Notes under the pieces: model-generated | Told to the model about the DNA's origin: nothing | What the model saw: only the letters and a program-made list of their open reading frames with translations | Database searches by the model: none | Shown here: positions 1-64,000 of the stretch, one piece after another | Position numbering within the stretch: position 1 is the stretch's first letter | Layout of the letters: the number at the start of each line of letters is the position of its first letter | Made by a program: the position numbers and the translations under genes | Source: Oscillospiraceae bacterium | Lineage (GTDB): Bacteria > Bacillota > Clostridia > Oscillospirales > CAG-382 | Reading direction: 5' to 3' | Assembly: GCA_015064895.1 (NCBI GenBank) | Contig: SVRI01000008.1 | Coordinates: forward strand, 11,126 to 75,125 | Length of the DNA: 64,000 nt

Positions 1-251
1 AGCTCGATTCATTCGACAACTCTTTTTTCTGGGACAGAGAAAATCTGTCCCTTTCGGCGTTTGGCACCACCATCCGCATAGACAAAAGAATCCCCTATGT
101 TTTTGACAGGCTTTTGTCCTTCAATGATTTATACTTCGGCAAAGGTTTTTCGGAAGTCGTCAAAAACACAGGGAAAGAATTGGGCTGTTTCATTTCGGAT
201 GCAGTCCGGCTGTGCTTTGAGTTTACAAAGGATGTGGTAGGTGCAAAATGA
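1..251 (+). CDS. partial CDS (3' end only), hypothetical protein
   Basis: Frame 3 is open from the window edge to TGA at 249-251. The stop overlaps the next gene's ATG (ATGA). No motif recognised. Confidence 0.35.
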   Translation, partial: LDSFDNSFFWDRENLSLSAFGTTIRIDKRIPYVFDRLLSFNDLYFGKGFSEVVKNTGKELGCFISDAVRLCFEFTKDVVGAK

Positions 252-643
252 TTTTAAAAGCAAAGGAATTTACAACGGTTTTTATTACGGGAGCTCTTCT
301 CTACTCCCTTTGCGAAATTCTTTGGCGCGGCCATACCCACTGGACCATGGTTTTGCTCGGAGGCATTTGCTTTATCGGACTATATTACGGCGAAAAAAGG
401 TTTTCGTCTCTACCTGTTATTCTACGCTGTTTTTCGGGAAGCATTTTCATTACAAGTCTTGAGCTGATTACGGGCAGTTTTGTCAACACCCTTTTTAAAA
501 TGCGTGTGTGGGATTACTCATCGGAGGCCTTCAACTTATTTGGTCAGATATGTCTGAAATTCTCGGTTTACTGGGCTTTTCTGTGTCTTCCCGCCTTTGG
601 TTTCTGCAATATATTGGCACGCATTTTCAACGAAAAACATTAA
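248..643 (+). CDS. small polytopic membrane protein (resembles the putative ABC-transporter type IV / DUF1113 family)
   Basis: 131 aa with about 4 hydrophobic helices. Translationally coupled to the upstream ORF. Confidence 0.55.
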   Translation: MILKAKEFTTVFITGALLYSLCEILWRGHTHWTMVLLGGICFIGLYYGEKRFSSLPVILRCFSGSIFITSLELITGSFVNTLFKMRVWDYSSEAFNLFGQICLKFSVYWAFLCLPAFGFCNILARIFNEKH

Positions 644-721
644 TAAAACACAACTTGGCTTTTTTTCGTTGAATAAAAGTCTCCAATTTTGCGACTTTGA
701 AAACAAATTTAAACAAATCGG

Positions 722-750
722 TTGACATTCAAAAAAAAGAGATGTATAAT
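722..750 (+). promoter_or_regulatory. sigma-70-type promoter upstream of serC
   Basis: TTGACA (722-727), 17-nt spacer, TATAAT (745-750), about 50 nt before the serC start. Confidence 0.55.
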
Positions 751-799
751 TATAACCTAAATCAATTTTTTAACAATCAAATGTTGGAGGTATACAACA

Positions 800-1879
800 A
801 TGAGCAGAATTTACAACTTTTCAGCAGGTCCTTCCATGCTTCCCGTTGAAGTACTTGAGCAGTGCGCAGCGGAAATGCTTGATTACAACGGCAGCGGTAT
901 GTCGGTAATGGAAATGAGCCACCGATCTCCCGTTTACGATGCAATCATCAAGGAAACCGAAGCTGATTTCAGAAAGCTTATGAACATACCTGACAACTAC
1001 AAAGTTCTGTTCCTTCAGGGCGGTGCATCTACTCAATTCGCAGCAGTTCCCCTCAACCTTATGAAGACCGGCAAGGCAGACTATGTAGTTTCCGGTCAGT
1101 TCTCAAAGAAGGCTTACAAAGAAGCACAGAAGTACGGTGACGCAAAGTGCATCGCTTCCAGTGAAGACAGAACATACGCATACATTCCCGAAATCACACC
1201 CGATATGGTAAGAGAAGATGCAGACTATGTTCACGTTTGCTATAACAATACTATCTTTGGTACAAAGTACCCCGAAGTACCCAATGTAGGCGACAAGGTG
1301 CTTGTTGCGGATATGTCATCCTGCATCACAAGCGAACCCGTTGATGTTACAAAGTTCGGCTGTATCTACGCAGGTGCACAGAAGAACATGGCTCCCGCAG
1401 GTTTAACTGTTGTTATCATCAGAGAAGACCTTCTCGGTGCCGAAAAGGAATTTACACCCGTAATGCTTTCCTACAAGGAAATGGCAGAGGCTGATTCCAT
1501 GTACAACACTCCTCCTTGCTACGCAATCTACGTTGCAGGTCTTGTTTATAAGTGGGCACTCAAGAACGGCGGACTTGAAGCCATGAAGAAGAGAAACGAA
1601 GAAAAGGCGGCTCTTCTCTATGACTACATCGACTCCTCCAAGCTCTTTAAGGCAACAGCCGACAAGAAGTACCGATCCATGATGAACGTATGCTTTGTAA
1701 CAGGCGATGCTGACCTTGACAAGAAGTTCTGTAAGGAAGCGGAAGCAGCAGGCCTTTCCAACCTCAAGGGTCACAGAAGCGTCGGCGGCATGAGAGCTTC
1801 CATCTACAATGCAATGCCAAAAGAAGGCGTTGAAAAGCTTGTAGAATTTATGAAGGCTTTTGAAGCGGCTAACGCTTAA
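800..1879 (+). CDS. serC: phosphoserine aminotransferase
   Basis: 359 aa. N-terminus MSRIYNFSAGPSMLP and overall class-V aminotransferase SerC pattern. GGAGG ribosome-binding site (RBS) upstream. Confidence 0.93.
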   Translation: MSRIYNFSAGPSMLPVEVLEQCAAEMLDYNGSGMSVMEMSHRSPVYDAIIKETEADFRKLMNIPDNYKVLFLQGGASTQFAAVPLNLMKTGKADYVVSGQFSKKAYKEAQKYGDAKCIASSEDRTYAYIPEITPDMVREDADYVHVCYNNTIFGTKYPEVPNVGDKVLVADMSSCITSEPVDVTKFGCIYAGAQKNMAPAGLTVVIIREDLLGAEKEFTPVMLSYKEMAEADSMYNTPPCYAIYVAGLVYKWALKNGGLEAMKKRNEEKAALLYDYIDSSKLFKATADKKYRSMMNVCFVTGDADLDKKFCKEAEAAGLSNLKGHRSVGGMRASIYNAMPKEGVEKLVEFMKAFEAANA

Positions 1880-2006
1880 CTTACTTTTTCTTTGCTGAAA
1901 AGAAAAAGTAAGCAAAAAGAAAAGATTTTCGGGATATCAATGATGAAAAACAAGCCGTTTTGCCCGAAATGAAACAAAAAAACAGGGGCGACCCGATGCG
2001 GTCGCC
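1880..2006. repeat. mosaic hairpin repeat (terminal hairpin module + CAAAAAGAAAAG + further hairpins)
   Basis: Hairpin cttactttttcttt/aaagaaaaagtaag starts right after the serC TAA. The same module recurs at 16460, 52700, 59430 and 63603. A second hairpin gggcgacc/ggtcgccc lies at 1985-2006. Confidence 0.7.
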
Positions 2007-2034
2007 CGTTAATATTCCCAAAGGAGAAAATAAA

Positions 2035-3189
2035 ATGTATAACGTAAAGTTACTCAATAAAATCGCAAAATGCGGCACAAGCATTTTCGACAAGGCTACA
2101 TACAATGTAGGTGAAGAAGTCACAAACGCGGAAGCAATCATGGTAAGAAGTGCCTCCATGCATGAAATGGAATTTGACAAGGAACTCCTCGCAATTGCAA
2201 GAGCAGGTGCAGGTGTAAACAACATCCCCCTCGACAAGTGTTCGGATGAAGGCATTGTCGTATTCAACACTCCCGGTGCCAATGCAAACGCAGTAAAAGA
2301 GCTTGCAATCTGTGCACTTCTTCTCGGTTCGAGAAAGATAGTAGACGGTATCAACTGGGCATCCACTCTCACAGAGGATGTTGCAAAGACTGTTGAAAAG
2401 GGCAAGGGTGCATATGTAGGTCCCGAACTCTACGGCAAAACCTTAGGTGTTATCGGTCTCGGTGCCATCGGTGCACTTCTCGCAAATGCGGCAGTTCACC
2501 TCGGCATGAAGGTTTACGGCTATGACCCCTTTATTACAGTAGATTCCGCTTGGAGACTTTCCAAGGAAATCAAGCACTCCACAGAGCTTTCCGAAATTTT
2601 CACAGAATGTGATTACATCTCTGTACATGTTCCTTCCACACCCGACACAAAGGGCATGATTAACGCAGAAACCATCGCTACAATGAAGGACGGCGTAAGA
2701 ATCATCAACCTTGCCCGTGCAGACCTCGTCAACAACGCTGACATCAAGGCTGCACTCGAAAGCGGCAAGGTGGGTTCATATGTAGTTGACTTCCCCACAG
2801 AAGAAACAGTTAATGTTCCCGGTATCGTTGCAATCCCTCACCTTGGTGCTTCGACTCCCGAATCCGAAGACAACTGTGCGATTATGGCTGCAAACGAACT
2901 CGTTGACTACCTTGAATGCGGTAATATCAAGAACAGCGTAAACTTCCCTGCAGCATTCCTTCCCTGTAACGGAGGCACAAGAGTTTGCGTACTTCATAAG
3001 AATGTTCCTGCTATTATTTCTCAGATTACAACGGTTCTTTCCGACGAAAAGCTCAACATCGAAAACATGGTTAACGCTTCCAAGAAGGACAATGCATATA
3101 CACTTCTTGAAGTTGCAGGCGATGTGTCCGATTCCGTAGCCGAAAAGCTTTGTGCTATTGAAAACGTAATCAGAGTAAGAGTTATTTAA
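2035..3189 (+). CDS. serA: D-3-phosphoglycerate dehydrogenase (2-hydroxyacid dehydrogenase with C-terminal ACT-like domain)
   Basis: ORF 1960-3189. Start moved to ATG 2035 behind AAAGGAGA. Rossmann motif GVIGLGAIG. Adjacent to serC. Confidence 0.88.
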   Translation: MYNVKLLNKIAKCGTSIFDKATYNVGEEVTNAEAIMVRSASMHEMEFDKELLAIARAGAGVNNIPLDKCSDEGIVVFNTPGANANAVKELAICALLLGSRKIVDGINWASTLTEDVAKTVEKGKGAYVGPELYGKTLGVIGLGAIGALLANAAVHLGMKVYGYDPFITVDSAWRLSKEIKHSTELSEIFTECDYISVHVPSTPDTKGMINAETIATMKDGVRIINLARADLVNNADIKAALESGKVGSYVVDFPTEETVNVPGIVAIPHLGASTPESEDNCAIMAANELVDYLECGNIKNSVNFPAAFLPCNGGTRVCVLHKNVPAIISQITTVLSDEKLNIENMVNASKKDNAYTLLEVAGDVSDSVAEKLCAIENVIRVRVI

Positions 3190-3212
3190 CGTTTCCAAAC
3201 ACATAATGTAAA

Positions 3213-3240
3213 CCGCCGATGTCGTATTTGACATCGGCGG
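3213..3240. terminator. bidirectional hairpin terminator between convergent serA and GH130
   Basis: Stem ccgccgatgtc/gacatcggcgg flanked by A-rich and T-rich runs. Confidence 0.55.
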
Positions 3241-3246
3241 TACTTT

Positions 3247-4251
3247 TTATTTGTTTTCCGTACAGAGTTTAATAAGGTCATCGACATTTGCCGTCGCAAG
3301 ACATTCAACGGCATCCGACGCACCGTAGTAAATCTTGACTTCGCCGTCGTCCTCGAGCAGCATACCTCCGGGGAAGATTACATTTGTTCTGAAGCCTTCG
3401 TCTGTTTCATATGGTGTTTCAGGCGCAAGCAAAGGCTCTTTACTCATGCCGACAATCTTTGAAGGATCTTCAAGGTCGAGCAGCATAAGCCCCGCTGTGT
3501 ATCTCTTTGTCCAACGTGGTTCCCAGCCGTTTTTACCTCTTGTATCATCAATATCAACGGCATGGAATGTGGTAAGCCAGCCCTTTTCGGTCTTTATGGG
3601 AGGAGCTGCGGGACCTACCTTGTCATTGGCATAGGGTACGTTTTCAACGCCGAGAACAAGTTTGTTGTTGCCCCAGAACTTGAGGTCGGGTGACTGACCT
3701 ATCCAGAGGTCGAATCTGTCCTTGCCTCTTGAATATACGGGCATAGGTCGTTCAAGTCTTGTATAAAGTCCGCCGATTTTTTCGGGGAAAAGCACCATGT
3801 TTCTGTTATCGGGTGCAGATATTGAGAGAACCTCAAGACTGTCAAGATGTTCATTTATCCTGCCTATGCCGCCGAGGATTCCGTGTGCCGTATCAACGGC
3901 AAAGCACATATAAAGCTCGCCGTCAATCACCGTAAGTCTCGGGTCATAATAACGGAGTGTTTCTTCTGTCTTCATTTCCTCAAAACTAAGGAAGGGTTTT
4001 GGTGAAACATCCCACTTTATGCCGTCATCACTTGTGGCAAGACCCAAGTGCGTACCGCCGAAACGGGGCAGTTCATCTGTAAATCCCATATCGTCACGGA
4101 AAATCATAACGTATTTGCCTTGGTATTTTGCAATGCCTGCATTGAAAATCAAAGTGGCATCATAGGGTATATCCTTCTTTGAGAGGATGGGATTGTTTTG
4201 GTATCTTTTGATTACGGGTGCTGATTTGAGAACGGGTGTCATAATAGCCAT
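3247..4251 (-). CDS. GH130 beta-mannoside phosphorylase (mannosylglucose / mannooligosaccharide phosphorylase type)
   Basis: 334 aa. Family-typical N-terminus (KRYxxNPILSxxDIPY ... FNAGIAKYxGKYVMIFRDD). AAGGAG RBS. Confidence 0.88.
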   Translation of the reverse strand: MAIMTPVLKSAPVIKRYQNNPILSKKDIPYDATLIFNAGIAKYQGKYVMIFRDDMGFTDELPRFGGTHLGLATSDDGIKWDVSPKPFLSFEEMKTEETLRYYDPRLTVIDGELYMCFAVDTAHGILGGIGRINEHLDSLEVLSISAPDNRNMVLFPEKIGGLYTRLERPMPVYSRGKDRFDLWIGQSPDLKFWGNNKLVLGVENVPYANDKVGPAAPPIKTEKGWLTTFHAVDIDDTRGKNGWEPRWTKRYTAGLMLLDLEDPSKIVGMSKEPLLAPETPYETDEGFRTNVIFPGGMLLEDDGEVKIYYGASDAVECLATANVDDLIKLCTENK

Positions 4252-4265
4252 TTTTGTTTTCTCCT

Positions 4266-5969
4266 TTATTCAAGTGAAAGTTTTGTTTTGATTTCCGTCT
4301 TTACCTTTTCAAGTCTTTCTTCAGCCTTGTTTCTATCGGCTTCCTTAATGCTGTAATAAATCTTGATTTTGGGCTCTGTACCCGAAGGACGGATAGCCAC
4401 CCATGAGCCGTCATCGAAAATGTATTTGAGAACGTCGGATTTGGGAAGTGTTCCGAAACCTTCTTCTGCGGCAATGCCCGTCGAGAAGTCCTGAACAGAT
4501 GTCTTTTCGGAGAATGGAGAACCTTCGTTACGAAGCTGTATCATCATGGACTTTATCTGCCGGAGTCCGTCTTTACCCTTAAGCGTAAAGCTGTCAAGAG
4601 CATCCTTGTAGTAGCCGTACTTTTTATAAAGCTCGTTCATCTTATCAATAAGCGTCTTGCCCTGAGACTTACAGAGAGCACAAAGCTCGCAAATTAGCAT
4701 AGAGGACACAACGGCATCCTTATCCTGTGCGTGTGTTCCGCAAAGGTAGCCGTAGCTTTCTTCGTAGCCGAAAAGATAGGTGTAGCCGCAAAGCTCATTT
4801 CCTTGTGCTTTTGCCTTTTCAAACTGTGTAATCTTTTCGCCGATAAATTTAAAACCTGTGAGGGTTGTGAAGATATTTGCACCGTAGCTTCTTGCGATTT
4901 CCGCACCAAGCTCGCTTGTGACAACCGTCTTGATTACCGCCGCCTTCTTGACAGAGGACATATCGGTATTTGACAGCACATAGTCAACAAGAAGTGCACC
5001 CACCTGATTGCCTGTCATAAGTTCGTAGCCGTCATTCGTCTTTACTGCAATACCAACTCTGTCGCAGTCGGGGTCTGTGCCGAATACAAGGTCGGCACCG
5101 CACTTTTCTGCCTGCTCAATACCGAGTGTCAGAGCTCGTCTGTCCTCAGGGTTGGGAGATACCACCGTCGGGAAATTGCCGTCCTCGGTGCACTGAAGCT
5201 CAACCGTATCAACATGAGCAAAGCCGCCCTTTTGGAGTGCTTTAAGAACGGGAACTCGTCCTGTACCGTGAAGGGGTGTATAAACAATATGAAGATTCTT
5301 TTTTGCGTCGGTGTCGGAAAGTCTTGATTGCGTTAAAACTTCATCCACAAACACATTTGTGTGGTCAACGATTTCTACAAGGCTGTCGTTTCCGTCAAAA
5401 GGAACTGTCTTTATATCACTAATGCCGTTTATAACCGAAAGTAGCTTCTTTGCAGGCTCTGTTGTGAGCTGACAGCCATATTCGTCATAAACCTTGTAGC
5501 CGTTATATTCCTTGGGATTGTGGCTGGCTGTCAGGACAATACCTGCCAAAGCACCGACATGCTTTACAGAGAAAGACAGCATGGGAGTCGGTCTTGCCTC
5601 GGAGTGAAGATAAACCTTTATTCCCATTCCCGAAAGAATATCGGCAGAGATTTTTGCAAAGTATCTCGAATTATTTCTTGTGTCACAGCCGATGCACACA
5701 CCTTTTTCATGGCACACATCCTTGCCGAAGGTGTCAAGAAGATACAGTCCGAGACCGTAGGTTGCTTTGCCCACGGTGTACTTATTCATGCGGTTGGTGC
5801 CCGCACCCATAACACCGCGAAGTCCGCCTGTACCGAATTCAAGGTCGCAGTAAAATCTGTCTTCTATCTCCTTTTCATCGGTGAGAGAAGAAAGCTCGGT
5901 TCTTGTTTCTTCATCGAAAAAAGACGCTGTTTTCCATTCGTTAAACGCATCAAGATAATTCTTTGACAT
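4266..5969 (-). CDS. phosphomannomutase / phosphoglucomutase (alpha-D-phosphohexomutase family)
   Basis: Active-site loop TASHNP. Four-domain length of about 567 aa. Start set to MSKNYL (5969) behind AAGGAGAG. Confidence 0.88.
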   Translation of the reverse strand: MSKNYLDAFNEWKTASFFDEETRTELSSLTDEKEIEDRFYCDLEFGTGGLRGVMGAGTNRMNKYTVGKATYGLGLYLLDTFGKDVCHEKGVCIGCDTRNNSRYFAKISADILSGMGIKVYLHSEARPTPMLSFSVKHVGALAGIVLTASHNPKEYNGYKVYDEYGCQLTTEPAKKLLSVINGISDIKTVPFDGNDSLVEIVDHTNVFVDEVLTQSRLSDTDAKKNLHIVYTPLHGTGRVPVLKALQKGGFAHVDTVELQCTEDGNFPTVVSPNPEDRRALTLGIEQAEKCGADLVFGTDPDCDRVGIAVKTNDGYELMTGNQVGALLVDYVLSNTDMSSVKKAAVIKTVVTSELGAEIARSYGANIFTTLTGFKFIGEKITQFEKAKAQGNELCGYTYLFGYEESYGYLCGTHAQDKDAVVSSMLICELCALCKSQGKTLIDKMNELYKKYGYYKDALDSFTLKGKDGLRQIKSMMIQLRNEGSPFSEKTSVQDFSTGIAAEEGFGTLPKSDVLKYIFDDGSWVAIRPSGTEPKIKIYYSIKEADRNKAEERLEKVKTEIKTKLSLE

Positions 5970-5983
5970 AGTTCTCTCCTTTT

Positions 5984-7435
5984 TTAGTGTGCACATTTTC
6001 CGAAAACAGTAAAGCTTGTAACACCGGGCTCGATTCCCTCAGGTGAACCCAGAATACGCAGACGAACCTGCTTTGTGGTAACTCTGTCAAACTGTCTGTA
6101 ATCAACGCACAAATCTCTTGTGTTTTCCGAAGCATCGACAAGCATCTTCCATTCGCCGCTTTCGATGTCTTCATATTCAGCAATATATTGGAATGCACCC
6201 GGGTTGATTCCGTCCAGGGTTTCCATACCTATATCTCTCCAGATTATACGCATCGCTTCGATATTATACCCTTTTTCCGAACGCAAATCTACGGTGAGAA
6301 TTTTTTCGTGGTCATCGTGCCGTGGCTGCCACCATGTAAACACACTGTCATCCGAAGCATAGAACGGCTCTCTGCCGGGTGTGTGGCTTGTGGCAGATGT
6401 CGGCTGCATGAATGTAAGGGGAAGAAGTCCCGCGCCGTTGCCGTTTTCAGGGTTTTTGATTACACCCGGGGCAAACTGCGGTACTTCTGATGTTTCGGGA
6501 CAGTAAAGCTCACCGTTTTCGTCAATTCCAAGTACATCAACGCTTACTCTTCTCTCATACACATAATTAAAGCCGAAAATGTTTGTATAAAACACCCAGT
6601 ACGTGTTGTCGGGTCCTTTTGCAATAGAGCCGTGACCTGCACCGCGCATGAGTCCGTGGCGTTTTTCTGTCAGCGGGTCATGCCTTTCCTGACGGACAAA
6701 GCCCGAAAGAGGTCCTTCATCCGAATACATGATGCCGCAGGCATAGCTTGAAAACTGAGTACCGCTTCCCGAATAGAGAAGATAGTATCTCGAACCTATC
6801 TTTATCATCCACTGACCCTCTGTCCAGCCGATGCGTTCATTCTGGTTGTATTCGCCGTGTCTTTCCCATTCCTTGTCGGGTGAGAAGGTGTTTATCCACA
6901 CAGGTTCGGTTATAAGCTTCCAGGGTTCATCGGGGTCGCACTCTGCACCCATTGTACCTACGACAAGTTCAACATCCTCGCCGTCATGCGGCCGTCTTGT
7001 CTGACACCAATAGAAATAAAGCCTGTCGCCGTCGGCAAGATAACATCCGTCGGGAACTGAAAATTCTCTGCCGTTTACATCCGTAAGTTTTCCGCAAAGT
7101 TTGAAAGGACCGAGAGGGCTGTCTGCAACATACACTTCGGGAATACAGTGACCGCTTAAATACCACTTGCCCCTGAAGTTTACAACAGCAGGGCTGTATC
7201 TTAAGTTATCAATGCCGATATCAACATGCTTCCAATTTACAAAATCTTCGGAAACATATGCCATTTTATAGCTTGGGTACATAATCCATTTGCCCTCGTA
7301 ATAAATTACGCTGGGGTCGGAAATGGAACGGTAGTCATTAATTTCTCTCGGATTCTGTTCCAATTGCGATGCATCAAGCCATCTTCCCGATCCGATATTT
7401 TCAATGCTTAATGGGTTACAATATGTAAGTTTCAT
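5984..7435 (-). CDS. GH43-like five-bladed propeller glycosidase with C-terminal discoidin (F5/8 type C)-like domain
   Basis: 483 aa. The N-terminal two-thirds looks like a GH43-family beta-propeller. The C-terminal ~130 aa is jelly-roll-like. Confidence 0.6.
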   Translation of the reverse strand: MKLTYCNPLSIENIGSGRWLDASQLEQNPREINDYRSISDPSVIYYEGKWIMYPSYKMAYVSEDFVNWKHVDIGIDNLRYSPAVVNFRGKWYLSGHCIPEVYVADSPLGPFKLCGKLTDVNGREFSVPDGCYLADGDRLYFYWCQTRRPHDGEDVELVVGTMGAECDPDEPWKLITEPVWINTFSPDKEWERHGEYNQNERIGWTEGQWMIKIGSRYYLLYSGSGTQFSSYACGIMYSDEGPLSGFVRQERHDPLTEKRHGLMRGAGHGSIAKGPDNTYWVFYTNIFGFNYVYERRVSVDVLGIDENGELYCPETSEVPQFAPGVIKNPENGNGAGLLPLTFMQPTSATSHTPGREPFYASDDSVFTWWQPRHDDHEKILTVDLRSEKGYNIEAMRIIWRDIGMETLDGINPGAFQYIAEYEDIESGEWKMLVDASENTRDLCVDYRQFDRVTTKQVRLRILGSPEGIEPGVTSFTVFGKCAH

Positions 7436-7520
7436 ATGTTTTTCCCGCCTTTACATTTACGCTTACTCGTTTTTTAATTGTAAAACATCGGAATTGATAT
7501 GTCAACCCAAAAGGCAATTT

Positions 7521-8519
7521 TTATTTATCAAGACAAAGCTTAAGAAGGTCGTTTACATCGGCAGTCGCAAGACATTCAACCGTATCCGCAGCACCGTAGT
7601 AAATCTTTACTTCTCCGCTGTCCTCGAGTATCATACCGCCGGGGAAAATTACGTTCTGTCTGATACCCTCATCTACTTCATAGTCTGTTTCGGGTGCTAA
7701 AAGGGGTTCTTTATACATACCGATAACCTTTGAAGGGTCTTCAAGGTCAAGCAGTGCAATACCTGCCGTATATCTCTTTGGCCACTTTTCTTCCCAGCCG
7801 TTCTTGCCTCTTGTGTTGTCGATATCAACTGCGTGGAAGGTTGTAAGCCATCCCTTTTCGGTTTTTATGGGAGGTGCCGCAGGACCTATTTTATCGTTGG
7901 CATAGGGTACATCCTCAACACCCATAACAAGCTTGCTTCTGCCCCAGAATTCAAGGTCGGGAGATGTCGAGTACCACATATCAAATCTATCCTTGCCTCT
8001 TGAGTAAATAGGCATGGGTCTTTCAAGTCTTGCGTACATTCCGCCGATTTTTTCGGGGAAAAGCACCATGTTTCTGTTATCGGGAACTGTCATTGAGAGA
8101 ATTTCGAGTTTTTCAAGGTCATGGATTTTACCCATACCGCCGCGAAGTCCGTGTCTTGTGTCAATGGCAAAGCACATATAAAGTTCTCCGTCAAGAACGG
8201 TAAGTCTTGGGTCATAGAATCTTTCGATTTCGTCAGTCTCCGCTTCTTGCTGTGAGATAAAGGGCTTGTTTCTTACATCCCAGTGAATACCGTCATCGCT
8301 TGTGGCAAGACCGAGGTGGATGCCCTTGAGTGAAAGCTCGCCATAGGCTGTTCTTACGTCATCTCTGAAAACCATAACGTACTTACCTTCATACTTTGCA
8401 ATACCTGCATTGTATATAAGGGTTGCTTCATAGGGAATATCATGACGGGAAAGTATGGGGTTGTTTTCATATCTCTTTACAAGAGGACAGGATTTGAGTT
8501 CGGGAAACACCTTTGGCAT
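7521..8519 (-). CDS. GH130 beta-mannoside phosphorylase, paralogue of 3247-4251
   Basis: 332 aa, collinear and highly similar to the first GH130 across its whole length. Confidence 0.88.
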   Translation of the reverse strand: MPKVFPELKSCPLVKRYENNPILSRHDIPYEATLIYNAGIAKYEGKYVMVFRDDVRTAYGELSLKGIHLGLATSDDGIHWDVRNKPFISQQEAETDEIERFYDPRLTVLDGELYMCFAIDTRHGLRGGMGKIHDLEKLEILSMTVPDNRNMVLFPEKIGGMYARLERPMPIYSRGKDRFDMWYSTSPDLEFWGRSKLVMGVEDVPYANDKIGPAAPPIKTEKGWLTTFHAVDIDNTRGKNGWEEKWPKRYTAGIALLDLEDPSKVIGMYKEPLLAPETDYEVDEGIRQNVIFPGGMILEDSGEVKIYYGAADTVECLATADVNDLLKLCLDK

Positions 8520-8636
8520 AGTTTTTACTTCCTTTCATGTTACAATATACATTTACATTATATATACAATTTTTCAATATGTAAAGTGCAAAAATCCTGT
8601 TATAATTAAGAAAATCCAATATTCGGGGGTTTTTTA

Positions 8637-9455
8637 ATGCAAAACAATTATTACATTGCCGTAAAACAGATAGAAAACCACTTAGAAATTTCAACACGGT
8701 ATCACAAGAAAGGTCCTGTCAGCCCCAATCACTGGCACGACTACTTTGAATTTGAAATGGTGCTTGACGGTGAATATGAGCACACCGTTGCAGGCGAAAA
8801 GAGAATTGCAAGACGTGGAAGTGCGTGGATTATGTCATATCTCGACTATCATCACCTTAATTGCAACGCCGATGCAATACTTATAAACATGAGTTTTACG
8901 GGCGAGGACATGGACAAAGAGGTTGTTGAATTTTTGTCATCCGTCGCAGGCGGTATTCTTTGTGAATTTGACGAAGAAACAACAGAGAAAATCCTGGGTC
9001 TTTGCGAAAAGGCAAGAAGTGAAATGTTGGAAAAGAATCCGATGTGGAAATGCTCTGCCATAGGTGCTGTTGAAGAAATACTTGTTACGGCAATAAGAAA
9101 CCGCGTACAAAAGGCAAGTGTGCAGAATACGCCAAAGCTCCTGCAATCGGTGACAAATTATCTTCGACAGAATTACAAGAATGATATTTCCCTCTCGACC
9201 GTTGCAAAGCATTTCGGTTTGTCGGCAGGACACTTGGGACTTATTTTCGGCAAAAACTTCGGCATGAACTACAACAATTATGTCAACAGGGTTCGTCTGA
9301 AACACGCTTGCAATATGCTAACATATTCAAATCTTTCAACAAAAGAAATTGCAACAGAATGCGGCTTCAATTCGGTGGAATACTTCTTCTACGTTTTCAA
9401 AAAGCATCTTTTATGCACTCCAAATGATTACAGGAAACAAACAAAGGATATATAA
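8637..9455 (+). CDS. AraC-family transcriptional regulator (cupin sensor + HTH)
   Basis: 272 aa. C-terminal double HTH (ISLSTVAKHFGLSAGHL ... TKEIATECGFNSVEYF). Divergent from the GH130 operon. Confidence 0.85.
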   Translation: MQNNYYIAVKQIENHLEISTRYHKKGPVSPNHWHDYFEFEMVLDGEYEHTVAGEKRIARRGSAWIMSYLDYHHLNCNADAILINMSFTGEDMDKEVVEFLSSVAGGILCEFDEETTEKILGLCEKARSEMLEKNPMWKCSAIGAVEEILVTAIRNRVQKASVQNTPKLLQSVTNYLRQNYKNDISLSTVAKHFGLSAGHLGLIFGKNFGMNYNNYVNRVRLKHACNMLTYSNLSTKEIATECGFNSVEYFFYVFKKHLLCTPNDYRKQTKDI

Positions 9456-9461
9456 AGAGAA

Positions 9462-9488
9462 AAGCGGTGCAAAAGCACCGCTTTTTTA
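9462..9488. terminator. bidirectional intrinsic terminator (AraC / MFS convergent)
   Basis: Stem aagcggtgc/gcaccgctt followed by TTTTT, with an A-run on the other side. Confidence 0.6.
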
Positions 9489-9491
9489 TGT

Positions 9492-10739
9492 TTATTTCTC
9501 CAAAAATTTCTTCCACAGTCCCGATGACATAAACGCAAAAACCGCCGCAACAGTTGCCATTATGCTCCAGGACATAATTGTTGCCGTCCATCCGAAGTTC
9601 TCGGCAAGATAACCGTAGCCGAAGGTTGCAATTACCGCGCCAAAAGATGCAACAGCATTAAGTAAGGAGGCAACACCGCCCGACATATTCATTGCCGCAA
9701 ACTTTGACGGAATGATTACATTGATAAGCTGGTGTCCCGAATACATAAATGTTGTAACAAGTGTCAGAAGCAGAACCGCCACGCCGACGGGAATCACTCC
9801 CGTCTTAAGCAAAAGAAGTGTAAAGGGCAGAGAAATTACAAAGCAAAGTCCGAAGCACACCGCCTCGTTCTTTATAAATCTCGGATAAACAAGGTTTACA
9901 ATATATATCCCCGAAAGGTTTACAAGCAGAAGTATTGTTGTCAGGGCACTGGCAAAGCTTGGCGATGTGCCGTAATTTTCGGTAATCATTGTGGGAACCC
10001 AGCTTTTTAAGCCCATATCCATCATTGTACGGATAAGTGACGGGACAAGCATAAGGACAATTCCGCTTGAAACAAGTATTTTCCAGGTACTTTCTTTCTT
10101 GCCGTCATCCTCAACCTTCTGCATACTTTTACTTGTATCGGTATTATTTTCAAGCACCGGAACCGTCTTTTTTGCGGTAATTATCCACAGGAGTGTTGTG
10201 GCAACAAGTAAAATAAAGAAAACGTTGAAAATCATTCTCCATCCGGAAAACTTAAGAATAAGCGCCGCCGCACCGTAGTTTGCAAGCATACCCGTACAGT
10301 AGGCAAAGGCTATATAAATCATGGCTTTTCCTCTATGTTCGGGAACGAGATATTCAGACATTATTCTTATTACCGCGGGCCAGACGGCAAACTGCAAAAG
10401 ACCCATAAGACTCCAGAGCACCAGCATAACATAGAAATTATCTGCGACTGAAAAACCCACCATGGAAATCAACGCACCGAAAAGCGACATATTAATGAGC
10501 TTTACGGGTGAAACTCTGTCCACAAGTTTTACAAAAATCAGCTGTGCACCGCCGTAAAAAACATAGTAAGAAGCATTTATCGTGCCGGCAAGGGATTTTG
10601 TGAGAAAGCCCTCCCCTATTATCGAAACCATAGAAGCACCGAAAGCGTTTTTTGTCATACATATTACTGCATAGACAATCCAGCACACAAAAAACAAAGT
10701 ACGGCTCATTTTCTGTTCTTTTGTATGAGCATTTTTCAT
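9492..10739 (-). CDS. MFS transporter
   Basis: 415 aa with about 12 predicted TM helices. AGGGGG RBS. Confidence 0.82.
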   Translation of the reverse strand: MKNAHTKEQKMSRTLFFVCWIVYAVICMTKNAFGASMVSIIGEGFLTKSLAGTINASYYVFYGGAQLIFVKLVDRVSPVKLINMSLFGALISMVGFSVADNFYVMLVLWSLMGLLQFAVWPAVIRIMSEYLVPEHRGKAMIYIAFAYCTGMLANYGAAALILKFSGWRMIFNVFFILLVATTLLWIITAKKTVPVLENNTDTSKSMQKVEDDGKKESTWKILVSSGIVLMLVPSLIRTMMDMGLKSWVPTMITENYGTSPSFASALTTILLLVNLSGIYIVNLVYPRFIKNEAVCFGLCFVISLPFTLLLLKTGVIPVGVAVLLLTLVTTFMYSGHQLINVIIPSKFAAMNMSGGVASLLNAVASFGAVIATFGYGYLAENFGWTATIMSWSIMATVAAVFAFMSSGLWKKFLEK

Positions 10740-10816
10740 ATGACAGCCCCCTTTTTATGCTTCCTTTCAAGCAAAGATTGTAGCACACAAGTCACTCGTT
10801 GTCAACCGAATTTACA

Positions 10817-10845
10817 CAAAAAAAGCGATGCAAAAATGCATCGCT
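10817..10845 (-). terminator. intrinsic terminator after the 980-aa gene
   Basis: Minus strand reads agcgatgca-loop-tgcatcgct followed by TTTTTTT. Confidence 0.65.
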
Positions 10846-10853
10846 CTTTATTA

Positions 10854-13796
10854 TTAATTGTAAAGATCTCCGACATCAACCATAATATCGGGAATTACTG
10901 CGTCAACAACACTCAGCATATATTCACGCACTTTTTCATCAAGCTCTGTTTCAAGAAGTGCCGATGCAATTTCGAAAAGATTTGCCGTCACCTGTTCGCC
11001 GTAAACGGTAAACTCTTCACCTCCGACAGAGATTTTTGTATATGTCTTACAAACAAGGTTTGTGTCATAGTGCTTTTCGGGGATGTTATAAAGTACGCCT
11101 GCAAACACACAAAGCTCGTCATCCGTGCTGTCAAAAACGATGTCCAGAGCTATATTCTTATTATATGCAACACCGTAAACATAGGTTGAAAAATCAAAGT
11201 TGAGCTGATTATCTCCAAGCAGATCTTCTCTTGTTATGATAAAGCCGTATTCTTCAATTGTGTATTCCGTCTCTTGATTCTTTACCGAAGTAAGAACATC
11301 TGCCTTGAAGCGGATACCCGACTTTTCGCTTACTCTTACCGAGCTTTCATAGTCGCTGTTTGTGTAGCTTTCAAGTGAAAGCTTTTCATATGTAAGAGAA
11401 GCGGCATCAACATAGTAGTAGTTTGTTTTTACAACGTCACCGTCTTCTGTCTTTTCAACAACCTCAACAACAAGGTTTTCATCTGCCGCAACAACATAGA
11501 GTTTATTGTTGTTTTCCACTACAGGCTTCTGTTCGCCGCCTATTTCGCAGTATCTTACATTGCCGGAAGAAGCTCTTTCGCCAAGGTCGATTTCAACTGT
11601 ACTGCCATAGCTTTCGCCTGCCGGAATTACAACCTCGTTTCCGTCAACAATTGCATAAATGTCAATATCGGAAGTGTTTGTAACAATACCGTCTTCAACC
11701 GTTACTTGCTGCATCGCCTTTACGTATTCAACATACTTATGGGGCTGGGGATTCCAGATGTTCTGACCCGAATGGGTAAAGTCATTGAGGAAATCATCCA
11801 TTACATACCAGTTATCGTTAACGGGATAGAACACCGAGTGAGACCAGAGTGAGAAGAGTGTAAGCTCATCCGATTCAAGCGCAAAGTATTCATCGGCATA
11901 CTTTGTGAGATATGTAACGTCGTTGTGCCAGTCAACACAGGTCCACCTCCAGTTGGGACCGAAGGATGTGGGAACTGCGAAGTAATCTCCGCCTGCCTCT
12001 GCGGGTGCGCTTCTTACATATTCGTAGTTTTCCATAACGTGATTCACAACCGCTTCTCTGTCACCGTGGGACACAGGCCAGATCATGCCGTGAATGCTGC
12101 CTTCACCAAAGATACCTTCAAGGATTTCCTTACCCTTTTTGCAGTCTTCTATACAAAGAGCATCTGTTGTGGATGTGTTTGACTGCATCATACCTATATG
12201 AGAATAGGAATGGTTTGCAATTTCAAAGCCGTCATAAAGCTCTTTGAGAGAGGCAATTTTTGTTTCATTTGCGTTTTCATAGGGTCTTGCAACAAGGTTG
12301 AATGCCGCATTAAAGCCGTGGTTTCTGAATCTCTGTGTAAGACCTACGTCGGAACGCTGATTGCCGTCGTCCTCGTCTGTTGAGAATATAATCGCCTTCT
12401 TGGCAAAACCGGGATATACAAGCTGAACAGCTTCTTCGGAAGGTGTTTCCGTGCCTTCCCAGATTGCGTAAAGGGTTGTGTTTTTCGTTACTGTATCGGT
12501 GGAAGAAACGATATCGGCTGCCGATACGGTTGTGCTCCAGCCCTTGAATGTAAAGCCGTCACGTGCAGGGTTCTTTTCAGGAATGGGCATGGAAGAATTT
12601 TTATCTACATATACCGTTCTTCTCTTGGGCATATCCGAAACCTTGCCGCTTTTGTTGTTGGCAACATAAGTTACGGAATACTTGCCTTCTTTGACAACAA
12701 CCTCAGGGTCGGGAACGGGGTCTGCTTCTACTGCATTGTGGGGAATAAATTTAATATAGTCAACATAGCATTTTACATTTGATGCACCTGTTGCAAAACC
12801 TGTGCCGAAGAAGATTTCGCCGATTTTTCTGTTTTCAATGCCCGAATACGTTGAGAGGCTGAACTTTACAGTCATATACTCACCTGCACTTGATGCAGAA
12901 AACAACTGGTTTAAAGACTGAGACCAGAGGCTCACCTCAACAGCATTTGTCTCTCTGTTGAGCTGTGCACAGTAGAGCATACACGAGCTGTTACCCGATG
13001 TCGGAATGCCCGTAACCTTGAATCTTACTTCAATTTCGGCATAGTCTGTTCCGTTGATGTCATATTTTGAAAGAACATCGCCTCTGAAGCCTGAGTTTCT
13101 GTCGGTGGTGTTTGTATAGATTACAGCTTCACCGTCGTAGGTGACATCGGAAATCGAAACGCCGTACATTCCGAAAAACTCATCGGCTTCAAGACCGAAG
13201 TCGAGGGTTACTATGCCGTTTTCGTCTTTGGTAATTCCCTTGCCGGGCTCTGCCGCAGGAATAAACTTTATGTAGTCGATATAGCACTTTACACCTGCGG
13301 AACCGGAATTAAGACCTATACCGAAAAAGCTTTCGCCCAATTTATTATCGGCAAGTGCAGGAAACTGTGAAAGGTTCCATACCTGAGTAACATACTCGGG
13401 TGATGCCGAATAAGGAACGGAAGCTGAGAAAACAGAGCTCCAGAGTCCTACTTTTTGAGCGTCGGTTTCTCTGTCAAGCTGCTGGAAATAGAAAAGCGAG
13501 CTTGTGCCGTTTGTAGTTACGGTGTTTTCAACCTTGTATCTTACTTCAATCTTGGAATAGTCTGTGCCGTTGATATCGAGTGAAGAAAGGGGTGTGCCTC
13601 GAAGTCCCGAATTGCCGGGGGTCTTGTTTGTATAAACAAGCGCCGTTCCATCATAGGAAATGTTTTCGATTTCATAGGCTGAGTATCCGAAAAGTCCGTC
13701 GGATTCCTTACCGAAGTCGAAGATTATTTCCTCGGCACAAAATGCTGTGAGAGAAAGTGAAAGTGCAAGAATTAAGCAAAAAAATATCTTTTTCAT
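10854..13796 (-). CDS. secreted multidomain protein: two tandem unassigned jelly-roll-like domains, Listeria-Bacteroides-type repeat, polysaccharide deacetylase (CE4/NodB-like) domain, C-terminal region
   Basis: Signal peptide MKKIFFCLILALSLSLTAFCA. Tandem ~165-aa repeat ending YIDYIKFIP / YVDYIKFIP. FTFKGWS...LYAIWE repeat. NodB-like stretch IIFSTDEDD...ANHSYSH. Confidence 0.75.
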   Translation of the reverse strand: MKKIFFCLILALSLSLTAFCAEEIIFDFGKESDGLFGYSAYEIENISYDGTALVYTNKTPGNSGLRGTPLSSLDINGTDYSKIEVRYKVENTVTTNGTSSLFYFQQLDRETDAQKVGLWSSVFSASVPYSASPEYVTQVWNLSQFPALADNKLGESFFGIGLNSGSAGVKCYIDYIKFIPAAEPGKGITKDENGIVTLDFGLEADEFFGMYGVSISDVTYDGEAVIYTNTTDRNSGFRGDVLSKYDINGTDYAEIEVRFKVTGIPTSGNSSCMLYCAQLNRETNAVEVSLWSQSLNQLFSASSAGEYMTVKFSLSTYSGIENRKIGEIFFGTGFATGASNVKCYVDYIKFIPHNAVEADPVPDPEVVVKEGKYSVTYVANNKSGKVSDMPKRRTVYVDKNSSMPIPEKNPARDGFTFKGWSTTVSAADIVSSTDTVTKNTTLYAIWEGTETPSEEAVQLVYPGFAKKAIIFSTDEDDGNQRSDVGLTQRFRNHGFNAAFNLVARPYENANETKIASLKELYDGFEIANHSYSHIGMMQSNTSTTDALCIEDCKKGKEILEGIFGEGSIHGMIWPVSHGDREAVVNHVMENYEYVRSAPAEAGGDYFAVPTSFGPNWRWTCVDWHNDVTYLTKYADEYFALESDELTLFSLWSHSVFYPVNDNWYVMDDFLNDFTHSGQNIWNPQPHKYVEYVKAMQQVTVEDGIVTNTSDIDIYAIVDGNEVVIPAGESYGSTVEIDLGERASSGNVRYCEIGGEQKPVVENNNKLYVVAADENLVVEVVEKTEDGDVVKTNYYYVDAASLTYEKLSLESYTNSDYESSVRVSEKSGIRFKADVLTSVKNQETEYTIEEYGFIITREDLLGDNQLNFDFSTYVYGVAYNKNIALDIVFDSTDDELCVFAGVLYNIPEKHYDTNLVCKTYTKISVGGEEFTVYGEQVTANLFEIASALLETELDEKVREYMLSVVDAVIPDIMVDVGDLYN

Positions 13797-13941
13797 ATTT
13801 TGCCTCCCGTTTTAAAATGTTAATACAAAGTTATTGTATCACGTCTTTCTATCCTTGTCAAACAAATATAACCAAAAGCATATTATTCACACCTATTTCA
13901 TAACCCTCATTTATAATAAGAAATATAAGAGAGGTGTTTTT

Positions 13942-15123
13942 ATGAGTATGAACTCTACCCCAAATGCAAACCGCAGTCACATCGGCTTTTTCGGCTCGAC
14001 AAATGCAGGTAAATCAAGTCTTGTCAATGCCGTAACCAATCAGCCGCTATCCCTTGTGTCCCCCGTTTCGGGCACAACTACCGACCCTGTACACAAAGCC
14101 ATGGAGCTTTTGCCCTTCGGTCCTGTTGTAATTATCGACACACCCGGCTTTGACGACTGCAGTATACTCGGTGAACTTCGAATGAAAAAGACAAAGGAAA
14201 TTATCGCAAAGTGCGACCTTGCGGTGCTTGTCTCCTCTGCAAAAGACGGTCTTTCCGACACCGACACCACACTTCTTGAGCTTTTCAGAAACAGAGGTAT
14301 ACCCTTTGTTATCTGCTACAACAAGGCAGACGAAGCCGACAGGAAAATTCCTTTGGAAGAAAACGCCGTTTACACAAGTGCTACCGAAAACACAGGCATT
14401 GAGGAACTCAAAAACCTCATGGCAAAGGTGTTGTCAAAGAACGCATCACCCGAAAAGCCTATAATCTCGGATTTGGTTTGTGAAAACGACCTTGTAATAC
14501 TTGTTGTTCCCATAGATTCATCTGCACCCAAGGGCAGAATAATCCTTCCCCAACAGCAGGTTATCCGTGACGGACTTGATGTCGGAGCAGAAATCATGGT
14601 GGTCAAGGAAACAAGCCTTGCACATACCCTTGAAACTATCGGTCGCGTACCAAAGCTTGTTATAACCGACAGCCAGGTTTTCGGCAAGGTTATGAAGATT
14701 GTTCCCCGTGAGATTCCGTTGACATCCTTCTCAATTCTTATGGCAAGATACAAGGGTTTCCTCGATGAAGCAGTAAAGGGTGCAAAGATGTTAGAGAAAC
14801 TTTCTGACGGAAGCAAGATTCTCATTTCCGAGGGTTGTTCTCACCACAGACAATGTGAGGACATCGGAACAGTAAAGCTCCCGGGCTGGATAAAGAACTA
14901 CTGTAAAAAAGACGTGGAATTTGTCTTTACACAGGGTACGGATTTCCCCGAAGATTTATCGGGATTTGATGTTGTTATCCATTGCGGCGGATGTATGCTG
15001 ACGGAAAGAGAAGTTATCCGCAGAAGAAAACAGGCGGAGTATCAGGGCGTGCCGTTTACAAACTATGGCACAACCATTGCACATATTAATGGGATACTCG
15101 AGAGAAGTATTGAGATGTTGTAA
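13942..15123 (+). CDS. hydF: [FeFe]-hydrogenase maturation GTPase HydF
   Basis: P-loop GSTNAGKSS and DTPG. C-terminal CSHH...HCGGC cluster motif. Start set to ATG 13942 behind GAGAGGTG. Confidence 0.82.
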   Translation: MSMNSTPNANRSHIGFFGSTNAGKSSLVNAVTNQPLSLVSPVSGTTTDPVHKAMELLPFGPVVIIDTPGFDDCSILGELRMKKTKEIIAKCDLAVLVSSAKDGLSDTDTTLLELFRNRGIPFVICYNKADEADRKIPLEENAVYTSATENTGIEELKNLMAKVLSKNASPEKPIISDLVCENDLVILVVPIDSSAPKGRIILPQQQVIRDGLDVGAEIMVVKETSLAHTLETIGRVPKLVITDSQVFGKVMKIVPREIPLTSFSILMARYKGFLDEAVKGAKMLEKLSDGSKILISEGCSHHRQCEDIGTVKLPGWIKNYCKKDVEFVFTQGTDFPEDLSGFDVVIHCGGCMLTEREVIRRRKQAEYQGVPFTNYGTTIAHINGILERSIEML

Positions 15124-15232
15124 ATTCCTTGTGCAAAACACTGTGCCATATCGTTTAAATACATAGGTGGCTTGACAGTCCATTGACACTTAGTATTGAT
15201 CGCAATAAAATGATTGTCAGAGGTGAGCAAAT

Positions 15233-16237
15233 ATGACTGACAAAAAAACATTCGGTTTGTTCATTAAACAAAAACGAACCGAGAAAAACTATTCACAAAA
15301 AGATTTGGCACAAATGCTGTTTGTTACGGAATGGGCTGTGAGCAAATGGGAACGCGGTGTGTCATACCCCGACATTACACTGATTTCCGACATTTGCCGT
15401 GTTCTTGACATAAGCGAACACGAGCTGATCACCGCTTCAACCGATACGGATGCAAGAAAAATGAGGCAGGAGGCACGCGCATTTCGCGTAATCAGCGGGG
15501 CTTGGTTTTGGGTTCCGACAATCTCCTATGCCATAGCTCTTGTGATTTGTTTTATATGCAACCTTGCCGTAAACCATACGCTTTCATGGTTTTTTATTGT
15601 GTTGTCATCACTTATTTGTGCCTATTCCTTTATTCCGACATTTACATCCTTTTTTAAATCGAAAAAGCTGCTTGTTTTTACAGCAACAAGCTATATTTCG
15701 ATTTGTTTGCTTTTATTCACTTGTGCAGCATATACCGGTACTTTGTATTGGTTTCCGACTGCCTGTATCGGTATTTTAATGGGTTATGTACTGTTATTTT
15801 TACCCATCCTGTTATCAGACAGCAAGCTTTCCCGATATAGATTTATTATTTCATTTACAATTGTATTTGCCTTAACTCTTATGCTGTTATTGTGTGTTAG
15901 AATCCATAATCCGTTCAGAATCATGCCTGCAATATTGATTACGTGCTATGGATTTACTCCCGCAATTCTTTGCACAATTATTTGTATGTTTCGTTTTGAC
16001 GCTTTTATCAAGGTGGGAATTTGTATCAGTTTGTGTACGGTTATGTATTATTTCGCAGAATATGTAACAGACATATTATTTGGCACAAACGGCGGCTCTT
16101 ATCGGATAAATTTTAACAATTGGCAACAGTATACCGAGGGAAATGTTTACTTTATTTCTTTGATATCTCTTTTGCTTATAAGTGTTGTTTTTACCGGTGT
16201 GGGCATTTTAAGAATTTACAGGAAGAATGATAGATAA
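15233..16237 (+). CDS. XRE-family HTH domain fused to a polytopic membrane domain
   Basis: N-terminal HTH (YSQKDLAQMLFVTEWAVSKWERG) followed by about 7 hydrophobic helices. Confidence 0.72.
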   Translation: MTDKKTFGLFIKQKRTEKNYSQKDLAQMLFVTEWAVSKWERGVSYPDITLISDICRVLDISEHELITASTDTDARKMRQEARAFRVISGAWFWVPTISYAIALVICFICNLAVNHTLSWFFIVLSSLICAYSFIPTFTSFFKSKKLLVFTATSYISICLLLFTCAAYTGTLYWFPTACIGILMGYVLLFLPILLSDSKLSRYRFIISFTIVFALTLMLLLCVRIHNPFRIMPAILITCYGFTPAILCTIICMFRFDAFIKVGICISLCTVMYYFAEYVTDILFGTNGGSYRINFNNWQQYTEGNVYFISLISLLLISVVFTGVGILRIYRKNDR

Positions 16238-16239
16238 AA

Positions 16240-16494
16240 CTCCTGATATAATATCAGAAAGCACCCTTTCGGGTGCTTGTCGAGAGGCTCGACACCCGGG
16301 TTCACGGGGTGTCGTCGTATAAACCAAAGCATTGTATTTCGCACAATAAACATAATCAAAATTCCCCGATGTCGTTTGACATCGGGGAATCGTCATATTC
16401 GGGCAAATTTAATTGTTTTGCACCTTTACGGAATGGGTGCTAAATTCTTTTCTTTTTTGCTTACTTTTTTCTTTTCAGCAAAGAAAAAAGTAAG
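16240..16494. repeat. chain of hairpins ending in the terminal hairpin module of the mosaic repeat family
   Basis: Hairpins at 16244-58, 16261-78, about 16290-16315, 16364-86 and 16421-40. The terminal module ttttcttttttg + cttacttttttctttt/aaagaaaaaagtaag (16460-16494) abuts the ADH stop codon. Confidence 0.65.
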
Positions 16495-17637
16495 TTAAAT
16501 AAATATGTCAATCTTATCAAGTATTTCCTCAATACCCTTAGCATCAACCACTCTCGGGTTTGTCGCCGTACACGCATCGGCAATGGCACTTTCGATAATG
16601 TGCTGTTTTGCCTTTTTATATTGGTCAATCGTAACGCCTGCTTCACCGAGGGTTGTGGGGATATTCAGCCAGCGCTGGTATTCCTTGATTTTGTGAATCA
16701 TGTTTCGAACACCGACATCGGGAGAATTGCCGGGATAACCAAGTCGTCTTGCCAAACCTTCGAGCTTGTCGGCTGTGGCGTTTGCGTTCTTTACACAGAA
16801 CTTGATATCAAGCTCTGTATTATATCTTAAAACATGAGGAAGAAGCATCGCATTTGCTCTGCCGTGGGGTATATGGAAATGTGCTCCGAGTGCATGGGCA
16901 ATGGAGTGGTTTACACCGAGACCTGCTTCGTTGAAGGCAATACCTGCAAGGCAGGAAGCTGTGTGCATCTTTTCTCTTGCTATCATATCGTTACCGTTTT
17001 TATATGCAGGCACGATATATTCCGCCCAGAGTTCAACCGCCTTTTCGGCAAGAGCATCGGAAAACTCGTTTGCATTCTTTGAAATATAAGCTTCAAGGGC
17101 ATGAGTAAGCACATCAAAGCCTGTATCAGCCGTAACTGTCGGAGGTACGCTTGCTGTCAGCTCACAGGAAAGAATTGCCATTTCGGGAAGCATTTCTTCG
17201 TCAACTAGCGGTATCTTTTTACCTGCCTGTCTGTCGGAAATCACCGCAAATTCGGTAACCTCCGAACCTGTTCCGCTGGTTGTGGGAACGGCAATAAGGC
17301 GGATATATTTTCCCGTATGCTTTCTCGCAACGTAAACAGTTCCCTTTGCCGCATCTATTGCCGAGCCGCCGCCGACTGCAACAACAAGGTCGATTTCATT
17401 TTCAATCAAAAACTTAAGACCGCTTGCTACCGTTTCAACAGGCGGGTCGGGAACGACATCCGAATAGATAGATACATTCTCGCAGGAAGTCAAAAGCTCT
17501 TTTATTCTGTTCGCAGTGCCGTTGTCTGTAAGAAACCTGTCGGTGAACACGACAACATTTTTGCCCTGTACGCTCTTAAGTGCTTCAAGGGCATTCTGTC
17601 CGAAAATAATATCTGTTTTAAGTTTGAATCTTTGCAT
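16495..17637 (-). CDS. iron-containing (group III) alcohol dehydrogenase (PduQ/FucO-like)
   Basis: 380 aa. GGGSAID motif and His-rich metal site (HALGAHFHIPHG). Last gene of the BMC-associated cluster. No N-terminal extension. Confidence 0.88.
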   Translation of the reverse strand: MQRFKLKTDIIFGQNALEALKSVQGKNVVVFTDRFLTDNGTANRIKELLTSCENVSIYSDVVPDPPVETVASGLKFLIENEIDLVVAVGGGSAIDAAKGTVYVARKHTGKYIRLIAVPTTSGTGSEVTEFAVISDRQAGKKIPLVDEEMLPEMAILSCELTASVPPTVTADTGFDVLTHALEAYISKNANEFSDALAEKAVELWAEYIVPAYKNGNDMIAREKMHTASCLAGIAFNEAGLGVNHSIAHALGAHFHIPHGRANAMLLPHVLRYNTELDIKFCVKNANATADKLEGLARRLGYPGNSPDVGVRNMIHKIKEYQRWLNIPTTLGEAGVTIDQYKKAKQHIIESAIADACTATNPRVVDAKGIEEILDKIDIFI

Positions 17638-17640
17638 TTA

Positions 17641-17782
17641 CTTCACCCCTTACTTTTCTTTCGCAGAAAAGTAAGCAAAAGAACTCGCATTCAGCACCGC
17701 CCTTTTGCAATATGAATGTTTATGTCAACTTCTCGATTGCAGTTTCATTTTGCCGCATATAAGGCACGCGGCAAAATGAGTG
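17641..17782. repeat. mosaic repeat, 5'-leader module (half element)
   Basis: Hairpin cttacttttct/agaaaagtaag + gcaaaagaactcgca + ...ttctcgat... + hairpin cattttgccgc/gcggcaaaatg. Homologous to 23541-23672, 25529-25670 and 63340-63480. Confidence 0.8.
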
Positions 17783-18541
17783 CTAATAATATAATTCTAC
17801 ATTGTTGGAAGCAAAATAGCTCTTCCATTCTTCGCTCGGTTCTTTATCTGTAACAACACAATCGACTTCGCCGATATTCGCAAGTCTTACAAAGCTTGTC
17901 TTATCAAACTTTGTGTTATCAACCGCAAGGAAAACCTTCTTTGCCGAACGCATAAACGCCTTCTTGATTGTTGCGTTATAGTCTCTTGTATCTGTAATGC
18001 CCTTTTCCATGTCAAGACCTTTACAGGAAATGACACAAAGGTCAACATTATATTCGTCAATAATCGACTCTACCTGTCTGCCTGCAAAGGAAAGGGAGCT
18101 TTGAACAAACTCGCCGCCTGTACAAATTACACGCCAGTCGCTGTTCTGAGGAAGCTCAAGGAGAACCTCAATAGAGTTTGTGAGAAGCGTGATATTATGT
18201 CTGTCGGCTATTTCCTTGACGGTAAAGAGAGCAGTTGTTGAAGCATCAAGAAGAATATAGTCGCCGTCACTGATATGTTCTGCGATTTTCTCGGCAATAT
18301 ACTTTTTGCCCTCAACATTTGTCTGCTTTCTGACAGTGAGAGGAAGCTCTGTATTCAAGTTTTCGTTCTTGACAGCACCGCCGTAGGTCTTCTTTGCAAG
18401 ACCTTCCTTTTCGAGTTTGTCAAGGTCACGTCTTATTGTTTCTTCCGTAACATCAAACTCTAAAGCCAAGTCGCTGACAATAACCTTTCCTTCTGCCATA
18501 AGACGCGAAAGGATAGTATTTTTTCTTTCGATTGGAAGCAA
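17783..18541 (-). CDS. DeoR-family transcriptional regulator
   Basis: 252 aa. N-terminal wHTH (RLMAEGKVIVSDLALEFDVTEETIRRDL) plus a sugar-phosphate sensor domain. Apparent TTG start behind AGGGGG. Confidence 0.88.
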   Translation of the reverse strand: MLPIERKNTILSRLMAEGKVIVSDLALEFDVTEETIRRDLDKLEKEGLAKKTYGGAVKNENLNTELPLTVRKQTNVEGKKYIAEKIAEHISDGDYILLDASTTALFTVKEIADRHNITLLTNSIEVLLELPQNSDWRVICTGGEFVQSSLSFAGRQVESIIDEYNVDLCVISCKGLDMEKGITDTRDYNATIKKAFMRSAKKVFLAVDNTKFDKTSFVRLANIGEVDCVVTDKEPSEEWKSYFASNNVELYY

Positions 18542-18621
18542 GGGATAACCCCCTATTCTCTATATTGTGATATGGGCGACCGCAAGGGCCGCCCGTTGTT
18601 TATTCATTCCGAATTCCGCAC

Positions 18622-19170
18622 TCACAGTATGCTATCCCAAATTGATGGGTCAGGATTGGGAATTACCGAGTAGTCGAGAAGAAGACCGTTATCTCCCACA
18701 ACCCTCTTTGCATTTTCAATCGCCGCAGTTACGGATGCAACAGTTCCTGTGAGAAGCATATAAGATTTTCCGCACATACCGCGTGCGATTCTAAGTTCGA
18801 TAAGCTTTACCTCTGCCGCCTTTGCCGCAGTATCTGCAGCAACTATGATTGAAGGGGCGGTGAATGTTTCAAGAACACCGAGAGCTTTTACACCCTCAAT
18901 ATTTGCTCCGCCATAGATTGCCTTGAAGATATCCTCATGGGGATTACCGAGAACAAAGGAATCTGTAAGCTGGTCAGGATAAAGTGCCTTTGCAGAATCA
19001 ACCGAGCTTCTTACTGCGGAAAGTTCGCCTGTAATAAGTACTATGTATTTACCGGGACAAACAGTTGATGCCTGAAGGATTTCGACATTAGAAGTCTTAA
19101 CCATGTTATCAGCCGCTGTCATACCTGTGGATACGGTTTTATATTCAACCATTCCGATTGCTTTACTCAT
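18622..19170 (-). CDS. tandem-BMC-domain shell protein (BMC-T, PduT-like)
   Basis: 182 aa with two BMC repeats. A Cys in STVCPGKY sits at the position of the PduT pore Fe-S ligand. Confidence 0.82.
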   Translation of the reverse strand: MSKAIGMVEYKTVSTGMTAADNMVKTSNVEILQASTVCPGKYIVLITGELSAVRSSVDSAKALYPDQLTDSFVLGNPHEDIFKAIYGGANIEGVKALGVLETFTAPSIIVAADTAAKAAEVKLIELRIARGMCGKSYMLLTGTVASVTAAIENAKRVVGDNGLLLDYSVIPNPDPSIWDSIL

Positions 19171-19181
19171 CTGTAATCACC

Positions 19182-20510
19182 TCACTTTGCATTTATTCTG
19201 ATGTAGGCATCGGTTACTTCTTCAACCTTGCCCGAGATTGATGCGTGAATACTTACTCCAAGTCCTTCGGGTGCATTTGCAATAACATCACCGACATTTA
19301 CCGAGTCGCCCACCTTGACACAAGCTACAGCAGGTGCGCCGATATGCTGGCTGAGTTTTATCTTCACGCTGTCGGCCTTTACGAGATTGTCGTCAAGGGG
19401 ACATTCCACGTCATATTTAACAAGTCCGAGGTGACGGACAAGCTTTGTAATGGGAACTGTTCTGAATTCTCGAAGCTTATGCACTTCTTTTGTTTCAATA
19501 TCCTTTGGAATCTGAACGCCTGCTTTTTTGAGCTTTCCCTTTGTCATGCCAAGTAAGGTTGTGGGAGAAAGTCCCTGGAAACAAGCATAATATTCACATA
19601 TACCGCAGGAGCAACAGAAGAATGAATCAATGTAAGGCTTTACATCCTTTGTAACGCCGCCTGTAACATTCATCATAAACTTCTGGGGGTCAATGGGATG
19701 ACCAAGAAGATTACGGGAGCACAGGTCTGTACACATCATACAGTTACAGCAGGCACTCATGGCACGCTTCATGCTGATGGTTACGGGTGTTGTTCTCTTT
19801 GTTATGATATACTGATTTTCATCCAGTACAAGGATTGCATTTGAAGTCTTGGTAACAACCTCACGCTTTGAGGAGATTGTACCTGTCATAGGTCCGCCCG
19901 CAAAATACACAGGGTTCTTTATTGTGGCACCGCCGCAAAGTTCAACCACTTCGCCGTAGGTCATACCAATCGGCACCTTGAGTGTTGAGGGGTTCTTTAC
20001 CTCGCCTGCAACGGTTATATACTTATATGTAACGCCCTTATTTTCCTTAATAGCATATGCCGCATTGAGCATAGTTTCGACATTATAAACAACGCATCCA
20101 ACGCTGATGGGAAGCTGTCCTGCGGGAACAACTCTACCCGTGGTTTCATAGATTGTAACCACTTCGTCGCCGGCAGGATAGATTTCGGGAAGAAGTCCTA
20201 TCGAAAAACCGTCCTTGCCTTCGATTGCTTCCTCTGCCGCCTCTATTGCATCCTTGTAATGGGGCTTTACAGCAATGATAACCCTGTCTGCACCGAGAAC
20301 ATTCTTGACAGTCTCAAGAGCAAAGACAATGTCTCTTGCATGATACTCAAGCACCTGTCTGTGAAGCTTTAAAAGGGGCTCACATTCGGCACAGTTGAGA
20401 ATTATTGTATCCGCTTTGTCGTTGAGTTTTGCGTATGAGGGAAAACCTGCACCGCCGGCACCAACGACACCGGCATTTTTAAGAATGTCGGAAAGTGCCT
20501 TTATATCCAT
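19182..20510 (-). CDS. PduS/RnfC-like flavo-iron-sulfur protein
   Basis: GAGGAGFP nucleotide/FMN motif at the N-terminus. Two Cys clusters (CCNCMMCTDLC, CCSCGICEYYAC). The C-terminal ~60 aa resembles the RnfC N-terminal barrel domain (HIGAPA...GD...HASISGKV). Confidence 0.78.
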   Translation of the reverse strand: MDIKALSDILKNAGVVGAGGAGFPSYAKLNDKADTIILNCAECEPLLKLHRQVLEYHARDIVFALETVKNVLGADRVIIAVKPHYKDAIEAAEEAIEGKDGFSIGLLPEIYPAGDEVVTIYETTGRVVPAGQLPISVGCVVYNVETMLNAAYAIKENKGVTYKYITVAGEVKNPSTLKVPIGMTYGEVVELCGGATIKNPVYFAGGPMTGTISSKREVVTKTSNAILVLDENQYIITKRTTPVTISMKRAMSACCNCMMCTDLCSRNLLGHPIDPQKFMMNVTGGVTKDVKPYIDSFFCCSCGICEYYACFQGLSPTTLLGMTKGKLKKAGVQIPKDIETKEVHKLREFRTVPITKLVRHLGLVKYDVECPLDDNLVKADSVKIKLSQHIGAPAVACVKVGDSVNVGDVIANAPEGLGVSIHASISGKVEEVTDAYIRINAK

Positions 20511-20791
20511 TATTCGTCACACTCCAGATTGCTTGCATCGTCAACGATACCTACAATTGCCGCATCTACGGGTGCGTTTTCGCATCCGCAACCGATTCTT
20601 GCAGCGCTTCCTTTTGCCACAAGTACAACTTCGCCTACACCTGCACCTACGTTATCGATAGCTACAAAGCTTTCGCATTCGCCCGATACCTTCATGCAAG
20701 CGAGAGGTTTAACAATAAGAAGCTTATGTCCAACTAAGTTTTCATTCTTGCGTGTGGAAACTATGCTTCCCGTTACTTTTCCTATTATCAT
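20510..20791 (-). CDS. BMC vertex pentamer protein (EutN/CcmL/PduN family)
   Basis: 93 aa. MIIGKVTGSIVSTRK start is typical of the family. Confidence 0.9.
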   Translation of the reverse strand: MIIGKVTGSIVSTRKNENLVGHKLLIVKPLACMKVSGECESFVAIDNVGAGVGEVVLVAKGSAARIGCGCENAPVDAAIVGIVDDASNLECDE

Positions 20792-20967
20792 AGTCTGTCC
20801 CCTTTCTTAAAATAAAAGGTGATATTTGCGTTTATTTACACTTACGAAAGTCTTTCATACCCATAAATAAGCGCAAGCGTCACCCTCGGGGCAAGAAAAC
20901 TTGCCCCGAATTGTGGCTCTTTTGATTCTTTACCTAACCGCGAAACCTGCCGCGGTGCTTTCCCGAC

Positions 20968-21402
20968 TTACTTAAGAGAGGGAAGAATCTTTTCAACGTC
21001 AGTATGAGGTCTGGGAATAACGTGTGTAGCGATGATTTCGCCGAGCTTCTGAGCTGCTGCGAGACCTGCTTCAACTGCAGCCTTAACTGCACCAACGTCG
21101 CCTCTTACCATTACGGATACGAGACCGCTACCGATCTTTTCTGTGCCAACGAGTTCAACGTTTGCTGCCTTGAGCATAGCATCTGCTGCTTCGATTGCTG
21201 CAACGAGACCTCTTGTTTCAACCATACCAAGTGCCTGCTGTACCATAGTCTTAATCTCCTTTGTTTCGGATTTTTTTGTTGTTTTTTTAGTTTCTTCTGT
21301 CTTTACTTCTTCTACGGGCTTCTTTTCGATAACCTTTTCCACAACTTCGGGAGCAGGAGAAGCAATTACAGTCTTCTTAGCCGAAGATTTTCTTTCAGCC
21401 AT
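20968..21402 (-). CDS. BMC-H hexamer shell protein with a ~50-aa Lys/Glu/Thr-rich N-terminal extension
   Basis: The C-terminal 90 aa is almost identical in pattern to PduA/EutM ([20 protein letters not shown]...). The N-terminal low-complexity tail is [23 protein letters not shown]. Confidence 0.85.
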
Positions 21403-21438
21403 TGTCTTTTCCTCCGTTTAAGTCTTCTCTAGTTCCGA

Positions 21439-21714
21439 TTAGAACTTGGGAAGAATCTTTTCAACGTCTGCGTGGGGTCTGGGGATTACGTGAGTTGCGA
21501 TGATTTCGCCGAGTCTGGAAGCTGCTGCTGTACCGGATTCAACTGCTGCCTTAACTGCACCAACGTCGCCTCTTACCATTACAGATACGAGACCGCTACC
21601 GATCTTTTCTGTACCGATAAGTGTAACTTCTGCTGCCTTTACCATTGCATCAGCTGCTTCAACCGCTGCTGTGAGACCTCTGGTTTCGATCATACCAAGT
21701 GCTTCGTATGCCAT
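21439..21714 (-). CDS. BMC-H hexamer shell protein (PduA/EutM-like)
   Basis: 91 aa. [24 protein letters not shown]... Confidence 0.92.
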
Positions 21715-21767
21715 GATTTTTTCCTCCTGATTAGTAAATATATTTTTTTATTTTTTAAACTAAGTAA

Positions 21768-22997
21768 TTACTGATTAACAATCGCAATCTTGAGACCCTG
21801 CATTGAGAGGTTCATTTCAAGTGCTTCATTAATCTTTTCCAAGGGATACTTATGTGTGATAAGCTCTGCTAAAGGAATACCGATTGCCTTTGCTCTCTTT
21901 AAGAAGTCAAAGGTTGTTGCGTAGTCTCTGAGTGTGTATACCCAGGAACCTACGGTTGTGATTTCCTTTGCACAGATATCAAAGTGGGGGTTAATCTGAG
22001 CGTCGCCGCCGTTGATAAAGAAGCCGAGCTCGCAAAGACCGCCGCCGTTACGGATGAACTTGTAGATGTTTGCATGAGCTACAGGTGAGCCTGTGCACTG
22101 GAATGCAAAGTCTGCAAGGTAGCCGCCGAATGCGTTTTCAACGCCCTTGGCAAGTTCTTCAACACCGTTGTGATTCTTGAAGTTGACGGAAGCTGTTGCG
22201 CCCATCTTCTTTGCAAAGTCGAGTCTCATATCGTTACCGTCAACCGCAACGATGTTTTCGATACCCATGGTTCTGAGAATTGCAATACAGATAAGACCGA
22301 TAGGTCCGCAACCCTGAACAACTACTCTTGAATTGAATCTTAAAATACCTGTTGTCTTTGCTCTTTCAACTGCGTGAATGAGAACCGCACAGGGTTCGAT
22401 AAGAATTCTTGAGTCGAGGTCGAGGTCGCTTACGTTAAATACTGTAGATCCGCCCTTAACTACCATATAATCTGCGAACCAACCCTGAAGATGATTCTTT
22501 TCATCGTCGGGAAGAAGTCCGTAAACATCGGCACCGCCAACGTTCTGCTTATTGAGGTCGAACATTGTGATGTCGGGGTTATCCTTGAAAATCATACAGG
22601 TAACAACTTTATCACCAATGTTAAGAGGCTTACCTGCACTATCCTTCTTAACATTCTTACCCATGGCAACTATCTCGCCCGTGCCCTCGTGACCGAGTGC
22701 AACAGGGATAAGGCCGAAGGGGTCGCGCTTGAACTCATGTGCGTCTGTACCGCATACACCGCAACCTTCAACTTTAACGAGGATATCGTCATCGCCGAGC
22801 GCAGGCACAGGGTATTCGTTAAGATCAAAATGTTCAAGCTTTGTAAGCATTGCAACACGTGCAGTCTTGGGCACGCCGCCCGCTGTTTTCTTCTGTGAAG
22901 GAACCGCTTCAAGCGAAGGAGCTGACGCATTTCCTTCCTTCAGAGAAGAGAGCACCTGTCTGACAATGGCTTCAATATCATTTGCCTTTACGTCCAT
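21768..22997 (-). CDS. zinc-dependent medium-chain alcohol/polyol dehydrogenase with N-terminal encapsulation-peptide-like extension
   Basis: GCGVCGTDAHE and GHEGTGE zinc motifs. GCGPIGL Rossmann motif. The ~50-aa N-terminal extension holds the amphipathic helix DIEAIVRQVLSSL plus a linker. Confidence 0.85.
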   Translation of the reverse strand: MDVKANDIEAIVRQVLSSLKEGNASAPSLEAVPSQKKTAGGVPKTARVAMLTKLEHFDLNEYPVPALGDDDILVKVEGCGVCGTDAHEFKRDPFGLIPVALGHEGTGEIVAMGKNVKKDSAGKPLNIGDKVVTCMIFKDNPDITMFDLNKQNVGGADVYGLLPDDEKNHLQGWFADYMVVKGGSTVFNVSDLDLDSRILIEPCAVLIHAVERAKTTGILRFNSRVVVQGCGPIGLICIAILRTMGIENIVAVDGNDMRLDFAKKMGATASVNFKNHNGVEELAKGVENAFGGYLADFAFQCTGSPVAHANIYKFIRNGGGLCELGFFINGGDAQINPHFDICAKEITTVGSWVYTLRDYATTFDFLKRAKAIGIPLAELITHKYPLEKINEALEMNLSMQGLKIAIVNQ

Positions 22998-23011
22998 GTG
23001 TTTTCTCCTTA

Positions 23012-23527
23012 TTAATTTAAGCTTTCGAAGTAGGCTCTTCCGTACTCACCGAGCAGTGTATCCTGTTCGGCTGTGCCGCCGCTGACGCCTAAGCCTCCGA
23101 TTATTACACCGTCTTTGTTTGTGAGCGGCTCGCCGCCTCCGAAAATTACTATTTTGCCACCATTTGTAAACTGTATTCCGTAAAGTGAACCGCCGGGTGC
23201 TGCAAGAGTTGCAAGATTTTTGGTGGGCATCTTTAATGATACCACCGTAAATGCCTTGTTTACCGCTATATCATAGCTGGCAATAAAAGCATCATCCATA
23301 CATTCTACAGCTATGGGGTTTCCGCCTGCATCAGCAACAGCCGTTACCGCCTTGACTCCCATTTCGGATGCCTTCTTTTGTACAGCTTCGATTGTTTTCT
23401 TTGCCGCAGAAAGAGTCATCTTTGTCATGGAGTTTTTAACGGCGGCAGTTGTCTTTACGTCGGAGGATTCCTGACCCAGCACCTGTTTTACTATATCGCT
23501 TACAAGCTTTTCCATATCATGTGCCAT
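23012..23527 (-). CDS. DUF336 / GlcG-PduO-C-like (putative haem-binding) protein with N-terminal encapsulation-peptide-like helix
   Basis: Start set to MAHDMEKL (23527) behind GGAAGGAGG. MEKLVSDIVKQVLGQ helix, then the DUF336 core (...GGLGVSGGTAEQD...). Confidence 0.75.
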   Translation of the reverse strand: MAHDMEKLVSDIVKQVLGQESSDVKTTAAVKNSMTKMTLSAAKKTIEAVQKKASEMGVKAVTAVADAGGNPIAVECMDDAFIASYDIAVNKAFTVVSLKMPTKNLATLAAPGGSLYGIQFTNGGKIVIFGGGEPLTNKDGVIIGGLGVSGGTAEQDTLLGEYGRAYFESLN

Positions 23528-23540
23528 CAGTCTTACCTCC

Positions 23541-23672
23541 TTCCGCTTTCTTTCGCAGAAAGCTTGGCAAAGAACTCGCATTGCCCAACTTTCCGCCTCG
23601 TTTTTTTCTCTAATCTTTACTGCTCGATTTAAGTTTCATTTTGCCGCCTATAAGGCACGCGGCAAAATGATT
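23541..23672. repeat. mosaic repeat, 5'-leader module (half element)
   Basis: gctttct/agaaagc hairpin + ttggcaaagaactcgca + cattttgccgc/gcggcaaaatg hairpin. Lies between the aldolase stop and the DUF336 RBS. Confidence 0.8.
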
Positions 23673-23693
23673 TCACAAGGTACTTTATGTATC

Positions 23694-24506
23694 TTATTTA
23701 CCTAATTGAGCAAGTACGTTCTTTGTGATCTGAGCGATGATGTCATCTTCATTGGAATGACCGTGACTGCCGCAGTTACCGCTACAAGAACCGCCGCAAG
23801 AGTGACAGCTGGGCTTGCCTGCCTTGTTGTTGGGGCAGAGGTCTGCAGGATGCTTACCTGTCATACCGAACTGACGTCTGATTTCATAAAGTCTCTGAAC
23901 CTGTGCTTCGGAAAGGTGCTTAGGACCGCCGAGCATCTTAGACTGGTAGAGAAGCTGTGCATAGAATTCTACGGATTCCATCTTGTGATAAGCACTGAGA
24001 AGTGAATCGGAGAATGCAAGTGCACCGTGGTTTTCAAGAAGTACAGCATCGAAGTACTGGAGGTACTTGGAAACTGCATCGGGAATTTCTTCAGTAGAAG
24101 GTGTGCCGTATTCAGCGATCGGAACACAACCGAGTGCGATTACTGCTTCGGGCATAATCGGTTCTGTAAGGGGAATACCTGCAATAGCAAAGCTTGTTGC
24201 ATACATGGGGTGAGCATGTACAACAGACTTAACGTCGGGTCTTTCCTTATATACTCTCATATGCATCTTGATTTCGGAAGAAGGTCTGAATCCTTCGTAT
24301 GCCTGGATTACCTTACCTTCTGCGTCAACCTTACAGATGTATTCGGGTGTCATAAAGCCCTTGGATACGCCTGTAGGTGTGCAAAGAAATTCGTTGTCGT
24401 TGAGCTTAACGGAAATGTTACCGTCATTAGAAGCAACCATGCCTCTGTCGTAGATACGCTTACCAATGTCACAAATCTGTTTTTTGATTTCGTATTCTGT
24501 TGCCAT
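23694..24506 (-). CDS. class II aldolase (L-fuculose / L-rhamnulose-1-phosphate aldolase type) with Cys/His-rich linker and C-terminal encapsulation-peptide-like helix
   Basis: 270 aa. The class II aldolase/adducin fold pattern includes HAHP metal ligands. C-terminal tail CPNNKAGKPSCHSCGGSCSGNCGSHGHS + DDIIAQITKNVLAQLGK. Confidence 0.88.
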   Translation of the reverse strand: MATEYEIKKQICDIGKRIYDRGMVASNDGNISVKLNDNEFLCTPTGVSKGFMTPEYICKVDAEGKVIQAYEGFRPSSEIKMHMRVYKERPDVKSVVHAHPMYATSFAIAGIPLTEPIMPEAVIALGCVPIAEYGTPSTEEIPDAVSKYLQYFDAVLLENHGALAFSDSLLSAYHKMESVEFYAQLLYQSKMLGGPKHLSEAQVQRLYEIRRQFGMTGKHPADLCPNNKAGKPSCHSCGGSCSGNCGSHGHSNEDDIIAQITKNVLAQLGK

Positions 24507-24597
24507 TGTTTAACTCTCCTTTTTGTTTATATGTTATTTTTTATTTTTTCCTATGTTTTTTGCAAAAGAACATGAATCCACACTCTTTTACGATAAA

Positions 24598-24626
24598 ATT
24601 ATAGCACTTTGATATATTGTTGTCAA
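24598..24626 (-). promoter_or_regulatory. internal sigma-70-type promoter for the aldolase-to-pduT-like sub-operon
   Basis: Minus strand reads TTGACA (24626-24621), 17 nt, TATAAT (24603-24598). Confidence 0.55.
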
Positions 24627-24690
24627 TGGTTTTTGGCAAAAAAGTGTTGTTTTTTGAGGAATTTCTGTGGTTTTGTGTTGTTTTCGGGTT
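24627..24690 (-). promoter_or_regulatory. conserved upstream module shared with the GRE promoter (candidate regulator binding sites)
   Basis: ggtttttggcaaaaaagtgttgttttttgaggaatttctgtggttttgtgttg aligns with 29622-29680. The shared core is TTTTTGA-NNAATT-NN-TGTGGTTTTGTGTT. Confidence 0.45.
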
Positions 24691-24695
24691 GAAAA

Positions 24696-25160
24696 TCAGT
24701 TTCTGTTCACAGAATATTCATCTTCGGGTTCTTTTTCAAGGGCGAGATAATCTAATATATCTTGTATGCCGTCATCGTTATAGCTGCTGGTATAGAAGAT
24801 GCGTTTACAGCCGCAGAGCTTTAGCCATCCTCCCGCCCTTTCGGGGTTAGCATACTCGTGGTCGCACTTTGTGACAATTCCGATTACGGGTCTTGTACAC
24901 ATCCCGACAACATTAGGAGGAAACAAACAGAAAGGCTCTGTTGCCGAAATAAGTATTCCTATTACATCGGCTTCGCAGGAATAGACCGCAAGAGCACCGC
25001 CGAGCTGTTTTGCTTCGATATACTCACCGGGGGTATCGATAATGCTTTCGCTGTAGTCGATATACTGGGTTTTATGATAGTGGATTTCTTCTCTGCGAAG
25101 TGCCTGAATAAGTGTGGACTTACCGGCTTCGCTTCTACCCATAAGTATAAGCTTTCGCAT
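24696..25160 (-). CDS. EutP/PduV-family small GTPase
   Basis: 154 aa. P-loop GRSEAGKST and DTPGE. Confidence 0.85.
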   Translation of the reverse strand: MRKLILMGRSEAGKSTLIQALRREEIHYHKTQYIDYSESIIDTPGEYIEAKQLGGALAVYSCEADVIGILISATEPFCLFPPNVVGMCTRPVIGIVTKCDHEYANPERAGGWLKLCGCKRIFYTSSYNDDGIQDILDYLALEKEPEDEYSVNRN

Positions 25161-25528
25161 TATGTTCTTGTTACGGGGCAGACCTTAAAGCCAAGCACCT
25201 TTTCTGCATATTCGTTGACAGCATTAAGGGAAGCCTCAACCTCGGAAACGGTACCTGTCACAATAAGCGTGCCCGAGAATCTGTCGACAAATCCCAGGGT
25301 TGCTCCCGATTTCTTTATGGCAAGGTCGGCACCGATGATTGCGTATTCGGCAGGTGACATTGTCACAAGTCCGATTGCGCACTTATTCTGAGAGTAGTCC
25401 ACCGAAGGGTCAAGTCCCAGTTTTCTATAGAGAATCTCGTCGGGGTTTGCGATAATATGAGAAAGGGTTATCTGTTTACCGGGAACGAGTTCCTGTATAA
25501 TTCGTTGTTTGTTTTCGTAATTATCCAT
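25160..25528 (-). CDS. circularly permuted BMC shell protein (PduU/EutS-like)
   Basis: 122 aa. The N-terminal beta-barrel segment and permuted BMC fold pattern are as in PduU/EutS. Confidence 0.82.
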   Translation of the reverse strand: MDNYENKQRIIQELVPGKQITLSHIIANPDEILYRKLGLDPSVDYSQNKCAIGLVTMSPAEYAIIGADLAIKKSGATLGFVDRFSGTLIVTGTVSEVEASLNAVNEYAEKVLGFKVCPVTRT

Positions 25529-25770
25529 TGTTCCTACTTTTCTTTCGCAGAAAAGTAGGCAAAAGAACTTGCATTTGTCACCTTTCTGTGAAGGGTTTAG
25601 TTATTATTTTGTTTTCTCGAGTGGTATTTTATTTTGCCCTCAATAAGTCAGACGGCAAAATGAATGCGTGTTTTTTAAAAATTCATTCGGGCATTCGATA
25701 TTCGTTTGAATCTCAAAATGCAGTCCCGAGATAAAAAGGTCTTTGCCTACTTTCTCCTTAAGAAAGTAGG
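25529..25770. repeat. complete mosaic repeat element (hairpin module at both ends)
   Basis: Left end ctacttttct/agaaaagtag + gcaaaagaacttgca. Internal ttctcgag, cattttgcc.../...ggcaaaatg and attcgggcattcga. Right end gtctttg + cctactttct/agaaagtagg abuts the activase TAA. Confidence 0.8.
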
Positions 25771-26568
25771 TTATCCGCCAATGATTACTCTGAGACCTGA
25801 GCATTCTGCGCTTTTTTTGAGTTTATCCATGTGTTCTTTACTCGGTGTCTGAACATCTCCCATAAGATATTCACGTCCGAGACCTATGTACTTATCATAT
25901 CCGAGTCTGTGGTAAGGAAGAAGATGAATTTCCTCAACACCTCTGAGAGATTTTGCAAACTTTGCAATGGAGAAGATTTCCTCTTCTGTATCATTAAAGG
26001 TTGGAATTACGGGAACACGCACCGTCAGGCTTTTTGCTATCTGTGAGAGCTTTTGTGCGTTTTCCAAGATAAGCTCGTTTGACACACCCGTAAATTCTTT
26101 ATGCTTCTTTGAATCGGTATGCTTTATATCCATCAAGATATAGTCAAGATTCTCGGCGAACTCTTTTACCGTTTCAAAGGGCAGGTTTGCCGTTGTTTCA
26201 ATGCAGGTATTTATTCCCATGTGGTGTGCACCTTTAAGGAGTGCTATTGCAAATTCCTTCTGGCACATCGCCTCACCGCCTGACAGCGTAAGTCCGCCGC
26301 CGCTTCTGCGGTAGTAGGGCATATCTTTTCCGACATCTTCGAGAACTTTCTTGACCGTGATATCATAACCGATAGTCTTTGTCTTTCCGTTCTGCACCAT
26401 TTCCTGGATTTTGTATTCCTGCGATTCGGGATTACAGCACCAGCGGCATCTGAGAATACAGCCTTTGAGGAATACTATTGTACGAATACCGGGGCCGTCG
26501 TGGGTAGAGAACTTCTGGATATCGAAGATTCTGCCTGTGGTATTCATAATTGATTCAAGTGTATCCAT
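25771..26568 (-). CDS. glycyl-radical enzyme activating enzyme (radical SAM, short PflA-like form)
   Basis: Start set to MDTLES (26568) behind AGAGGTGAG. CILRCRWC (CX3CX2C) cluster. GGGLTLSGGE SAM motif. No ferredoxin-like Cys insert is visible. Confidence 0.88.
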   Translation of the reverse strand: MDTLESIMNTTGRIFDIQKFSTHDGPGIRTIVFLKGCILRCRWCCNPESQEYKIQEMVQNGKTKTIGYDITVKKVLEDVGKDMPYYRRSGGGLTLSGGEAMCQKEFAIALLKGAHHMGINTCIETTANLPFETVKEFAENLDYILMDIKHTDSKKHKEFTGVSNELILENAQKLSQIAKSLTVRVPVIPTFNDTEEEIFSIAKFAKSLRGVEEIHLLPYHRLGYDKYIGLGREYLMGDVQTPSKEHMDKLKKSAECSGLRVIIGG

Positions 26569-26599
26569 CAGTCTCTCACCTCTTTTTGCCAAACTTATG

Positions 26600-27004
26600 T
26601 TTATTTCTTCGTACTTTTGTCCCGAAACAAAAGTACCAAAAATTCTCCGCTCAAAAGGAGAGATGACTCGGCGGCGAGTCGCCGCTGACAAACCGTCATT
26701 TTGACGGCATACCGAAAACCGTCAAAATGACAAATATTGCTGTCGGGCTTTCCCGACCCGCGGAGGCTTACCTCTCTCACTATTTGTGCGACACTTAATA
26801 TTATTTTTCTATCCAAGGCACCCCGTATATTTGCTGTCGGGCTTTCCCGACCCGTGGAGGCTTATCTCCTCTCAATGGGTGTGGTGCAAATTTGTATTGA
26901 GTTTGACCGCCCCGCTTTATGGCGATCAAACGGTGTTTGTTATGCGACACCTAAAAATTGCTTGTTGCCGAGATGTCCCGTGAGTTGCCCGCGGGGGCTC
27001 CCCG
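26600..27004. repeat. long composite mosaic repeat between the GRE and its activase
   Basis: Modules are gtacttttgt/acaaaagtac, ctcaaaaggagag, gtcattttgacgg/ccgtcaaaatgac, ctgtcgggctttcccgacccgNggaggctta (present twice, at 26737 and 26833) and gagtttgaccgc hairpin. Homologous to 38480-38585, 46722-46910 and 59530-59792 (reverse). Confidence 0.8.
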
Positions 27005-29527
27005 CTAGAATCTTATCTGCTCTGTACGATTAATAATGTCATCCTGAAGCGACTTTGAAAGTGTTGTAAAGAGTGCGCTGTAGCCTGCAACACGAACAAC
27101 GAGGCTTCTGTAATTTTCGGGATGCTTCTGTGCATCTCTGAGTGTTTCACGGCTAACAACATTGAACTGCATATGCATACCCTTCTGGTCAAAGTAACCG
27201 CGAAGGAGAGCAACAAAGCTTTCAAGTCCTGCTGCACCTTCAAGTGCCGAGGGATGGAACTTCATGTTGAAAAGTGTACCGTTGGAAGCGATACCGTGGT
27301 CAAGCTTTGCAACGGAGTTTGCAGAAGCTGTAGGGCCGTGTGTGTCGTAGCCGGCTGAGGGTGATACACCGTCGGCAACAGGCTTCTTTGCACATCTGCC
27401 GTCGGGTGTAGCTCCCGTCTGTGCACCGAGAGGTACATTTGCAGATACGGGATAAAGTCCTGCCTGGAACATACCGCCACGGGTGTTCTTATATGTTTCA
27501 AGAGGTCTTGTGTAGTAGTATGCCGCTTCTCTTGCAAGAGCATCTACATCATTGATGTCGTTACCGAACTTATCAAGAGCGAGAATGTCTTCTCTTATCT
27601 TGTGATATTCTTCGTTAACAACAAGACCTTCAGCTTTTATCTTATTATATATATCTGTAATCTGATCCTGTGTCACATTCTTGCCCTGTGCACGAAGTGC
27701 CTTTGCAGTTTCATTTGCCGCAAGAAGTGCCTTTTCGTCGTCGATTTCGAGAATGCCGTAGTTGTTGTCAAGGGCATCCTTGATTTGACGGAGTGTGTAC
27801 TTCTTCTGTTCGTATACGAGGGTTCTTATGGAATAAAGCGAGTCGGCAACATTTGCAATACCGAAGCCCTGAGGACCTGTGAAGTTATAAACTGCACCGC
27901 CCTGTTCGGGTGTCTTTCCTCTTGCTATACAGTCATCAACCATACTTGCAAGGTAAGGAAGGGGTGCTCTTTCGGCATGGGCAAGGTCAATTGCATTATT
28001 GGAATTAACCATGAGAGAAATCATGTAATCCATCTGCTTCTGATATGCATTCTTAAAGTCGTCAAACGACTTGAAGGTATCGATATCGCCTGTTGCAGGA
28101 CCTATCTGTACGCCGTTATCCTTACCGTTTGAGAATACAAGCTCAAGAGGACGGCACATATTGAAGAACGCCGCATCGTGCCAGCCCCATGTTTTACCGG
28201 GACACTGAGGTTCAACACATCCGATGATATTATAGTTTCTTGCATCTCTGAGGGATACTCCTCTTGACATGAGAGCGGGAATGATAACTTCATCATTATA
28301 GTAAGCAGGAAGACCGACACCTGTTCTTGTCACGGTTGCCGCCTTGATAAGGAAATCATGGGGTGAACCGTTCCAAACCCTTACAGAGAGTGAGGGTGCA
28401 GGAAGATTTGTATGTAATGTTGCCTCAAGGCACATATATGAAAGCTCGTTTGTTGCATCGAGACCGTCTTCATTCTGTCCGCCTGCGATAAGGTTCTGGA
28501 ACATGCTGTAGCCTGCAAAGCCTTCGGCACTTGCGGCGTCTCTGCACTTAGACAGGTCATTGAGCTTAATCCATACGCAGTCAATAAGTTCCTGTGCTTC
28601 TTCAAGAGTAAGTGTGCCGTTTTCGATATCCTTCTTGAAGTAAGGATACATATACTGGTCAAAACGTCCGGGAGAAATGGAGTGACCGCTGGACTCTGTC
28701 TGCAGAAGCATCTGAACAAACCAGAAGCTCTGGCATGCTTCGTGGAATGTTGTCGCACCGTTTTCGGGAACTCTGGAGCAGTTATACGCAATAATTGCAA
28801 GCTCCTTCTTTCTGACGGGGTCAGATTCCTTTTCCATCATCTCAAGGGCAAGCTTTGCATATCTCTTTGCATAGTAGATAGCTGCTTCACAGCTTATTTC
28901 AACGGCTTCAAGGAATGCAGACTTTGTGTTGTAGTCTTCATCACCGAAGTTCATCTTTGCCTTTTCTGCTCTTACTCTTTCCAAGATTCCCTTATAACCG
29001 ATTCTGAGAACTTCGCCGTATTTTACGGTTACATGTCCTACACCGTTATAGTAATAGTTACCGGGAGTGAAGATATTATGCTCCATTGCAAGAAGTGTTT
29101 CGGGAGCCATATATGAAGATGCAAGCTCGCTTGTTGTCTTACCGCCCCAGTACTTATACACTTCATGGAGTGTTCTCTTTGTTTCCTCGGAGATATAGAA
29201 GGGGTCTGCACTTCTTGTTTCAACAGTATCAAATTCATCCTCAAGCCATGAGAAAGAAAATTCCGGGAACACCTGACAGCTTCTGGGCTGTTTTGTGGCA
29301 GCACCTACTACAAGCTCGTCGGGACGGATTGTAATCGGAATATACTCAAGGATATTCTTAAACGCCTTTGCACGGCGAAGCACCATGGGCTCGCCTTCGG
29401 TTGACATATAAGACTGCGTAAGAAGCACGGCTCTGTCTGCTTCAATCTGAGGCTTAGATGCAAAAAGATGCTCCTTTAATCTCTCAATTCTATCTGATTT
29501 TCTGATGGATTTTGCCATATCTGTCAT
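27005..29527 (-). CDS. glycyl radical enzyme, diol-dehydratase (eliminase) class; most like B12-independent 1,2-propanediol dehydratase
   Basis: 840 aa. Glycyl loop VVRVAGYSALF. The catalytic loop IIGCVEPQ has a single Cys plus Glu, not the PFL Cys-Cys pair. GAGGAGG RBS. Confidence 0.85.
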   Translation of the reverse strand: MTDMAKSIRKSDRIERLKEHLFASKPQIEADRAVLLTQSYMSTEGEPMVLRRAKAFKNILEYIPITIRPDELVVGAATKQPRSCQVFPEFSFSWLEDEFDTVETRSADPFYISEETKRTLHEVYKYWGGKTTSELASSYMAPETLLAMEHNIFTPGNYYYNGVGHVTVKYGEVLRIGYKGILERVRAEKAKMNFGDEDYNTKSAFLEAVEISCEAAIYYAKRYAKLALEMMEKESDPVRKKELAIIAYNCSRVPENGATTFHEACQSFWFVQMLLQTESSGHSISPGRFDQYMYPYFKKDIENGTLTLEEAQELIDCVWIKLNDLSKCRDAASAEGFAGYSMFQNLIAGGQNEDGLDATNELSYMCLEATLHTNLPAPSLSVRVWNGSPHDFLIKAATVTRTGVGLPAYYNDEVIIPALMSRGVSLRDARNYNIIGCVEPQCPGKTWGWHDAAFFNMCRPLELVFSNGKDNGVQIGPATGDIDTFKSFDDFKNAYQKQMDYMISLMVNSNNAIDLAHAERAPLPYLASMVDDCIARGKTPEQGGAVYNFTGPQGFGIANVADSLYSIRTLVYEQKKYTLRQIKDALDNNYGILEIDDEKALLAANETAKALRAQGKNVTQDQITDIYNKIKAEGLVVNEEYHKIREDILALDKFGNDINDVDALAREAAYYYTRPLETYKNTRGGMFQAGLYPVSANVPLGAQTGATPDGRCAKKPVADGVSPSAGYDTHGPTASANSVAKLDHGIASNGTLFNMKFHPSALEGAAGLESFVALLRGYFDQKGMHMQFNVVSRETLRDAQKHPENYRSLVVRVAGYSALFTTLSKSLQDDIINRTEQIRF

Positions 29528-29592
29528 GGTCTTTTCCTCCTCTGAAAGGAATCAATATATAGATAGTGATACTTCTACAATTATACATACTC

Positions 29593-29621
29593 ATTATATA
29601 ACAGGGAATGTTGCTTGTCAA
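29593..29621 (-). promoter_or_regulatory. sigma-70-type promoter for the GRE operon
   Basis: Minus strand reads TTGACA (29621-29616), 17 nt, TATAAT (29598-29593), about 65 nt upstream of the GRE ATG. Confidence 0.6.
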
Positions 29622-29680
29622 TAGGTTTTTGATAAATTTGTGTGGTTTTTTGATAAATTGTTGTGGTTTTGTGTTTGCTT
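29622..29680 (-). promoter_or_regulatory. tandem 20-bp direct repeats upstream of the GRE promoter (candidate regulator sites)
   Basis: tttttgataaatttgtgtgg (29626-29645) and tttttgataaattgttgtgg (29646-29665), then ttttgtgtt. Paralogous to 24627-24690. Confidence 0.5.
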
Positions 29681-29694
29681 TTGCCGATAAAACA

Positions 29695-29723
29695 TAAAAA
29701 CCGCACCCTCTCGGGTGCGGTTT
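29695..29723 (-). terminator. intrinsic terminator after the zinc-ribbon gene
   Basis: ccgcaccc/gggtgcgg stem with a T-run on the minus strand. The 29-nt sequence is identical to 30253-30281. Confidence 0.65.
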
Positions 29724-29730
29724 CATCGTT

Positions 29731-30177
29731 CTATGATTTTGGAACATTATATTTCTTCAGACTGCTTCCGCACGAGGGACAGTTTCCGTCATACGGACCG
29801 GGGTAATTACAATTTCCGCACCAAAACGGCGGGTCTGCATTATAGGTTCTGTTTTCTTCTTTTTTCTCATCAGGCTCTTGTCTGCGGATTGAACCGGAAC
29901 CTTCCTGAACAGTTTTTGGTTGCATAAGTTTGACAATCATTCTTGTGTTATTCTCGTTTTCGCTTGTTTTATGGACAAGCTCACCAAAGGCATATAAAAT
30001 CCACGTGGACACCCACGCAAAAACAGAAACACATATTATTACCAACAACCCGATTAAAATATCAATAAAACACAAGGAAAGTCCAACAATTATTGCCAAA
30101 ATAGTTTCAATCACAAAAATCGCTTTTGCCAACCCTTTGACTTTCAAACCAATATCGCTGTACATTTCTTCCAACAT
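29731..30177 (-). CDS. small membrane protein with C-terminal zinc-ribbon (CxxC...CxxC)
   Basis: 148 aa, two TM helices, CGNCNYPGPYDGNCPSCG. Confidence 0.6.
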   Translation of the reverse strand: MLEEMYSDIGLKVKGLAKAIFVIETILAIIVGLSLCFIDILIGLLVIICVSVFAWVSTWILYAFGELVHKTSENENNTRMIVKLMQPKTVQEGSGSIRRQEPDEKKEENRTYNADPPFWCGNCNYPGPYDGNCPSCGSSLKKYNVPKS

Positions 30178-30252
30178 AGCAATCCTCCTATTCTTTTTTT
30201 ATATTATATCACAAGGTCTACCGTTCTTCAAGAGAAATGTTTCTCCTCTTTG

Positions 30253-30281
30253 TAAAAACCGCACCCTCTCGGGTGCGGTTT
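30253..30281 (-). terminator. intrinsic terminator after the acyl-CoA ligase gene
   Basis: The same 29 nt as 29695-29723. Confidence 0.65.
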
Positions 30282-30287
30282 TCTTAT

Positions 30288-31982
30288 TTAATCATCAAGC
30301 AGATTGTCTTTGGACATTCTCTTTATCTTCTGAGTGGTTGTCTTATCAAATTCTCTATGTCTTATTGTAATCTTATGGACAGCTTTATAGCCGGGAAGAT
30401 TCTTATTGACCTTGTTCTTTACAAATTCAAGGAAGAAGCTTTGCATCTTTCCCTCAATTTCGGGGTCTTCCTTGCAAATACCAATCTTTTCAAGTTCATC
30501 ATAATTGGGGAATATCTTGACGGCAACAATTGTTTCGTCAATATCATTCAAAGTACCGTATGCCATACACTCCTTGATACAAGAGCACTTTTCGAGAAGC
30601 ACTTCAATTTCTTCGGGGAATATCTTCTTACCGTTATCGGTAACAATCATATTCTTGAGTCTGCCGACAATCATGTAATGTCCCGATTCATAGTCTATCT
30701 TCGCAAGGTCGCCCGTAAGGAAGTAACCCTCATCGTCAAATGCCGCCTTTGTAGCTTCTTCGTCATTGTAGTATCCTAGCATTACATTGGGACCTTTTAT
30801 CGCAAGCTCGCCTATACCGTCGGAATTGGGGTTTACAATCTTGACCTTATCCCCCGCCAGAGGAACACCGATTGTACCCGCCTTTCTTTCTCTGTCATTA
30901 TGCATAACACAAAGAGGTGCCGTTTCGGTAAGACCGTAGCCTGTATAAACCCTGAAGCCGAACTTTTCAAGGTCAAGGAAAACGTCCTTATCAACGCTTG
31001 CCGCACCAACAAGAATCATTCTGAGTCTTCCGCCGAAAGCTTCATGTACCGATTTAAAAAGCTTTGGTGCAATTTCGGGATTGAATTTATTGGTAAGCGT
31101 CGTTATCTTCTTTCCCACCGATATAAATGCCGCACCGCCCTTGACAGCAGCAACTTTTTTCATGATACCCGTATGGAACGCCTTCAAAAGCTGAGGCACA
31201 CCCATGAAAATGGTGGGTCTGTATTCCTTAAATTCGCCCAGCAAACGAAGAAGACTTGTTGCATAGCAGATGCTTGCACCGGAATAAAGGATGGCACAAA
31301 GACCGAGGGTGCATTCATATGTGTGATGAAGCGGAAGAACACTGAGTGTTCTGTCACGGGGTGTTACTTCTACGGTTTTGAGTGTTCCTACAACATCCGA
31401 TGCAATATTATACTGGCTGAGCATTACGCCCTTTGCAACTCCCGTTGTGCCGGATGTATAAAGAAGTGCACCGAGTCCGTATACATCTATTTTATGATTC
31501 TTATACGAGTTATCGCCGTTTGATATAAGTTTCTTGCCCTCGGCAACGGCAGCTGCTATTTCGGTTTTACACATTTTAAAGCCGTCAAATTCGCAAAGGT
31601 CGATTTTTTCCTGCATTTCCTTTGCATAAATTACAGCATCCGAACCCGAAAGCTCAAGAATGTTTTTGATTTCGGGTGCCTTTAGCTCTTTATCTATGGG
31701 AACAACTATACCTGTTCCGCAGACAACAGCCATATAAGAAAGGGCCCATTCATAACTGTTTTTACCTATAACTGCGACTTTCTTGTTTTCAAGACCCTTT
31801 GAACAAAGATATGTTGAAAGTGCTTTGATTTCAGAAAAAAATTCTTTATAGGTTATATGAACAATATTTCCGTGTTTATCCTTAACCAAAAACGCAGAGT
31901 TTGAACCGAATTCATCGACACTCGTTTCAATAAGTTCTCTTATTGAGCACACGTTTCTGACGTTATATGCAAACTTTTCCAA
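30288..31982 (-). CDS. AMP-dependent synthetase/ligase (long-chain fatty acid-CoA ligase-like)
   Basis: 564 aa. AMP-binding signature LLYTSGTTGVAKGVMLS, and TGD motif. Confidence 0.85.
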   Translation of the reverse strand: MEKFAYNVRNVCSIRELIETSVDEFGSNSAFLVKDKHGNIVHITYKEFFSEIKALSTYLCSKGLENKKVAVIGKNSYEWALSYMAVVCGTGIVVPIDKELKAPEIKNILELSGSDAVIYAKEMQEKIDLCEFDGFKMCKTEIAAAVAEGKKLISNGDNSYKNHKIDVYGLGALLYTSGTTGVAKGVMLSQYNIASDVVGTLKTVEVTPRDRTLSVLPLHHTYECTLGLCAILYSGASICYATSLLRLLGEFKEYRPTIFMGVPQLLKAFHTGIMKKVAAVKGGAAFISVGKKITTLTNKFNPEIAPKLFKSVHEAFGGRLRMILVGAASVDKDVFLDLEKFGFRVYTGYGLTETAPLCVMHNDRERKAGTIGVPLAGDKVKIVNPNSDGIGELAIKGPNVMLGYYNDEEATKAAFDDEGYFLTGDLAKIDYESGHYMIVGRLKNMIVTDNGKKIFPEEIEVLLEKCSCIKECMAYGTLNDIDETIVAVKIFPNYDELEKIGICKEDPEIEGKMQSFFLEFVKNKVNKNLPGYKAVHKITIRHREFDKTTTQKIKRMSKDNLLDD

Positions 31983-31999
31983 CGATATACCTCCGAGGC

Positions 32000-32368
32000 T
32001 TATTTGCCGTTCCCCTTGCGTTTAATGGCATTTACAATATCAATTGTAATATATGTCGCCATTCCCGTAAGAAGTGCAATTGCAATAATGGTGTTGCGTA
32101 TTTTTCTCATTTTGAGCTTTTTTGAAAGGGTAGCAAACTGTCTGTCAAGCTCGGTGATATCCCCCGACTTTTCTCTTACAAGCTCTCTTGCCTTTTCTTT
32201 ACCGTAAAGGGGTTCTCTGATTCTGTCCTCGGTTTTTTTGATTGCTCTGCAATAAGTGTTACAGTCGGGACATCCGGCGATATGCTGTTCAACGGCATTT
32301 TTCGTTTCAACGGATGCTGTGTCATCCACATACATAGGAATTAAATCTTTAATAATATCACAGGTCAT
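32000..32368 (-). CDS. anti-sigma factor (zf-HC2) with one TM helix
   Basis: H-x3-C-x2-C (HIAGCPDC). Overlaps the sigma gene stop (ATGACCTGTGA). An alternative GTG start is at 32389. Confidence 0.7.
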   Translation of the reverse strand: MTCDIIKDLIPMYVDDTASVETKNAVEQHIAGCPDCNTYCRAIKKTEDRIREPLYGKEKARELVREKSGDITELDRQFATLSKKLKMRKIRNTIIAIALLTGMATYITIDIVNAIKRKGNGK

Positions 32369-32855
32369 TTTTTTCAAACAGCTCCTCACTAATAATCTTT
32401 TTTGCTCTATGGAAAATTACTTTTGCAGAAGATGTGCTGATACCCAAGGCATTTGCCACATCGCCAAATGAAAGGTCGGCATATACTCTCAAAACCACCA
32501 CGTCACGGTAGTTTTTTGGAAGTCGTTCTATTACCGTCTGTATTTCCTTTGATCTCAAGCTTCTCAGGCATGCCTCTTCGGGTGTGTCTGCATTGTCCTG
32601 CAATTCAATAACCGACTCAATATCAATATATTCAAGTTTTTTCTTACGTATATATTTATAGTACACATTCTTTGCTATGCTTGCTATAAAGGTAAACAAC
32701 TTACATGTGCCGTTATATTTATGAAGGCTTCGGTACAACTCATAAAAAGTATCCTGAGTCATTTCCTCTGTCATTTCCTTGTCGTGACAAAGCTTAAAAA
32801 GAAAGGCATATACTCTGGGATAATACTCTTTGTAGAGCTTTTCAAAATCTTCCAC
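32358..32855 (-). CDS. ECF-type RNA polymerase sigma-70 factor
   Basis: 165 aa with region 2 (TQDTFYELY) and region 4 HTH (SFGDVANALGISTSSAKVIFHRA). Confidence 0.85.
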   Translation of the reverse strand: MEDFEKLYKEYYPRVYAFLFKLCHDKEMTEEMTQDTFYELYRSLHKYNGTCKLFTFIASIAKNVYYKYIRKKKLEYIDIESVIELQDNADTPEEACLRSLRSKEIQTVIERLPKNYRDVVVLRVYADLSFGDVANALGISTSSAKVIFHRAKKIISEELFEKNDL

Positions 32856-32917
32856 AGGGCAATGCCTCCTTTCTATTCCATTATGTTAATACCTTTTTGA
32901 GCTTTAAAAGTTACACC

Positions 32918-34726
32918 TTAAGCATCTTTTTCTTCCGGCTCAATCTGCGTTCCTCTTGCATCCTTGGGCAAGGTTATTGTAACAGTTGTGCCGTGTCCGT
33001 ATTCGCTTTCTATTGTTATGTCTCCACCGTGGGCATCGACAATATCCTTTGCAATGGAAAGTCCAAGACCTGTGCCGCCTGCATCGGTAGAACGGGATTT
33101 ATCAACTCGGTAAAATCTTTCAAAGATATGTTCAAGGTCTTCTTTGGGAATACCCACACCCGAGTCCTTAACCGAAATTGAATAGTGAGCCGTGTTCTTT
33201 TCGCTCAGCGTCACCGCAATTTTTCCGCCGTCGGGAGTATACTTTATGGCATTTCCTATTATGTTTGTAATTACCTGTTCTATTCTTTCCTTATCGGCAT
33301 ATATGGGCATGGAAATCTTTTCCGAAGGTTCAAGAGTAAGCTCATGACCGTGAACCTTTGCTTCGGAATTCAGTGCCGAACACATGCTTTCCGCCGCAGT
33401 ATAGAAATCAAACTTTGACGGTCTCCATGACATTCTCTTATTGTCAAGCCGTGACAACACAAGAAGGTCCTGTACAATTCTCGTCATTCTGTCGGATTCA
33501 TTTATGACAATGCTAAGGAATCTTTGCTTGATTGCTTCGGGCATATCGGGGTCTTCAATGATTGTTTCGGTTGCACCCTTTACACTTGTAAGGGGGGTTC
33601 TGAGTTCATGAGATACATTTGCAATAAACTCACGCCTGTTTTTCTCAAGAAGTGCACTTTCGGTTATATTCTGGAACACCACGATATAACCCGACTTTGC
33701 AGCACCGTCATATCCAAAGAAACCTACGTCAATGGAAACAACAAGTTCCCTTGTTTTGATATCCGACAAAGGCTGTTCTTCCACATGAATACTTCCGTGT
33801 TTTTTCATGCTTTCCATGGTAACCTCAGGTATTCCGAGTGCACATGTAAGCTCGTCAAAAGACGGCTTGTGATGTTCGGGAAAAGCAAGCATGGAAAGGG
33901 CTGACGGGTTTATATGTATAAGCTCGCCGTTTTCTTCAAATGCCGCAACACCTGCGTCAAGTCTGTCAAAGACATTCTTGAGTTTTTCTCTTTCGCCCGA
34001 AACCTCTTCAAGGGTATTTTCAATAACCTGAGCCATGCCGTTGAAGTTTTTGGCAAGGGTTCCGATTTCGTCTTTTGTTCTGATCTTAAGTCTATGGGAA
34101 TAATCTCCGGAAGAAATCTGCTTTGTACCGCCGGTGATTGTCTGTATGGGTCTTGTAATTGCCTTGGCAAGGAAAAACGCCATAACAAGAGCAATAATAA
34201 GACCGATTATCAATGCTCTGATAATCATGGAAAAGAGCATGAATGACAGCTCTTTTGTTTCGGTAAGGTCATCAATAATATATATAATACAGCTCTTTTC
34301 ACCGTTTTCTATATACATGGCATAATCGAGATATTCATTACCGTAAACCTGATCCTGACCCGTCTTGCCGTTCATGGCAGACATAAGATTTGGTGTCTTT
34401 TCAACGGTTGTAACATCTTCACGGGAGCTGCTTAATACATTTGCCTTTTTATCAAGAACATAAAAGTGTCTGTTTTTATCAAATCCAAAGGAACCCGAAT
34501 ACGCCAACAATATTTCTTTCTGATTCTCGGCATAATTGTCATATTCAAGTGCCTCGGTAAGTCTTTGCTTTATCGGTTCGTTAAAGCCTTCCTCCATCTG
34601 GGTAACAAACTCATCCGTATAAAAGTCAAAAACGCTGCTCATGAGAAAAATTCCCACAGTCGCCATGACTGCTATTATAAATACTATGAATATCAGTACA
34701 AGCTTTGAATTCAGACTCTTATACAA
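32918..34726 (-). CDS. sensor histidine kinase (TM-sensor-TM, HAMP, PAS, HisKA, HATPase; WalK/PhoR-like)
   Basis: H-box SHELRTPLT. N box IGNAIKYT. G boxes DSGVGI / GTGLGLSI. Confidence 0.9.
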   Translation of the reverse strand: MYKSLNSKLVLIFIVFIIAVMATVGIFLMSSVFDFYTDEFVTQMEEGFNEPIKQRLTEALEYDNYAENQKEILLAYSGSFGFDKNRHFYVLDKKANVLSSSREDVTTVEKTPNLMSAMNGKTGQDQVYGNEYLDYAMYIENGEKSCIIYIIDDLTETKELSFMLFSMIIRALIIGLIIALVMAFFLAKAITRPIQTITGGTKQISSGDYSHRLKIRTKDEIGTLAKNFNGMAQVIENTLEEVSGEREKLKNVFDRLDAGVAAFEENGELIHINPSALSMLAFPEHHKPSFDELTCALGIPEVTMESMKKHGSIHVEEQPLSDIKTRELVVSIDVGFFGYDGAAKSGYIVVFQNITESALLEKNRREFIANVSHELRTPLTSVKGATETIIEDPDMPEAIKQRFLSIVINESDRMTRIVQDLLVLSRLDNKRMSWRPSKFDFYTAAESMCSALNSEAKVHGHELTLEPSEKISMPIYADKERIEQVITNIIGNAIKYTPDGGKIAVTLSEKNTAHYSISVKDSGVGIPKEDLEHIFERFYRVDKSRSTDAGGTGLGLSIAKDIVDAHGGDITIESEYGHGTTVTITLPKDARGTQIEPEEKDA

Positions 34727-34775
34727 CGTCGTTTCCTCCTATTCTGAAAAATTTAAGGCTTTACTTTTCGAAAAT

Positions 34776-35486
34776 TTAATCAATATAATAACCCATTCCG
34801 CGTTTATTCTTTATAAATTTTGGCTCAGAAGGATTATCCTCTATTTGCTTTCGAAGGCGGGCAACGGTAACGTCCACCGTTCTGACATCACCGTAATAAT
34901 CATCATATCCCCAAACAGCTTCGAGAAGGGCGTCCTGTCTGTATTTTTTGCCTCTGTTTTTAGCAAGGAAAACAAGCAGTTCGTACTGTTGCTTGGAGAG
35001 GGATATTTCTTCACCGTTTTTCTTTACGCTGTATGCATTTGTGTCAATTTCAAGTTCATCCAGTATAATCTTTCCGTCATCTTCAGCATCAGCGGATTTT
35101 ACAACAGTTTCACCCGAATATCTTCTGATATTTGCCTTGATTCTGGAAATGAGTTCACCCAGACTGAAGGGCTTTGTCATATAGTCATCGGCACCCAGGT
35201 CAAGACCGAGGATTTTATCGTTTTCTTCTTCTCTTGCCGTAAGCATGATTATTGGGGTTTCAAGACGGCTTCTTACGCGTCTGCAAATTTCAAAACCATC
35301 AAGCTTCGGAAGCATTACATCAAGGAGTATAAGGTCAAATGTACCCGAAAGACCGAGGGCAAGACCCTTTTCTCCGTCATTTGCCACTTCTGCTTCATAA
35401 CCCTGTTTTTCAACATTATATTTCAGTATTTCTGCAATATCTCTTTCGTCTTCTACTATCAGTATTCTTTTTTTCTTCTGTTCCAT
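34776..35486 (-). CDS. OmpR-family response regulator
   Basis: Start at MEQKKKRILIVEDE behind AAAGGAG. Receiver Asp in LILLDVMLP. Winged-helix C-terminus. Confidence 0.9.
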   Translation of the reverse strand: MEQKKKRILIVEDERDIAEILKYNVEKQGYEAEVANDGEKGLALGLSGTFDLILLDVMLPKLDGFEICRRVRSRLETPIIMLTAREEENDKILGLDLGADDYMTKPFSLGELISRIKANIRRYSGETVVKSADAEDDGKIILDELEIDTNAYSVKKNGEEISLSKQQYELLVFLAKNRGKKYRQDALLEAVWGYDDYYGDVRTVDVTVARLRKQIEDNPSEPKFIKNKRGMGYYID

Positions 35487-35501
35487 TTTGTACACTCCTT
35501 T

Positions 35502-36785
35502 CTAGTTGTTATACAAAAATGCTTCATCCATGGCAAAGAACTCAAACTGTGCATATTTGCTCACAAGCTGTGCCACGTCGAGAATATAGTAATATGTTTT
35601 ATCCGAGCAGTACACAAGAGCCGTTACATCGGCCGTCGTATTCTTGTCGAATCCGTTTGTTATCTTATCTTTGATTTTTGATGAAATGATATATGCACTT
35701 GCTGTATAGGAAGGTCCGTCACCCGTTTCTACTACAGGTGTAAACACAAGGTATCCTGCATTTTTCACATATGCAAGAAACGTCTCATCGTTCTTTATGC
35801 TCTCGGGCATATCAAAAGGCAAGGTGCACATACGTGTTTTCCTTTTGGACACAAGCTTTAAAGCTTTGTTTGCCGAATCAAGACCTTCAACAAAGCTTTC
35901 GGCATATTCTTCCGCTGTCTCGCCGCTTGCAGATGCTGTTATAAAAACACTGTTTCCGGAATTTCTGAGTCTTCGTACAAATTCGGGCATTGTCAATATT
36001 TCATCTTCCGTAAAAGTAAATGATGCCTTTATATTATAGGAATCCAGCATGTCGGTTATTCTGGTCAAACCCGCGTAACTCATGCCGGCAAAACATATCC
36101 CCACCCTTCGGGCAGCCAATTGAGAAATGGGATCCTGAACCTCGGGCGGACTGACATCAACCGCAGGATTATCATTGCCCGATGGGGACTGATTGTTTGA
36201 TGAACCCGTCTTGTTTTCGTATTCCCTTATATATTCCGCCATCATTTCGCTTAAGGTTTTGCCCGTTTTTCCGTCAGACACCCTGAATGCATATATACCC
36301 TTTGACGGATTATCATAGGTTTCACATTCAAGCCCTAAAACAACCGCTACCGTTCTTGCAGGAACATAGGTTGTATGGTTGAATATGGGTGTCGGCATTT
36401 TTAAAATATCACCGTCATGAGTAGACGCGACACCTTCTGATGTGTTAAAGGAAACGTAATGATTGTTCTTGTTATTTACAAGGAAAAAGCTGCTTTCGGT
36501 ACGTCCGTAATTTACATCGATATACGGATAAAGGATAAACACCGATAAAGGAACATATTCCACACCGCCCTGAACCACAAGAGGAAACTGTCGGATGTTA
36601 CTGTATACACCGTTTTGTCTGAAAAGATTCGGTATTTCATACCCCATCTTTACAGCATTATCACCCATGTTTATATATGAATCAAATTTCGCATCGTTAT
36701 CCTTTGCCGCACCTGTCAGGGAAATACACAAAAAAAGAAGCGTAACAACAAAGAAAAACACAAAATACCTTACATGTTTTTTCAA
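35502..36785 (-). CDS. secreted protein: copper-amine-oxidase-N-like (stalk) domain + polysaccharide-deacetylase-like domain
   Basis: Signal peptide. GVEYVPLSVF / TYVPARTVAVVLG repeats. Lies upstream of, and probably in an operon with, the two-component system. Confidence 0.5.
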   Translation of the reverse strand: MKKHVRYFVFFFVVTLLFLCISLTGAAKDNDAKFDSYINMGDNAVKMGYEIPNLFRQNGVYSNIRQFPLVVQGGVEYVPLSVFILYPYIDVNYGRTESSFFLVNNKNNHYVSFNTSEGVASTHDGDILKMPTPIFNHTTYVPARTVAVVLGLECETYDNPSKGIYAFRVSDGKTGKTLSEMMAEYIREYENKTGSSNNQSPSGNDNPAVDVSPPEVQDPISQLAARRVGICFAGMSYAGLTRITDMLDSYNIKASFTFTEDEILTMPEFVRRLRNSGNSVFITASASGETAEEYAESFVEGLDSANKALKLVSKRKTRMCTLPFDMPESIKNDETFLAYVKNAGYLVFTPVVETGDGPSYTASAYIISSKIKDKITNGFDKNTTADVTALVYCSDKTYYYILDVAQLVSKYAQFEFFAMDEAFLYNN

Positions 36786-36846
36786 AGCCTTACACCTCCT
36801 TAATTGTTTTACGGGAGGGTACTATGACCCTCCCTGAATTGTATGT

Positions 36847-38334
<1,488 letters not shown>

Positions 38335-38378
38335 TTATTTGCAGTTTTGTTTTTTGGTAATAGTATCGTATTTTCCTT

Positions 38379-38407
38379 ATTATACAGCAATTTTTACAAG
38401 TAGTCAA
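38379..38407 (-). promoter_or_regulatory. sigma-70-type promoter for guaB
   Basis: Minus strand reads TTGACT (38407-38402), 17 nt, TATAAT (38384-38379). Confidence 0.55.
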
Positions 38408-38479
38408 GATGTTTTTTATGATAATTTTTAGTTTATACGGAGGTTGTTTTTGTTATTTTTATATGTAAAAGTTATTATT

Positions 38480-38585
38480 TTCTCTGTTCTTTTGTCCCGA
38501 AACAAAAGTACCAAAAAATCTCCACTAACAATAAGGGATGGGCGGCAAGTTGCCGCTGACAAACGTTTTGCCCATTTTGATATAT
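38480..38585. repeat. mosaic repeat fragment (5' part of the long form)
   Basis: gttcttttgt/acaaaagtac hairpin + ccaaaaaatctccactaacaataagggatgggcggcaagttgccgctgacaaac aligns with 26611-26700 and 46735-46815. Confidence 0.7.
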
Positions 38586-38649
38586 TGCGATTGACTTTCA
38601 AGGTTCTGCATGATATAATTTAAGCGAAAAACTTTTTGGGGGCGAAAAA

Positions 38650-39642
38650 ATGATTCAGCCGGTAATATTAAGAGATACAAAAAAGGAAGATTGGCAAAAA
38701 ATACGCGAGACCATGCTTTCCAGAATTATGGAAACCTTCGGAACGTCTCCCGTTCCCCTTTCTCCCGTAAAAAACGATTTTTACGAAGTCGAAAGATATG
38801 AAAATTACGGACTTACACATATAAAAATCCGCTATCACGTCTTTGACGACGAATGGAGCGATGCAATAATTGTTCTGCCCGATAATCTCGACCCGTCAAA
38901 GCCGGTACCCGCTGTTCTTACCATTCACGGCACAAACAATGTAATCGGAAAATACGGTGTACTTGACGTCGACGGAACACCGAGACGTGCTTACGGAATA
39001 GAGCTTGCCAAAAGAGGTTTTGTGACATTCTCGCCCGATCAGTACGGTTTTGGTGAATGTATGAAGGACGAGGAAAACAAAAAAGCCCTTGACGGATTTT
39101 ATGAAAAATATCCCGACTGGTCTCTCAGATGCCGCCGTGTACTCGGTCACATAAGGGCGATTGATGTGCTTATGCAGCTCGACTATGTAAAGAAGGACTC
39201 TATCGGTGCCATTGGAAATTCTCTCGGCGGTGGTTCTGTAATGTACATAACGGCCTTTGATGAAAGGGTAAAATGCTCTGTCCTTTCCACAGGCATAAGT
39301 CCTTATTACTCAAATGTATACAGAGTTATTGACAAGCCTCATAACCAGTACCTTGACCCGCAGGTGTTTGACGTAATCAAGCAGGCAGGCAAAGCACCCT
39401 GGGAGCTTTCGGAAATACTTTCTCTGTGTGCTCCGAGACCCATTCTCTGCCTCGAACCCTTCAACGATCCGTATAATCCTTATGTTGCCGAAACATTTGG
39501 ATGCATTCACTCGGCATGGGAAGTTTACAATCTTCTTGAAGTGCCGGAAAAATGTGCCGCATATATTCACGGCGACGGTCACGATACAGTTGATGAAGTC
39601 AGAGACATGGCATATGACTGGCTTGAAAGATTTTTGAAATAA
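38650..39642 (+). CDS. alpha/beta hydrolase (acetyl-esterase / dienelactone-hydrolase-like)
   Basis: 330 aa. Nucleophile elbow GNSLGG. C-terminal His (HGDGHD). Confidence 0.62.
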   Translation: MIQPVILRDTKKEDWQKIRETMLSRIMETFGTSPVPLSPVKNDFYEVERYENYGLTHIKIRYHVFDDEWSDAIIVLPDNLDPSKPVPAVLTIHGTNNVIGKYGVLDVDGTPRRAYGIELAKRGFVTFSPDQYGFGECMKDEENKKALDGFYEKYPDWSLRCRRVLGHIRAIDVLMQLDYVKKDSIGAIGNSLGGGSVMYITAFDERVKCSVLSTGISPYYSNVYRVIDKPHNQYLDPQVFDVIKQAGKAPWELSEILSLCAPRPILCLEPFNDPYNPYVAETFGCIHSAWEVYNLLEVPEKCAAYIHGDGHDTVDEVRDMAYDWLERFLK

Positions 39643-39649
39643 CTAAATA

Positions 39650-39962
39650 TCACACAAAAAACGTTTGGCCGGTTTTCCGACCAAACGTTTTCTTATTCGG
39701 GCATCCGAGATTTCGTCTGAATTGCGAAACTCATGCCCGAGTTTTTTTGCTTACTTTTCTCTCTATCAAAAGATTTCAAGCGGGACGTCGAGGACGCCGT
39801 CCCCTACGGGAAAATGGATTTTTTCTGAGTTTGACCGCTTGCGTTTATGGCGGTCAAACGGGCTTCCACTCGGGCAACCGATATTCCTCTTTAATTACGA
39901 AATATAGTCCCGAATTATTTTCTCTTTGGAACTTTCTCTTTTTATCAAAGAGAAAGTTCAGC
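39650..39962. repeat. two tandem 3' halves of the mosaic repeat
   Basis: The sequence gtttggccgg/ccgaccaaac hairpin, ttattcgggcatc motif and degenerate terminal hairpin is followed by gagtttgaccgc/gcggtcaaac, ttccactcgggcaac, ttttctctttg and the terminal hairpin gaactttctcttt/aaagagaaagttc. Confidence 0.75.
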
Positions 39963-40322
39963 TATAACCTCAACTTCGCAAAGAACATTCTTGGGAAGTG
40001 TCTTTACTGCAACGCAGCTTCTTGCAGGCTTTGATGTAAAGTACTTGCCGTAAACCTCGTTGAATGCGGCAAAATCGCCCATATCTGCGAGGAAGCAGGT
40101 TGTTTTTACTGCCTTGTCAATACTTGTTCCTGCAGCTTCGAGAACTGCCGAAAGGTTTTTGCAAACCTGTTCTGTCTGCGAAGCGATATCAGTAGCTTCA
40201 ACAGCGTTTGTTTCGGGGTTAATTGCAATCTGTCCCGATGTGAACACTAAGTTTCCTACCTTCATAGCCTGAGTGTAAGGACCGAGTGCTTCGGGTGCGT
40301 TTTTTGTATAAATTTTTTCCAT
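39945..40322 (-). CDS. ridA: RidA-family reactive-intermediate (enamine/imine) deaminase
   Basis: Start at MEKIYT behind AAAGGTGA. YjgF/RidA signature (PARSCVAV...LP....VEVI). Adjacent to the threonine dehydratase gene. Confidence 0.9.
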   Translation of the reverse strand: MEKIYTKNAPEALGPYTQAMKVGNLVFTSGQIAINPETNAVEATDIASQTEQVCKNLSAVLEAAGTSIDKAVKTTCFLADMGDFAAFNEVYGKYFTSKPARSCVAVKTLPKNVLCEVEVIAELSL

Positions 40323-40339
40323 GTTTATCACCTTTTATT

Positions 40340-41542
40340 TTAATAATGTTCCACAATCTTAAAGCCGTAATCTTTAAGAGCCTTTACAATCTCTTCGATA
40401 TGCTGCTGATGCTTTGTTTCAAGAGAAACTCTGAGGAAACAGCCATTGATGTCGGTCGTTTCACTTGCTCTTTCGTGGTGAACACCTGTTACATTACCGC
40501 CGCACTCAGCGATGATTCTCGAAACGTTCTGGAGCTGACCGGGCTTGTCCATAAGCTCAATAACGAGGTTACAAAGTCTTCCCGACTTCATAAGACCACG
40601 CTTAATAACTCTTGAGAGGATTGTAACGTCGATATTACCGCCCGAAACAACGCAGACAACTCTCTTGCCCTTAACGGGTACCTTGTTGTGCATTACCGCA
40701 GCAACCGACACTGCACCTGCACCTTCTGCTACCATCTTATGCTGTTCGATAAGTGCAAGGATTGCAGAGGAAATTTCGTCTTCGGAAACAGTTACGATAT
40801 CATCAACATATTCTGAAACAATCTTAAATGTATTTTCGCCCGGCTGCTTAACCGCAATACCGTCGGCAATTGTCGAAACCTTTTCGAGCTTTTCAATCTT
40901 ACCCGACTTTACCGAGTTGAACATGCTGGGTGCGCCCTGTGCCTGAACACCGTAAATCTTGATTTCCGGCTTTAATGTCTTTGCCGCAAAGGCAATACCC
41001 GAAATAAGTCCGCCGCCGCCGATGGGAACAACAATTGCATCAACATCGTCAAGTTCGTTTAAGATTTCAAGACCGATTGTGCCCTGACCCGCGATAACGT
41101 CGATATTATCAAAGGGATGTACAAAGGTATAACCCTCTTTGTCACGAAGCTCGATTGCCTTATTATAAGCATCGTCATATACACCGGGTACCATGCAAAC
41201 TTCTGCACCGTAGTTCTTGGTTGCTTCAACCTTGGAAATGGGTGCACCGTCAGGAAGGCAGATAAGGCTCTTTATGCCGTACTTTGTTGCGGCAAGAGCA
41301 ACACCCTGAGCGTGGTTTCCCGCAGAGCAGGCAATAACACCGTGGCTCTTTTCTTCGTCGGAGAGCTGGGAAATCATATAACCCGAACCTCTGAGCTTAA
41401 AAGAACCTGTAAGCTGAAGATTTTCGGGCTTCAACCATACATCGGCTTCGGGGTTGAGTTTCTCGGAATGTACAAGGTCTGTGTGTCTGATTACATCCTT
41501 TAGTACAAAGGAAGCGTGGTAGATTTTATCAAGTGTAAGCAT
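40340..41542 (-). CDS. ilvA: threonine ammonia-lyase (PLP-dependent, with C-terminal ACT-like domain)
   Basis: 400 aa. PLP lysine motif LQLTGSFKLRGS and GGGGLISG loop. Confidence 0.88.
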   Translation of the reverse strand: MLTLDKIYHASFVLKDVIRHTDLVHSEKLNPEADVWLKPENLQLTGSFKLRGSGYMISQLSDEEKSHGVIACSAGNHAQGVALAATKYGIKSLICLPDGAPISKVEATKNYGAEVCMVPGVYDDAYNKAIELRDKEGYTFVHPFDNIDVIAGQGTIGLEILNELDDVDAIVVPIGGGGLISGIAFAAKTLKPEIKIYGVQAQGAPSMFNSVKSGKIEKLEKVSTIADGIAVKQPGENTFKIVSEYVDDIVTVSEDEISSAILALIEQHKMVAEGAGAVSVAAVMHNKVPVKGKRVVCVVSGGNIDVTILSRVIKRGLMKSGRLCNLVIELMDKPGQLQNVSRIIAECGGNVTGVHHERASETTDINGCFLRVSLETKHQQHIEEIVKALKDYGFKIVEHY

Positions 41543-41690
41543 ATGCAGTTTACCTCTTATTTCTATCTAAAAAAAGATTATTGCAAAATATTATAACCCC
41601 TAAAAATTAACAATTGGTATACAAATTGTAATTTAGTTTGATAAATTGGTGAAATGTGGGTGGTTTTATATGAATCACGGTAATTATACG

Positions 41691-41722
41691 AAAGCAAAAG
41701 GGAACAGATAGTTTCTGTTCCC
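41691..41722 (-). terminator. intrinsic terminator after 41731-42225
   Basis: gggaacag/ctgttccc stem followed on the minus strand by CTTTTGCTTT. Confidence 0.5.
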
Positions 41723-41730
41723 AATATCAT

Positions 41731-42225
41731 TTATTTACTGTTTATGGCATCAACTATTCGGTCGGTTTGACTACGGGTGTTTGTGTCATCCATTCTGTTT
41801 GAAATAAGCTTGTTGATATTATCTTCAATCATATCAGCTTTTTTCTTTTCAAAAACAAAAAACTCAAATTTCTTTACATCTCCGGAAGTAAGCTTGACTG
41901 TCAAATGGGTTTCAAATGAGGATAAGATGGCATTAACACCAATCAATAACAAAACTAATGTAACGATAAAGCTTTTTGAAATAAGCAATATTCCCAAAAC
42001 AGAAAAAACAATACCAAGCAAGAATCTTCCGAATCTGACTCGATAATTAGATTCTACGGATGAAAGCTGATTAACGGGTAAGGTTGATTTGTGCGAACCC
42101 AGGGGAATAAGTCCAAGCAATGTGTTTGGCGTTTTGATTTTTACAAAATTCTGCTCAAACACAAACTTCCCTTTCAGATAAAATAAAATTAAAGAAGTCA
42201 TAAAACGTATAGTTTCCATATACAT
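41731..42225 (-). CDS. hypothetical membrane protein
   Basis: Start set to ATG 42225 behind AGGAGG. 164 aa with two or three TM helices. Divergent from the XRE gene. Confidence 0.5.
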   Translation of the reverse strand: MYMETIRFMTSLILFYLKGKFVFEQNFVKIKTPNTLLGLIPLGSHKSTLPVNQLSSVESNYRVRFGRFLLGIVFSVLGILLISKSFIVTLVLLLIGVNAILSSFETHLTVKLTSGDVKKFEFFVFEKKKADMIEDNINKLISNRMDDTNTRSQTDRIVDAINSK

Positions 42226-42328
42226 TCCTCCTGAAGTTTGAATTTGTCGAATACCGACAAATTCATTGTATGACAACTTGTCATAATTGTCAAGAGGAAA
42301 ATATGACATAATGTCATTAGGTGATATT

Positions 42329-42541
42329 ATGAAGAACAATTTAAAATCTTTACGTAAAGAAAAGGGGTATACACAAATTGCTTTGCAAATGAAAATAGGC
42401 ATTGAGCAGGCATTACTTTCAAAGTTTGAAAACGGAGAAAGAGTTCCGCCTACAGAAACATTAATTAAACTGGCAGAGTTTTACGATGTCAGCATTGACT
42501 ATATACTTTGTAGAACCGAGAAAAGGGAAGTAAATAAGTAA
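42329..42541 (+). CDS. XRE-family HTH transcriptional regulator
   Basis: 70 aa from MKNNLKSLRKEKGYTQIALQ. A classical Cro/CI HTH. Confidence 0.75.
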   Translation: MKNNLKSLRKEKGYTQIALQMKIGIEQALLSKFENGERVPPTETLIKLAEFYDVSIDYILCRTEKREVNK

Positions 42542-42818
42542 AACGGGCTTGTTTTTTGCAAGTCCGTTTTAAGTTAAATTAATATTTTATGTTTTTCGGG
42601 ATAATATCTTTAGGTGTGGAAGTGCCGGTGTGTAAATCGGTTTCTGAAATGTATTCGTGCATTAAATTGTTAAGGATTTCAAAATGAAAAAAGTTTTACT
42701 TTTCAACGTTAGTATAATTCATTTGATTATTTCTCCACCTTCTTTTCTTAATAAGCAAATAGTTTTTTGACATTTAATCACTTCCTAAGAAGATTATAAC
42801 ATATTTTTTCAACAAAAT

Positions 42819-43035
42819 CAATGCGAAGCATTGTATATCATCAATTCCGCAGGAATTGCATATCATCAAAGCGGAACGCTTTGTATCTCATCAAGCCGAC
42901 AAAAATACACACCTACGGTGTGATGATATGCGCCGCACTTGTGCGGCGATGATATACAGCCCTACTCGGGCTGATGATATACCAAGCCTGTCGGCTTGGA
43001 TAAAAAAAACCAAGTCCTTTAAGACTTGGTTTTTT
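42819..43035. other. structured repeat element abutting the tRNA operon 3' end (copy 1)
   Basis: GTATATCATCA-type motif at 42833, 42858 and 42883 (direct). Its complement is at 42921, 42948 and 42973. Every spacer is a short hairpin. The element ends in the bidirectional terminator ccaagtc/gacttgg (43010-43029). The first 53 nt are identical to 51931-51983. Confidence 0.8.
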
Positions 43036-43111
<76 letters not shown>

Positions 43112-43170
43112 ATATTCAATTGTAAAAAAGCCCTATAACGCACAAAACCGCATTGCTGCGGAATTGTTTT

Positions 43171-43247
43171 TGGCGACTCGGATGGGGCTCGAACCCACGA
43201 CCTCCAGCGTGACAGGCTGGCGTTCTAACCAACTGAACTACCGAGCC
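43171..43247 (-). tRNA. tRNA-Asp (anticodon GTC)
   Basis: Anticodon loop CTGTCAC. CCA encoded. Identical copy at 52473-52549. Confidence 0.9.
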
Positions 43248-43278
43248 AAGTGGTTGAACTTTTATTCAATATAAAAAA

Positions 43279-43354
43279 TGGTGGGGGGTACAGGGCTCGA
43301 ACCTGTGACCCTCTGCTTGTAAGGCAGATGCTCTCCCAGCTGAGCTAACCCCCC
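43279..43354 (-). tRNA. tRNA-Val (anticodon TAC)
   Basis: Anticodon loop CTTACAA. GGGGGGT/ACCCCCC acceptor stem. CCA encoded. Confidence 0.9.
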
Positions 43355-43460
43355 GGGACTCGCACTATGTAAAAAGCTTGATAAAGACTATTGCCTCCAT
43401 CTGCTTTTTACCGGCGTATATAAAAGGTTTCTGAGCAAAACGTCTCTCGCTCCAAACCTA

Positions 43461-43536
43461 TGGAGCGGATTACGGGGCTCGAACCCGCCACCTCGACCTT
43501 GGCAAGGTCGCGCTCTACCAAATGAGCTAAATCCGC
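43461..43536 (-). tRNA. tRNA-Gly (anticodon GCC)
   Basis: Anticodon loop TTGCCAA. CCA encoded. Identical copy at 52373-52448. Confidence 0.9.
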
Positions 43537-43541
43537 AAAAA

Positions 43542-43617
<76 letters not shown>

Positions 43618-43650
43618 AGACACCGCTGACTCTTTCCGTCAGCGTTTAGT

Positions 43651-43679
43651 ATTATAACATAGCAATTTCTGTTTGTCAA
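43651..43679 (-). promoter_or_regulatory. consensus sigma-70 promoter of the five-tRNA operon
   Basis: Minus strand reads TTGACA (43679-43674), 17 nt, TATAAT (43656-43651). Confidence 0.7.
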
Positions 43680-43712
43680 TACCTATTTTTAATTTTTTTG
43701 AAAAAATTTAAT

Positions 43713-44744
43713 TTATACCGAAAATGACGTAAAATCGGCTTTTTCGAGCATTATTTCTCTTATTTTCTCGATATTTTTTACTGAAACTCCCGCCACAATA
43801 AGGAAATTTGTCATTCTTTCTCTCCAATTTTTTCCGTAACCTCTGAGCGTCTTTACCATTGTGGCAAAATCTTCCTCATCACGGTTTTTGACATTTCCCA
43901 GTCCCGAAAGGCTCGTTAGCTCAAAATCCTTCATAAGCGTTTCTTCATCGGCTCCGCAAATTGCCTCGATAGTAAACGCAAGACATCCGGTTCTGTCTGC
44001 ACCGCCCCAGCAATGAAAATAAAAAGGATAATTCTTTTCGTCAGCAAGAAGAGAGAAAATCTTTCTCAGTGCTTCAAAATTTTGCTCCTGTATGTATTCT
44101 GTATAGGCACAAAGCGGCACCTGAACAAGCTCTGTGTCGTCGCCGATGGGGGATTTTTGTGTAAAACCCACAGCTTCCCCTCTCAAATCAAGGTCTGTTT
44201 TTATGCCGAGAACCTCGTGCATAACCTTTTTGCCGTCATCTGTCAGTGACTGATGCATATCAAGCTCCGCACCTCTGTACACAAGCCCCTGCTTTATTCT
44301 GAAGCCGTCCTCTGTCGCATGTCCGCCAAGGTCTCTTACATTTGTAGTACCGTCAAAATTCATAAATCTGGGAACGGTTTCCTCGGTTGAAAATGAGAAA
44401 ACCTCACTTTCCTCCCTGGGGTTTTTCACACGCCAATAATAGGTTGTGCCGATTTCAAAATTATATCCGTCATATCTGTTTCTTGCAACAGCAGACACAA
44501 AAATCTCCGAAAAATCAGCCGTCTTTGAAATTTCAATTATCGATGAAAGGGCATCCTTTGCCTCCCAGCGAAAAGAGATTCTCGACGGTTTTGATGCATC
44601 AAAATAATCGTGATACTGCCATCTGAAGCTCTGAAGGTCAAGCTGTCCCGTCAAATACTTTCTGCCGTCACGTATAAACTCCTTCTGAACAGAGGTCTGC
44701 AACGAAACGCAGGCTCCGTTGCCGGGGTTTTTAAGCTCTATCAT
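43713..44744 (-). CDS. protein-tyrosine/dual-specificity phosphatase-like protein with N-terminal beta-rich domain
   Basis: 343 aa. CX5R active-site loop HCWGGADRTG. Confidence 0.72.
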   Translation of the reverse strand: MIELKNPGNGACVSLQTSVQKEFIRDGRKYLTGQLDLQSFRWQYHDYFDASKPSRISFRWEAKDALSSIIEISKTADFSEIFVSAVARNRYDGYNFEIGTTYYWRVKNPREESEVFSFSTEETVPRFMNFDGTTNVRDLGGHATEDGFRIKQGLVYRGAELDMHQSLTDDGKKVMHEVLGIKTDLDLRGEAVGFTQKSPIGDDTELVQVPLCAYTEYIQEQNFEALRKIFSLLADEKNYPFYFHCWGGADRTGCLAFTIEAICGADEETLMKDFELTSLSGLGNVKNRDEEDFATMVKTLRGYGKNWRERMTNFLIVAGVSVKNIEKIREIMLEKADFTSFSV

Positions 44745-44753
44745 ATTCTCTCC

Positions 44754-45467
44754 TTAAACCTGACAGTTTTCGGCAAAATACTTCATCTGTCCGCATTTAA
44801 CCTTTTGTACAAAGTCAAGCTCGTTTTCAATCGGCTCTTCGGATTCCATTCCCGCAAGTCTGTCAAGACGGGATGCAATATGATTATCCGAACCGGCAAA
44901 CTCGATTAAACCATACTTTTCAGCGTAGAGCTTTGCCATTTGGTTATCAAATGCGCCTCTGCTGGCATTTACCACTTCCGTACCGTGAATACATCTCGGG
45001 AAAAGACGGATATGGTCGATATAAGATGCCTCTCTGAATGGGTGTGCCTGAATGACAAGAGCTCCGTTATCCATAAAAAACTTAAGCTGGTCGGACTTTT
45101 TCATATCCTGAATTTCAGGATGAGAAAGATACCACTCTTTATCAAGTCCGTAAACAAGAAAATCTGTTCCGCCAAAGGTTGTTTCAATACCGAAAAATAC
45201 CTTTATCCCGATTTCCTTTTCGAGTCTTTTTGCCTCTTCATAGTCAGAACAGTAAAATTCTACCATTTCGGCATAGCTCTTGCCTCTTACATCGTGGCAG
45301 ATATTTCCGTCAATAAAATGATTTGTAATAAAAATACCGTCATAGCCCTTTGACTTGTAAAACTCCATGTTTTCTCTCACACTTGCCGATGCACATGCGC
45401 TTACGGGTGAGGTATGCAGATGTGTTTCGTATTTATACAAATTAACCGCCCCTTTTGTAAATTTCAC
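44754..45467 (-). CDS. PHP-domain (histidinol-phosphatase-like) metal-dependent phosphoesterase
   Basis: 237 aa. N-terminal YETHLHTSPVS metal motif. Confidence 0.78.
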   Translation of the reverse strand: MKFTKGAVNLYKYETHLHTSPVSACASASVRENMEFYKSKGYDGIFITNHFIDGNICHDVRGKSYAEMVEFYCSDYEEAKRLEKEIGIKVFFGIETTFGGTDFLVYGLDKEWYLSHPEIQDMKKSDQLKFFMDNGALVIQAHPFREASYIDHIRLFPRCIHGTEVVNASRGAFDNQMAKLYAEKYGLIEFAGSDNHIASRLDRLAGMESEEPIENELDFVQKVKCGQMKYFAENCQV

Positions 45468-45576
45468 TCATATTATATCAAAAGGCAATCATCTTTTCAA
45501 GGTTATATTGACTTTTTCTACATTTAATAATATAATTTTCTCATAATCAATTACAAATTTCCCAGAGGTGATTTAC

Positions 45577-46641
45577 ATGACAAGTGTTGAAAAGCTCGAC
45601 AAAAACATGGTATTTGACACAAAAATAGAAAGAGAAGGACTTGTTTTCAAAAGTATTGAAGAAGCTCCCTTCAAGGTTTACGGTGTTTTCAAAAACGAAG
45701 CTCCCGACCTTAAGGCAAATATCTGGACGAGAATGCCAAATGATGTCGCAAAGGACATAAGCATACATGTTCACAACATTTCCAGACAGACTGCAGGCGG
45801 CAGAATCAGATTCAAGACAGACAGCCCCTATATTGCACTTAACGTCAAGAATCTTCCCCGTCCTCCCATGCCTCAGCTTACACTTGTAGCTCAGGTCGGC
45901 TTTGACCTTTATATCGGAAACGAATACTACAATTCCTTTGTTCCTCCGTCAAATATCACGGTAGGTTACGAATCGGTTGTTGACTTTCCCACAAGCGAAA
46001 TGAGAGAAATCACCCTTAATTTCCCCCTCTATTACGGTGTTGAAGATGTATTTGTGGGTATCAAGGACGGCTCAAAGTTAGAAGCCGCGTCCGACTACCT
46101 CGACATTCCCAAAATCGTATACTACGGCTCATCAATCACCCAGGGCGGATGTGCAAACCGTCCCGGCAATACGTATGAATCCATCATAGCAAGAGAAACC
46201 AATGTTGATTTTGTAGCTCTCGGCTTCGGCGGCGGTGCAAAGGGCGAGCCTTCCATGGCTGAATACATAGCGTCACTCGACATGTCCCTCTTTGTTCTCG
46301 ACTACGACCACAACGCACCCACCCCCGAGTACCTTGACGAAACACACGAAAACTTCTTCAAGATAGTAAGAAAAGCTCGTCCCGAGCTTCCTATTATAAT
46401 GATTTCCCGTCCCGTTTACTATCCCAAACCCGACGAAATCGTAAGACGTGACATTGTCAAGAAGACATACGACAATGCAGTAGCCGCAGGTGACAAGAAC
46501 GTATACTTCATCGACGGCACAACACTTCTCGAGGAATGTAAGAACAACGGCACTGTTGACGGTATCCATCCCACAGACTACGGTTTTACCTGCATGGCAA
46601 AGAAGATTCTTCCCGTAATCAAGAGTGTTTTGGGTTTATAA
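45577..46641 (+). CDS. SGNH/GDSL-family hydrolase with N-terminal beta-sandwich domain
   Basis: Block I YYGSSITQGG. Block V DGIHPTDYG. Start at ATG 45577 behind CAGAGG. Confidence 0.75.
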   Translation: MTSVEKLDKNMVFDTKIEREGLVFKSIEEAPFKVYGVFKNEAPDLKANIWTRMPNDVAKDISIHVHNISRQTAGGRIRFKTDSPYIALNVKNLPRPPMPQLTLVAQVGFDLYIGNEYYNSFVPPSNITVGYESVVDFPTSEMREITLNFPLYYGVEDVFVGIKDGSKLEAASDYLDIPKIVYYGSSITQGGCANRPGNTYESIIARETNVDFVALGFGGGAKGEPSMAEYIASLDMSLFVLDYDHNAPTPEYLDETHENFFKIVRKARPELPIIMISRPVYYPKPDEIVRRDIVKKTYDNAVAAGDKNVYFIDGTTLLEECKNNGTVDGIHPTDYGFTCMAKKILPVIKSVLGL

Positions 46642-46721
46642 AAATGCAAAAGGAACTGTCCTAGGTAGGCTTCACATAGGGAATAAATTAAAGTCAGTGA
46701 GTTCTATGCTTGCTGGCTTTT

Positions 46722-47235
46722 TTATATTATTCTTTCTGTACTTTTGTATCGACAAAAGTACCAAAAACGCCCACTCAAAAAGAGGGGATGGGCGGCAAGT
46801 TGCCGCTGACAAACCGTTATTTTGGCGGTTTTCAGTATGCCGCCAAAATAACAATTACTGCTGTCGGGCTTTCCCGACCCGTGGCGGCTTAACGCCCCTC
46901 AACACGGGAAAGAAAATTTTAAAATCCAAGCATTTGGTGTCGCGTAAAACATGTTCTGAAACAACGATGTTTGAAATTCTATAGCTGAATCGATTAAATA
47001 CACTTAAAATTCGCACAAACACCCTTGTGAGAGGTAAGCCGCCGCGGCAAAGGAGAGAAGTCAGCGTAGGTTGAGATTGCGAAAGCTTACTTATTGCGAG
47101 CCTGAGTCTTGACCTCACCCGTGGTCAAGACGAACCATTTTTGCCTTAGCCAAAACCTCAACCGAGCCCTCTCTCCTTTTGAGCGGAGCGTTTTTGCCCT
47201 CTTTTGTCGCGGGACAAAAGAGGGTCGGCACCGCA
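46722..47235. repeat. two diverged mosaic-repeat 5' parts in opposite orientation
   Basis: Forward copy is 46735-46910 (gtacttttgt hairpin ... ctgtcgggctttcccgacccgtggcggctta). Reverse copy is 47030-47226 (gagaggtaagccgccgcgg ... gccctcttttgt/acaaaagagggtc). Confidence 0.7.
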
Positions 47236-47251
47236 GTGACGAAACACTCTC

Positions 47252-47287
47252 AAAAATAAAAAGAAAGGCGTACCGCAGTACGCCTTT
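47252..47287 (-). terminator. intrinsic terminator after the TetR gene
   Basis: aaaggcgtac/gtacgccttt stem followed on the minus strand by a T-rich run. Confidence 0.6.
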
Positions 47288-47342
47288 AAATGGTATTCAT
47301 CCCTAAGGAAACACCCCTTAAGGCAGTTCCTTTTTATATTCT

Positions 47343-47930
47343 TCATCTGTTTCGTCCGTCTATACAACGTATTATAATTCTGCACATATCCTCATCCGAT
47401 TCTCTGCAGTCGTTATTTAACCAATCCATTACCATTGCCGTAATTCCCGTCAGATAGAATTTCATGGTATATTCCCTTTCATTTGCAGGAATATTAAAAC
47501 GCTCAAGAATAGGGCTGAAAACATGGCTGAACATTCTTTCATATACGTTGTCGAAATCCAATGTACCAAGGTGCTTTACAGCCGTTTTGAATACACGTCT
47601 GTTTTCCCTCACATACGAAAGATACGGCATAATATATTCAGGTCTTATAAACTGCAAATCGTTTATCGGGGTTGTTTCTACATTGAGAACAAGCCGGCTC
47701 TTGTCATGCGTAAAATAAGCGAGAAAGCCGTCTATAATATACCGTGTTGTTTCTTCGAGAAGTTCGGATATGTTTTCATAATGAAGATAAAAGGTAGAAC
47801 GGTTCACTCCTGCCATTTCACATATTTCTTTAACGGTGACATATTCAAAATCCTTTTTATCAATAAGATTTATAAGTGCTTCGTTCATCTTTCTTGCTGT
47901 ATTGAAATACTTGCTTTCATTTTTGTTCAC
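47343..47930 (-). CDS. TetR/AcrR-family transcriptional regulator
   Basis: 195 aa. N-terminal HTH VTVKEICEMAGVNRSTFYLHY. Confidence 0.88.
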   Translation of the reverse strand: MNKNESKYFNTARKMNEALINLIDKKDFEYVTVKEICEMAGVNRSTFYLHYENISELLEETTRYIIDGFLAYFTHDKSRLVLNVETTPINDLQFIRPEYIMPYLSYVRENRRVFKTAVKHLGTLDFDNVYERMFSHVFSPILERFNIPANEREYTMKFYLTGITAMVMDWLNNDCRESDEDMCRIIIRCIDGRNR

Positions 47931-47967
47931 ACTCCGACCTCCTTTTCAAAGAACAATGGATTATTTA

Positions 47968-48321
47968 TTATTTACCTTCGCTTATCTGTCTTGCAAGCTC
48001 GACTATTTCATAGGCGTATTTTGCTTTTCCGTTTTCAAGCATTTTTTTGTAGAGGGGATAGTTTATTCCGCATCCCGCAAAACCGATTACGCCTAAAACA
48101 ATTCCAAATACAAAACCCGCTACTCCGCTTCCTATTACCTGCATTGCTAAGCTCATGCCTGCACCGGCAACAAGAGCCGAAATAATTCCGAAGGTGTACG
48201 TAAAAATTGTGGCAGGAAGCTTTGCTTTGTTATCAAGCTTCTTCAAGGCAACAATTTTTGAATTGTTTTTGGGTGCATATTCCTTTGCTATAGATTCTGC
48301 TAAAATCTTATCTGTGTTCAT
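47968..48321 (-). CDS. small membrane protein (two TM helices)
   Basis: 117 aa. Gly-rich TM hairpin. Probably co-transcribed with the TetR gene. Confidence 0.5.
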   Translation of the reverse strand: MNTDKILAESIAKEYAPKNNSKIVALKKLDNKAKLPATIFTYTFGIISALVAGAGMSLAMQVIGSGVAGFVFGIVLGVIGFAGCGINYPLYKKMLENGKAKYAYEIVELARQISEGK

Positions 48322-48464
48322 TATTCACAGCCTCCTTTTTGTTTTATGACACTATTTTACATTAAACAAAAAGACTTTTGAACAACACCATTTTGAAAAA
48401 ATGTTGATTTATATGATTGTTTTTTATTTACAAAACACCTGCCGCCACGGACAGGTGTGAATTT

Positions 48465-49073
48465 CTATTTCTTTTTCCCTATTCTCTGTATAAATCCTAT
48501 AATCTGTCCCGACAGAATGACCGTCAGAAGTGAGTACATGATTCTTGTCAGCGGAATATATGTAAGTGAAAGACCGAGTATTGTAAGGTCGCTTATCATA
48601 TAAACCCACTCGATTTTAAGTCCCGTCACATGGGAAATACTCATGGCAAGAGCATCATCGCCGCAGATTGCACCGCCAAAGCGTATGGAAATTCCCGTTC
48701 CCACACCCACAAATACTGCTCCCAGTATTGCCGCCACAAGGGGCATTTCGTAAAGCTTCGGATAAATATGCGGAAAACACTCAAAAACACGATAAAACAC
48801 CGAAAAGCTGCCTGCCGCCACAGCCGAGTAAATTATAAACTCTCTGCCGAGAAGCTTCCACCCGATAAGGTAACATATTACACTTACGACAAAGTTTGTA
48901 ATTGACGGTGAAATTTTGAACCAATATTCAAGAAGAAGATTAAGTCCCAATGCTCCGCCTTCGGTAACACCCGACAGCGAATGGACATTATACAGTCCAA
49001 AGGCAAGAAAAGCACTGCTCAGAACGAGAATAATGCAGTTTTTTATTTTAATATTTTTTAACACCTTTCTCAT
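48465..49073 (-). CDS. YitT-family membrane protein (membrane domain only)
   Basis: 202 aa with about 5 TM helices. YitT-like pattern. Confidence 0.65.
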   Translation of the reverse strand: MRKVLKNIKIKNCIILVLSSAFLAFGLYNVHSLSGVTEGGALGLNLLLEYWFKISPSITNFVVSVICYLIGWKLLGREFIIYSAVAAGSFSVFYRVFECFPHIYPKLYEMPLVAAILGAVFVGVGTGISIRFGGAICGDDALAMSISHVTGLKIEWVYMISDLTILGLSLTYIPLTRIMYSLLTVILSGQIIGFIQRIGKKK

Positions 49074-49131
49074 CCTTTCTTTTGGGTAGAATAATGCAGA
49101 ACGCCATTTATCAGACGTTCTGCTTCTTTTT

Positions 49132-50418
49132 TTATTTATACTGAAGTGAATACATATAGTCCTTCATATCAACTACTGTATTTGTCTTTCTCGAAAGCTC
49201 TGCGGCAAAGCACATAAGGTAGCTCATGCTGGAAACTCCGATATCGGAAATTGAGTTGGAAGGATTATTATTTGCAACATATTCGTAAAGGTCTGCCATG
49301 ATACCAAGGTCGCCGCCGCCATGACCGCCTGCGATTGTCTGGTCAAACTCTTCTTCGGGATTATAGATAATAGTTGTCTTTCTTGTTTCAAAGGAATAAA
49401 ATTCGAGTGTGTTCTTTTCCATATCTGCTCGAAGTTCACCCTTTGTTCCCATGAATGTGGAAACTCTGCCGCCCTTATTGAATGCGGACATGGTAAGTGT
49501 TGCCTGAATATCGTTACCGAAAGTGAAGCTTACAATCTGGTGGTCAACAACATCGTTATCACACTTATATACGCATCTGCCGTAAGGACTTGTCTTAAGT
49601 ACTTCATCTACCTCTTCGGGTGTGGGTTTGAAATGTCCTGCAACTACTGCCTTGAAGTGCTGAACTTCTGCTGTAGGAAGTTTATAAAGCGAGGGTGCAT
49701 AATAGTAACAGGTATCCTTATGGGGACATCCGTCAAGACATCGGCTCGGAGCACCTTCGGGTGCGTTTTCTTCTCTGAAATAGCTTCTTGTGCCAAAGGA
49801 ATGTACCTTTGTACAATACTCATCAACAAACCACTGCAGAAGGTCTGTATCATGACAGCACTTTGCAAGAATCATGGGAGCCGCTTCATCTTCACGTCTC
49901 CAGCTACCTCTTACATAGCTATGGCTCATATGAACATTTCCGACACCCTCTGTGTGGTTGATATTCATGAGCTTACCGAGATTACCTTCGTCGATAAAGT
50001 TCTTTATAGCCTTATAGAAAGGAGTATATCTGAGAACATGGCACACAAGCACCTTTACGCCCTTTGCGATTGCCGCATCAGCGATATCAAAGCATTCCTT
50101 GGGGTCGGGCGAAATAGGCTTTTCAAGAAGGATATCATAACCCTTTTCAATTGCCATCATTGCAGGCTCATAGTGCATTTTATCCTGAGTACAGATCATT
50201 ACGATATCTGCAAGCTTAGGCTGTGAAAGAAGCTTCTTATAATCATCATATACGCCTTCAGCAGGAACATCGTAGTTATCAATAAAATACTGTCTCTTTT
50301 CGGGAAGGGGGTCTGCGATTGCAACAAGCTTGAATTTATCGGGGTGATCATCAAGATAGTGCATATAGCAGCTGCCTCTGTCGCCGCAGCCGACAAGGGC
50401 AAGTTTTAACTGTTTCAT
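49132..50418 (-). CDS. Gfo/Idh/MocA-family NAD(P)-dependent oxidoreductase
   Basis: 428 aa. N-terminal Rossmann LKLALVGCGDRG and EKP motif. Confidence 0.85.
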   Translation of the reverse strand: MKQLKLALVGCGDRGSCYMHYLDDHPDKFKLVAIADPLPEKRQYFIDNYDVPAEGVYDDYKKLLSQPKLADIVMICTQDKMHYEPAMMAIEKGYDILLEKPISPDPKECFDIADAAIAKGVKVLVCHVLRYTPFYKAIKNFIDEGNLGKLMNINHTEGVGNVHMSHSYVRGSWRREDEAAPMILAKCCHDTDLLQWFVDEYCTKVHSFGTRSYFREENAPEGAPSRCLDGCPHKDTCYYYAPSLYKLPTAEVQHFKAVVAGHFKPTPEEVDEVLKTSPYGRCVYKCDNDVVDHQIVSFTFGNDIQATLTMSAFNKGGRVSTFMGTKGELRADMEKNTLEFYSFETRKTTIIYNPEEEFDQTIAGGHGGGDLGIMADLYEYVANNNPSNSISDIGVSSMSYLMCFAAELSRKTNTVVDMKDYMYSLQYK

Positions 50419-50534
50419 GGCATTCTTCTCCTTCTATTAGGAACAAATTCGGTTTATTGTATCATACTTTTTTGGGATTGTCAATTGATTAACGAAAATT
50501 ATTATTTTTTGTTGATGTTTTTCCGGAAAAGACA

Positions 50535-50560
50535 GAAAAAGCACCCGCTTTTGCGGGTGC
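50535..50560 (-). terminator. intrinsic terminator after the YD-repeat gene
   Basis: gcacccgc/gcgggtgc stem followed by TTTTT on the minus strand. Confidence 0.6.
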
Positions 50561-50571
50561 TGATTGTTATT

Positions 50572-51825
50572 TTAGGGTTTTATGAATTCTTCAATTTCTT
50601 CTGAAATGTCAAAGGGGATGTAAACAAGTTTGTAAGTGTAGTCGTAAACGGTTTTGTCTCTATTCGCTTTTTTTATCATATTTCCATTTTCATCGTAAGT
50701 GTAGTCATAAGTTGTTTTGATGCCGTTGTAATAATCGGCAGTTTCCACTCTCTGTATCATGTTGCCCATTTCATCGTAAATGCAGTCTGTAGTTTCTTTG
50801 ATGCCGTAGTAATCGGTTTTTACACTATTTATCAGATTCCCATAGACATCATAGGCATATTCGAAAGTCGCACAGTTACCATCGTAGTTCGTAAACACCT
50901 CTTTTGTCATATTTCCGTTTTCATCGTAAGTATAGTCGTAAGATGAATAGACTCGGTCACACCAAATTACCACCTCTTTTATCCTATTTCCTTTTTCGTC
51001 ATAGGTGTAGTCAGTAATTGTTTTTTCAATATCAGACCTCGTATTCACTTTTTTAATCTTTTTTCCATTTTCATCATAGGTGTATTCGGATATATTTTTT
51101 TCGCCGTCAGCATCAGTATACACCTCTTTTACCATATTTCCATTTTTATCATAAGCATATTCGTAAGTCCAAGTATCCCCTTCAGAAAGAAGTGAATAGA
51201 CAGGCGACGTCTTGTATCCATTTTCATCATATATATACTCATAAGTCAACCCTTTACCATTGTAGTTCGTTAACTTCTTCTTTGTTATGTTTCCGTTTTC
51301 ATCGTAAATATATTCCCAAGTTCTATTGACACAATCATTACACATTATCACCTTTTTAACCACATTTCCATTTTCATCATAGGTGTAGTCATAAGTTTCT
51401 TTGTCACCACTAGAATCCATATAAATATATTTAATTGCGTTTCCACTTTTATCATAATGCTTTTCTTCATAGGCAACACTTTCGCCATCTCTAAAGGTTT
51501 TTTCGTGAACATATAGAAAATGAGTCATCATTTCCTTTGCATCCTTATAATCTCCAAGTTCCATTAGCAAATCATAAGCTTCTTCATAATTTTCATTGTC
51601 GATATAATTAAGTGCATTATTATATTTCAATTCTTCGGGACTCATAGGAACATCGATTTTTTCATCTTCAATTTTTTCTTCGTCTTCATCGGAAAAGCCT
51701 TCTTCTTTTTCGTCATAATTTTCATGGTCATCATAATCATTACGAATATCTGTTTTTTCTTCCCCACATGAAGCAAGACCAAACACAAATAAAACCGCAA
51801 GCATAAATACGATAATTTTTTTCAT
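50572..51825 (-). CDS. lipoprotein composed of YD (Rhs-type) repeats
   Basis: Lipobox LASC. Acidic linker. About eleven xYxYxYDxxGN repeats. Confidence 0.8.
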   Translation of the reverse strand: MKKIIVFMLAVLFVFGLASCGEEKTDIRNDYDDHENYDEKEEGFSDEDEEKIEDEKIDVPMSPEELKYNNALNYIDNENYEEAYDLLMELGDYKDAKEMMTHFLYVHEKTFRDGESVAYEEKHYDKSGNAIKYIYMDSSGDKETYDYTYDENGNVVKKVIMCNDCVNRTWEYIYDENGNITKKKLTNYNGKGLTYEYIYDENGYKTSPVYSLLSEGDTWTYEYAYDKNGNMVKEVYTDADGEKNISEYTYDENGKKIKKVNTRSDIEKTITDYTYDEKGNRIKEVVIWCDRVYSSYDYTYDENGNMTKEVFTNYDGNCATFEYAYDVYGNLINSVKTDYYGIKETTDCIYDEMGNMIQRVETADYYNGIKTTYDYTYDENGNMIKKANRDKTVYDYTYKLVYIPFDISEEIEEFIKP

Positions 51826-51930
51826 TTTTATTTCCTCCGACTCTCTTTATGTGTTGATTTTACCACACATTAAAAATATTGTCAAGAACACAAAAAAGCA
51901 CCCGCAATGAGGTGCATCAACTATTATAAT

Positions 51931-52123
51931 CAATGCGAAGCATTGTATATCATCAATTCCGCAGGAATTGCATATCATCAAAACGAAGTTTTGTATATCA
52001 TCATTGCGAAAGCATATATACACCTTCGGTGATGAGATACAACAACGGTGTGCCGTTGTTGATGATATACCATTGCTTTCGCAATGGATAAAAAAATCCC
52101 AAGTCATTTGACTTGGGATTTTT
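51931..52123. other. structured repeat element abutting the tRNA operon 3' end (copy 2)
   Basis: Motifs at 51945, 51970 and 51993 (direct). Complements at 52031 and 52061. Hairpin spacers. Terminator tcccaagtc/gacttggga at 52097-52118. Confidence 0.8.
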
Positions 52124-52198
52124 TGGAGGCGCCACCCGGATTTGAACCGGGGCATAAAGGTTTTGCAGACCTCTGCCTTACCGCTTGGCTATGGCGCC
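52124..52198 (-). tRNA. tRNA-Cys (anticodon GCA)
   Basis: Anticodon loop CTGCAAA. CCA encoded. Confidence 0.88.
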
Positions 52199-52372
52199 GT
52201 TTCTTTCTTGTAAGAAAGAAACCAAAGAACTTTTAATCCGAGACTCTGCCATCAAAAAAATCAAGTCACAGATGCCCGAATGGTTTTTCGTTTGACCGCC
52301 ATAAACGCAAGCGGTCAAACTCAGTTCTGAGTTTTTCTCTTCAAGAATATTAAGTTGTACCTGAATTCAGGT
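52199..52372. repeat. mosaic repeat inside the tRNA operon (Cys-Gly spacer)
   Basis: gtttctttct/agaaagaaac hairpin + ccaaagaact, gcccgaat, and the gtttgaccgc/gcggtcaaac hairpin. Confidence 0.72.
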
Positions 52373-52448
52373 TGGAGCGGATTACGGGGCTCGAACCCGC
52401 CACCTCGACCTTGGCAAGGTCGCGCTCTACCAAATGAGCTAAATCCGC
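52373..52448 (-). tRNA. tRNA-Gly (anticodon GCC)
   Basis: Identical to 43461-43536. Confidence 0.9.
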
Positions 52449-52472
52449 ATAGGTGGTTTAATAAAAAGTTTC

Positions 52473-52549
52473 TGGCGACTCGGATGGGGCTCGAACCCAC
52501 GACCTCCAGCGTGACAGGCTGGCGTTCTAACCAACTGAACTACCGAGCC
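52473..52549 (-). tRNA. tRNA-Asp (anticodon GTC)
   Basis: Identical to 43171-43247. Confidence 0.9.
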
Positions 52550-52735
52550 ATGGTTAAAACTTATGTCCCATAAGGGATTGCGAAAAGCTTATGTTTTCGC
52601 TGAGTTTGGTCGGTTGCGTTTATGCCGACCAAACGGAAAACCACTCGGGAACCCTACACAAGATTTTCATCCTCAATGTAGTCCCGAATCATTTTCTTTT
52701 TGCTTACTTTTTCTTTTTATCAAAGAAAAAGTAAG
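52550..52735. repeat. mosaic repeat 3' half inside the tRNA operon (Asp-Trp spacer)
   Basis: gagtttggtcgg/ccgaccaaac hairpin, cactcgggaac, ttttctttttg, and the terminal hairpin cttactttttcttt/aaagaaaaagtaag touching the tRNA-Trp 3' end. Confidence 0.78.
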
Positions 52736-52811
52736 TGGCAGGGGAAGAAGGTCTCGAACCCACGACACGCGGTTTTGGAGACCGCTGCTCTACCAACTGA
52801 GCTATTCCCCT
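52736..52811 (-). tRNA. tRNA-Trp (anticodon CCA)
   Basis: Anticodon loop CTCCAAA. CCA 3' end encoded. Confidence 0.88.
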
Positions 52812-52860
52812 GTGTCGTTTTGCCGTCCGAAGACATCCTCCGAACAACGATTGCTTAGGT

Positions 52861-52889
52861 AGTATAACACAAGGGACTTGGTTTGTCAA
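52861..52889 (-). promoter_or_regulatory. sigma-70 promoter of the four-tRNA operon
   Basis: Minus strand reads TTGACA (52889-52884), 17 nt, TATACT (52866-52861). Confidence 0.6.
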
Positions 52890-53003
52890 GTCTTTTTTTT
52901 ATTTTTTTGATTTTTTTAAAAGTCCGATTATAATTCGATAATTTTATACAAAATATCCGCCGATTCATACGAACCGGCGGAATACTTCATTATTATTTAG
53001 GGT

Positions 53004-55676
53004 TTATTTCTTTGCACCTTTTTTCTTTTTGAGAAGGAATATGATAAGAACTACAATCGCTGCAACTACTACAAGTGCACCGCCTGCAATTCCTATAATT
53101 GCACCAACGGGTAAGCCCTTGCTTTCTTCTGCAACTTCTTCATTATTGCTCTTTTCAGGTTCGGGTGTTGCTGTGTTTACATAAGGATCATATTCAAGGG
53201 GGCTGTATGTTTCTTCAACGGGTGCCTTCTCGATAATTGCCGCAATGCGGTCATCTGCATCCATTTCATATACTACCACCGCAGGATCAGAGGGTGCTGC
53301 AAGCTTTTCAACTGTTGACTTCTTATAGTCTGCAAATGCATTGAAGAGGTCAACTGCTTCCTGAGCTGTTACAAGAATTTCGGGGTTGTAGATAAATTCG
53401 TTGTCTTCATTGGTTTCTACAGCTTCTATAAAGCCGTTATTGACTGCCCAAAGTACTGCATTGTAATAGGAGTCGTATAAAACTACATCTGCAAATACCG
53501 ATTGGCCTGTTACAACCTTGCTGCCGTCAGCTTCATAAAGCTTTGTAAGGAACTCGCCCTTTGTAAGCTTGGGTTCGGGAACAAATTCAATCTTGTCAAT
53601 ATCAAATTCACCGTTCATACCGCCGAGAAGTACAATCTTTATACCCTTAACTGTACCGTACCAGCCGTCAAGCTCGAACATATCAAATGTATATTCAACC
53701 TTTTCGCCTTCAGATGTTTCAGCAAATTCAACTTCCTTGACTCTTTCGTCTGTGTAACCTTCACCGTTATCGAAGTAAACCTTCATTGTATAGGTCTTTG
53801 CTTCTTCAACAGGTTCTTCGTTTGCAACAGCTTCGCCTTCAGCCGCTTCTTCAGCTACAGGAGCAAAATTGTGCTTCATTCTGACAATAAGTTGTCTGTG
53901 TTCAAATCCGGGAACAGCAAGTTCGGGAGAAACAATTGTAGGATCAGCACCTTCTGCCGCAACACCGTGGATTGTTTCGTTTTCGCTGTCGTAGGAGTAT
54001 TCCATTCCGCTTGTTGTCCAAGCATCTGCAAGGGACTTTTCAGCGAACTTATACTTATAGGGATTTTCAAATGAAGGAAGTGCAGGACGAACAGGCTTAA
54101 GAAGTGTTCCAAAGTCAAATTTTTCATCTGCGGGAACAAACTCAATACTGTCAATCCAGAAGTCACTGTTTTCGCAAGAGCCCACATCAACTCTGAATGA
54201 ATTGATAACTCCGTTCCAGTTTGCGTTGGATGTAAGATCGATTGTATACTCAACGTATTCGCCGTTTGTTGTCTGTTCAAGGTCTTCAACCTTATAAGAT
54301 GCTCCTTCAGAATAACCTACGCCTGTAGAAGTAAAGAACACCTGAATGTGGAAATCAGACTTATTTGAATCAGTCTTTTCAACACTGATGTTGTGCTTCA
54401 TTCTGATAACAAGCTTGTTAAATACTTCAGCAGGAATGTTAAGTCTGTCTGTTGTTGCAATTATGGGGTCTTTGCTTGTAGATCTTGCGTAAAGAGAACC
54501 GTCATTGCCGTAAGAAACATTGGCACCGCTGCCACCGTTCCATGTTTCAACAGATTCAGCAGTGTCAAATGTCCACTTGAAGGGGTTTGCAGGTGCATTC
54601 AAGAGATCGTAGTCAAGAAGAGCTGCGTCAAGTGTTGCCTGTGTTGTGCTGCCGCCTTCAACATAAGGAACAAGGAACTTTGTATAGTTCTTTTCACCGT
54701 TGGGAACAAATACCGCATGTCTGTCAACCGAGAGAAGGTTTTCACTTACCTTGAGTGCTACTGCACCGGGATTATTGAAAGCATAGTATGCAATATGCTT
54801 TACATCTGTAAGGTCAAATTCCTGATAGTTTAATATAACTTCCTGCTTAACAGTAGGCTTTGGTGCTTCAGGCTCAGCTTCAGCTTCTGTTTCTTCGCTT
54901 TCTGCTGTTTCTTCTGTTTCAGCTTCTTCTGTTTCTTCTGCAGGTTCTTCTGCTTCTTCAGGTTCAACAGTTGCAGCGGGTTCAATAACTACTTCCTGTA
55001 TAATTACAGGGCTCTCATATGTACACTTAAGGAGAATGCCGTCACCAACAATTACCTTTTCGCCTTCAAGAGAATAATACCAAGGTGTTGCATCAAACAT
55101 GTCGGAGAATGCATGGAAACCGATTTCTGTTACCGTGTCGGGAATTGTAATCTCAGAAAGACCGGAGTTGTGGAACGCACTGTCACCAATCTTTGTAAGA
55201 TTTGCGGGAATTACAGTTTCATTGCCTTCTTCATCTACTATTGTTTCACCGTTGTAAATTGCAACGGTTGTAAGATTCTTACAGCTCTGGAAAGCACCCT
55301 TGCCGATTACAGTTACGTTCTTGGGGATTTCTACGGAAACAAGAGTTTCATTTCCAAGGAATGCCGCGTCGCCGATTTCTGCAACGATACACTTTTCACC
55401 GGTTGAAGGACTTGTAAGCATTTCGGGAATTACAAGATTTTCTGCTTCACCGACATATTCCTTAAGTTTCAATGAAGGAACTTCGGTGCCGAACATATCT
55501 TCAACTACGAAATCTTTTTCATCTTCGGGCGGTGTAAATTCCTCAGCAACATACAAACTCGGTACTCCGGTATTGGTTGTCTGAGTAGTTTTTTCTTCCT
55601 GCTTCTTCGATGTACAAGATGCGAAAGAAAGAAGTACCATCACCGCACAAAGAACAAATGCAAGTATCTTTTTCAT
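53004..55676 (-). CDS. cell-surface protein: lipoprotein signal, BspA-type leucine-rich repeats, acidic linker, two unassigned jelly-roll-like domains, C-terminal TM anchor
   Basis: Signal ending FASC. LRR units (IGDAAF...VSVEIPKNVTVIGKGAF...). An E/T/A-rich linker. Domains ending WIDSIEFVP and DIDKIEFVP. C-terminal hydrophobic helix plus KKKK. Confidence 0.78.
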   Translation of the reverse strand: MKKILAFVLCAVMVLLSFASCTSKKQEEKTTQTTNTGVPSLYVAEEFTPPEDEKDFVVEDMFGTEVPSLKLKEYVGEAENLVIPEMLTSPSTGEKCIVAEIGDAAFLGNETLVSVEIPKNVTVIGKGAFQSCKNLTTVAIYNGETIVDEEGNETVIPANLTKIGDSAFHNSGLSEITIPDTVTEIGFHAFSDMFDATPWYYSLEGEKVIVGDGILLKCTYESPVIIQEVVIEPAATVEPEEAEEPAEETEEAETEETAESEETEAEAEPEAPKPTVKQEVILNYQEFDLTDVKHIAYYAFNNPGAVALKVSENLLSVDRHAVFVPNGEKNYTKFLVPYVEGGSTTQATLDAALLDYDLLNAPANPFKWTFDTAESVETWNGGSGANVSYGNDGSLYARSTSKDPIIATTDRLNIPAEVFNKLVIRMKHNISVEKTDSNKSDFHIQVFFTSTGVGYSEGASYKVEDLEQTTNGEYVEYTIDLTSNANWNGVINSFRVDVGSCENSDFWIDSIEFVPADEKFDFGTLLKPVRPALPSFENPYKYKFAEKSLADAWTTSGMEYSYDSENETIHGVAAEGADPTIVSPELAVPGFEHRQLIVRMKHNFAPVAEEAAEGEAVANEEPVEEAKTYTMKVYFDNGEGYTDERVKEVEFAETSEGEKVEYTFDMFELDGWYGTVKGIKIVLLGGMNGEFDIDKIEFVPEPKLTKGEFLTKLYEADGSKVVTGQSVFADVVLYDSYYNAVLWAVNNGFIEAVETNEDNEFIYNPEILVTAQEAVDLFNAFADYKKSTVEKLAAPSDPAVVVYEMDADDRIAAIIEKAPVEETYSPLEYDPYVNTATPEPEKSNNEEVAEESKGLPVGAIIGIAGGALVVVAAIVVLIIFLLKKKKGAKK

Positions 55677-55863
55677 AGACTTTTCTCCTTACTATTAGGG
55701 TTATGCTATTTTAACAGTGTAATTATAGCACAAGGGGTTTTAAAATTCAAGTGGGAATTTTATATTGTTACATTTTACACAAAAGGCGGGTGAAGTTTTG
55801 GTTAATGTGAACAAGCAAGGGCGGTCATATTGCGACCGCCCCTACTAATCTCTTTCTGAATTT

Positions 55864-56838
55864 TCAAAACTTTACATATTCGTACAATTCCGTACCGAGG
55901 GAACATATTGGTTTGTAATTCTCATAATAGCAAACGTGCTTGTGTTCATAATACGGCGAATCCTTTTCATCGGGATATATTTTGTAAAGCTCCCATTCAC
56001 CGTCATTGTAGGTTTCCACCGCCACACATCTGTATTCTGCTTCGTCATAAACGCTCATATCTTCGCCTAAAAATTCCTCGGCATTATCGTAAATCATATA
56101 TGCTGAACTGTGGGGCATAAATCTCACTGCTTCAAACGGAACATACTCACCGTCTTGTGTGTAGGAATAGTATTCAATCGAATGCTGTGCGGCAGAATCT
56201 CTGTTAAGTGTAGAAACAGTGTGTCCGACTTCGCTGATTGCCGCATTAAAATTTGGGAAAGACTGACAAAGCTCAAAGCCGTCTGCCGTATTTAAGTGGC
56301 ATGTGTAACCGACTGCACACTGTGCACCGAAGTTTCCTTGATGAAGAAGAATATCATTTTTGCCGTCAAAATTAACATCCAGCTCAATTACTAAGTATTT
56401 TACAGACGGAAGCATAGTGGCAAACTCATCATAATTCTGACGAAGGACCGTTACTGCCTCGTTGTCCTTTATTACAACAACTTCCCAGTATATAAAATCG
56501 CCGTAATCCTCATATTCAGCGTCTTCAGATGAATTTTCCCGAACTTCGAATACCGCGTACTCGTATTCAATTCCCTTTAAATATGCCGCATCAAATAAAG
56601 AACCGCCTTCATCAACAGTAACCAAAGACGAGTATTTTTCCAGAACAGACAAGGTTTCTTCTGTATTTTCCGTTACAGGCAAATCCTCTGTATTTTCAGT
56701 CTTATTTTCTTCTGCATTTTGGGCATTATCTTTCATAGTTTCATCAGTTTTTTGTTCATTATCTGTATTCGTACAAGAAGAAAGAATGCATACTGTTACA
56801 GCTAATAAACAAATCACTGCAATAAGCAACTTTTTCAT
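55864..56838 (-). CDS. hypothetical lipoprotein
   Basis: 324 aa. Lipobox ILSSC. No recognisable domain. Confidence 0.6.
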   Translation of the reverse strand: MKKLLIAVICLLAVTVCILSSCTNTDNEQKTDETMKDNAQNAEENKTENTEDLPVTENTEETLSVLEKYSSLVTVDEGGSLFDAAYLKGIEYEYAVFEVRENSSEDAEYEDYGDFIYWEVVVIKDNEAVTVLRQNYDEFATMLPSVKYLVIELDVNFDGKNDILLHQGNFGAQCAVGYTCHLNTADGFELCQSFPNFNAAISEVGHTVSTLNRDSAAQHSIEYYSYTQDGEYVPFEAVRFMPHSSAYMIYDNAEEFLGEDMSVYDEAEYRCVAVETYNDGEWELYKIYPDEKDSPYYEHKHVCYYENYKPICSLGTELYEYVKF

Positions 56839-56862
56839 AATAAATCTCCTAAAATCGTATAT

Positions 56863-59415
56863 TTACCCGTGACACGCTTCCCAATTATCCCCAATCTCTG
56901 CCGCAACCTCCATGGGTACACCGAGATTTACCGCGTTTTCCATTTCACGAATGAGGATTTCCTTTGCCTTATCAGCGTCTTCCTTTGACGACTCAATAAT
57001 CAGTTCGTCATGCACCTGCAAAATCAGCTTTGCATCGAGATTTTCTTCTCTGAGTGCCTTATGAACACGGATCATTGCGATTTTGATAATATCCGCCGCC
57101 GTACCCTGAATAGGTGCATTCATGGCAACACGTTCTCCGAACATTCTCTGCATATAGATTCTGCTCTTGAGTTCGGGAATATATCTTCGTCTTGCAAAGA
57201 GTGTCGAAACATAGCCGTCATCGTATGCCTTTGCCTTAACATCGGAAAGATAGGAATCAACCTTGGGGAATTTTTCAAAGTAGCGCTTGATATATTCGCC
57301 TGCTTCCTTTTTTGTCACCTTCATATCGCCCGCAAGGGAAAAATCGGAAATGCCGTAGATTATACCGAAGTTTATTGCCTTTGCCTTTTTACGCATTTCG
57401 CCTGTAACTTCGGAAAGCTCAACACCAAACACCTGGGAAGCCGTTGACGTATGGATATCATCGCCGTTCTTATAGGTGCTCATCATGTTTTCATCCCCAG
57501 ACATCGCCGCCATGACACGAAGCTCAATCTGGCTGTAGTCGGCATCAATAAGCACCTTGCCCTCTTGGGGAATAAACACCTTTCTTATCTCTCTGCCCTC
57601 AGCCGTTCTTATGGGAATGTTTTGAAGATTCGGGTCGGCAGAGGAAAGTCTGCCCGTAAGCGTCAGCGCCTGCTTGAAGTTTGTATGAAGTCTGCCGTCA
57701 TTACCTATTGCCGAAAGAAGTCCGTCAGCGTAGGTACTCTTTAATTTTGCGACGGTTCTGTACTCGAGTATTTCATCTATGATGGGGGTATACATTCTCA
57801 GCTTTTCAAGGCTTTCGGCATCGGTGGAATAGCCGCTTTTTGTCTTCTTTGTAACGGGAAGTTCCATCTTTTCAAAAAGCACCTCACCAAGCTGTTTGGG
57901 TGAATTAATATTAAATTCACAGCCCGCAATTTCATATATTGTCTGCTGCCTTGCCGCTATTGCCTTATCGAGCTTTTCGCCGTAGCTTTGCAGAGCCTCT
58001 TTATTGATAAGAAAACCGATATGCTCCATCTCGGCAAGGACAAGGCTGAGTGGAAATTCCACATTATAAAGCAAATCCTCTTGTCCTGCACTCTTTATTT
58101 TTTCTTCTAGCTCTTCTCTCAGCTTTGCAAGATTCTTAACGGCAAGGATTGAAGCCTGTTCTTTATTGTCAACATTGACTGCACCCGAACCGTAAACCGT
58201 CGCAAGATTTTCGGGATGAACGACGCTTGACGGGTCGGCAACATAAGATGCAAGCATAACATCATAGAACCTGCACTTTATTTCACCGAGACCCATGTCA
58301 TAAGCTCTTAATTGCACGCTCTTGACGTCGCAAAGAGTTACCGTCATTTCTTCATCGTACAATAGTGCCTTCATATTGTCGGCGTTCATGGGTGCCATAT
58401 ATACATTTCCGCCATCGGCAAGGTATATGCCTTCGTCTGTTACAACAACCGACAGATTCTTGCTCTTTATCTCGCTCTTTATCTCGCCCAAGCTCTGTAT
58501 ACCTGTATACTCTAATATCTCGGTTTCAAACATTGAGACATTATCGTCACATTCACGAAGACCGAGACGGGAGATAATAGAGTTAAGCTCAAGGTCTTCA
58601 CACAATCTGCAAAGCTCTGATTTGTTAATTCCGGTATATTCAAAGTCGGACAGGTTCTTATTTATGGGTGCGTTTTTATTGATTTCGGCAAGGAATCTGC
58701 TGGCAAATGCCATTTCCTTATCGGCAGAAAGTTTTGCATACACACCCTTTGCGATATTCTTTTCTTCATCGGGGAGTTTTGCATAGAGATTTTCCACAGT
58801 GCCGTACTTCTGCACAAGACCTATCGCCGTCTTTTCACCTATGCCCTTGACACCGGGAATATTATCCGAAGTATCCCCCATAAGAGCTTTTACTTCAATT
58901 AGCTCTATCGGCTTTACACCGTACTTTTCCATGACAACTCCCTCATCTATGGTGAGAGTTTCTTTTGTTGAAAGATAAAGCACGTTTACATATTCATTTA
59001 CAAGCTGATACGAATCACGGTCACCCGTTAAGATGTATACCTGTATATCTTCGTTTCCGAGAGTTGAAAGTGTACCGAGAATGTCGTCAGCCTCAAAGCC
59101 TTCGCAGGTTATTTCGTGAAAGCCTAAATTTCTTGCCGCCGCCTTTGCCGAGTCAAACTGCTCTGCAAGCTCCTCGGGCATGCCCTTTCTCGTCGCCTTA
59201 TAAAAATCATATTTTTCGTGACGGAAAGTCGGCTTTCTCATATCAAATGCCACAACCGCATAGTCGGGATTTACCGAATCAAGGTGGCTCTTTAGCATAT
59301 TTATAAAGCCGAAAACGGCGTTTGTATTCCTGCCGTCTCTTGTGGTCAGGGGTTTAACGCCGTAAAATGCTCTGTTTATTAAGCTGTTTCCGTCTACTGC
59401 AAGAAGTTTTTTCAT
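56863..59415 (-). CDS. polA: DNA polymerase I
   Basis: 850 aa. N-terminal 5'-3' exonuclease. Family A polymerase motifs (DYSQIELR, QVHDEL). Confidence 0.95.
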   Translation of the reverse strand: MKKLLAVDGNSLINRAFYGVKPLTTRDGRNTNAVFGFINMLKSHLDSVNPDYAVVAFDMRKPTFRHEKYDFYKATRKGMPEELAEQFDSAKAAARNLGFHEITCEGFEADDILGTLSTLGNEDIQVYILTGDRDSYQLVNEYVNVLYLSTKETLTIDEGVVMEKYGVKPIELIEVKALMGDTSDNIPGVKGIGEKTAIGLVQKYGTVENLYAKLPDEEKNIAKGVYAKLSADKEMAFASRFLAEINKNAPINKNLSDFEYTGINKSELCRLCEDLELNSIISRLGLRECDDNVSMFETEILEYTGIQSLGEIKSEIKSKNLSVVVTDEGIYLADGGNVYMAPMNADNMKALLYDEEMTVTLCDVKSVQLRAYDMGLGEIKCRFYDVMLASYVADPSSVVHPENLATVYGSGAVNVDNKEQASILAVKNLAKLREELEEKIKSAGQEDLLYNVEFPLSLVLAEMEHIGFLINKEALQSYGEKLDKAIAARQQTIYEIAGCEFNINSPKQLGEVLFEKMELPVTKKTKSGYSTDAESLEKLRMYTPIIDEILEYRTVAKLKSTYADGLLSAIGNDGRLHTNFKQALTLTGRLSSADPNLQNIPIRTAEGREIRKVFIPQEGKVLIDADYSQIELRVMAAMSGDENMMSTYKNGDDIHTSTASQVFGVELSEVTGEMRKKAKAINFGIIYGISDFSLAGDMKVTKKEAGEYIKRYFEKFPKVDSYLSDVKAKAYDDGYVSTLFARRRYIPELKSRIYMQRMFGERVAMNAPIQGTAADIIKIAMIRVHKALREENLDAKLILQVHDELIIESSKEDADKAKEILIREMENAVNLGVPMEVAAEIGDNWEACHG

Positions 59416-59792
59416 AAATACCTCCCTTACTTTTTCTTTGATAAAAAGAAAAAGTAAGCAAAAAGAAAATAATTAATCAACTTTCTTTTCTTATTCACTT
59501 TCCCAGAATATTTTTCTCGATTGTAATTCCGTTTGTGCCCCATAAACGCAAGGGCACAAACTCAATACAAATCGCACCACATCCATTGAGAGGAGATAAG
59601 CCTCCACGGCATAAGAGGGGAAGTCAGCGGAAGTCGGGAAGTAAAAAATCTGTTTCGCACAAGCTCTTAATTTGACCCCATTAGTGGTCAAATTAAGCAG
59701 ACCGGTACTTTGCTTTATTCCCGACTGAGCCATTCCCTCTTATTGAGTGGGCGTTTTTGGTACTTTTGTCGATACAAAAGTACAGAAAAATC
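59416..59792. repeat. near full-length long-form mosaic repeat (reverse orientation), fills the dxr-polA spacer
   Basis: The terminal hairpin at 59430-59462 supplies the polA RBS flank (gtaagGGAGG on the minus strand). Internal gtttgtgccc/gggcacaaac, ccattgagaggagataagcctccacgg, and the gtacttttgt/acaaaagtac hairpin at 59760-59785. Confidence 0.8.
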
Positions 59793-60941
59793 CTATTCTA
59801 TCAATGATTTGCAATATTCTTTCGCCTCGGTATCAGCCATTATAATTTCCTCTACCGAAGGAATTTCACTCTGTCCGCCCTTGAATTTTTCAACACATTT
59901 ATCCATGATATCAAAAATCTGAGTGTACTTTATTTTATCCTGCATGAACATATCAACACAGGCTTCATTTGCCGCATTATATACGCAGGTAGAATATCCG
60001 CCGTAATTTACGGCACGTCTTGCAAGATTTATCGACGGGAAAACATCGTTATCCACATCAAAAAATGTAAGCTTTCCAACCTCGGTAAGATTTAATTTCT
60101 TTGAAATACCGCCCACTCTTTCGGGGTAAGTCAGAGCATACTGAATACAGAGTCTCATATCCGAAGCACCAAGCTGTGCCATAACCGAGCCGTCAACCGT
60201 TTCAACCATTGAGTGAATAATACTTTCTCTATTGACTATGACATCAATCTTTTCCATAGTAAAATCAAAAAGATGCATGGCTTCAATCATCTCAAGTCCT
60301 TTGTTGACCAAGGTTGAGCTGTAGATTGTAATGCCTGTACCCATACTCCAGTTGGGGTGCTTTAGTGCCTGCTCTTTTGTTACGTTTTCAAGCTGCTTCT
60401 TTGTATATCCGAAGAAAGGACCGCCGGAAGCTGTGATGATAAGTCTTTCAACCTCATGCTTTTCGCAGCTTCTAAGGCACTGGTGAAGTGCACAGTGTTC
60501 ACTGTCAATGGGAAGAACAGGGACATTCTTTTCTCTTGCCTTACTCATAACAAGGCTTCCCGCAGAAACCAGTGTTTCCTTATTGGCAAGGGCAATATTC
60601 TTGCCTCTTTCAATGGCAGATAGTGTCGGAATAAGACCTGCAAAACCGATAATTGCATTGACAACTGTATCGCTTTCGGCAGCCTCGGCAAGCTGCTTTG
60701 CACTGTCTTTTCCGTCGATGATTGTAACATCTTCCCCCATAAGTGCCCTTTTTACTTTGTCTGCCGCCTCTTTATCCGTAACGGCAATATACTTAGGTTT
60801 TACTTCATAATACTGTTTTATTATCAAATCTGCATTTCTGTTTGCCGAAATACCTTCTACCTCAAGACCTAAGTGCTTTGCAACATCGATAGTCTGGGTT
60901 CCGATTGAGCCGGTGGAGCCGAGTATTGTGATTTTATTCAT
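59793..60941 (-). CDS. dxr: 1-deoxy-D-xylulose-5-phosphate reductoisomerase
   Basis: 382 aa. N-terminal ILGSTGSIGTQT, plus LANKE and NAANE motifs. Confidence 0.93.
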   Translation of the reverse strand: MNKITILGSTGSIGTQTIDVAKHLGLEVEGISANRNADLIIKQYYEVKPKYIAVTDKEAADKVKRALMGEDVTIIDGKDSAKQLAEAAESDTVVNAIIGFAGLIPTLSAIERGKNIALANKETLVSAGSLVMSKAREKNVPVLPIDSEHCALHQCLRSCEKHEVERLIITASGGPFFGYTKKQLENVTKEQALKHPNWSMGTGITIYSSTLVNKGLEMIEAMHLFDFTMEKIDVIVNRESIIHSMVETVDGSVMAQLGASDMRLCIQYALTYPERVGGISKKLNLTEVGKLTFFDVDNDVFPSINLARRAVNYGGYSTCVYNAANEACVDMFMQDKIKYTQIFDIMDKCVEKFKGGQSEIPSVEEIIMADTEAKEYCKSLIE

Positions 60942-61107
60942 ATGGATGCTCCTTTTTGTAACATTTATGAAATTTCCCTGTCGCCCGCCTTATTGGCGAC
61001 AGGGAAAGATAACAACCGAGCAATTAAACTCTTAATTATATTTTTTACCCTAATGGTGCTAAATTAAAAGTTCTTTTGCCTTCTTTTCTTACAAGAAAAG
61101 AAGGTTC

Positions 61108-63339
61108 TTACAAGAAAGTAAGTTGTTTGCCGTTTGTCACGGTTGTACCGGTTGAGGGTATCTTTGTCTTTCTGTATCTTGACATTTCACGCATTTTTTC
61201 ACTGCCGTCATCAACAAACAGATTTGCGCTCTTTATCTTCTGTCCTTTTTTTAGTGTAAAGCAGGTAGCACCGCTTGATGTTCTTGTAACCTTTTTTGTA
61301 AGAAGACCGGACGAAACAATCATAGCCTTGCCGCCATCGGAAATAATAAAGAAATCCTTATGATCCGCTCTTGTTTTAGCTTCCGGCACGTAGAAAATAC
61401 CCACCGCCTTGGAATCGGCGCTGTATGCGTTTGTCAGCTTCTTTCTGTTTGTCTTTGTAGCATAGCAGGAAAGAGGAATGAGAACAGCTTTTCCGCTTTC
61501 AAAGAAAATTGCAACATATCCGCTATAATCCTTTGTCACAATCATTGAAATGCAAGTTTCATCCGCATCAAAGCCGAGCTTTGCAGGTACATAGTCGCCG
61601 AGACCTGACGGTTTTATTTCATCGAAGTCATCGAGCTTTGCTTTATATGCCTGGCATTTATCCGAGAATGCAATAAGGTCATAGTCGTTGGCAACAAGCT
61701 CTTCAAACACTATGCTGTCATTTTCCTTAAGTTTCTGTTCCTCTACCTTTGCCTTGTCGCTCTTTGGAGGAAGAATTTTCTTGAAGTAGCCTTCCTTTGT
61801 AATTACAACATTTACGGGATAATCAAGAACTACAGGTTCATCCGGAACATTGGAAGAAAATTCGTATACAATTTCCGTTTTTCTCGGCTTTGCATACTTC
61901 TTCTTAATTTCCTGAAGCTGTTTTGAAATAAGGCTTCTTACTTTTCTTTCGCTCTTTAGGATGCCTTCTGTTTCCTCGATATCCTTCTCTAACTGGTCTG
62001 TTTCTTCAAGACGCTTGAGAATGTACTCTTTATTCAGATATCTTAACTTGATTTCGGCAATATATTCAGCCTGAATTTCATCAATGCCAAAGCCCTTCAT
62101 CAAGTTGGGAATTACGTCTTTATCCTTTTCGGTGTTACGGATAATCTTTATAGCCTTATCAATATCTGCAAGAATTTCTTTAAGACCGAGAAGAAGATGG
62201 AGCTTGTCCTTCATTTTCTGAAGGTTATAGTAAAGCTCTCGTTTTACACATTCACTTCTCCATGCTGTCCATTCTTCAATGATTTCACGAAGTCCGAGTG
62301 TTTTGGGACTTCCTGCAATGAGAACATTGAAGTTACATGAGAATGAATCCTCGAGAGGAGTATTTTTCATAAGGCGTGCCATGAGCTTTTCGTAGTCGGC
62401 ACCGCGCTTTAAATCTATTGTAAGTCTGAGACCTTCAAGACCTGTTTCGTCTCGGATGTCGGAAATTTCCTTGACTTTTCCTTCCTTTGCCATGGCGGAA
62501 ATCTTGTCAATAATGGCTTCCACCTTAGTGGAGTAAGGAATTTCGGTGATTTCTATACAGTTATCCTTTTTATTATAGCTGTACTTTGCCCTTACTTTAA
62601 ATGTGCCGCGTCCTGTATTATAAATTTCACGCATCTGCTCTTTATCGTAAAGCAAATAACCGCCGGTTGTGAAGTCAGGTGCTTTGATTATTTCCATCAA
62701 GTCAACTTCAGGGTCTTTGATATACTCGCAGACAGCGTCGCATACTTCACCTAAATTGAATGAGCAGAAGTCCGATGCCATACCTACGGCAATACCTTTA
62801 TTCGGAGAAACAAGAATATTTGGATATGCTGTCGGAAGCAGTGCCGGCTCTTTCATTGTGCCGTCATAGTTATCAATCATTTCAACGGCATCTTTATCAA
62901 TACCGCCGAAGATTGTTTCACAAAACGGGTCGAGCTTTACTTCCGTATATCTTGATGCCGCATAGGCAAGGTCGGAATATACCTTACCGAAGGAACCCTT
63001 TGAATCAATAAAGGGGTGCAAAAGTGCCTCGTTTCCACGTGTGAGTCTTACCATTGTTTCATAAATTGCAGCATCGCCGTGGGGATTGAGTTTCATTGTC
63101 TGACCTACGACATTTGACGATTTTGTTCTGTTACCCGTCATAAGTCCCATTTTATACATAGAGTACAAAAGTTTTCTATGGGCAGGCTTAAAGCCGTCAA
63201 TCTCGGGAATTGCACGTGAGATAATTACGCTCATGGCGTAGGGCATATAATTTATTTTTAGTGTCTCGGTTATGGGCTGGTCGGTTACAACCGCTTCAAC
63301 AACCGGCTCTTCTGTCTTTTTTGTCTTTTTCTTAGCCAA
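61108..63339 (-). CDS. type IIA DNA topoisomerase subunit A (ParC/GyrA family)
   Basis: Catalytic Tyr context AASRYTEVKL. YAMSVIISRAIPEIDGFKPAHRK motif. C-terminal beta-pinwheel-like repeats. Start set to TTG 63339 behind GGGAGAAAG, because the ORF upstream of it runs into a repeat. Confidence 0.82.
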   Translation of the reverse strand: MAKKKTKKTEEPVVEAVVTDQPITETLKINYMPYAMSVIISRAIPEIDGFKPAHRKLLYSMYKMGLMTGNRTKSSNVVGQTMKLNPHGDAAIYETMVRLTRGNEALLHPFIDSKGSFGKVYSDLAYAASRYTEVKLDPFCETIFGGIDKDAVEMIDNYDGTMKEPALLPTAYPNILVSPNKGIAVGMASDFCSFNLGEVCDAVCEYIKDPEVDLMEIIKAPDFTTGGYLLYDKEQMREIYNTGRGTFKVRAKYSYNKKDNCIEITEIPYSTKVEAIIDKISAMAKEGKVKEISDIRDETGLEGLRLTIDLKRGADYEKLMARLMKNTPLEDSFSCNFNVLIAGSPKTLGLREIIEEWTAWRSECVKRELYYNLQKMKDKLHLLLGLKEILADIDKAIKIIRNTEKDKDVIPNLMKGFGIDEIQAEYIAEIKLRYLNKEYILKRLEETDQLEKDIEETEGILKSERKVRSLISKQLQEIKKKYAKPRKTEIVYEFSSNVPDEPVVLDYPVNVVITKEGYFKKILPPKSDKAKVEEQKLKENDSIVFEELVANDYDLIAFSDKCQAYKAKLDDFDEIKPSGLGDYVPAKLGFDADETCISMIVTKDYSGYVAIFFESGKAVLIPLSCYATKTNRKKLTNAYSADSKAVGIFYVPEAKTRADHKDFFIISDGGKAMIVSSGLLTKKVTRTSSGATCFTLKKGQKIKSANLFVDDGSEKMREMSRYRKTKIPSTGTTVTNGKQLTFL

Positions 63340-63637
63340 AATTCTTTCTCCCGCTTTCTTTCGCAGAAAGCTTGGCAAAGAACTTGCACTTAGCACCTTT
63401 CTGCAAAGGATTTTTACTTATTATTTTTTCTCGAGTGGGATTTCATTTTGCCCCATTAAGGCTCGGGGCAAAATGAGTGCGTACAATTTTGTTCTTAATC
63501 TGAGTTTGGTCGGTTGCGTTTATGCCGACCAAACGGTGATTTATTCGGGCATCGGTAATTTGATTTACATCTCGAAAAAGCAGTTCCGAACTATTTTCTT
63601 TTTGCTTACTTTTTCTTTTTATCAAAGAAAAAGTAAG
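63340..63637. repeat. complete mosaic repeat element (hairpin module at both ends), fills the dnaN-topoisomerase spacer
   Basis: Left end gctttct/agaaagc + ttggcaaagaacttgca. Internal ttctcgag, cattttgcccc/ggggcaaaatg, gagtttggtcgg/ccgaccaaac and ttattcgggcatc. Right end ttttctttttg + cttactttttcttt/aaagaaaaagtaag abuts the dnaN TAA. Confidence 0.82.
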
Positions 63638-64000
63638 TTAACGGCTGCGTACAGGCATTACAAGCTGTAAGTAGCTTGCTTCGTCTTTTTTATCTTCGTC
63701 GCGAGGAACTATAACAAGACCTCTGCCTTTAGATGCAATACGCATAAGAACCTTATCGTTATCGCATGCCTTGAGGGCATCAATAAGATAGTTCTGATTA
63801 AAGTTTACTTCAATGGGGTCGCCTTCCATATAAACGGGAAGAAGGTCATTAATTTTACCCTTATCGGTTTCACAGCTGATTTTCAACTGGTCATTTGCAA
63901 ACTGAAGACGTGCAGATGCCTTTAATTTATCATTGATAAGTGCAACGCGTTCGAGTGATGCAATAAGACTCATTCTGTCAACCACAGCTGTGGAATCGGG
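63638..64000 (-). CDS. dnaN: DNA polymerase III beta sliding clamp, C-terminal part (gene continues beyond the window)
   Basis: Frame is open to the window edge. Domain-III-like sequence ending LVMPVRSR. Confidence 0.85.
   Translation of the reverse strand, partial: PDSTAVVDRMSLIASLERVALINDKLKASARLQFANDQLKISCETDKGKINDLLPVYMEGDPIEVNFNQNYLIDALKACDNDKVLMRIASKGRGLVIVPRDEDKKDEASYLQLVMPVRSR

What the first reader, a model, noticed from the sequence alone, without database searches (positions are those of the whole stretch)
16495..29621. GRE microcompartment locus of the fucose/rhamnose type with no aldehyde dehydrogenase or phosphotransacylase core
Seen in the sequence: 14 co-directional minus-strand genes make up the locus.
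- A diol-dehydratase-class GRE (GCVEP Cys/Glu loop, RVAGYS glycyl loop) and its activase.
- A PduU/EutS-like shell protein and an EutP/PduV GTPase.
- A class II aldolase, a DUF336 protein and a Zn-dependent alcohol dehydrogenase (ADH).
- Two BMC-H proteins, a BMC-P protein, a PduS/RnfC-like protein and a PduT-like BMC-T protein.
- A DeoR regulator and an Fe-ADH.

Every sizeable ORF in the 13 kb is accounted for. None is an acylating aldehyde dehydrogenase (PduP/EutE type), PduL/Pta or an acyl kinase. The flanking genes (hydF, an HTH-membrane gene, a zinc-ribbon gene, an acyl-CoA ligase) are not either.

Established knowledge: catabolic metabolosomes, including the aldolase-containing GRM5 loci of Clostridium phytofermentans and Roseburia inulinivorans, normally encode signature enzyme + AldDH + ADH + PTAC. 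That set recycles NAD+/NADH and CoA inside the shell.

Inference: this organelle may run only the reductive route, deoxyhexulose-1-P -> lactaldehyde -> 1,2-propanediol -> propanal -> 1-propanol. It would then be a pure aldehyde-containment and electron-sink compartment that consumes NADH without internal regeneration. Alternatively, the missing core sits in a satellite locus.
Basis: partly seen in the sequence, partly recalled or inferred. Interest (0 to 1): 0.75.

Follow-up and report, generated by a model that had tools for sequence, protein, structure and literature searches.

The report
Fucose microcompartment without its oxidising core
This gut Clostridia gene cluster builds a protein-shelled compartment for the propanediol branch of fucose/rhamnose breakdown, but it and a whole clade of related species lack the two enzymes that normally oxidise the toxic aldehyde, so it probably makes only propanol.

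Summary
Window 16495-29527 (minus strand) holds 14 intact genes: a propanediol-dehydratase-type glycyl radical enzyme (GRE) and its activase, PduU/EutS, EutP/PduV, a class II aldolase, DUF336, a Zn-ADH, two BMC-H, EutN, PduS, PduT, DeoR and an Fe-ADH. No Aldedh (PF00171), PduL/PTAC (PF06130) or acetate kinase is present anywhere in the 64 kb, by Pfam or tblastn.

It is a GRM5-type locus: the Zn-ADH, DUF336, DeoR and PduS/T are standard GRM5 content. The same 14-gene architecture recurs in at least 10 species-representative genomes, all uncultured gut Clostridia. These loci form one clade (bootstrap 100/100). All genes are under purifying selection (dN/dS 0.00-0.18). Relatives outside the clade carry AldDH and PduL with encapsulation-peptide-like ends; one nearby subgroup has them exactly between DeoR and Fe-ADH. 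A single clean loss is the simplest reading.

The reductive-only route (lactaldehyde to propanediol to propanal to propanol) is the best-supported explanation. It is not proven, because I could not search whole genomes of the clade for a satellite AldDH/PduL. No held paper describes an AldDH-less GRM5. Verdict: a real, conserved new variant of a known kind, of moderate to high interest.

The parts
27005..29527 (-). Glycyl radical enzyme, 1,2-propanediol dehydratase type (840 aa), with a ~58-aa internal insert (about residues 592-650; insert absent from glycerol dehydratase, proposed in the literature to act as an internal encapsulation peptide)
   Evidence: Pfam PFL-like 829 bits plus Gly_radical. 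It aligns end to end with R. inulinivorans diol dehydratase 5I2A (1270 bits), against 1005 bits in two pieces for glycerol dehydratase 1R8W. The FAGYSMFQNL and GLYPVSANVPLGA stretches read as in 5I2A, not as in 1R8W. It is below the cut-offs of the HpfG, HypD and CutC equivalogs.
25771..26568 (-). GRE-activating radical-SAM enzyme (265 aa from the ATG used by gene callers; the ORF extends to 26691). No ferredoxin-like insertion.
   Evidence: Pfam Radical_SAM plus Fer4_12 only. NCBIfam TIGR02494 scores 289 bits against a cut-off of 174. The 265-aa call appears on identical contigs. Ferlez 2019 states that only GRM5 activases lack the ~70-aa ferredoxin insertion.
25160..25528 (-). Permuted BMC-H shell protein, PduU/EutS type (122 aa)
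   Evidence: Pfam BMC 48 bits. The best NCBIfam match is EutS, below its cut-off.
24696..25160 (-). EutP/PduV small GTPase (154 aa)
   Evidence: Pfam PduV-EutP 159 bits. NCBIfam TIGR02528 scores 139.1 against a cut-off of 138.35.
23694..24506 (-). Class II aldolase (fuculose/rhamnulose-1-phosphate aldolase type, 270 aa), with a Cys/His-rich linker and a C-terminal amphipathic helix (DIIAQITKNVLAQLGK) that looks like an encapsulation peptide
   Evidence: Pfam Aldolase_II 172 bits over residues 10-186. The best solved relatives are L-fuculose-phosphate aldolases. The C-terminal tail is conserved in all locus types.
23012..23527 (-). DUF336 / HbpS-like (PduO C-terminal-like) protein (171 aa from the called start), with an N-terminal encapsulation-peptide-like helix (MEKLVSDIVKQVL)
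   Evidence: Pfam HbpS-like 116 bits. The 171-aa gene call is, and the N-terminal helix is conserved across loci. It is listed as a GRM5 ancillary gene in Axen 2014.
21768..22997 (-). Zn-dependent MDR alcohol dehydrogenase (409 aa) with a ~55-aa N-terminal extension carrying an encapsulation-peptide-like helix (DIEAIVRQVLSSL). This is the GRM5 'lactaldehyde reductase' / propanol dehydrogenase.
   Evidence: Pfam ADH_N plus ADH_zinc_N, with the domain starting at residue 68. Ferlez 2019 assigns PF00107+PF08240 as the GRM5 lactaldehyde reductase. Petit 2013 called the orthologue a propanol dehydrogenase. The extension is conserved.
21439..21714 (-). BMC-H shell protein (91 aa)
   Evidence: Pfam BMC 103 bits. 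It is 100% identical in several clade members.
20968..21402 (-). BMC-H shell protein with a ~55-aa Lys/Glu-rich N-terminal extension (144 aa)
   Evidence: Pfam BMC 106 bits over residues 57-132. The full 144 aa is called on identical contigs.
20510..20791 (-). BMC-P pentamer protein EutN/CcmL (93 aa)
   Evidence: Pfam EutN_CcmL 104 bits.
19182..20510 (-). PduS-like NADH/FMN/Fe-S oxidoreductase (442 aa)
   Evidence: Pfam Complex1_51K, SLBB, Fer4_17 and RnfC_N. A CxxCxxCxxxC motif is conserved.
18622..19170 (-). PduT-like tandem-domain BMC-T shell protein (182 aa) with the pore cysteine Cys38
   Evidence: Pfam BMC x2. Cys38 sits in STVCPGKY and is conserved in 12 of 13 clade members.
17783..18541 (-). 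DeoR-family transcription regulator (252 aa ORF; 238 aa as called)
   Evidence: Pfam HTH_DeoR plus DeoRC.
16495..17637 (-). Fe-dependent alcohol dehydrogenase (380 aa), with no terminal extension. It is the likely propanal reductase. In one nearby subgroup of relatives AldDH and PduL sit between DeoR and this gene.
   Evidence: Pfam Fe-ADH plus ADH_Fe_C spans residues 8-375. It is closest to the ADH domain of AdhE (3ZDR, 291 bits), ahead of FucO (161 bits). The gene orders are, and the termini.
29593..29674 (-). Promoter P1 for GRE-activase-PduU-EutP. It has a perfect TTGACA-17-TATAAT (29621-29593), preceded by the phased repeat AAAACCACA-N10-AAAAAACCACA, a likely operator.
   Evidence: The hexamer match is 12/12. 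The repeats are shown (family D4). The composite motif occurs only at P1 and P2 of loci of this clade, among the fetched loci and the window.
24598..24684 (-). Internal promoter P2 in front of the aldolase, with the same architecture (TTGACA-17-TATAAT at 24626-24598 plus the same phased repeats)
   Evidence: The promoter is conserved upstream of the aldolase in all clade members and in 9 further metagenome contigs.
16360..16391 (-). Intrinsic terminator closing the locus after the Fe-ADH (14-bp stem followed by a T run)

Best explanation
The locus encodes a derived GRM5 microcompartment that has lost its oxidative, ATP-yielding branch and runs the deoxyhexose C3 branch reductively.

Proposed pathway:
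- Fuculose- or rhamnulose-1-phosphate, made by genes elsewhere in the genome, is cleaved by the encapsulated class II aldolase to DHAP and L-lactaldehyde.
- The encapsulated Zn-ADH reduces lactaldehyde to 1,2-propanediol.
- The GRE dehydrates propanediol to propanal.
- Propanal is reduced to 1-propanol by the Fe-ADH and/or the Zn-ADH.
- No propionyl-CoA or propionyl-phosphate is made in the compartment.

The compartment thus confines two aldehydes and acts as a four-electron sink per deoxyhexose. That exactly balances DHAP -> acetate + CO2 (fucose -> acetate + CO2 + propanol; 2 ATP net). This is the same ATP yield as the canonical propionate + ethanol solution.

NADH must enter the lumen or be regenerated there. 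The retained PduS/PduT pair is the obvious candidate.

What is shown: gene content, absence of AldDH/PduL/AckA in 64 kb, clade-wide conservation, purifying selection, a PD-type GRE, encapsulation-peptide-like ends on the aldolase, Zn-ADH and DUF336, and two co-regulated promoters.

What is inferred: the substrates, propanol as sole C3 product, the location of the Fe-ADH, the NADH supply, and absence of the core from the rest of the genome.
For: 1. All 14 genes are present, and no Aldedh, PTAC or acetate kinase is found in the window by Pfam or tblastn.
2. The identical gene order, with different flanking genes, occurs in NCBI and ENA assemblies and in 10 GTDB species representatives, with up to 14 counting truncated contigs. 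One member's Zn-ADH is recorded in 106 blocks of the assembly collection.
3. These loci form one clade in a concatenated aldolase+ZnADH+PduS+PduT tree, with bootstrap 100/100.
4. The tree's sister group includes loci ordered DeoR-AldDH-PduL-FeADH, against DeoR-FeADH here. The ORFs in question were verified as Aldedh and PTAC. No AldDH, PduL or AckA hit (tblastn, E<=1e-3) lies in any fetched clade-A locus, including the DeoR-FeADH junction, or in the window.
5. dN/dS is 0.00-0.18 for every gene in within-clade comparisons, including the shell genes, the GRE and the Fe-ADH.
6. AldDH and PduL in the other locus types carry N-terminal amphipathic extensions, so they are lumen enzymes there. The aldolase, Zn-ADH and DUF336 keep theirs here.
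7. The GRE is PD-type over its full length.
8. The Fe-ADH is most like the aldehyde-reducing domain of AdhE.
9. The shell is streamlined to 2 BMC-H, against 5 in most of the nearest AldDH-containing relatives. The basal clade member still has 4, which fits stepwise simplification after the loss.
10. PduT Cys38 and the PduS Fe-S motif are conserved.
11. The clade-specific operator/promoter module was found only at the two promoters of this locus type. This holds in the window, in all fetched loci and in a metagenome scan.
Against: 1. I could not search whole genomes of the clade. An AldDH/PduL satellite, or a second BMC locus (EUT/PDU) supplying them, is not excluded.
2. [quoted passage not shown]
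3. The upstream pathway genes (isomerase, kinase, transporter) are also not next to the locus in this clade. Pathway genes are therefore scattered in these genomes.
4. The Fe-ADH has no recognisable encapsulation peptide.
5. A lumen with only NADH-consuming steps contradicts the usual private-cofactor-pool logic of metabolosomes.
6. PduS/PduT are present in all GRM5 loci, so they are not specific evidence for a new role.
7. The sister relation to the DeoR-AldDH-PduL-FeADH group has only 48/100 bootstrap support.
8. All clade members are uncultured MAGs or metagenome contigs, so no physiology is available.
Confidence: 0.5

Rival explanations
1. The pathway is the canonical complete GRM5 pathway. 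AldDH and PduL (and a kinase) were relocated, not lost. They are encoded at a satellite locus, or borrowed from a second microcompartment locus in the same genome, and are targeted to this shell.
For: Satellite loci are common for BMCs, and an AldDh-on-satellite type (ACI) is catalogued. EUT2B loci co-occur with GRM5/GRM5like loci in 5-15% of cases. The fucose/rhamnose isomerase, kinase and transporter genes are also absent from the neighbourhood in this clade, so the pathway is already split over the genome.
Against: No AldDH or PduL lies in the 64-kb window or in the up-to-10-kb flanks of any clade member. The clade-specific operator/promoter was found nowhere except this locus type in the window, the fetched loci and the scanned metagenome collection. 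That scan was exact-match and the collection is incomplete, so this evidence is weak. Moving exactly the two genes out of an operon, with simultaneous loss of 2-3 BMC-H paralogues, is less parsimonious than a deletion.
Confidence: 0.3
2. The shell encloses only aldolase, Zn-ADH and GRE. Propanal (or propanediol) leaves the compartment and is handled in the cytosol by the peptide-less Fe-ADH and/or a housekeeping AdhE or aldehyde dehydrogenase. The organelle would be a lactaldehyde/radical-enzyme container rather than a propanal trap.
For: The Fe-ADH has no N- or C-terminal extension in this clade or in its relatives. It sits after the regulator gene, behind a hairpin-containing 145-nt gap.
Against: Releasing propanal defeats the best-established role of PDU/GRM shells. 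From my own recollection of the literature, Salmonella PduQ is encapsulated without a canonical peptide. The Zn-ADH with a clear peptide was itself first annotated as a propanol dehydrogenase, so it could reduce propanal inside.
Confidence: 0.12
3. The GRE or the aldolase acts on a different substrate (for example another diol, a sulfonated diol, or a 5-deoxypentulose phosphate), so the missing core reflects a different chemistry.
For: GRE eliminases are hard to assign from sequence (review text). The aldolase reaches no NCBIfam equivalog cut-off, and its top hit there is a 3-oxo-tetronate-4-phosphate decarboxylase model.
Against: The GRE scores 1270 bits against the characterised R. inulinivorans enzyme, with a full-length alignment and PD-type residues in the stretches checked. 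It is far below the HpfG, HypD and CutC cut-offs. Aldolase and Zn-ADH are 78-91% identical to those of AldDH-containing GRM5 loci, which argues for an unchanged upstream chemistry.
Confidence: 0.05
4. The locus is a decaying remnant of a GRM5 operon and makes no functional organelle.
For: It lacks core enzymes. One clade member (L016) has also lost the GRE, the activase and PduU.
Against: All 14 reading frames are intact in many species that differ by up to ~28% in GRE sequence. dN/dS is 0.00-0.18 for every gene. Two consensus promoters and the operator are conserved.
Confidence: 0.03

Closest known systems
GRM5 fucose/rhamnose microcompartment (Clostridium phytofermentans Cphy_1174-1187; Roseburia inulinivorans)
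   Same: PD-type GRE with the internal insert. Short activase without the ferredoxin insertion. PduU-type shell protein. Class II aldolase with a C-terminal tail. Zn-ADH with an N-terminal peptide. DUF336, EutN, the PduS/PduT pair and a DeoR regulator.
   Different: No AldDH (Cphy_1178 equivalent) and no PduL (Cphy_1183 equivalent). Only two BMC-H genes. An Fe-ADH is appended after DeoR and an EutP/PduV GTPase is present. In my locus typing the C. phytofermentans-like order (type D) has AldDH between DUF336 and the Zn-ADH, and PduL before EutN.
Uncultured Oscillospiraceae/Acutalibacteraceae GRM5 loci ordered ...PduT-DeoR-(AckA)-AldDH-PduL-(FeADH) (for example L026, L027, L066, L072, L085)
   Same: Same gene order from the GRE to DeoR, and the same Fe-ADH family at the end in a subgroup. 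They are the nearest branch in the concatenated tree.
   Different: They keep AldDH and PduL with N-terminal encapsulation-peptide-like helices, often an acetate/propionate kinase, and usually five BMC-H genes. They lack the clade-specific AAAACMACA-N10-AAAAAACMACA promoter composite.
PVM-like loci (aldolase-signature metabolosomes of Firmicutes)
   Same: Class II aldolase, and shell and core proteins closest to GRM5. Several of the fetched relatives lack a GRE within 10 kb and look like this type.
   Different: PVM-like loci have AldDH and PTAC but no GRE. The present locus is the reverse: GRE present, AldDH and PTAC absent.
PDU microcompartment, reductive branch (PduQ)
   Same: Propanal -> 1-propanol by an Fe-ADH, with the shell thought to confine propanal (established knowledge; Pdu equivalents are listed).
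   Different: In PDU the reductive branch exists to recycle NAD+ for PduP. Here there is no PduP to serve, and the dehydratase is a GRE rather than a B12 enzyme.
Catalogue classes for incomplete cores: BUF (no AldDh) and MIC (incomplete core)
   Same: By the catalogue's own rule a BMC locus lacking an AldDh would fall outside the metabolosome core definition.
   Different: BUF and MIC types have no known aldehyde-generating signature enzyme. This locus has a well-understood one, so the missing core is interpretable.

Membership tests
Bacterial microcompartment locus | Genes for BMC-domain (PF00936) hexamer/trimer proteins and a PF03319 pentamer protein clustered with enzymes | tested here: met
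   Four PF00936 proteins (two BMC-H, one permuted BMC-H, one tandem BMC-T) and one PF03319 protein.
GRM (glycyl-radical-enzyme microcompartment) | GRE (PF01228+PF02901) and cognate activase (PF04055) in the locus | tested here: met
   The definition comes from Ferlez 2019.
GRM5 | Class II aldolase (PF00596) in the locus | tested here: met
   Aldolase_II 172 bits. The nearest solved relatives are fuculose-phosphate aldolases.
GRM5 | Zn-dependent MDR dehydrogenase (PF00107+PF08240), the 'lactaldehyde reductase', with an N-terminal encapsulation peptide | tested here: met
   The conserved N-terminal amphipathic helix is. The catalogue's own peptide HMM was not run.
GRM5 | PduS and PduT present, no GrpU | tested here: met
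   The permuted hexamer is closest to EutS, not GrpU. The 57/57 statement is.
GRM5 | Activase lacks the ~70-aa ferredoxin-like insertion | tested here: met
   265 aa, with Radical_SAM plus Fer4_12 only and no PF00037.
GRM5 | GRE of the 1,2-propanediol dehydratase type with the ~60-aa internal insertion | tested here: met
   Full-length alignment to 5I2A including residues 592-650, which are absent from 1R8W. Activity was not tested.
GRM5 / canonical metabolosome core | Acylating aldehyde dehydrogenase (PF00171) with an encapsulation peptide | tested here: not met
   None in the locus or in the 64-kb window by Pfam or tblastn. The rest of the genome could not be tested.
GRM5 / canonical metabolosome core | Phosphotransacylase PduL (PF06130) | tested here: not met
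   None in the locus or window. It is present in types B, C and D of related loci.
Canonical metabolosome core | Alcohol dehydrogenase for cofactor recycling | tested here: met
   Two are present, a Zn-ADH and an Fe-ADH. Without AldDH their role cannot be 'recycling'.
Glycyl radical 1,2-propanediol dehydratase | Glycyl loop RVxG, Cys/Glu loop GCVEP, and PD-type rather than glycerol-dehydratase-type residues | tested here: met
   RVAGYS and GCVEPQ are present. FAGYSMFQNL and GLYPVSANVPLGA match 5I2A and differ from 1R8W (FGGYPMYQNL, GLYPSSINVYFGS). Which of these residues contact substrate rests on my memory of the structural papers.
Glycyl radical 1,2-propanediol dehydratase | Dehydration of 1,2-propanediol to propanal | not testable with these tools
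   Needs an enzyme assay.

The most novel reading that the evidence does not exclude
A widespread clade of gut Clostridia runs a metabolosome with no aldehyde-oxidising core at all. It would be a purely reductive, electron-sink organelle in which two NADH-dependent reductions occur inside the shell. Lumenal NAD+ would be re-reduced by PduS with electrons passed through the [4Fe-4S] pore of PduT from cytosolic ferredoxin. This would be the first natural case where the PduS/PduT pair, rather than an AldDH/ADH couple, carries the compartment's redox balance.
Probability: 0.2. Interest if true: 0.85.

Novelty: new variant of a known kind. Interest (0 to 1): 0.6.

Why it matters
The aldehyde dehydrogenase / phosphotransacylase / alcohol dehydrogenase triad is treated as the defining common core of catabolic microcompartments. 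It also underlies the 'private cofactor pool' model.

This locus is a conserved, selected lineage that keeps the shell, the aldehyde-generating radical enzyme and two reductases but has dropped the oxidising half. If the genes are truly absent from these genomes, three things follow:
- The core is dispensable.
- NADH or electrons must cross the shell at pathway rates.
- The long-unexplained PduS/PduT pair of B12-independent compartments gets a directly testable job.

It also predicts that these abundant, uncultured gut and rumen Clostridia turn fucose, rhamnose or propanediol into propanol rather than propionate. That matters for short-chain fatty acid budgets.

The compact 14-gene operon, with a five-gene shell set, is an attractive minimal system for engineering.

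Tried and rejected
1. Looked for the missing core in the window: Pfam on the large non-nested ORFs of at least 110 aa and tblastn with AldDH, PduL and AckA from relatives. Nothing was found.

2. Tried to find co-regulated satellite operons through the promoter/operator module.
- The strict window-specific pattern gave 0 hits in metagenome contigs. It did not even find near-identical contigs, so that collection does not hold them.
- The clade-wide pattern gave 13 hits: 9 are the aldolase promoter of the same locus type. The other 4 carry no gene of this locus type and look like chance matches (three in DNA of 27-29% G+C, not examined further), one of them inside an A/C-rich low-complexity reading frame.
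- No other regulon member emerged. This is weak negative evidence only.

3. Tried to name the organism. Cluster look-up gave no names. A literature search on Feifania and fucose was useless.

4. Tried to learn whether the catalogue already lists an AldDH-less GRM5.
- The GRM5 and GRM5like paragraphs of Supplementary Data 2 are truncated in the held text.
- The locus tables are not held.
- Zarzycki 2015 is not held.
- The PVMlike paragraph implies that GRM5like has AldDH and PTAC.

5. Looked for fucose/rhamnose genes beside clade members. I found ABC ATPases, MatE, a deacetylase, an aminotransferase and similar genes, but none of the pathway.

6. Rfam found only tRNAs in the window and no riboswitch at the locus.

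7. Rejected 'assembly artefact': the same junctions occur in independent assemblies from JGI, ENA and NCBI.

8. Rejected 'pseudogenised locus': dN/dS.

9. A whole-genome check for satellites was not possible.

Full report
**What is in the window.**
Between 16495 and 29527 there are 14 co-directional minus-strand reading frames. In transcription order they are:
- GRE (PFL-like + Gly_radical)
- radical-SAM activase
- a permuted BMC-H (PduU/EutS type)
- EutP/PduV GTPase
- class II aldolase
- DUF336/HbpS-like
- Zn-dependent MDR alcohol dehydrogenase
- BMC-H (91 aa)
- BMC-H with a Lys/Glu-rich N-terminal extension (144 aa)
- EutN
- a PduS-like flavo-Fe-S protein
- a PduT-like tandem BMC-T
- a DeoR regulator
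- an Fe-dependent alcohol dehydrogenase

Gene calls on identical public contigs use shorter starts for the activase (265 aa), DUF336 (171 aa) and DeoR (238 aa).

**Locus boundaries and promoters.**
- A terminator upstream of the GRE (29724-29697) and a strong terminator after the Fe-ADH (16391-16360) frame the locus.
- Two perfect TTGACA-17-TATAAT promoters sit in front of the GRE (29621-29593) and in front of the aldolase (24626-24598).
- Each is preceded by the same phased A-rich repeat, AAAACMACA-N10-AAAAAACMACA.
- The locus therefore looks like two co-regulated units, presumably under the DeoR protein.

**The missing core.**
- A Pfam scan of the large non-nested ORFs of at least 110 aa in the 64 kb found no Aldedh, no PTAC/PduL and no acetate kinase.
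- The flanks are hydF, an HTH_3 protein, an AMP-binding enzyme, a sigma/anti-sigma pair, a two-component system, glycoside hydrolases and housekeeping genes.
- tblastn with AldDH, PduL and AckA proteins taken from related loci gave no hit in the window at E<=1e-3, so there is no pseudogene remnant.

**What kind of locus it is.**
The GRE:
- It aligns end to end with the characterised Roseburia inulinivorans 1,2-propanediol dehydratase (5I2A, 1270 bits).
- The alignment includes the ~58-residue insert (592-650) that glycerol dehydratase lacks. The literature treats that insert as an internal encapsulation peptide.
- Two stretches that differ between the two solved enzymes read as in the propanediol enzyme.
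- It falls far below the NCBIfam cut-offs for HpfG, HypD and CutC.

The rest of the GRM5 complement:
- The activase is the short form without a ferredoxin insertion, a trait reported only for GRM5.
- The Zn-ADH (PF00107+PF08240) is the enzyme that reviews assign as the GRM5 lactaldehyde reductase. Petit et al. first called the orthologue a propanol dehydrogenase.
- DUF336, DeoR and PduS are listed as GRM5 ancillary genes, and PduS/PduT occur in 57/57 GRM5 loci.

So apart from the Fe-ADH and the absent core, the content is ordinary GRM5. Published descriptions of GRM5, GRM5like and PVMlike all include AldDH and PTAC.

**Relatives.**
- The window is a JGI metagenome contig, and 21 contigs carry the identical GRE.
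- The Zn-ADH has thousands of close homologues.
- Looking up three of them at 97, 85 and 83% identity returned the same 14-gene order in different genomic surroundings. One of these proteins is recorded in 106 blocks of the assembly collection.
- A scan of one genome per GTDB species found 475 Zn-ADH relatives, of which the best 80 loci were kept.

Four architectures emerged:
- **Type A**: ...PduT-DeoR-FeADH, with no AldDH or PduL. This is the window's type.
- **Type B**: ...PduT-AldDH-BMC-PduL-DeoR.
- **Type C**: ...PduT-DeoR-(AckA)-AldDH-PduL-(FeADH).
- **Type D**: the C. phytofermentans-like order, Aldolase-DUF336-AldDH-ZnADH-BMC-H x4-PduL-EutN-PduS-PduT-DeoR. It includes the one cultured organism in the set, Mobilisporobacter senegalensis.

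Ten GTDB species representatives show the type A junction. Four more truncated contigs belong with them by tree position, promoter motif or near-identity. All are MAGs from ruminant, other herbivore or human guts, and one is labelled Feifaniaceae.

**Evolution.**
- In a neighbour-joining tree of concatenated aldolase, Zn-ADH, PduS and PduT (59 loci, 1283 columns), all type A loci form one clade. Bootstrap support is 100/100.
- PduS and PduT recover the clade on their own. The very conserved aldolase and Zn-ADH do not.
- The sister group in the tree is a set of type C loci that includes those ordered DeoR-AldDH-PduL-FeADH. Support for that pairing is only 48/100.
- The basal type A member (L063) still has four BMC-H genes. 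The rest have two, against five in most type C loci.
- The simplest history is one deletion of AldDH-PduL between DeoR and the Fe-ADH, followed by shell simplification.
- Within the clade, dN/dS is 0.00-0.18 for all 14 genes wherever dS was not saturated, so the reduced locus has been maintained by selection.
- One member (L016) has additionally lost the GRE, the activase and PduU.

**Targeting signals.**
- AldDH and PduL of types B, C and D begin with amphipathic helices typical of encapsulation peptides, for example SKAEIEQIVKQVISGL and INVSAIAEAVLKALE.
- In all types the Zn-ADH (DIEAIVRQVLSSL) and DUF336 (MEKLVSDIVKQVL) have N-terminal helices. The aldolase has a C-terminal one (DIIAQITKNVLAQLGK) behind a Cys/His-rich linker.
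- The Fe-ADH has no extension in type A or type C.
- It is closest to the alcohol dehydrogenase domain of AdhE (291 bits), ahead of FucO (161 bits).
- PduT keeps the pore cysteine Cys38, and PduS keeps its Fe-S motif.

**How it most likely works.**
Shown: the enzyme set, its conservation, and the lack of an oxidising branch in the locus.

Inferred pathway:
- Fuculose- or rhamnulose-1-phosphate is split to DHAP and lactaldehyde.
- Lactaldehyde is reduced to 1,2-propanediol.
- Propanediol is dehydrated to propanal.
- Propanal is reduced to 1-propanol.

In canonical GRM5 the lactaldehyde reductase and AldDH balance NADH inside the shell, and PduL recycles CoA. Here both lumenal redox steps consume NADH.

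Stoichiometrically, fucose -> acetate + CO2 + 1-propanol is redox-balanced: 26 available electrons on each side. It yields 2 ATP. That is the same as the propionate + ethanol solution open to a canonical organism that cannot dispose of H2. Losing the branch therefore need not cost energy; it moves the electron sink into the compartment.

NADH must then either cross the shell or be regenerated by PduS with electrons delivered through PduT. This is speculation, and since PduS/PduT are universal in GRM5 their presence is not specific support.

**What remains open.**
- The decisive alternative is that AldDH and PduL are encoded elsewhere in these genomes.
- I could not test it.
- Indirect checks were negative but weak. 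There is no AldDH or PduL in the up-to-10-kb flanks of any clade member.
- The clade-specific promoter composite occurs only at the two promoters of this locus type in the window and the fetched loci.
- A metagenome scan with it returned nine more copies of the aldolase promoter and four hits that carry no gene of this locus type and look like chance matches, only one of which I examined in detail.
- Against the loss reading, the catalogue documents a BMC type whose AldDh is always on a satellite. The upstream sugar genes are also not linked to the locus in this clade.

**Novelty.**
- None of the held papers that mention GRM5 describes a GRM5 without AldDH and PTAC.
- The relevant catalogue paragraphs are truncated in the held copy, and Zarzycki 2015 is not held. 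I therefore cannot exclude that such loci were silently included among the 202 'GRM5' loci.
- I rate it a new variant of a known kind. It is real, recurrent and selected, and it conflicts with the standard metabolosome core model.
- It is a loss variant whose key implication still depends on a whole-genome check.

Noticed in passing
window 17651-17779, 23547-23670, 25535-25663, 26696-26730: A composite intergenic hairpin element sits in three to four intergenic gaps of the operon and nowhere else in the 64 kb. It consists of TCATTTTGCCG-N13-CGGCAAAATGA plus TACTTTTCTTTCGCAGAAAAGTA. The copy between the activase and PduU is absent from a strain with the identical GRE (L003, where the gap is 7 nt). 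Close relatives L006 and L012 have a copy between BMC-H and EutN instead. It could be a small mobile (MITE/REP-like) element or an RNA-processing/stabilising hairpin.
   Followed up: partly
window 26737-26774 and 26831-26868 (partial copy 20948-20967): A second short repeat with a GTCGGGAAAGCCCGAC hairpin occurs twice in the unusually long (~435 nt) gap between the GRE and the activase. A partial copy lies just upstream of the 144-aa BMC-H gene.
   Followed up: no
window 29695-29723 and 30253-30281: The identical 29-nt terminator hairpin (AAACCGCACCC...GGGTGCGGTTT) flanks both sides of a 148-aa zinc-ribbon/membrane ORF (29731-30177). That ORF is missing at this position in relatives L006 and L012, where the AMP-binding gene abuts the GRE promoter. 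This looks like a small inserted gene cassette.
   Followed up: no
L016 (UMGS1387, URVJ01000017.1) 4263-8000: A member of the AldDH-less clade that also lacks the GRE, the activase, PduU and one BMC-H. A 1010-aa BcrAD_BadFG/DUF2229 activase-like gene lies upstream instead. It keeps EutP, the aldolase, DUF336, the Zn-ADH, a reduced shell set (one BMC-H, EutN, PduT), PduS, DeoR and the Fe-ADH.
   Followed up: partly
L020, L030, L032, L060, L088 (type C) and L046, L050 (type D): Close relatives with aldolase, Zn-ADH, AldDH, PduL and shell genes but no GRE or activase detected in the fetched stretch upstream of PduU or the aldolase. These are PVM-like architectures nested among GRM5 loci, which suggests repeated gain or loss of the GRE module. 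L046 (Mobilisporobacter senegalensis) has a 591-aa ORF of L-fucose isomerase length just upstream of the aldolase; I did not scan that ORF.
   Followed up: no
window 53004-55676 and 50572-51825: An 890-aa protein with BspA-type leucine-rich repeats and a weak delta-endotoxin C-terminal domain hit lies next to a 417-aa RHS-repeat protein. It may be a surface or toxin-like module unrelated to the finding.
   Followed up: no
window 3247-10739: A glycan-utilisation cluster: two GH130 mannoside phosphorylases, a GH43, a phosphoglucomutase/phosphomannomutase, an AraC regulator and an MFS transporter. It points to mannan/mannoside use, not deoxyhexose use, near the microcompartment locus.
   Followed up: no
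window 43039-43617 and 52127-52811: Two tRNA gene clusters, of five and four tRNAs, on the minus strand.
   Followed up: no
Metagenome-contig collection: An exact pattern present in the window and in identical JGI contigs (for example L005) returned no hit. The searchable metagenome collection therefore does not contain these contigs, and negative results from it are weaker than they look.
   Followed up: yes

What the first reader, a model, noticed from the sequence alone, without database searches (positions are those of the whole stretch)
42819..43035. Unclassified ~200-bp structured element abutting the 3' end of a tRNA operon, in two copies
Copy 1 (42819-43035) ends at tRNA-Thr. Copy 2 (51931-52123) ends at tRNA-Cys. 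The first 53 nt are identical (caatgcgaagcattgtatatcatcaattccgcaggaattgcatatcatcaaa). After that the copies diverge but keep the same plan.
- The motif G(T/C)AT(A/C)TCATCA occurs three times in direct orientation, 25, 25 or 23 nt apart.
- A small central hairpin follows.
- The reverse complement GATGA(T/G)ATA(C/T) then occurs three times in copy 1 and twice in copy 2.
- Every spacer is a 5-8-bp hairpin, and the stem sequences differ between units and between copies (aaagcg/cgcttt versus aaaac/gtttt; gccgcac/gtgcggc versus aacaacgg/ccgttgtt).
- Each copy ends in an A-run, hairpin, T-run bidirectional terminator shared with the tRNA operon.

Conserved short motifs with structurally conserved but sequence-variable hairpins fit no class I know: not CRISPR, not attC, not REP/BIME.

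Possible explanations are a plus-strand sRNA ending at the shared terminator, arm-type recombinase sites left at tRNA integration hot spots, or a protein-binding array.
Basis: seen in the sequence. Interest (0 to 1): 0.65.

Follow-up and report, generated by a model that had tools for sequence, protein, structure and literature searches.

The report
Hairpin-word array behind tRNA genes
The two 200-bp elements are real, gene-less copies of a widespread gut-Clostridia repeat (a sister of the orphan 'Gut-1' RNA motif) that sits just behind tRNA genes and normally precedes a small Avd-like four-helix-bundle gene, which probably binds it.

Summary
Window 42816-43035 and 51928-52123 are the only two copies in this genome of a polar ~200-bp element. 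It occurs in about 15% of Oscillospirales genomes sampled.

Anatomy, read on the tRNA strand:
- tRNA-CCA
- bidirectional terminator
- ATCC
- hairpin P1
- 2-4 units of the word GYATMTCATCA plus a hairpin
- a centre complementary to P1
- 2-4 inverted units
- a last hairpin
- TTGATT, which serves as the -35 of an outward promoter

The hairpins covary. G-T wobbles and G..A loops show that the two arms are selected on opposite strands.

In 13 of 78 copies a 115-aa PF05635/TIGR02436 four-helix-bundle gene (Avd-like, "23S rRNA IVS protein") follows at a fixed distance. Copy 1 keeps only its first eight codons. Copy 2 has none.

Paralogous four-helix-bundle genes carry analogous arrays with a different word for each protein clade. 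Several of those arrays score above threshold for Rfam Gut-1, one hit per arm on opposite strands.

Best reading (about 45%): a cis-acting binding platform for the linked protein, next to a promoter at tRNA/tmRNA 3' flanks. Rivals are Gut-1-like RNAs and a cassette recombination site. No biochemical function is shown.

The parts
43036..43111 (-). tRNA-Thr(GGT), last gene of a Phe-Gly-Val-Asp-Thr operon. Its CCA end abuts the element.
   Evidence: ARAGORN; Rfam
43002..43035 (.). Copy 1: bidirectional intrinsic terminator (A8, stem ccaagtc/gacttgg, T6). It is homologous to the copy 2 terminator, so it is part of the repeated unit.
42982..43001 (-). Copy 1: ATCC plus proximal hairpin P1 (aagcc-GACA-ggctt on the minus strand).
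42921..42982 (-). Copy 1 proximal arm: three word+hairpin units that read GYATATCATCR on the minus strand (plus-strand words at 42921, 42947, 42972). The one-arm covariance model hits 42921-43002 on the minus strand at 63.9 bits.
42894..42920 (.). Copy 1 centre: agccgaca (42894-42901), complementary to P1; an A/T run; and the central hairpin cacacc-tac-ggtgtg.
42816..42893 (+). Copy 1 distal arm: AATCA, hairpin H0, and three word+hairpin units on the plus strand (words at 42833, 42858, 42883). The one-arm model scores 95.4 bits.
42793..42821 (-). Outward promoter on the tRNA strand: -35 TTGATT (42821-42816, the last word of the element), a 17-nt spacer, and TGnTATAAT (-10 at 42798-42793). This is a pattern match only.
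   Evidence: the same arrangement occurs in many relatives
42696..42773 (-). Remnant of the cognate four-helix-bundle gene. ATG at 42773, MSKNYLLI, then a 307-bp deletion relative to the intact 117-aa orthologue in the sister species G010. What remains is a 26-codon ORF.
41731..42402 (-). Variable cargo downstream: a 223-aa ORF with no Pfam match, unique to this genome within the genus.
52124..52198 (-). tRNA-Cys(GCA), last gene of a Trp-Asp-Gly-Cys cluster. Its CCA end abuts copy 2.
52090..52123 (.). Copy 2: bidirectional terminator (A7, stem tcccaagtc/gacttggga, T-run).
52030..52089 (-). Copy 2 proximal arm: two units (plus-strand words at 52030 and 52060) plus P1 (attgc-GAAA-gcaat on the minus strand, 52070-52087) and ATCC. 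The one-arm model hits 52030-52120 on the minus strand at 40.7 bits.
52004..52029 (.). Copy 2 centre: ttgcgaaagc (52004-52013), complementary to P1, and the central hairpin cacc-ttcg-gtg.
51928..52003 (+). Copy 2 distal arm: AATCA, H0 and three units (words at 51945, 51970, 51993). The one-arm model scores 102.5 bits. No -10 follows its TTGATT. Instead a second terminator and a separate TTGACA-17-TAAAAT promoter precede an RHS-repeat lipoprotein gene (50572-51825).

Best explanation
**What the two elements are.** They are orphan copies of a 'hairpin-word array', the cis-acting front part of a small module. The module docks directly behind the terminator of tRNA and tmRNA genes in Oscillospirales. 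In full it reads: [A-run, terminator, T-run] [two-armed array] [promoter whose -35 is the array's last word TTGATT] [~115-aa Avd-like four-helix-bundle gene, PF05635/TIGR02436]. Variable cargo genes often follow or replace that gene.

**Anatomy of an arm.** Each arm has 2-4 units. A unit is a 5-8-bp hairpin of free sequence with a G..A loop, plus an ~8-nt unpaired word (YATMTCAT). The two arms are inverted, so each is read on its own strand.

**Proposed mechanism (inferred).** The linked four-helix-bundle protein is probably an oligomer like its pentameric relatives. It recognises the repeated word and the hairpin loop, with the hairpins extruded or on single-stranded DNA. This would build a two-fold symmetric nucleoprotein complex beside the promoter. 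The complex would control or insulate that promoter and mark this tRNA-flank site.

**Shown:**
- the anatomy and the covariation
- selection of the two arms on opposite strands
- the tRNA/tmRNA association
- linkage to the protein gene
- word-by-protein-clade specificity

**Inferred:**
- binding by the protein
- action at the DNA level
- a regulatory or insulating effect

In this genome the cognate gene is broken at copy 1 and absent at copy 2.
For: **Family and polarity**
- 142 arrays were found, always forward words then reverse words and never the opposite order.
- The proximal and distal ends are fixed.
- The one-arm model hits 46 of 301 genomes and 29 of 152 genera of the order.

**Structure**
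- 94% of 283 spacers have at least 4 perfect pairs, against 8.6% of shuffles. There are 154 distinct spacers.
- 11 of 17 consensus pairs show compensatory changes.

**Arms on opposite strands**
- On the tRNA strand, G-T:A-C mismatches are 15:2 in the proximal arm and 1:7 in the distal arm. G..A loops lie on the word-forward strand in both arms.
- The one-arm model hits each window copy once per strand.
- Loop polarity follows the unit, not its position.

**Link to the protein**
- 13 of 78 copies are followed at a fixed offset by MSKNYLLIYSEQLAT.... This protein matches PF05635 at 5.8e-19 and TIGR02436 at 4e-21. Its PDB relative 2RLD has five chains.
- Copy 1 keeps the first 8 codons of this gene.
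- 16 of 30 homologues have a same-strand tRNA end 232-271 nt upstream (up to 518 nt) of the start codon.
- 27 of 30 homologues have an inverted array. Its word (ATATCAT, AATTCAT, ATATCGC, ATATCGA, TATTTCA, GATTTCA, ACTTCAC, GATTACA and others) maps onto well-supported protein clades that cut across host families.

**Constraint**
- The array (184 nt) is 100% identical between this genome and G010, while flanking genes are 88-90% identical.

**Precedent**
- DGR target sites belong to systems that use Avd. They need a DNA hairpin whose stem sequence is free but whose GRNA loop is strand- and sequence-specific (PMC3240598).
Against: - There is no binding or expression experiment.
- The word-to-clade match could be simple co-inheritance of linked DNA, plus homogenisation by unit duplication.
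- Intact arrays persist in genomes without a cognate gene: this genome has only a pseudogene, and G009 has no homologue at all. The array is still perfectly conserved here. It may therefore work without the linked protein.
- Word spacing varies from 19 to 31 bp. This fits poorly with a rigid double-stranded DNA complex.
- Stems of 5-8 bp extrude poorly from duplex DNA.
- Type-A arms converge whereas other types diverge. No simple geometry explains this.
- Metatranscriptome contigs do contain pieces of the family, so an RNA role is not excluded.
Confidence: 0.45

Rival explanations
1. Structured non-coding RNA(s). Each arm would be a Gut-1-like RNA domain. It would be made either by read-through of the tRNA terminator (proximal arm) and antisense transcription ending at the bidirectional terminator (distal arm), or as one long folded transcript. 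It might be bound by the four-helix-bundle protein as an RNP.
For: - Gut-1 was classed as a likely RNA on covariation (PMC2864571).
- Sister arrays exceed the Gut-1 threshold.
- Covariation is strong and G-U pairs are tolerated.
- UNCG and GNRA loops occur.
- The terminator is bidirectional, with a conserved A-run.
- Pieces of the family are present in gut metatranscriptome contigs at depths of tens to hundreds.
Against: - There is no promoter in front of either arm on its selected strand. The proximal arm starts 4 nt after a terminator, and only weak -10-like words occur elsewhere.
- The two arms are selected on opposite strands. The arm arrangement flips between subfamilies while the flanks stay fixed.
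- The dominant loops are C-GNA-G triloops. From my own knowledge these are typical of very stable DNA mini-hairpins rather than of RNA.
- The contigs carry no strand information and may include DNA.
Confidence: 0.25
2. Recombination or cassette-junction site. The array, with its terminator, would be the site at which small promoter-led gene cassettes are captured, stacked or exchanged behind tRNA/tmRNA genes. It could serve as accessory (arm-type) sites for a site-specific recombinase encoded elsewhere, or as portable homology. The four-helix-bundle protein would be an accessory factor or simply the commonest cargo.
For: - Genes behind the array are highly diverse and differ between close species.
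- Tandem units of terminator, array and gene occur behind one tRNA.
- At tRNA-Cys the sister species carries a different array type at the same place.
- The same terminator plus array is found behind different tRNAs.
- 4HB-A proteins are 93-95% identical across four host families.
- tRNA and tmRNA 3' ends are classic integration sites. In 10 loci a duplicated tRNA 3' end lies directly before an array.
Against: - No recombinase or transposase is linked to the arrays examined.
- There is no target-site duplication and no att repeat around the window copies.
- The duplicated tRNA ends show insertions between tRNA and array, not insertion of the array itself.
- Terminators abutting CCA are common at tRNA ends without arrays, so the exact junction needs no special mechanism.
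- The array is not found in the phage or plasmid collections.
Confidence: 0.2
3. Passive structural DNA. The element would be a stack of stable palindromes that merely insulates strong tRNA transcription from the next gene as a back-up terminator or supercoil buffer. The conserved word would have no specific reader.
For: - The element always lies between a terminator and a promoter.
- It persists without the protein gene.
Against: - An 11-nt word that is invariant within arrays yet switches as a block between protein clades is not needed for passive insulation.
- Strand-specific loop conservation and the covarying P1-centre pairing are also not needed for it.
Confidence: 0.1

Closest known systems
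Gut-1 RNA motif (Rfam RF01706; Weinberg et al. 2010, PMC2864571)
   Same: - The architecture is the same: three or more hairpins of variable, covarying sequence joined by a fixed short linker (GUGAAAU against UGAUGAUAU/GYAUAUCAUCA).
- The habitat is the same (gut Clostridia).
- Arrays in front of paralogous four-helix-bundle genes in the same genus and family score 50-64 bits against a threshold of 50.
   Different: - The window copies get no Gut-1 hit at E<=1. The best type-A score is 22 bits.
- The linker word differs.
- The arm that resembles Gut-1 points away from the centre in type A and towards it in true Gut-1 arrays.
- In the passages of that paper read here, Gut-1 is listed as an orphan single RNA, with no mention of an inverted partner arm, a tRNA/tmRNA position or a linked PF05635 gene.
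REP/BIME/REPIN elements with RAYT transposases
   Same: - Both are short hairpin repeats in inverted pairs in intergenic DNA after terminators.
- Many non-coding copies occur per single associated gene.
- Each gene subfamily has its own repeat family.
- Recognition of single-stranded DNA hairpins is plausible for both.

This comparison rests on my own knowledge of REP/RAYT.
   Different: - Here the stems are free and the linker word is fixed; REP is the reverse.
- The partner is a 115-aa four-helix bundle with no HUH or tyrosine catalytic domain.
- Copies are confined to tRNA/tmRNA flanks and cassette junctions rather than spread genome-wide.
DGR target-site hairpin/cruciform together with Avd (PMC3240598; PMC10053308)
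   Same: - An Avd-type (PF05635-like) protein occurs in the same system as a DNA hairpin.
- The stem sequence of that hairpin is free, while its G..A loop is strand- and sequence-specific.
   Different: - This genome has no reverse transcriptase.
- There is no template or variable repeat.
- Here there are arrays of 4-8 hairpins with a conserved word, not one GC-rich hairpin.
- The loops are mostly GNA triloops.
23S rRNA intervening sequences encoding S23p (PF05635)
   Same: The same protein family is encoded next to or inside a stable-RNA gene and flanked by inverted repeats. This rests on my own knowledge and on the Pfam family name.
   Different: - Here the gene lies outside the RNA gene, behind a terminator, and has its own promoter.
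- I did not examine whether intervening sequences carry word-hairpin arrays.
Integron attC sites / arm-type integrase sites at tRNA att sites
   Same: - Structure is conserved while sequence is variable.
- Both have a role at gene-cassette junctions or at tRNA 3' ends.
   Different: - The GTTRRRY core sequence conserved in attC sites is not evident in the two copies.
- The ORFs flanking the two copies show no integrase domain.
- There are no att direct repeats.
- The element has many repeated units and two arms on opposite strands.

Membership tests
Gut-1 RNA motif (RF01706) | Covariance-model score at or above the Rfam gathering score (50 bits) | tested here: not met
   - There is no Gut-1 hit on window 40000-55000 at E<=1.
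- The best type-A hit is 22 bits, on L062.
- Sister arrays with other words reach 64.4, 51.4, 50.9 and 50.1 bits.
Gut-1 RNA motif (RF01706) | Three hairpins of variable, covarying sequence separated by a conserved short linker | tested here: met
   - Alignment to the Gut-1 consensus.
- 11 of 17 pairs are compensatory in 37 arms.
Hairpin-word array / four-helix-bundle module (family defined here) | Two inverted arms matched by one arm model on opposite strands; proximal ATCC plus P1; distal TTGATT | tested here: met
   Model R1 gives four hits in the window, two per copy on opposite strands. Flank anatomy is shown.
Hairpin-word array / four-helix-bundle module (family defined here) | Position directly behind the terminator of a tRNA or tmRNA gene | tested here: met
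   - Both window copies abut a tRNA.
- 43 of 79 relatives lie behind a tRNA.
- 4 relatives abut a tmRNA gene and a fifth (L025) lies about 1 kb from one.
Hairpin-word array / four-helix-bundle module (family defined here) | Cognate PF05635 gene about 60 nt behind the last word | tested here: inconclusive
   - Copy 1 has only an 8-codon remnant plus a 307-bp deletion.
- Copy 2 has none.
- 13 of 78 relatives have the gene.
REP/BIME/REPIN-RAYT | Associated RAYT (IS200/IS605-like Y1 transposase) gene | tested here: not met
   The associated gene is PF05635/TIGR02436. None of the ORFs flanking the arrays matched a transposase.
REP/BIME/REPIN-RAYT | Conserved palindrome sequence within a genome | tested here: not met
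   There are 154 distinct spacer hairpins among 283. The word, not the stem, is conserved.
MITE (TIR transposon derivative) | Target-site duplication and insertion at varied sites in either orientation | tested here: not met
   - The flanks of the two copies share no duplication.
- Polarity relative to the tRNA and the promoter is fixed in all oriented copies.
Diversity-generating retroelement | Reverse transcriptase (RVT_1) | tested here: not met
   PF00078 is absent from the 98%-complete genome, while control genomes score.
Integrase-mediated tRNA island (att sites) | Direct repeat of the tRNA 3' end bounding the inserted DNA | tested here: not met
   There is no second copy of the last 16-30 nt of tRNA-Thr or tRNA-Cys on the 83-kb contig.
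Integron attC | Adjacent IntI integrase and attI | not tested
   No systematic search was made. The eight ORFs flanking the copies show no integrase domain.

The most novel reading that the evidence does not exclude
Gut-1 and its sisters are not free-standing sRNAs. Each is one arm of a two-armed array of DNA mini-hairpins and words, and that array is the cognate binding site of an Avd-like or '23S-IVS' four-helix-bundle protein. Array and protein together form a horizontally mobile module that homes to the 3' flank of stable-RNA genes (tRNA and tmRNA; compare the 23S intervening sequences). The module carries its own terminator and promoter and acts as a docking point for swappable cargo genes. 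This would give a first function to two long-standing orphans (PF05635 proteins outside DGRs, and Gut-1). It would also define a new kind of protein and repeat partnership analogous to RAYT-REPIN.
Probability: 0.3. Interest if true: 0.85.

Novelty: new variant of a known kind. Interest (0 to 1): 0.68.

Why it matters
PF05635/TIGR02436 four-helix-bundle proteins are very common, with up to 10 genes per genome here. Outside diversity-generating retroelements they have no known role. Gut-1 has been an orphan motif since 2010.

This element links the two:
- A conserved word-plus-hairpin array always precedes these genes.
- The word changes with the protein clade.
- The whole module sits at tRNA/tmRNA 3' ends, where variable genes accumulate.

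The link turns two descriptive orphans into one question that can be tested at the bench: does the protein read its own array, and in what nucleic-acid form? It also flags a recurrent organiser of gene-content variation in abundant, mostly uncultured gut Clostridia.

Tried and rejected
- **Known RNA family.** Rfam at E<=1 over 15 kb gave only tRNAs and noise.
- **Phage or plasmid origin.** No blastn match was found in either collection.
- **DGR or retro-mechanism, including tRNA-primed cDNA.** The genome has no reverse transcriptase.
- **Classical integrase island.** There is no att repeat of the tRNA 3' ends on the contig.
- **Exact insertion at CCA as proof of targeted integration.** This was weakened. 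About 10 of 27 tRNA operon ends without arrays also have a terminator abutting CCA.
- **One long hairpin in which forward words pair with reverse words.** Word variants are not matched in a nested way. For example, copy 1 has TGATGAGATAC with no GTATCTCATCA partner in the other arm (reading). This was not tested statistically.
- **Strand set by position (direction of transcription or replication).** Rejected, because loop polarity follows the unit and flips between subfamilies.
- **Plus-strand promoter upstream of copy 1.** TTGACA lies 21-22 nt from TATAAC, which is too far apart.
- **Literature.** Searches found nothing on this association.

Full report
**1. Observation**

Both elements are as described. 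tRNA-Thr (43036-43111) and tRNA-Cys (52124-52198) lie on the minus strand. Each is followed at once by an A-run, hairpin and T-run, and then by the element.

The word GYATMTCATCA occurs 10 times in the window against 0.13 expected, and only inside the two elements. The order is three forward copies, then three (copy 1) or two (copy 2) reverse copies.

The copies share an identical 55-56-nt head starting at AATCA (42816 / 51928). They also share GGATAAAAAAA and homologous terminator stems. Either strand folds about 9-10 standard deviations better than shuffles.

Rfam gives no match at E<=1. The genome holds no further copy.

**2. A large, polar family**

An exact three-word pattern found the element in 13 of 61 relatives, with up to 11 arrays in one genome. 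It also hit at least 120 contigs of named MAGs. Almost all are Acutalibacteraceae, Oscillospiraceae, Ruminococcus or 'Clostridia/Eubacteriales' from ruminant and other guts.

Of 142 arrays, all that contain both orientations are forward-then-reverse. None is reverse-then-forward.

Oriented on the tRNA strand, the anatomy is constant:
- tRNA-CCA
- AAAAAA, terminator hairpin, TTTTTT
- ATCC
- hairpin P1
- (GYATMTCATCA + hairpin) x 2-4
- GTAT and an A/T run
- a segment complementary to P1
- (TGATGAKATRC + hairpin) x 2-4
- a last hairpin
- TTGATT

In many copies TTGATT is followed by 17 nt and (TGn)TATAAT, a ribosome-binding site and a start codon. In those copies the last word of the element is the -35 of an outward promoter. 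Window copy 1 has this arrangement: TTGATT at 42821-42816 and TATAAT at 42798-42793 on the minus strand. Copy 2 lacks the -10. It is followed by another terminator and an independent promoter.

A covariance model of one arm (37 arms) hits 46 of 301 genomes and 29 of 152 genera of the order.

**3. Structure is selected, one arm per strand**

- 94% of 283 spacers have at least 4 perfect pairs (mean 6.0), against 8.6% of shuffled spacers. There are 154 distinct spacer sequences.
- RNAalifold on 37 distal arms gives three hairpins. Of 17 pairs, 11 are kept through changes on both sides. One pair appears as AU, CG, GC, UA and UG.
- The stems include the last CA and the first (T)G of the words, which leaves about 8 nt (YATMTCAT) unpaired.
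- P1 and the centre share a complementary run of 9.1 nt on average, against 4.3 nt for mismatched pairs of elements. At least six covarying types occur, and the covariation includes the P1 loop, for example GACA/TGTC against GATA/TATC.
- On the tRNA strand, G-T outnumbers A-C mismatches 15:2 in proximal-arm stems. In distal-arm stems the ratio is 1:7. My Fisher test on those counts gives p of about 5e-4.
- Loops are G..A (GAA, GCA, GTA, GTCA, GTTA) on the strand where the word reads forward, in both arms.
- Accordingly, the one-arm model hits each window copy twice, on opposite strands and converging: 42816-42893 (+), 42921-43002 (-), 51928-52003 (+) and 52030-52120 (-).

**4. The partner gene**

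The ORFs behind the promoter are diverse. The recurrent one is a ~115-aa protein, MSKNYLLIYSEQLAT.... It is present behind 13 of 78 arrays, starting about 61-63 nt after the last word.

It belongs to PF05635 '23S rRNA-intervening sequence protein' (5.8e-19) and to TIGR02436 'four helix bundle protein' (4.1e-21). This is the Avd-like family (PMC10053308). Its closest solved relative is 2RLD, which has five chains.

Window copy 1 is followed by ATG TCA AAA AAC TAT TTG CTT ATT (MSKNYLLI). Compared with the sister species G010, which has an intact 117-aa gene, 307 bp are missing.

Downstream lies variable DNA. The 223-aa ORF 41731-42402 has no Pfam match and is unique to this genome within its genus.

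**5. The rule generalises, and the word tracks the protein**

Homologues of the protein occur in 39 of 61 relatives, with up to 10 per genome.
- In 16 of 30 loci a same-strand tRNA ends 232-271 nt upstream (or 434-518 nt) of the start codon.
- 27 of 30 loci have an inverted array of 5-9 copies of a 7-mer upstream.

The 7-mer differs by protein clade. Examples are ATATCAT(CA), GATTACA, ATATCAT in the opposite arm arrangement, AATTCAT, ATATCGC, ATATCGA, TATTTCA, GATTTCA, ACTTCAC and AGCTAAA.

On a maximum-likelihood tree these word types coincide with well-supported clades. The clades mix host families. Clade A proteins from four families are 93-95% identical.

This genome has a third such locus on another contig: tRNA-Pro, a degenerate ATTATTCA array, and an intact paralogue.

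**6. Relation to Gut-1**

Arrays of the TATTTCA/GATTTCA clades score 64.4, 51.4, 50.9 and 50.1 bits for Rfam Gut-1 (threshold 50). There is one hit per arm, on opposite strands. Gut-1, published as an orphan RNA from the human gut, is therefore one arm of this kind of array.

The window's type-A copies fail the threshold. They also have the opposite arm arrangement: loop polarity follows the unit, not its position.

**7. Context**

- Of 79 type-A arrays with enough upstream sequence, 43 have their first word 49-62 nt after the CCA of a tRNA. These tRNAs represent 14 different amino acids.
- Four more abut a tmRNA gene, and a fifth (L025) lies about 1 kb from one.
- Terminators abutting CCA are common at tRNA ends without arrays in this genome, so the exact junction is not special.
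- The same terminator types travel with the array to different tRNAs.
- In 10 loci a duplicated tRNA 3' end (15 nt) lies directly before the array. Other DNA has therefore integrated later between the tRNA and the array.
- The window copies have no such repeats.
- The genome has no reverse transcriptase.
- At tRNA-Cys, G010 carries a different array (word TTACCTC) in place of copy 2.
- At tRNA-Thr, the 184-nt array is 100% identical between the two species, although neighbouring genes are 88-90% identical.

**8. Transcription**

Unstranded gut metatranscriptome contigs contain the conserved head and tail of the family at summed depths of tens to hundreds. tRNA pieces in the same runs reach hundreds to thousands. 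This shows neither strand nor transcript ends, and DNA carry-over is possible.

**9. Interpretation**

The facts that any explanation must cover are:
- a fixed word with free but paired spacers
- strand-specific G..A loops
- two inverted arms
- a place between a terminator and a promoter at tRNA/tmRNA ends
- a linked Avd-like gene whose clade predicts the word
- many gene-less copies
- strong sequence constraint

I favour a cis-acting platform read by the four-helix-bundle protein, at about 45%. It would most likely act on DNA with the hairpins folded out. The reasons are the opposite-strand symmetry of the arms, the lack of promoters for either arm, and the C-GNA-G loops. The DGR target hairpin offers a precedent for free stems combined with a specific G..A loop in an Avd-using system.

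The main counter-evidence is that intact, conserved arrays exist without a cognate gene, including in this genome.

Rivals are Gut-1-like RNAs (25%), a cassette recombination site (20%) and passive insulation (10%).

**10. Verdict**

The feature is real and non-random, and it belongs to a large family. The window's copies are orphan members. They are a new variant of the Gut-1 kind, not members by Rfam's threshold. I found no published account of the system-level picture (array plus PF05635 gene at stable-RNA flanks) in the searches made. Earlier notes of this scan reached similar descriptions independently.

Noticed in passing
window 52199-52372 (spacer between tRNA-Cys and tRNA-Gly): An unusually long (175-nt) spacer full of hairpins lies inside the tRNA cluster. 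Its piece 'gaccgccataaacgcaagcggtc' recurs behind tRNA-Val(GAC) on contig C23 and behind tRNA-Leu(TAG) on contig C39 of the same genome. It is another small repeat family at tRNA flanks.
   Followed up: no
own genome, 3' flanks of tRNAs on contigs C5, C9, C13, C18, C31, C33, C34 (outside the window): A second repeat family lies behind tRNA terminators. It has an inverted T-arm-like GGGACTCGAACCC, then GAGGGC..GCGTTAAGAAAA, then a terminator hairpin (caacc..ggttgtttttt). It could be a tRNA-derived element or a small RNA on the opposite strand.
   Followed up: no
own genome, tRNA-Thr(CGT) on C18 and tRNA-Arg(CCG), tRNA-Arg(CCT) on C26; also the distal flank of L015: A third conserved 3' trailer is present: CCAgtcgagagcctcgacacgca(a/t)tttcgcgta...ctctcggctttttt.
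   Followed up: no
G000 contig C23:22990-23650 (locus L188): This is a third module in the same genome: tRNA-Pro(TGG), a terminator, a degenerate array almost without hairpins (word ATTATTCA), and an intact four-helix-bundle paralogue (50% identity). Its centre is complementary to the terminator's 5' arm, not to a P1 hairpin.
   Followed up: partly
window 41731-42402 (-) and 50572-51825 (-): The genes behind both arrays are lineage-specific. One is a 223-aa ORF with no family match. The other is a 417-aa lipoprotein with RHS repeats, which the 99%-similar neighbourhood of G010 lacks.
   Followed up: partly
L103 826-1031; also L153, L094, L097, L144: These are long one-directional arrays of 5-10 word+hairpin units built from repeated blocks of 3-4 hairpin types. 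They look like tandem expansion of units. L103 ends in TTGATT plus a gene.
   Followed up: no
L115 525-790, L067, L047, L063, L064, L091, L112, L125, L060, L083: The last 15-18 nt of the adjacent tRNA are repeated 140-4000 nt downstream, immediately before an array. This is the signature of later site-specific integrations between tRNA and array. Several inserts are only 140-230 nt long.
   Followed up: partly
L165 / L017 (G058:C13) and L140 1990-2060: A conserved ~75-nt piece lies between tandem arrays: GGTTCGAATTCatacgcaaaactgccTAAAATatcttttttgtagcccatag. It looks like a promoter (TTCGAA-N18-TAAAAT) driving a very short transcript into the next terminator.
   Followed up: no
terminator loops in L162, L164, L173, L179, L186: Terminator hairpins of different array subfamilies share the loop TTTGTCTACCAA. 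Such loop conservation is unusual for a plain terminator.
   Followed up: no
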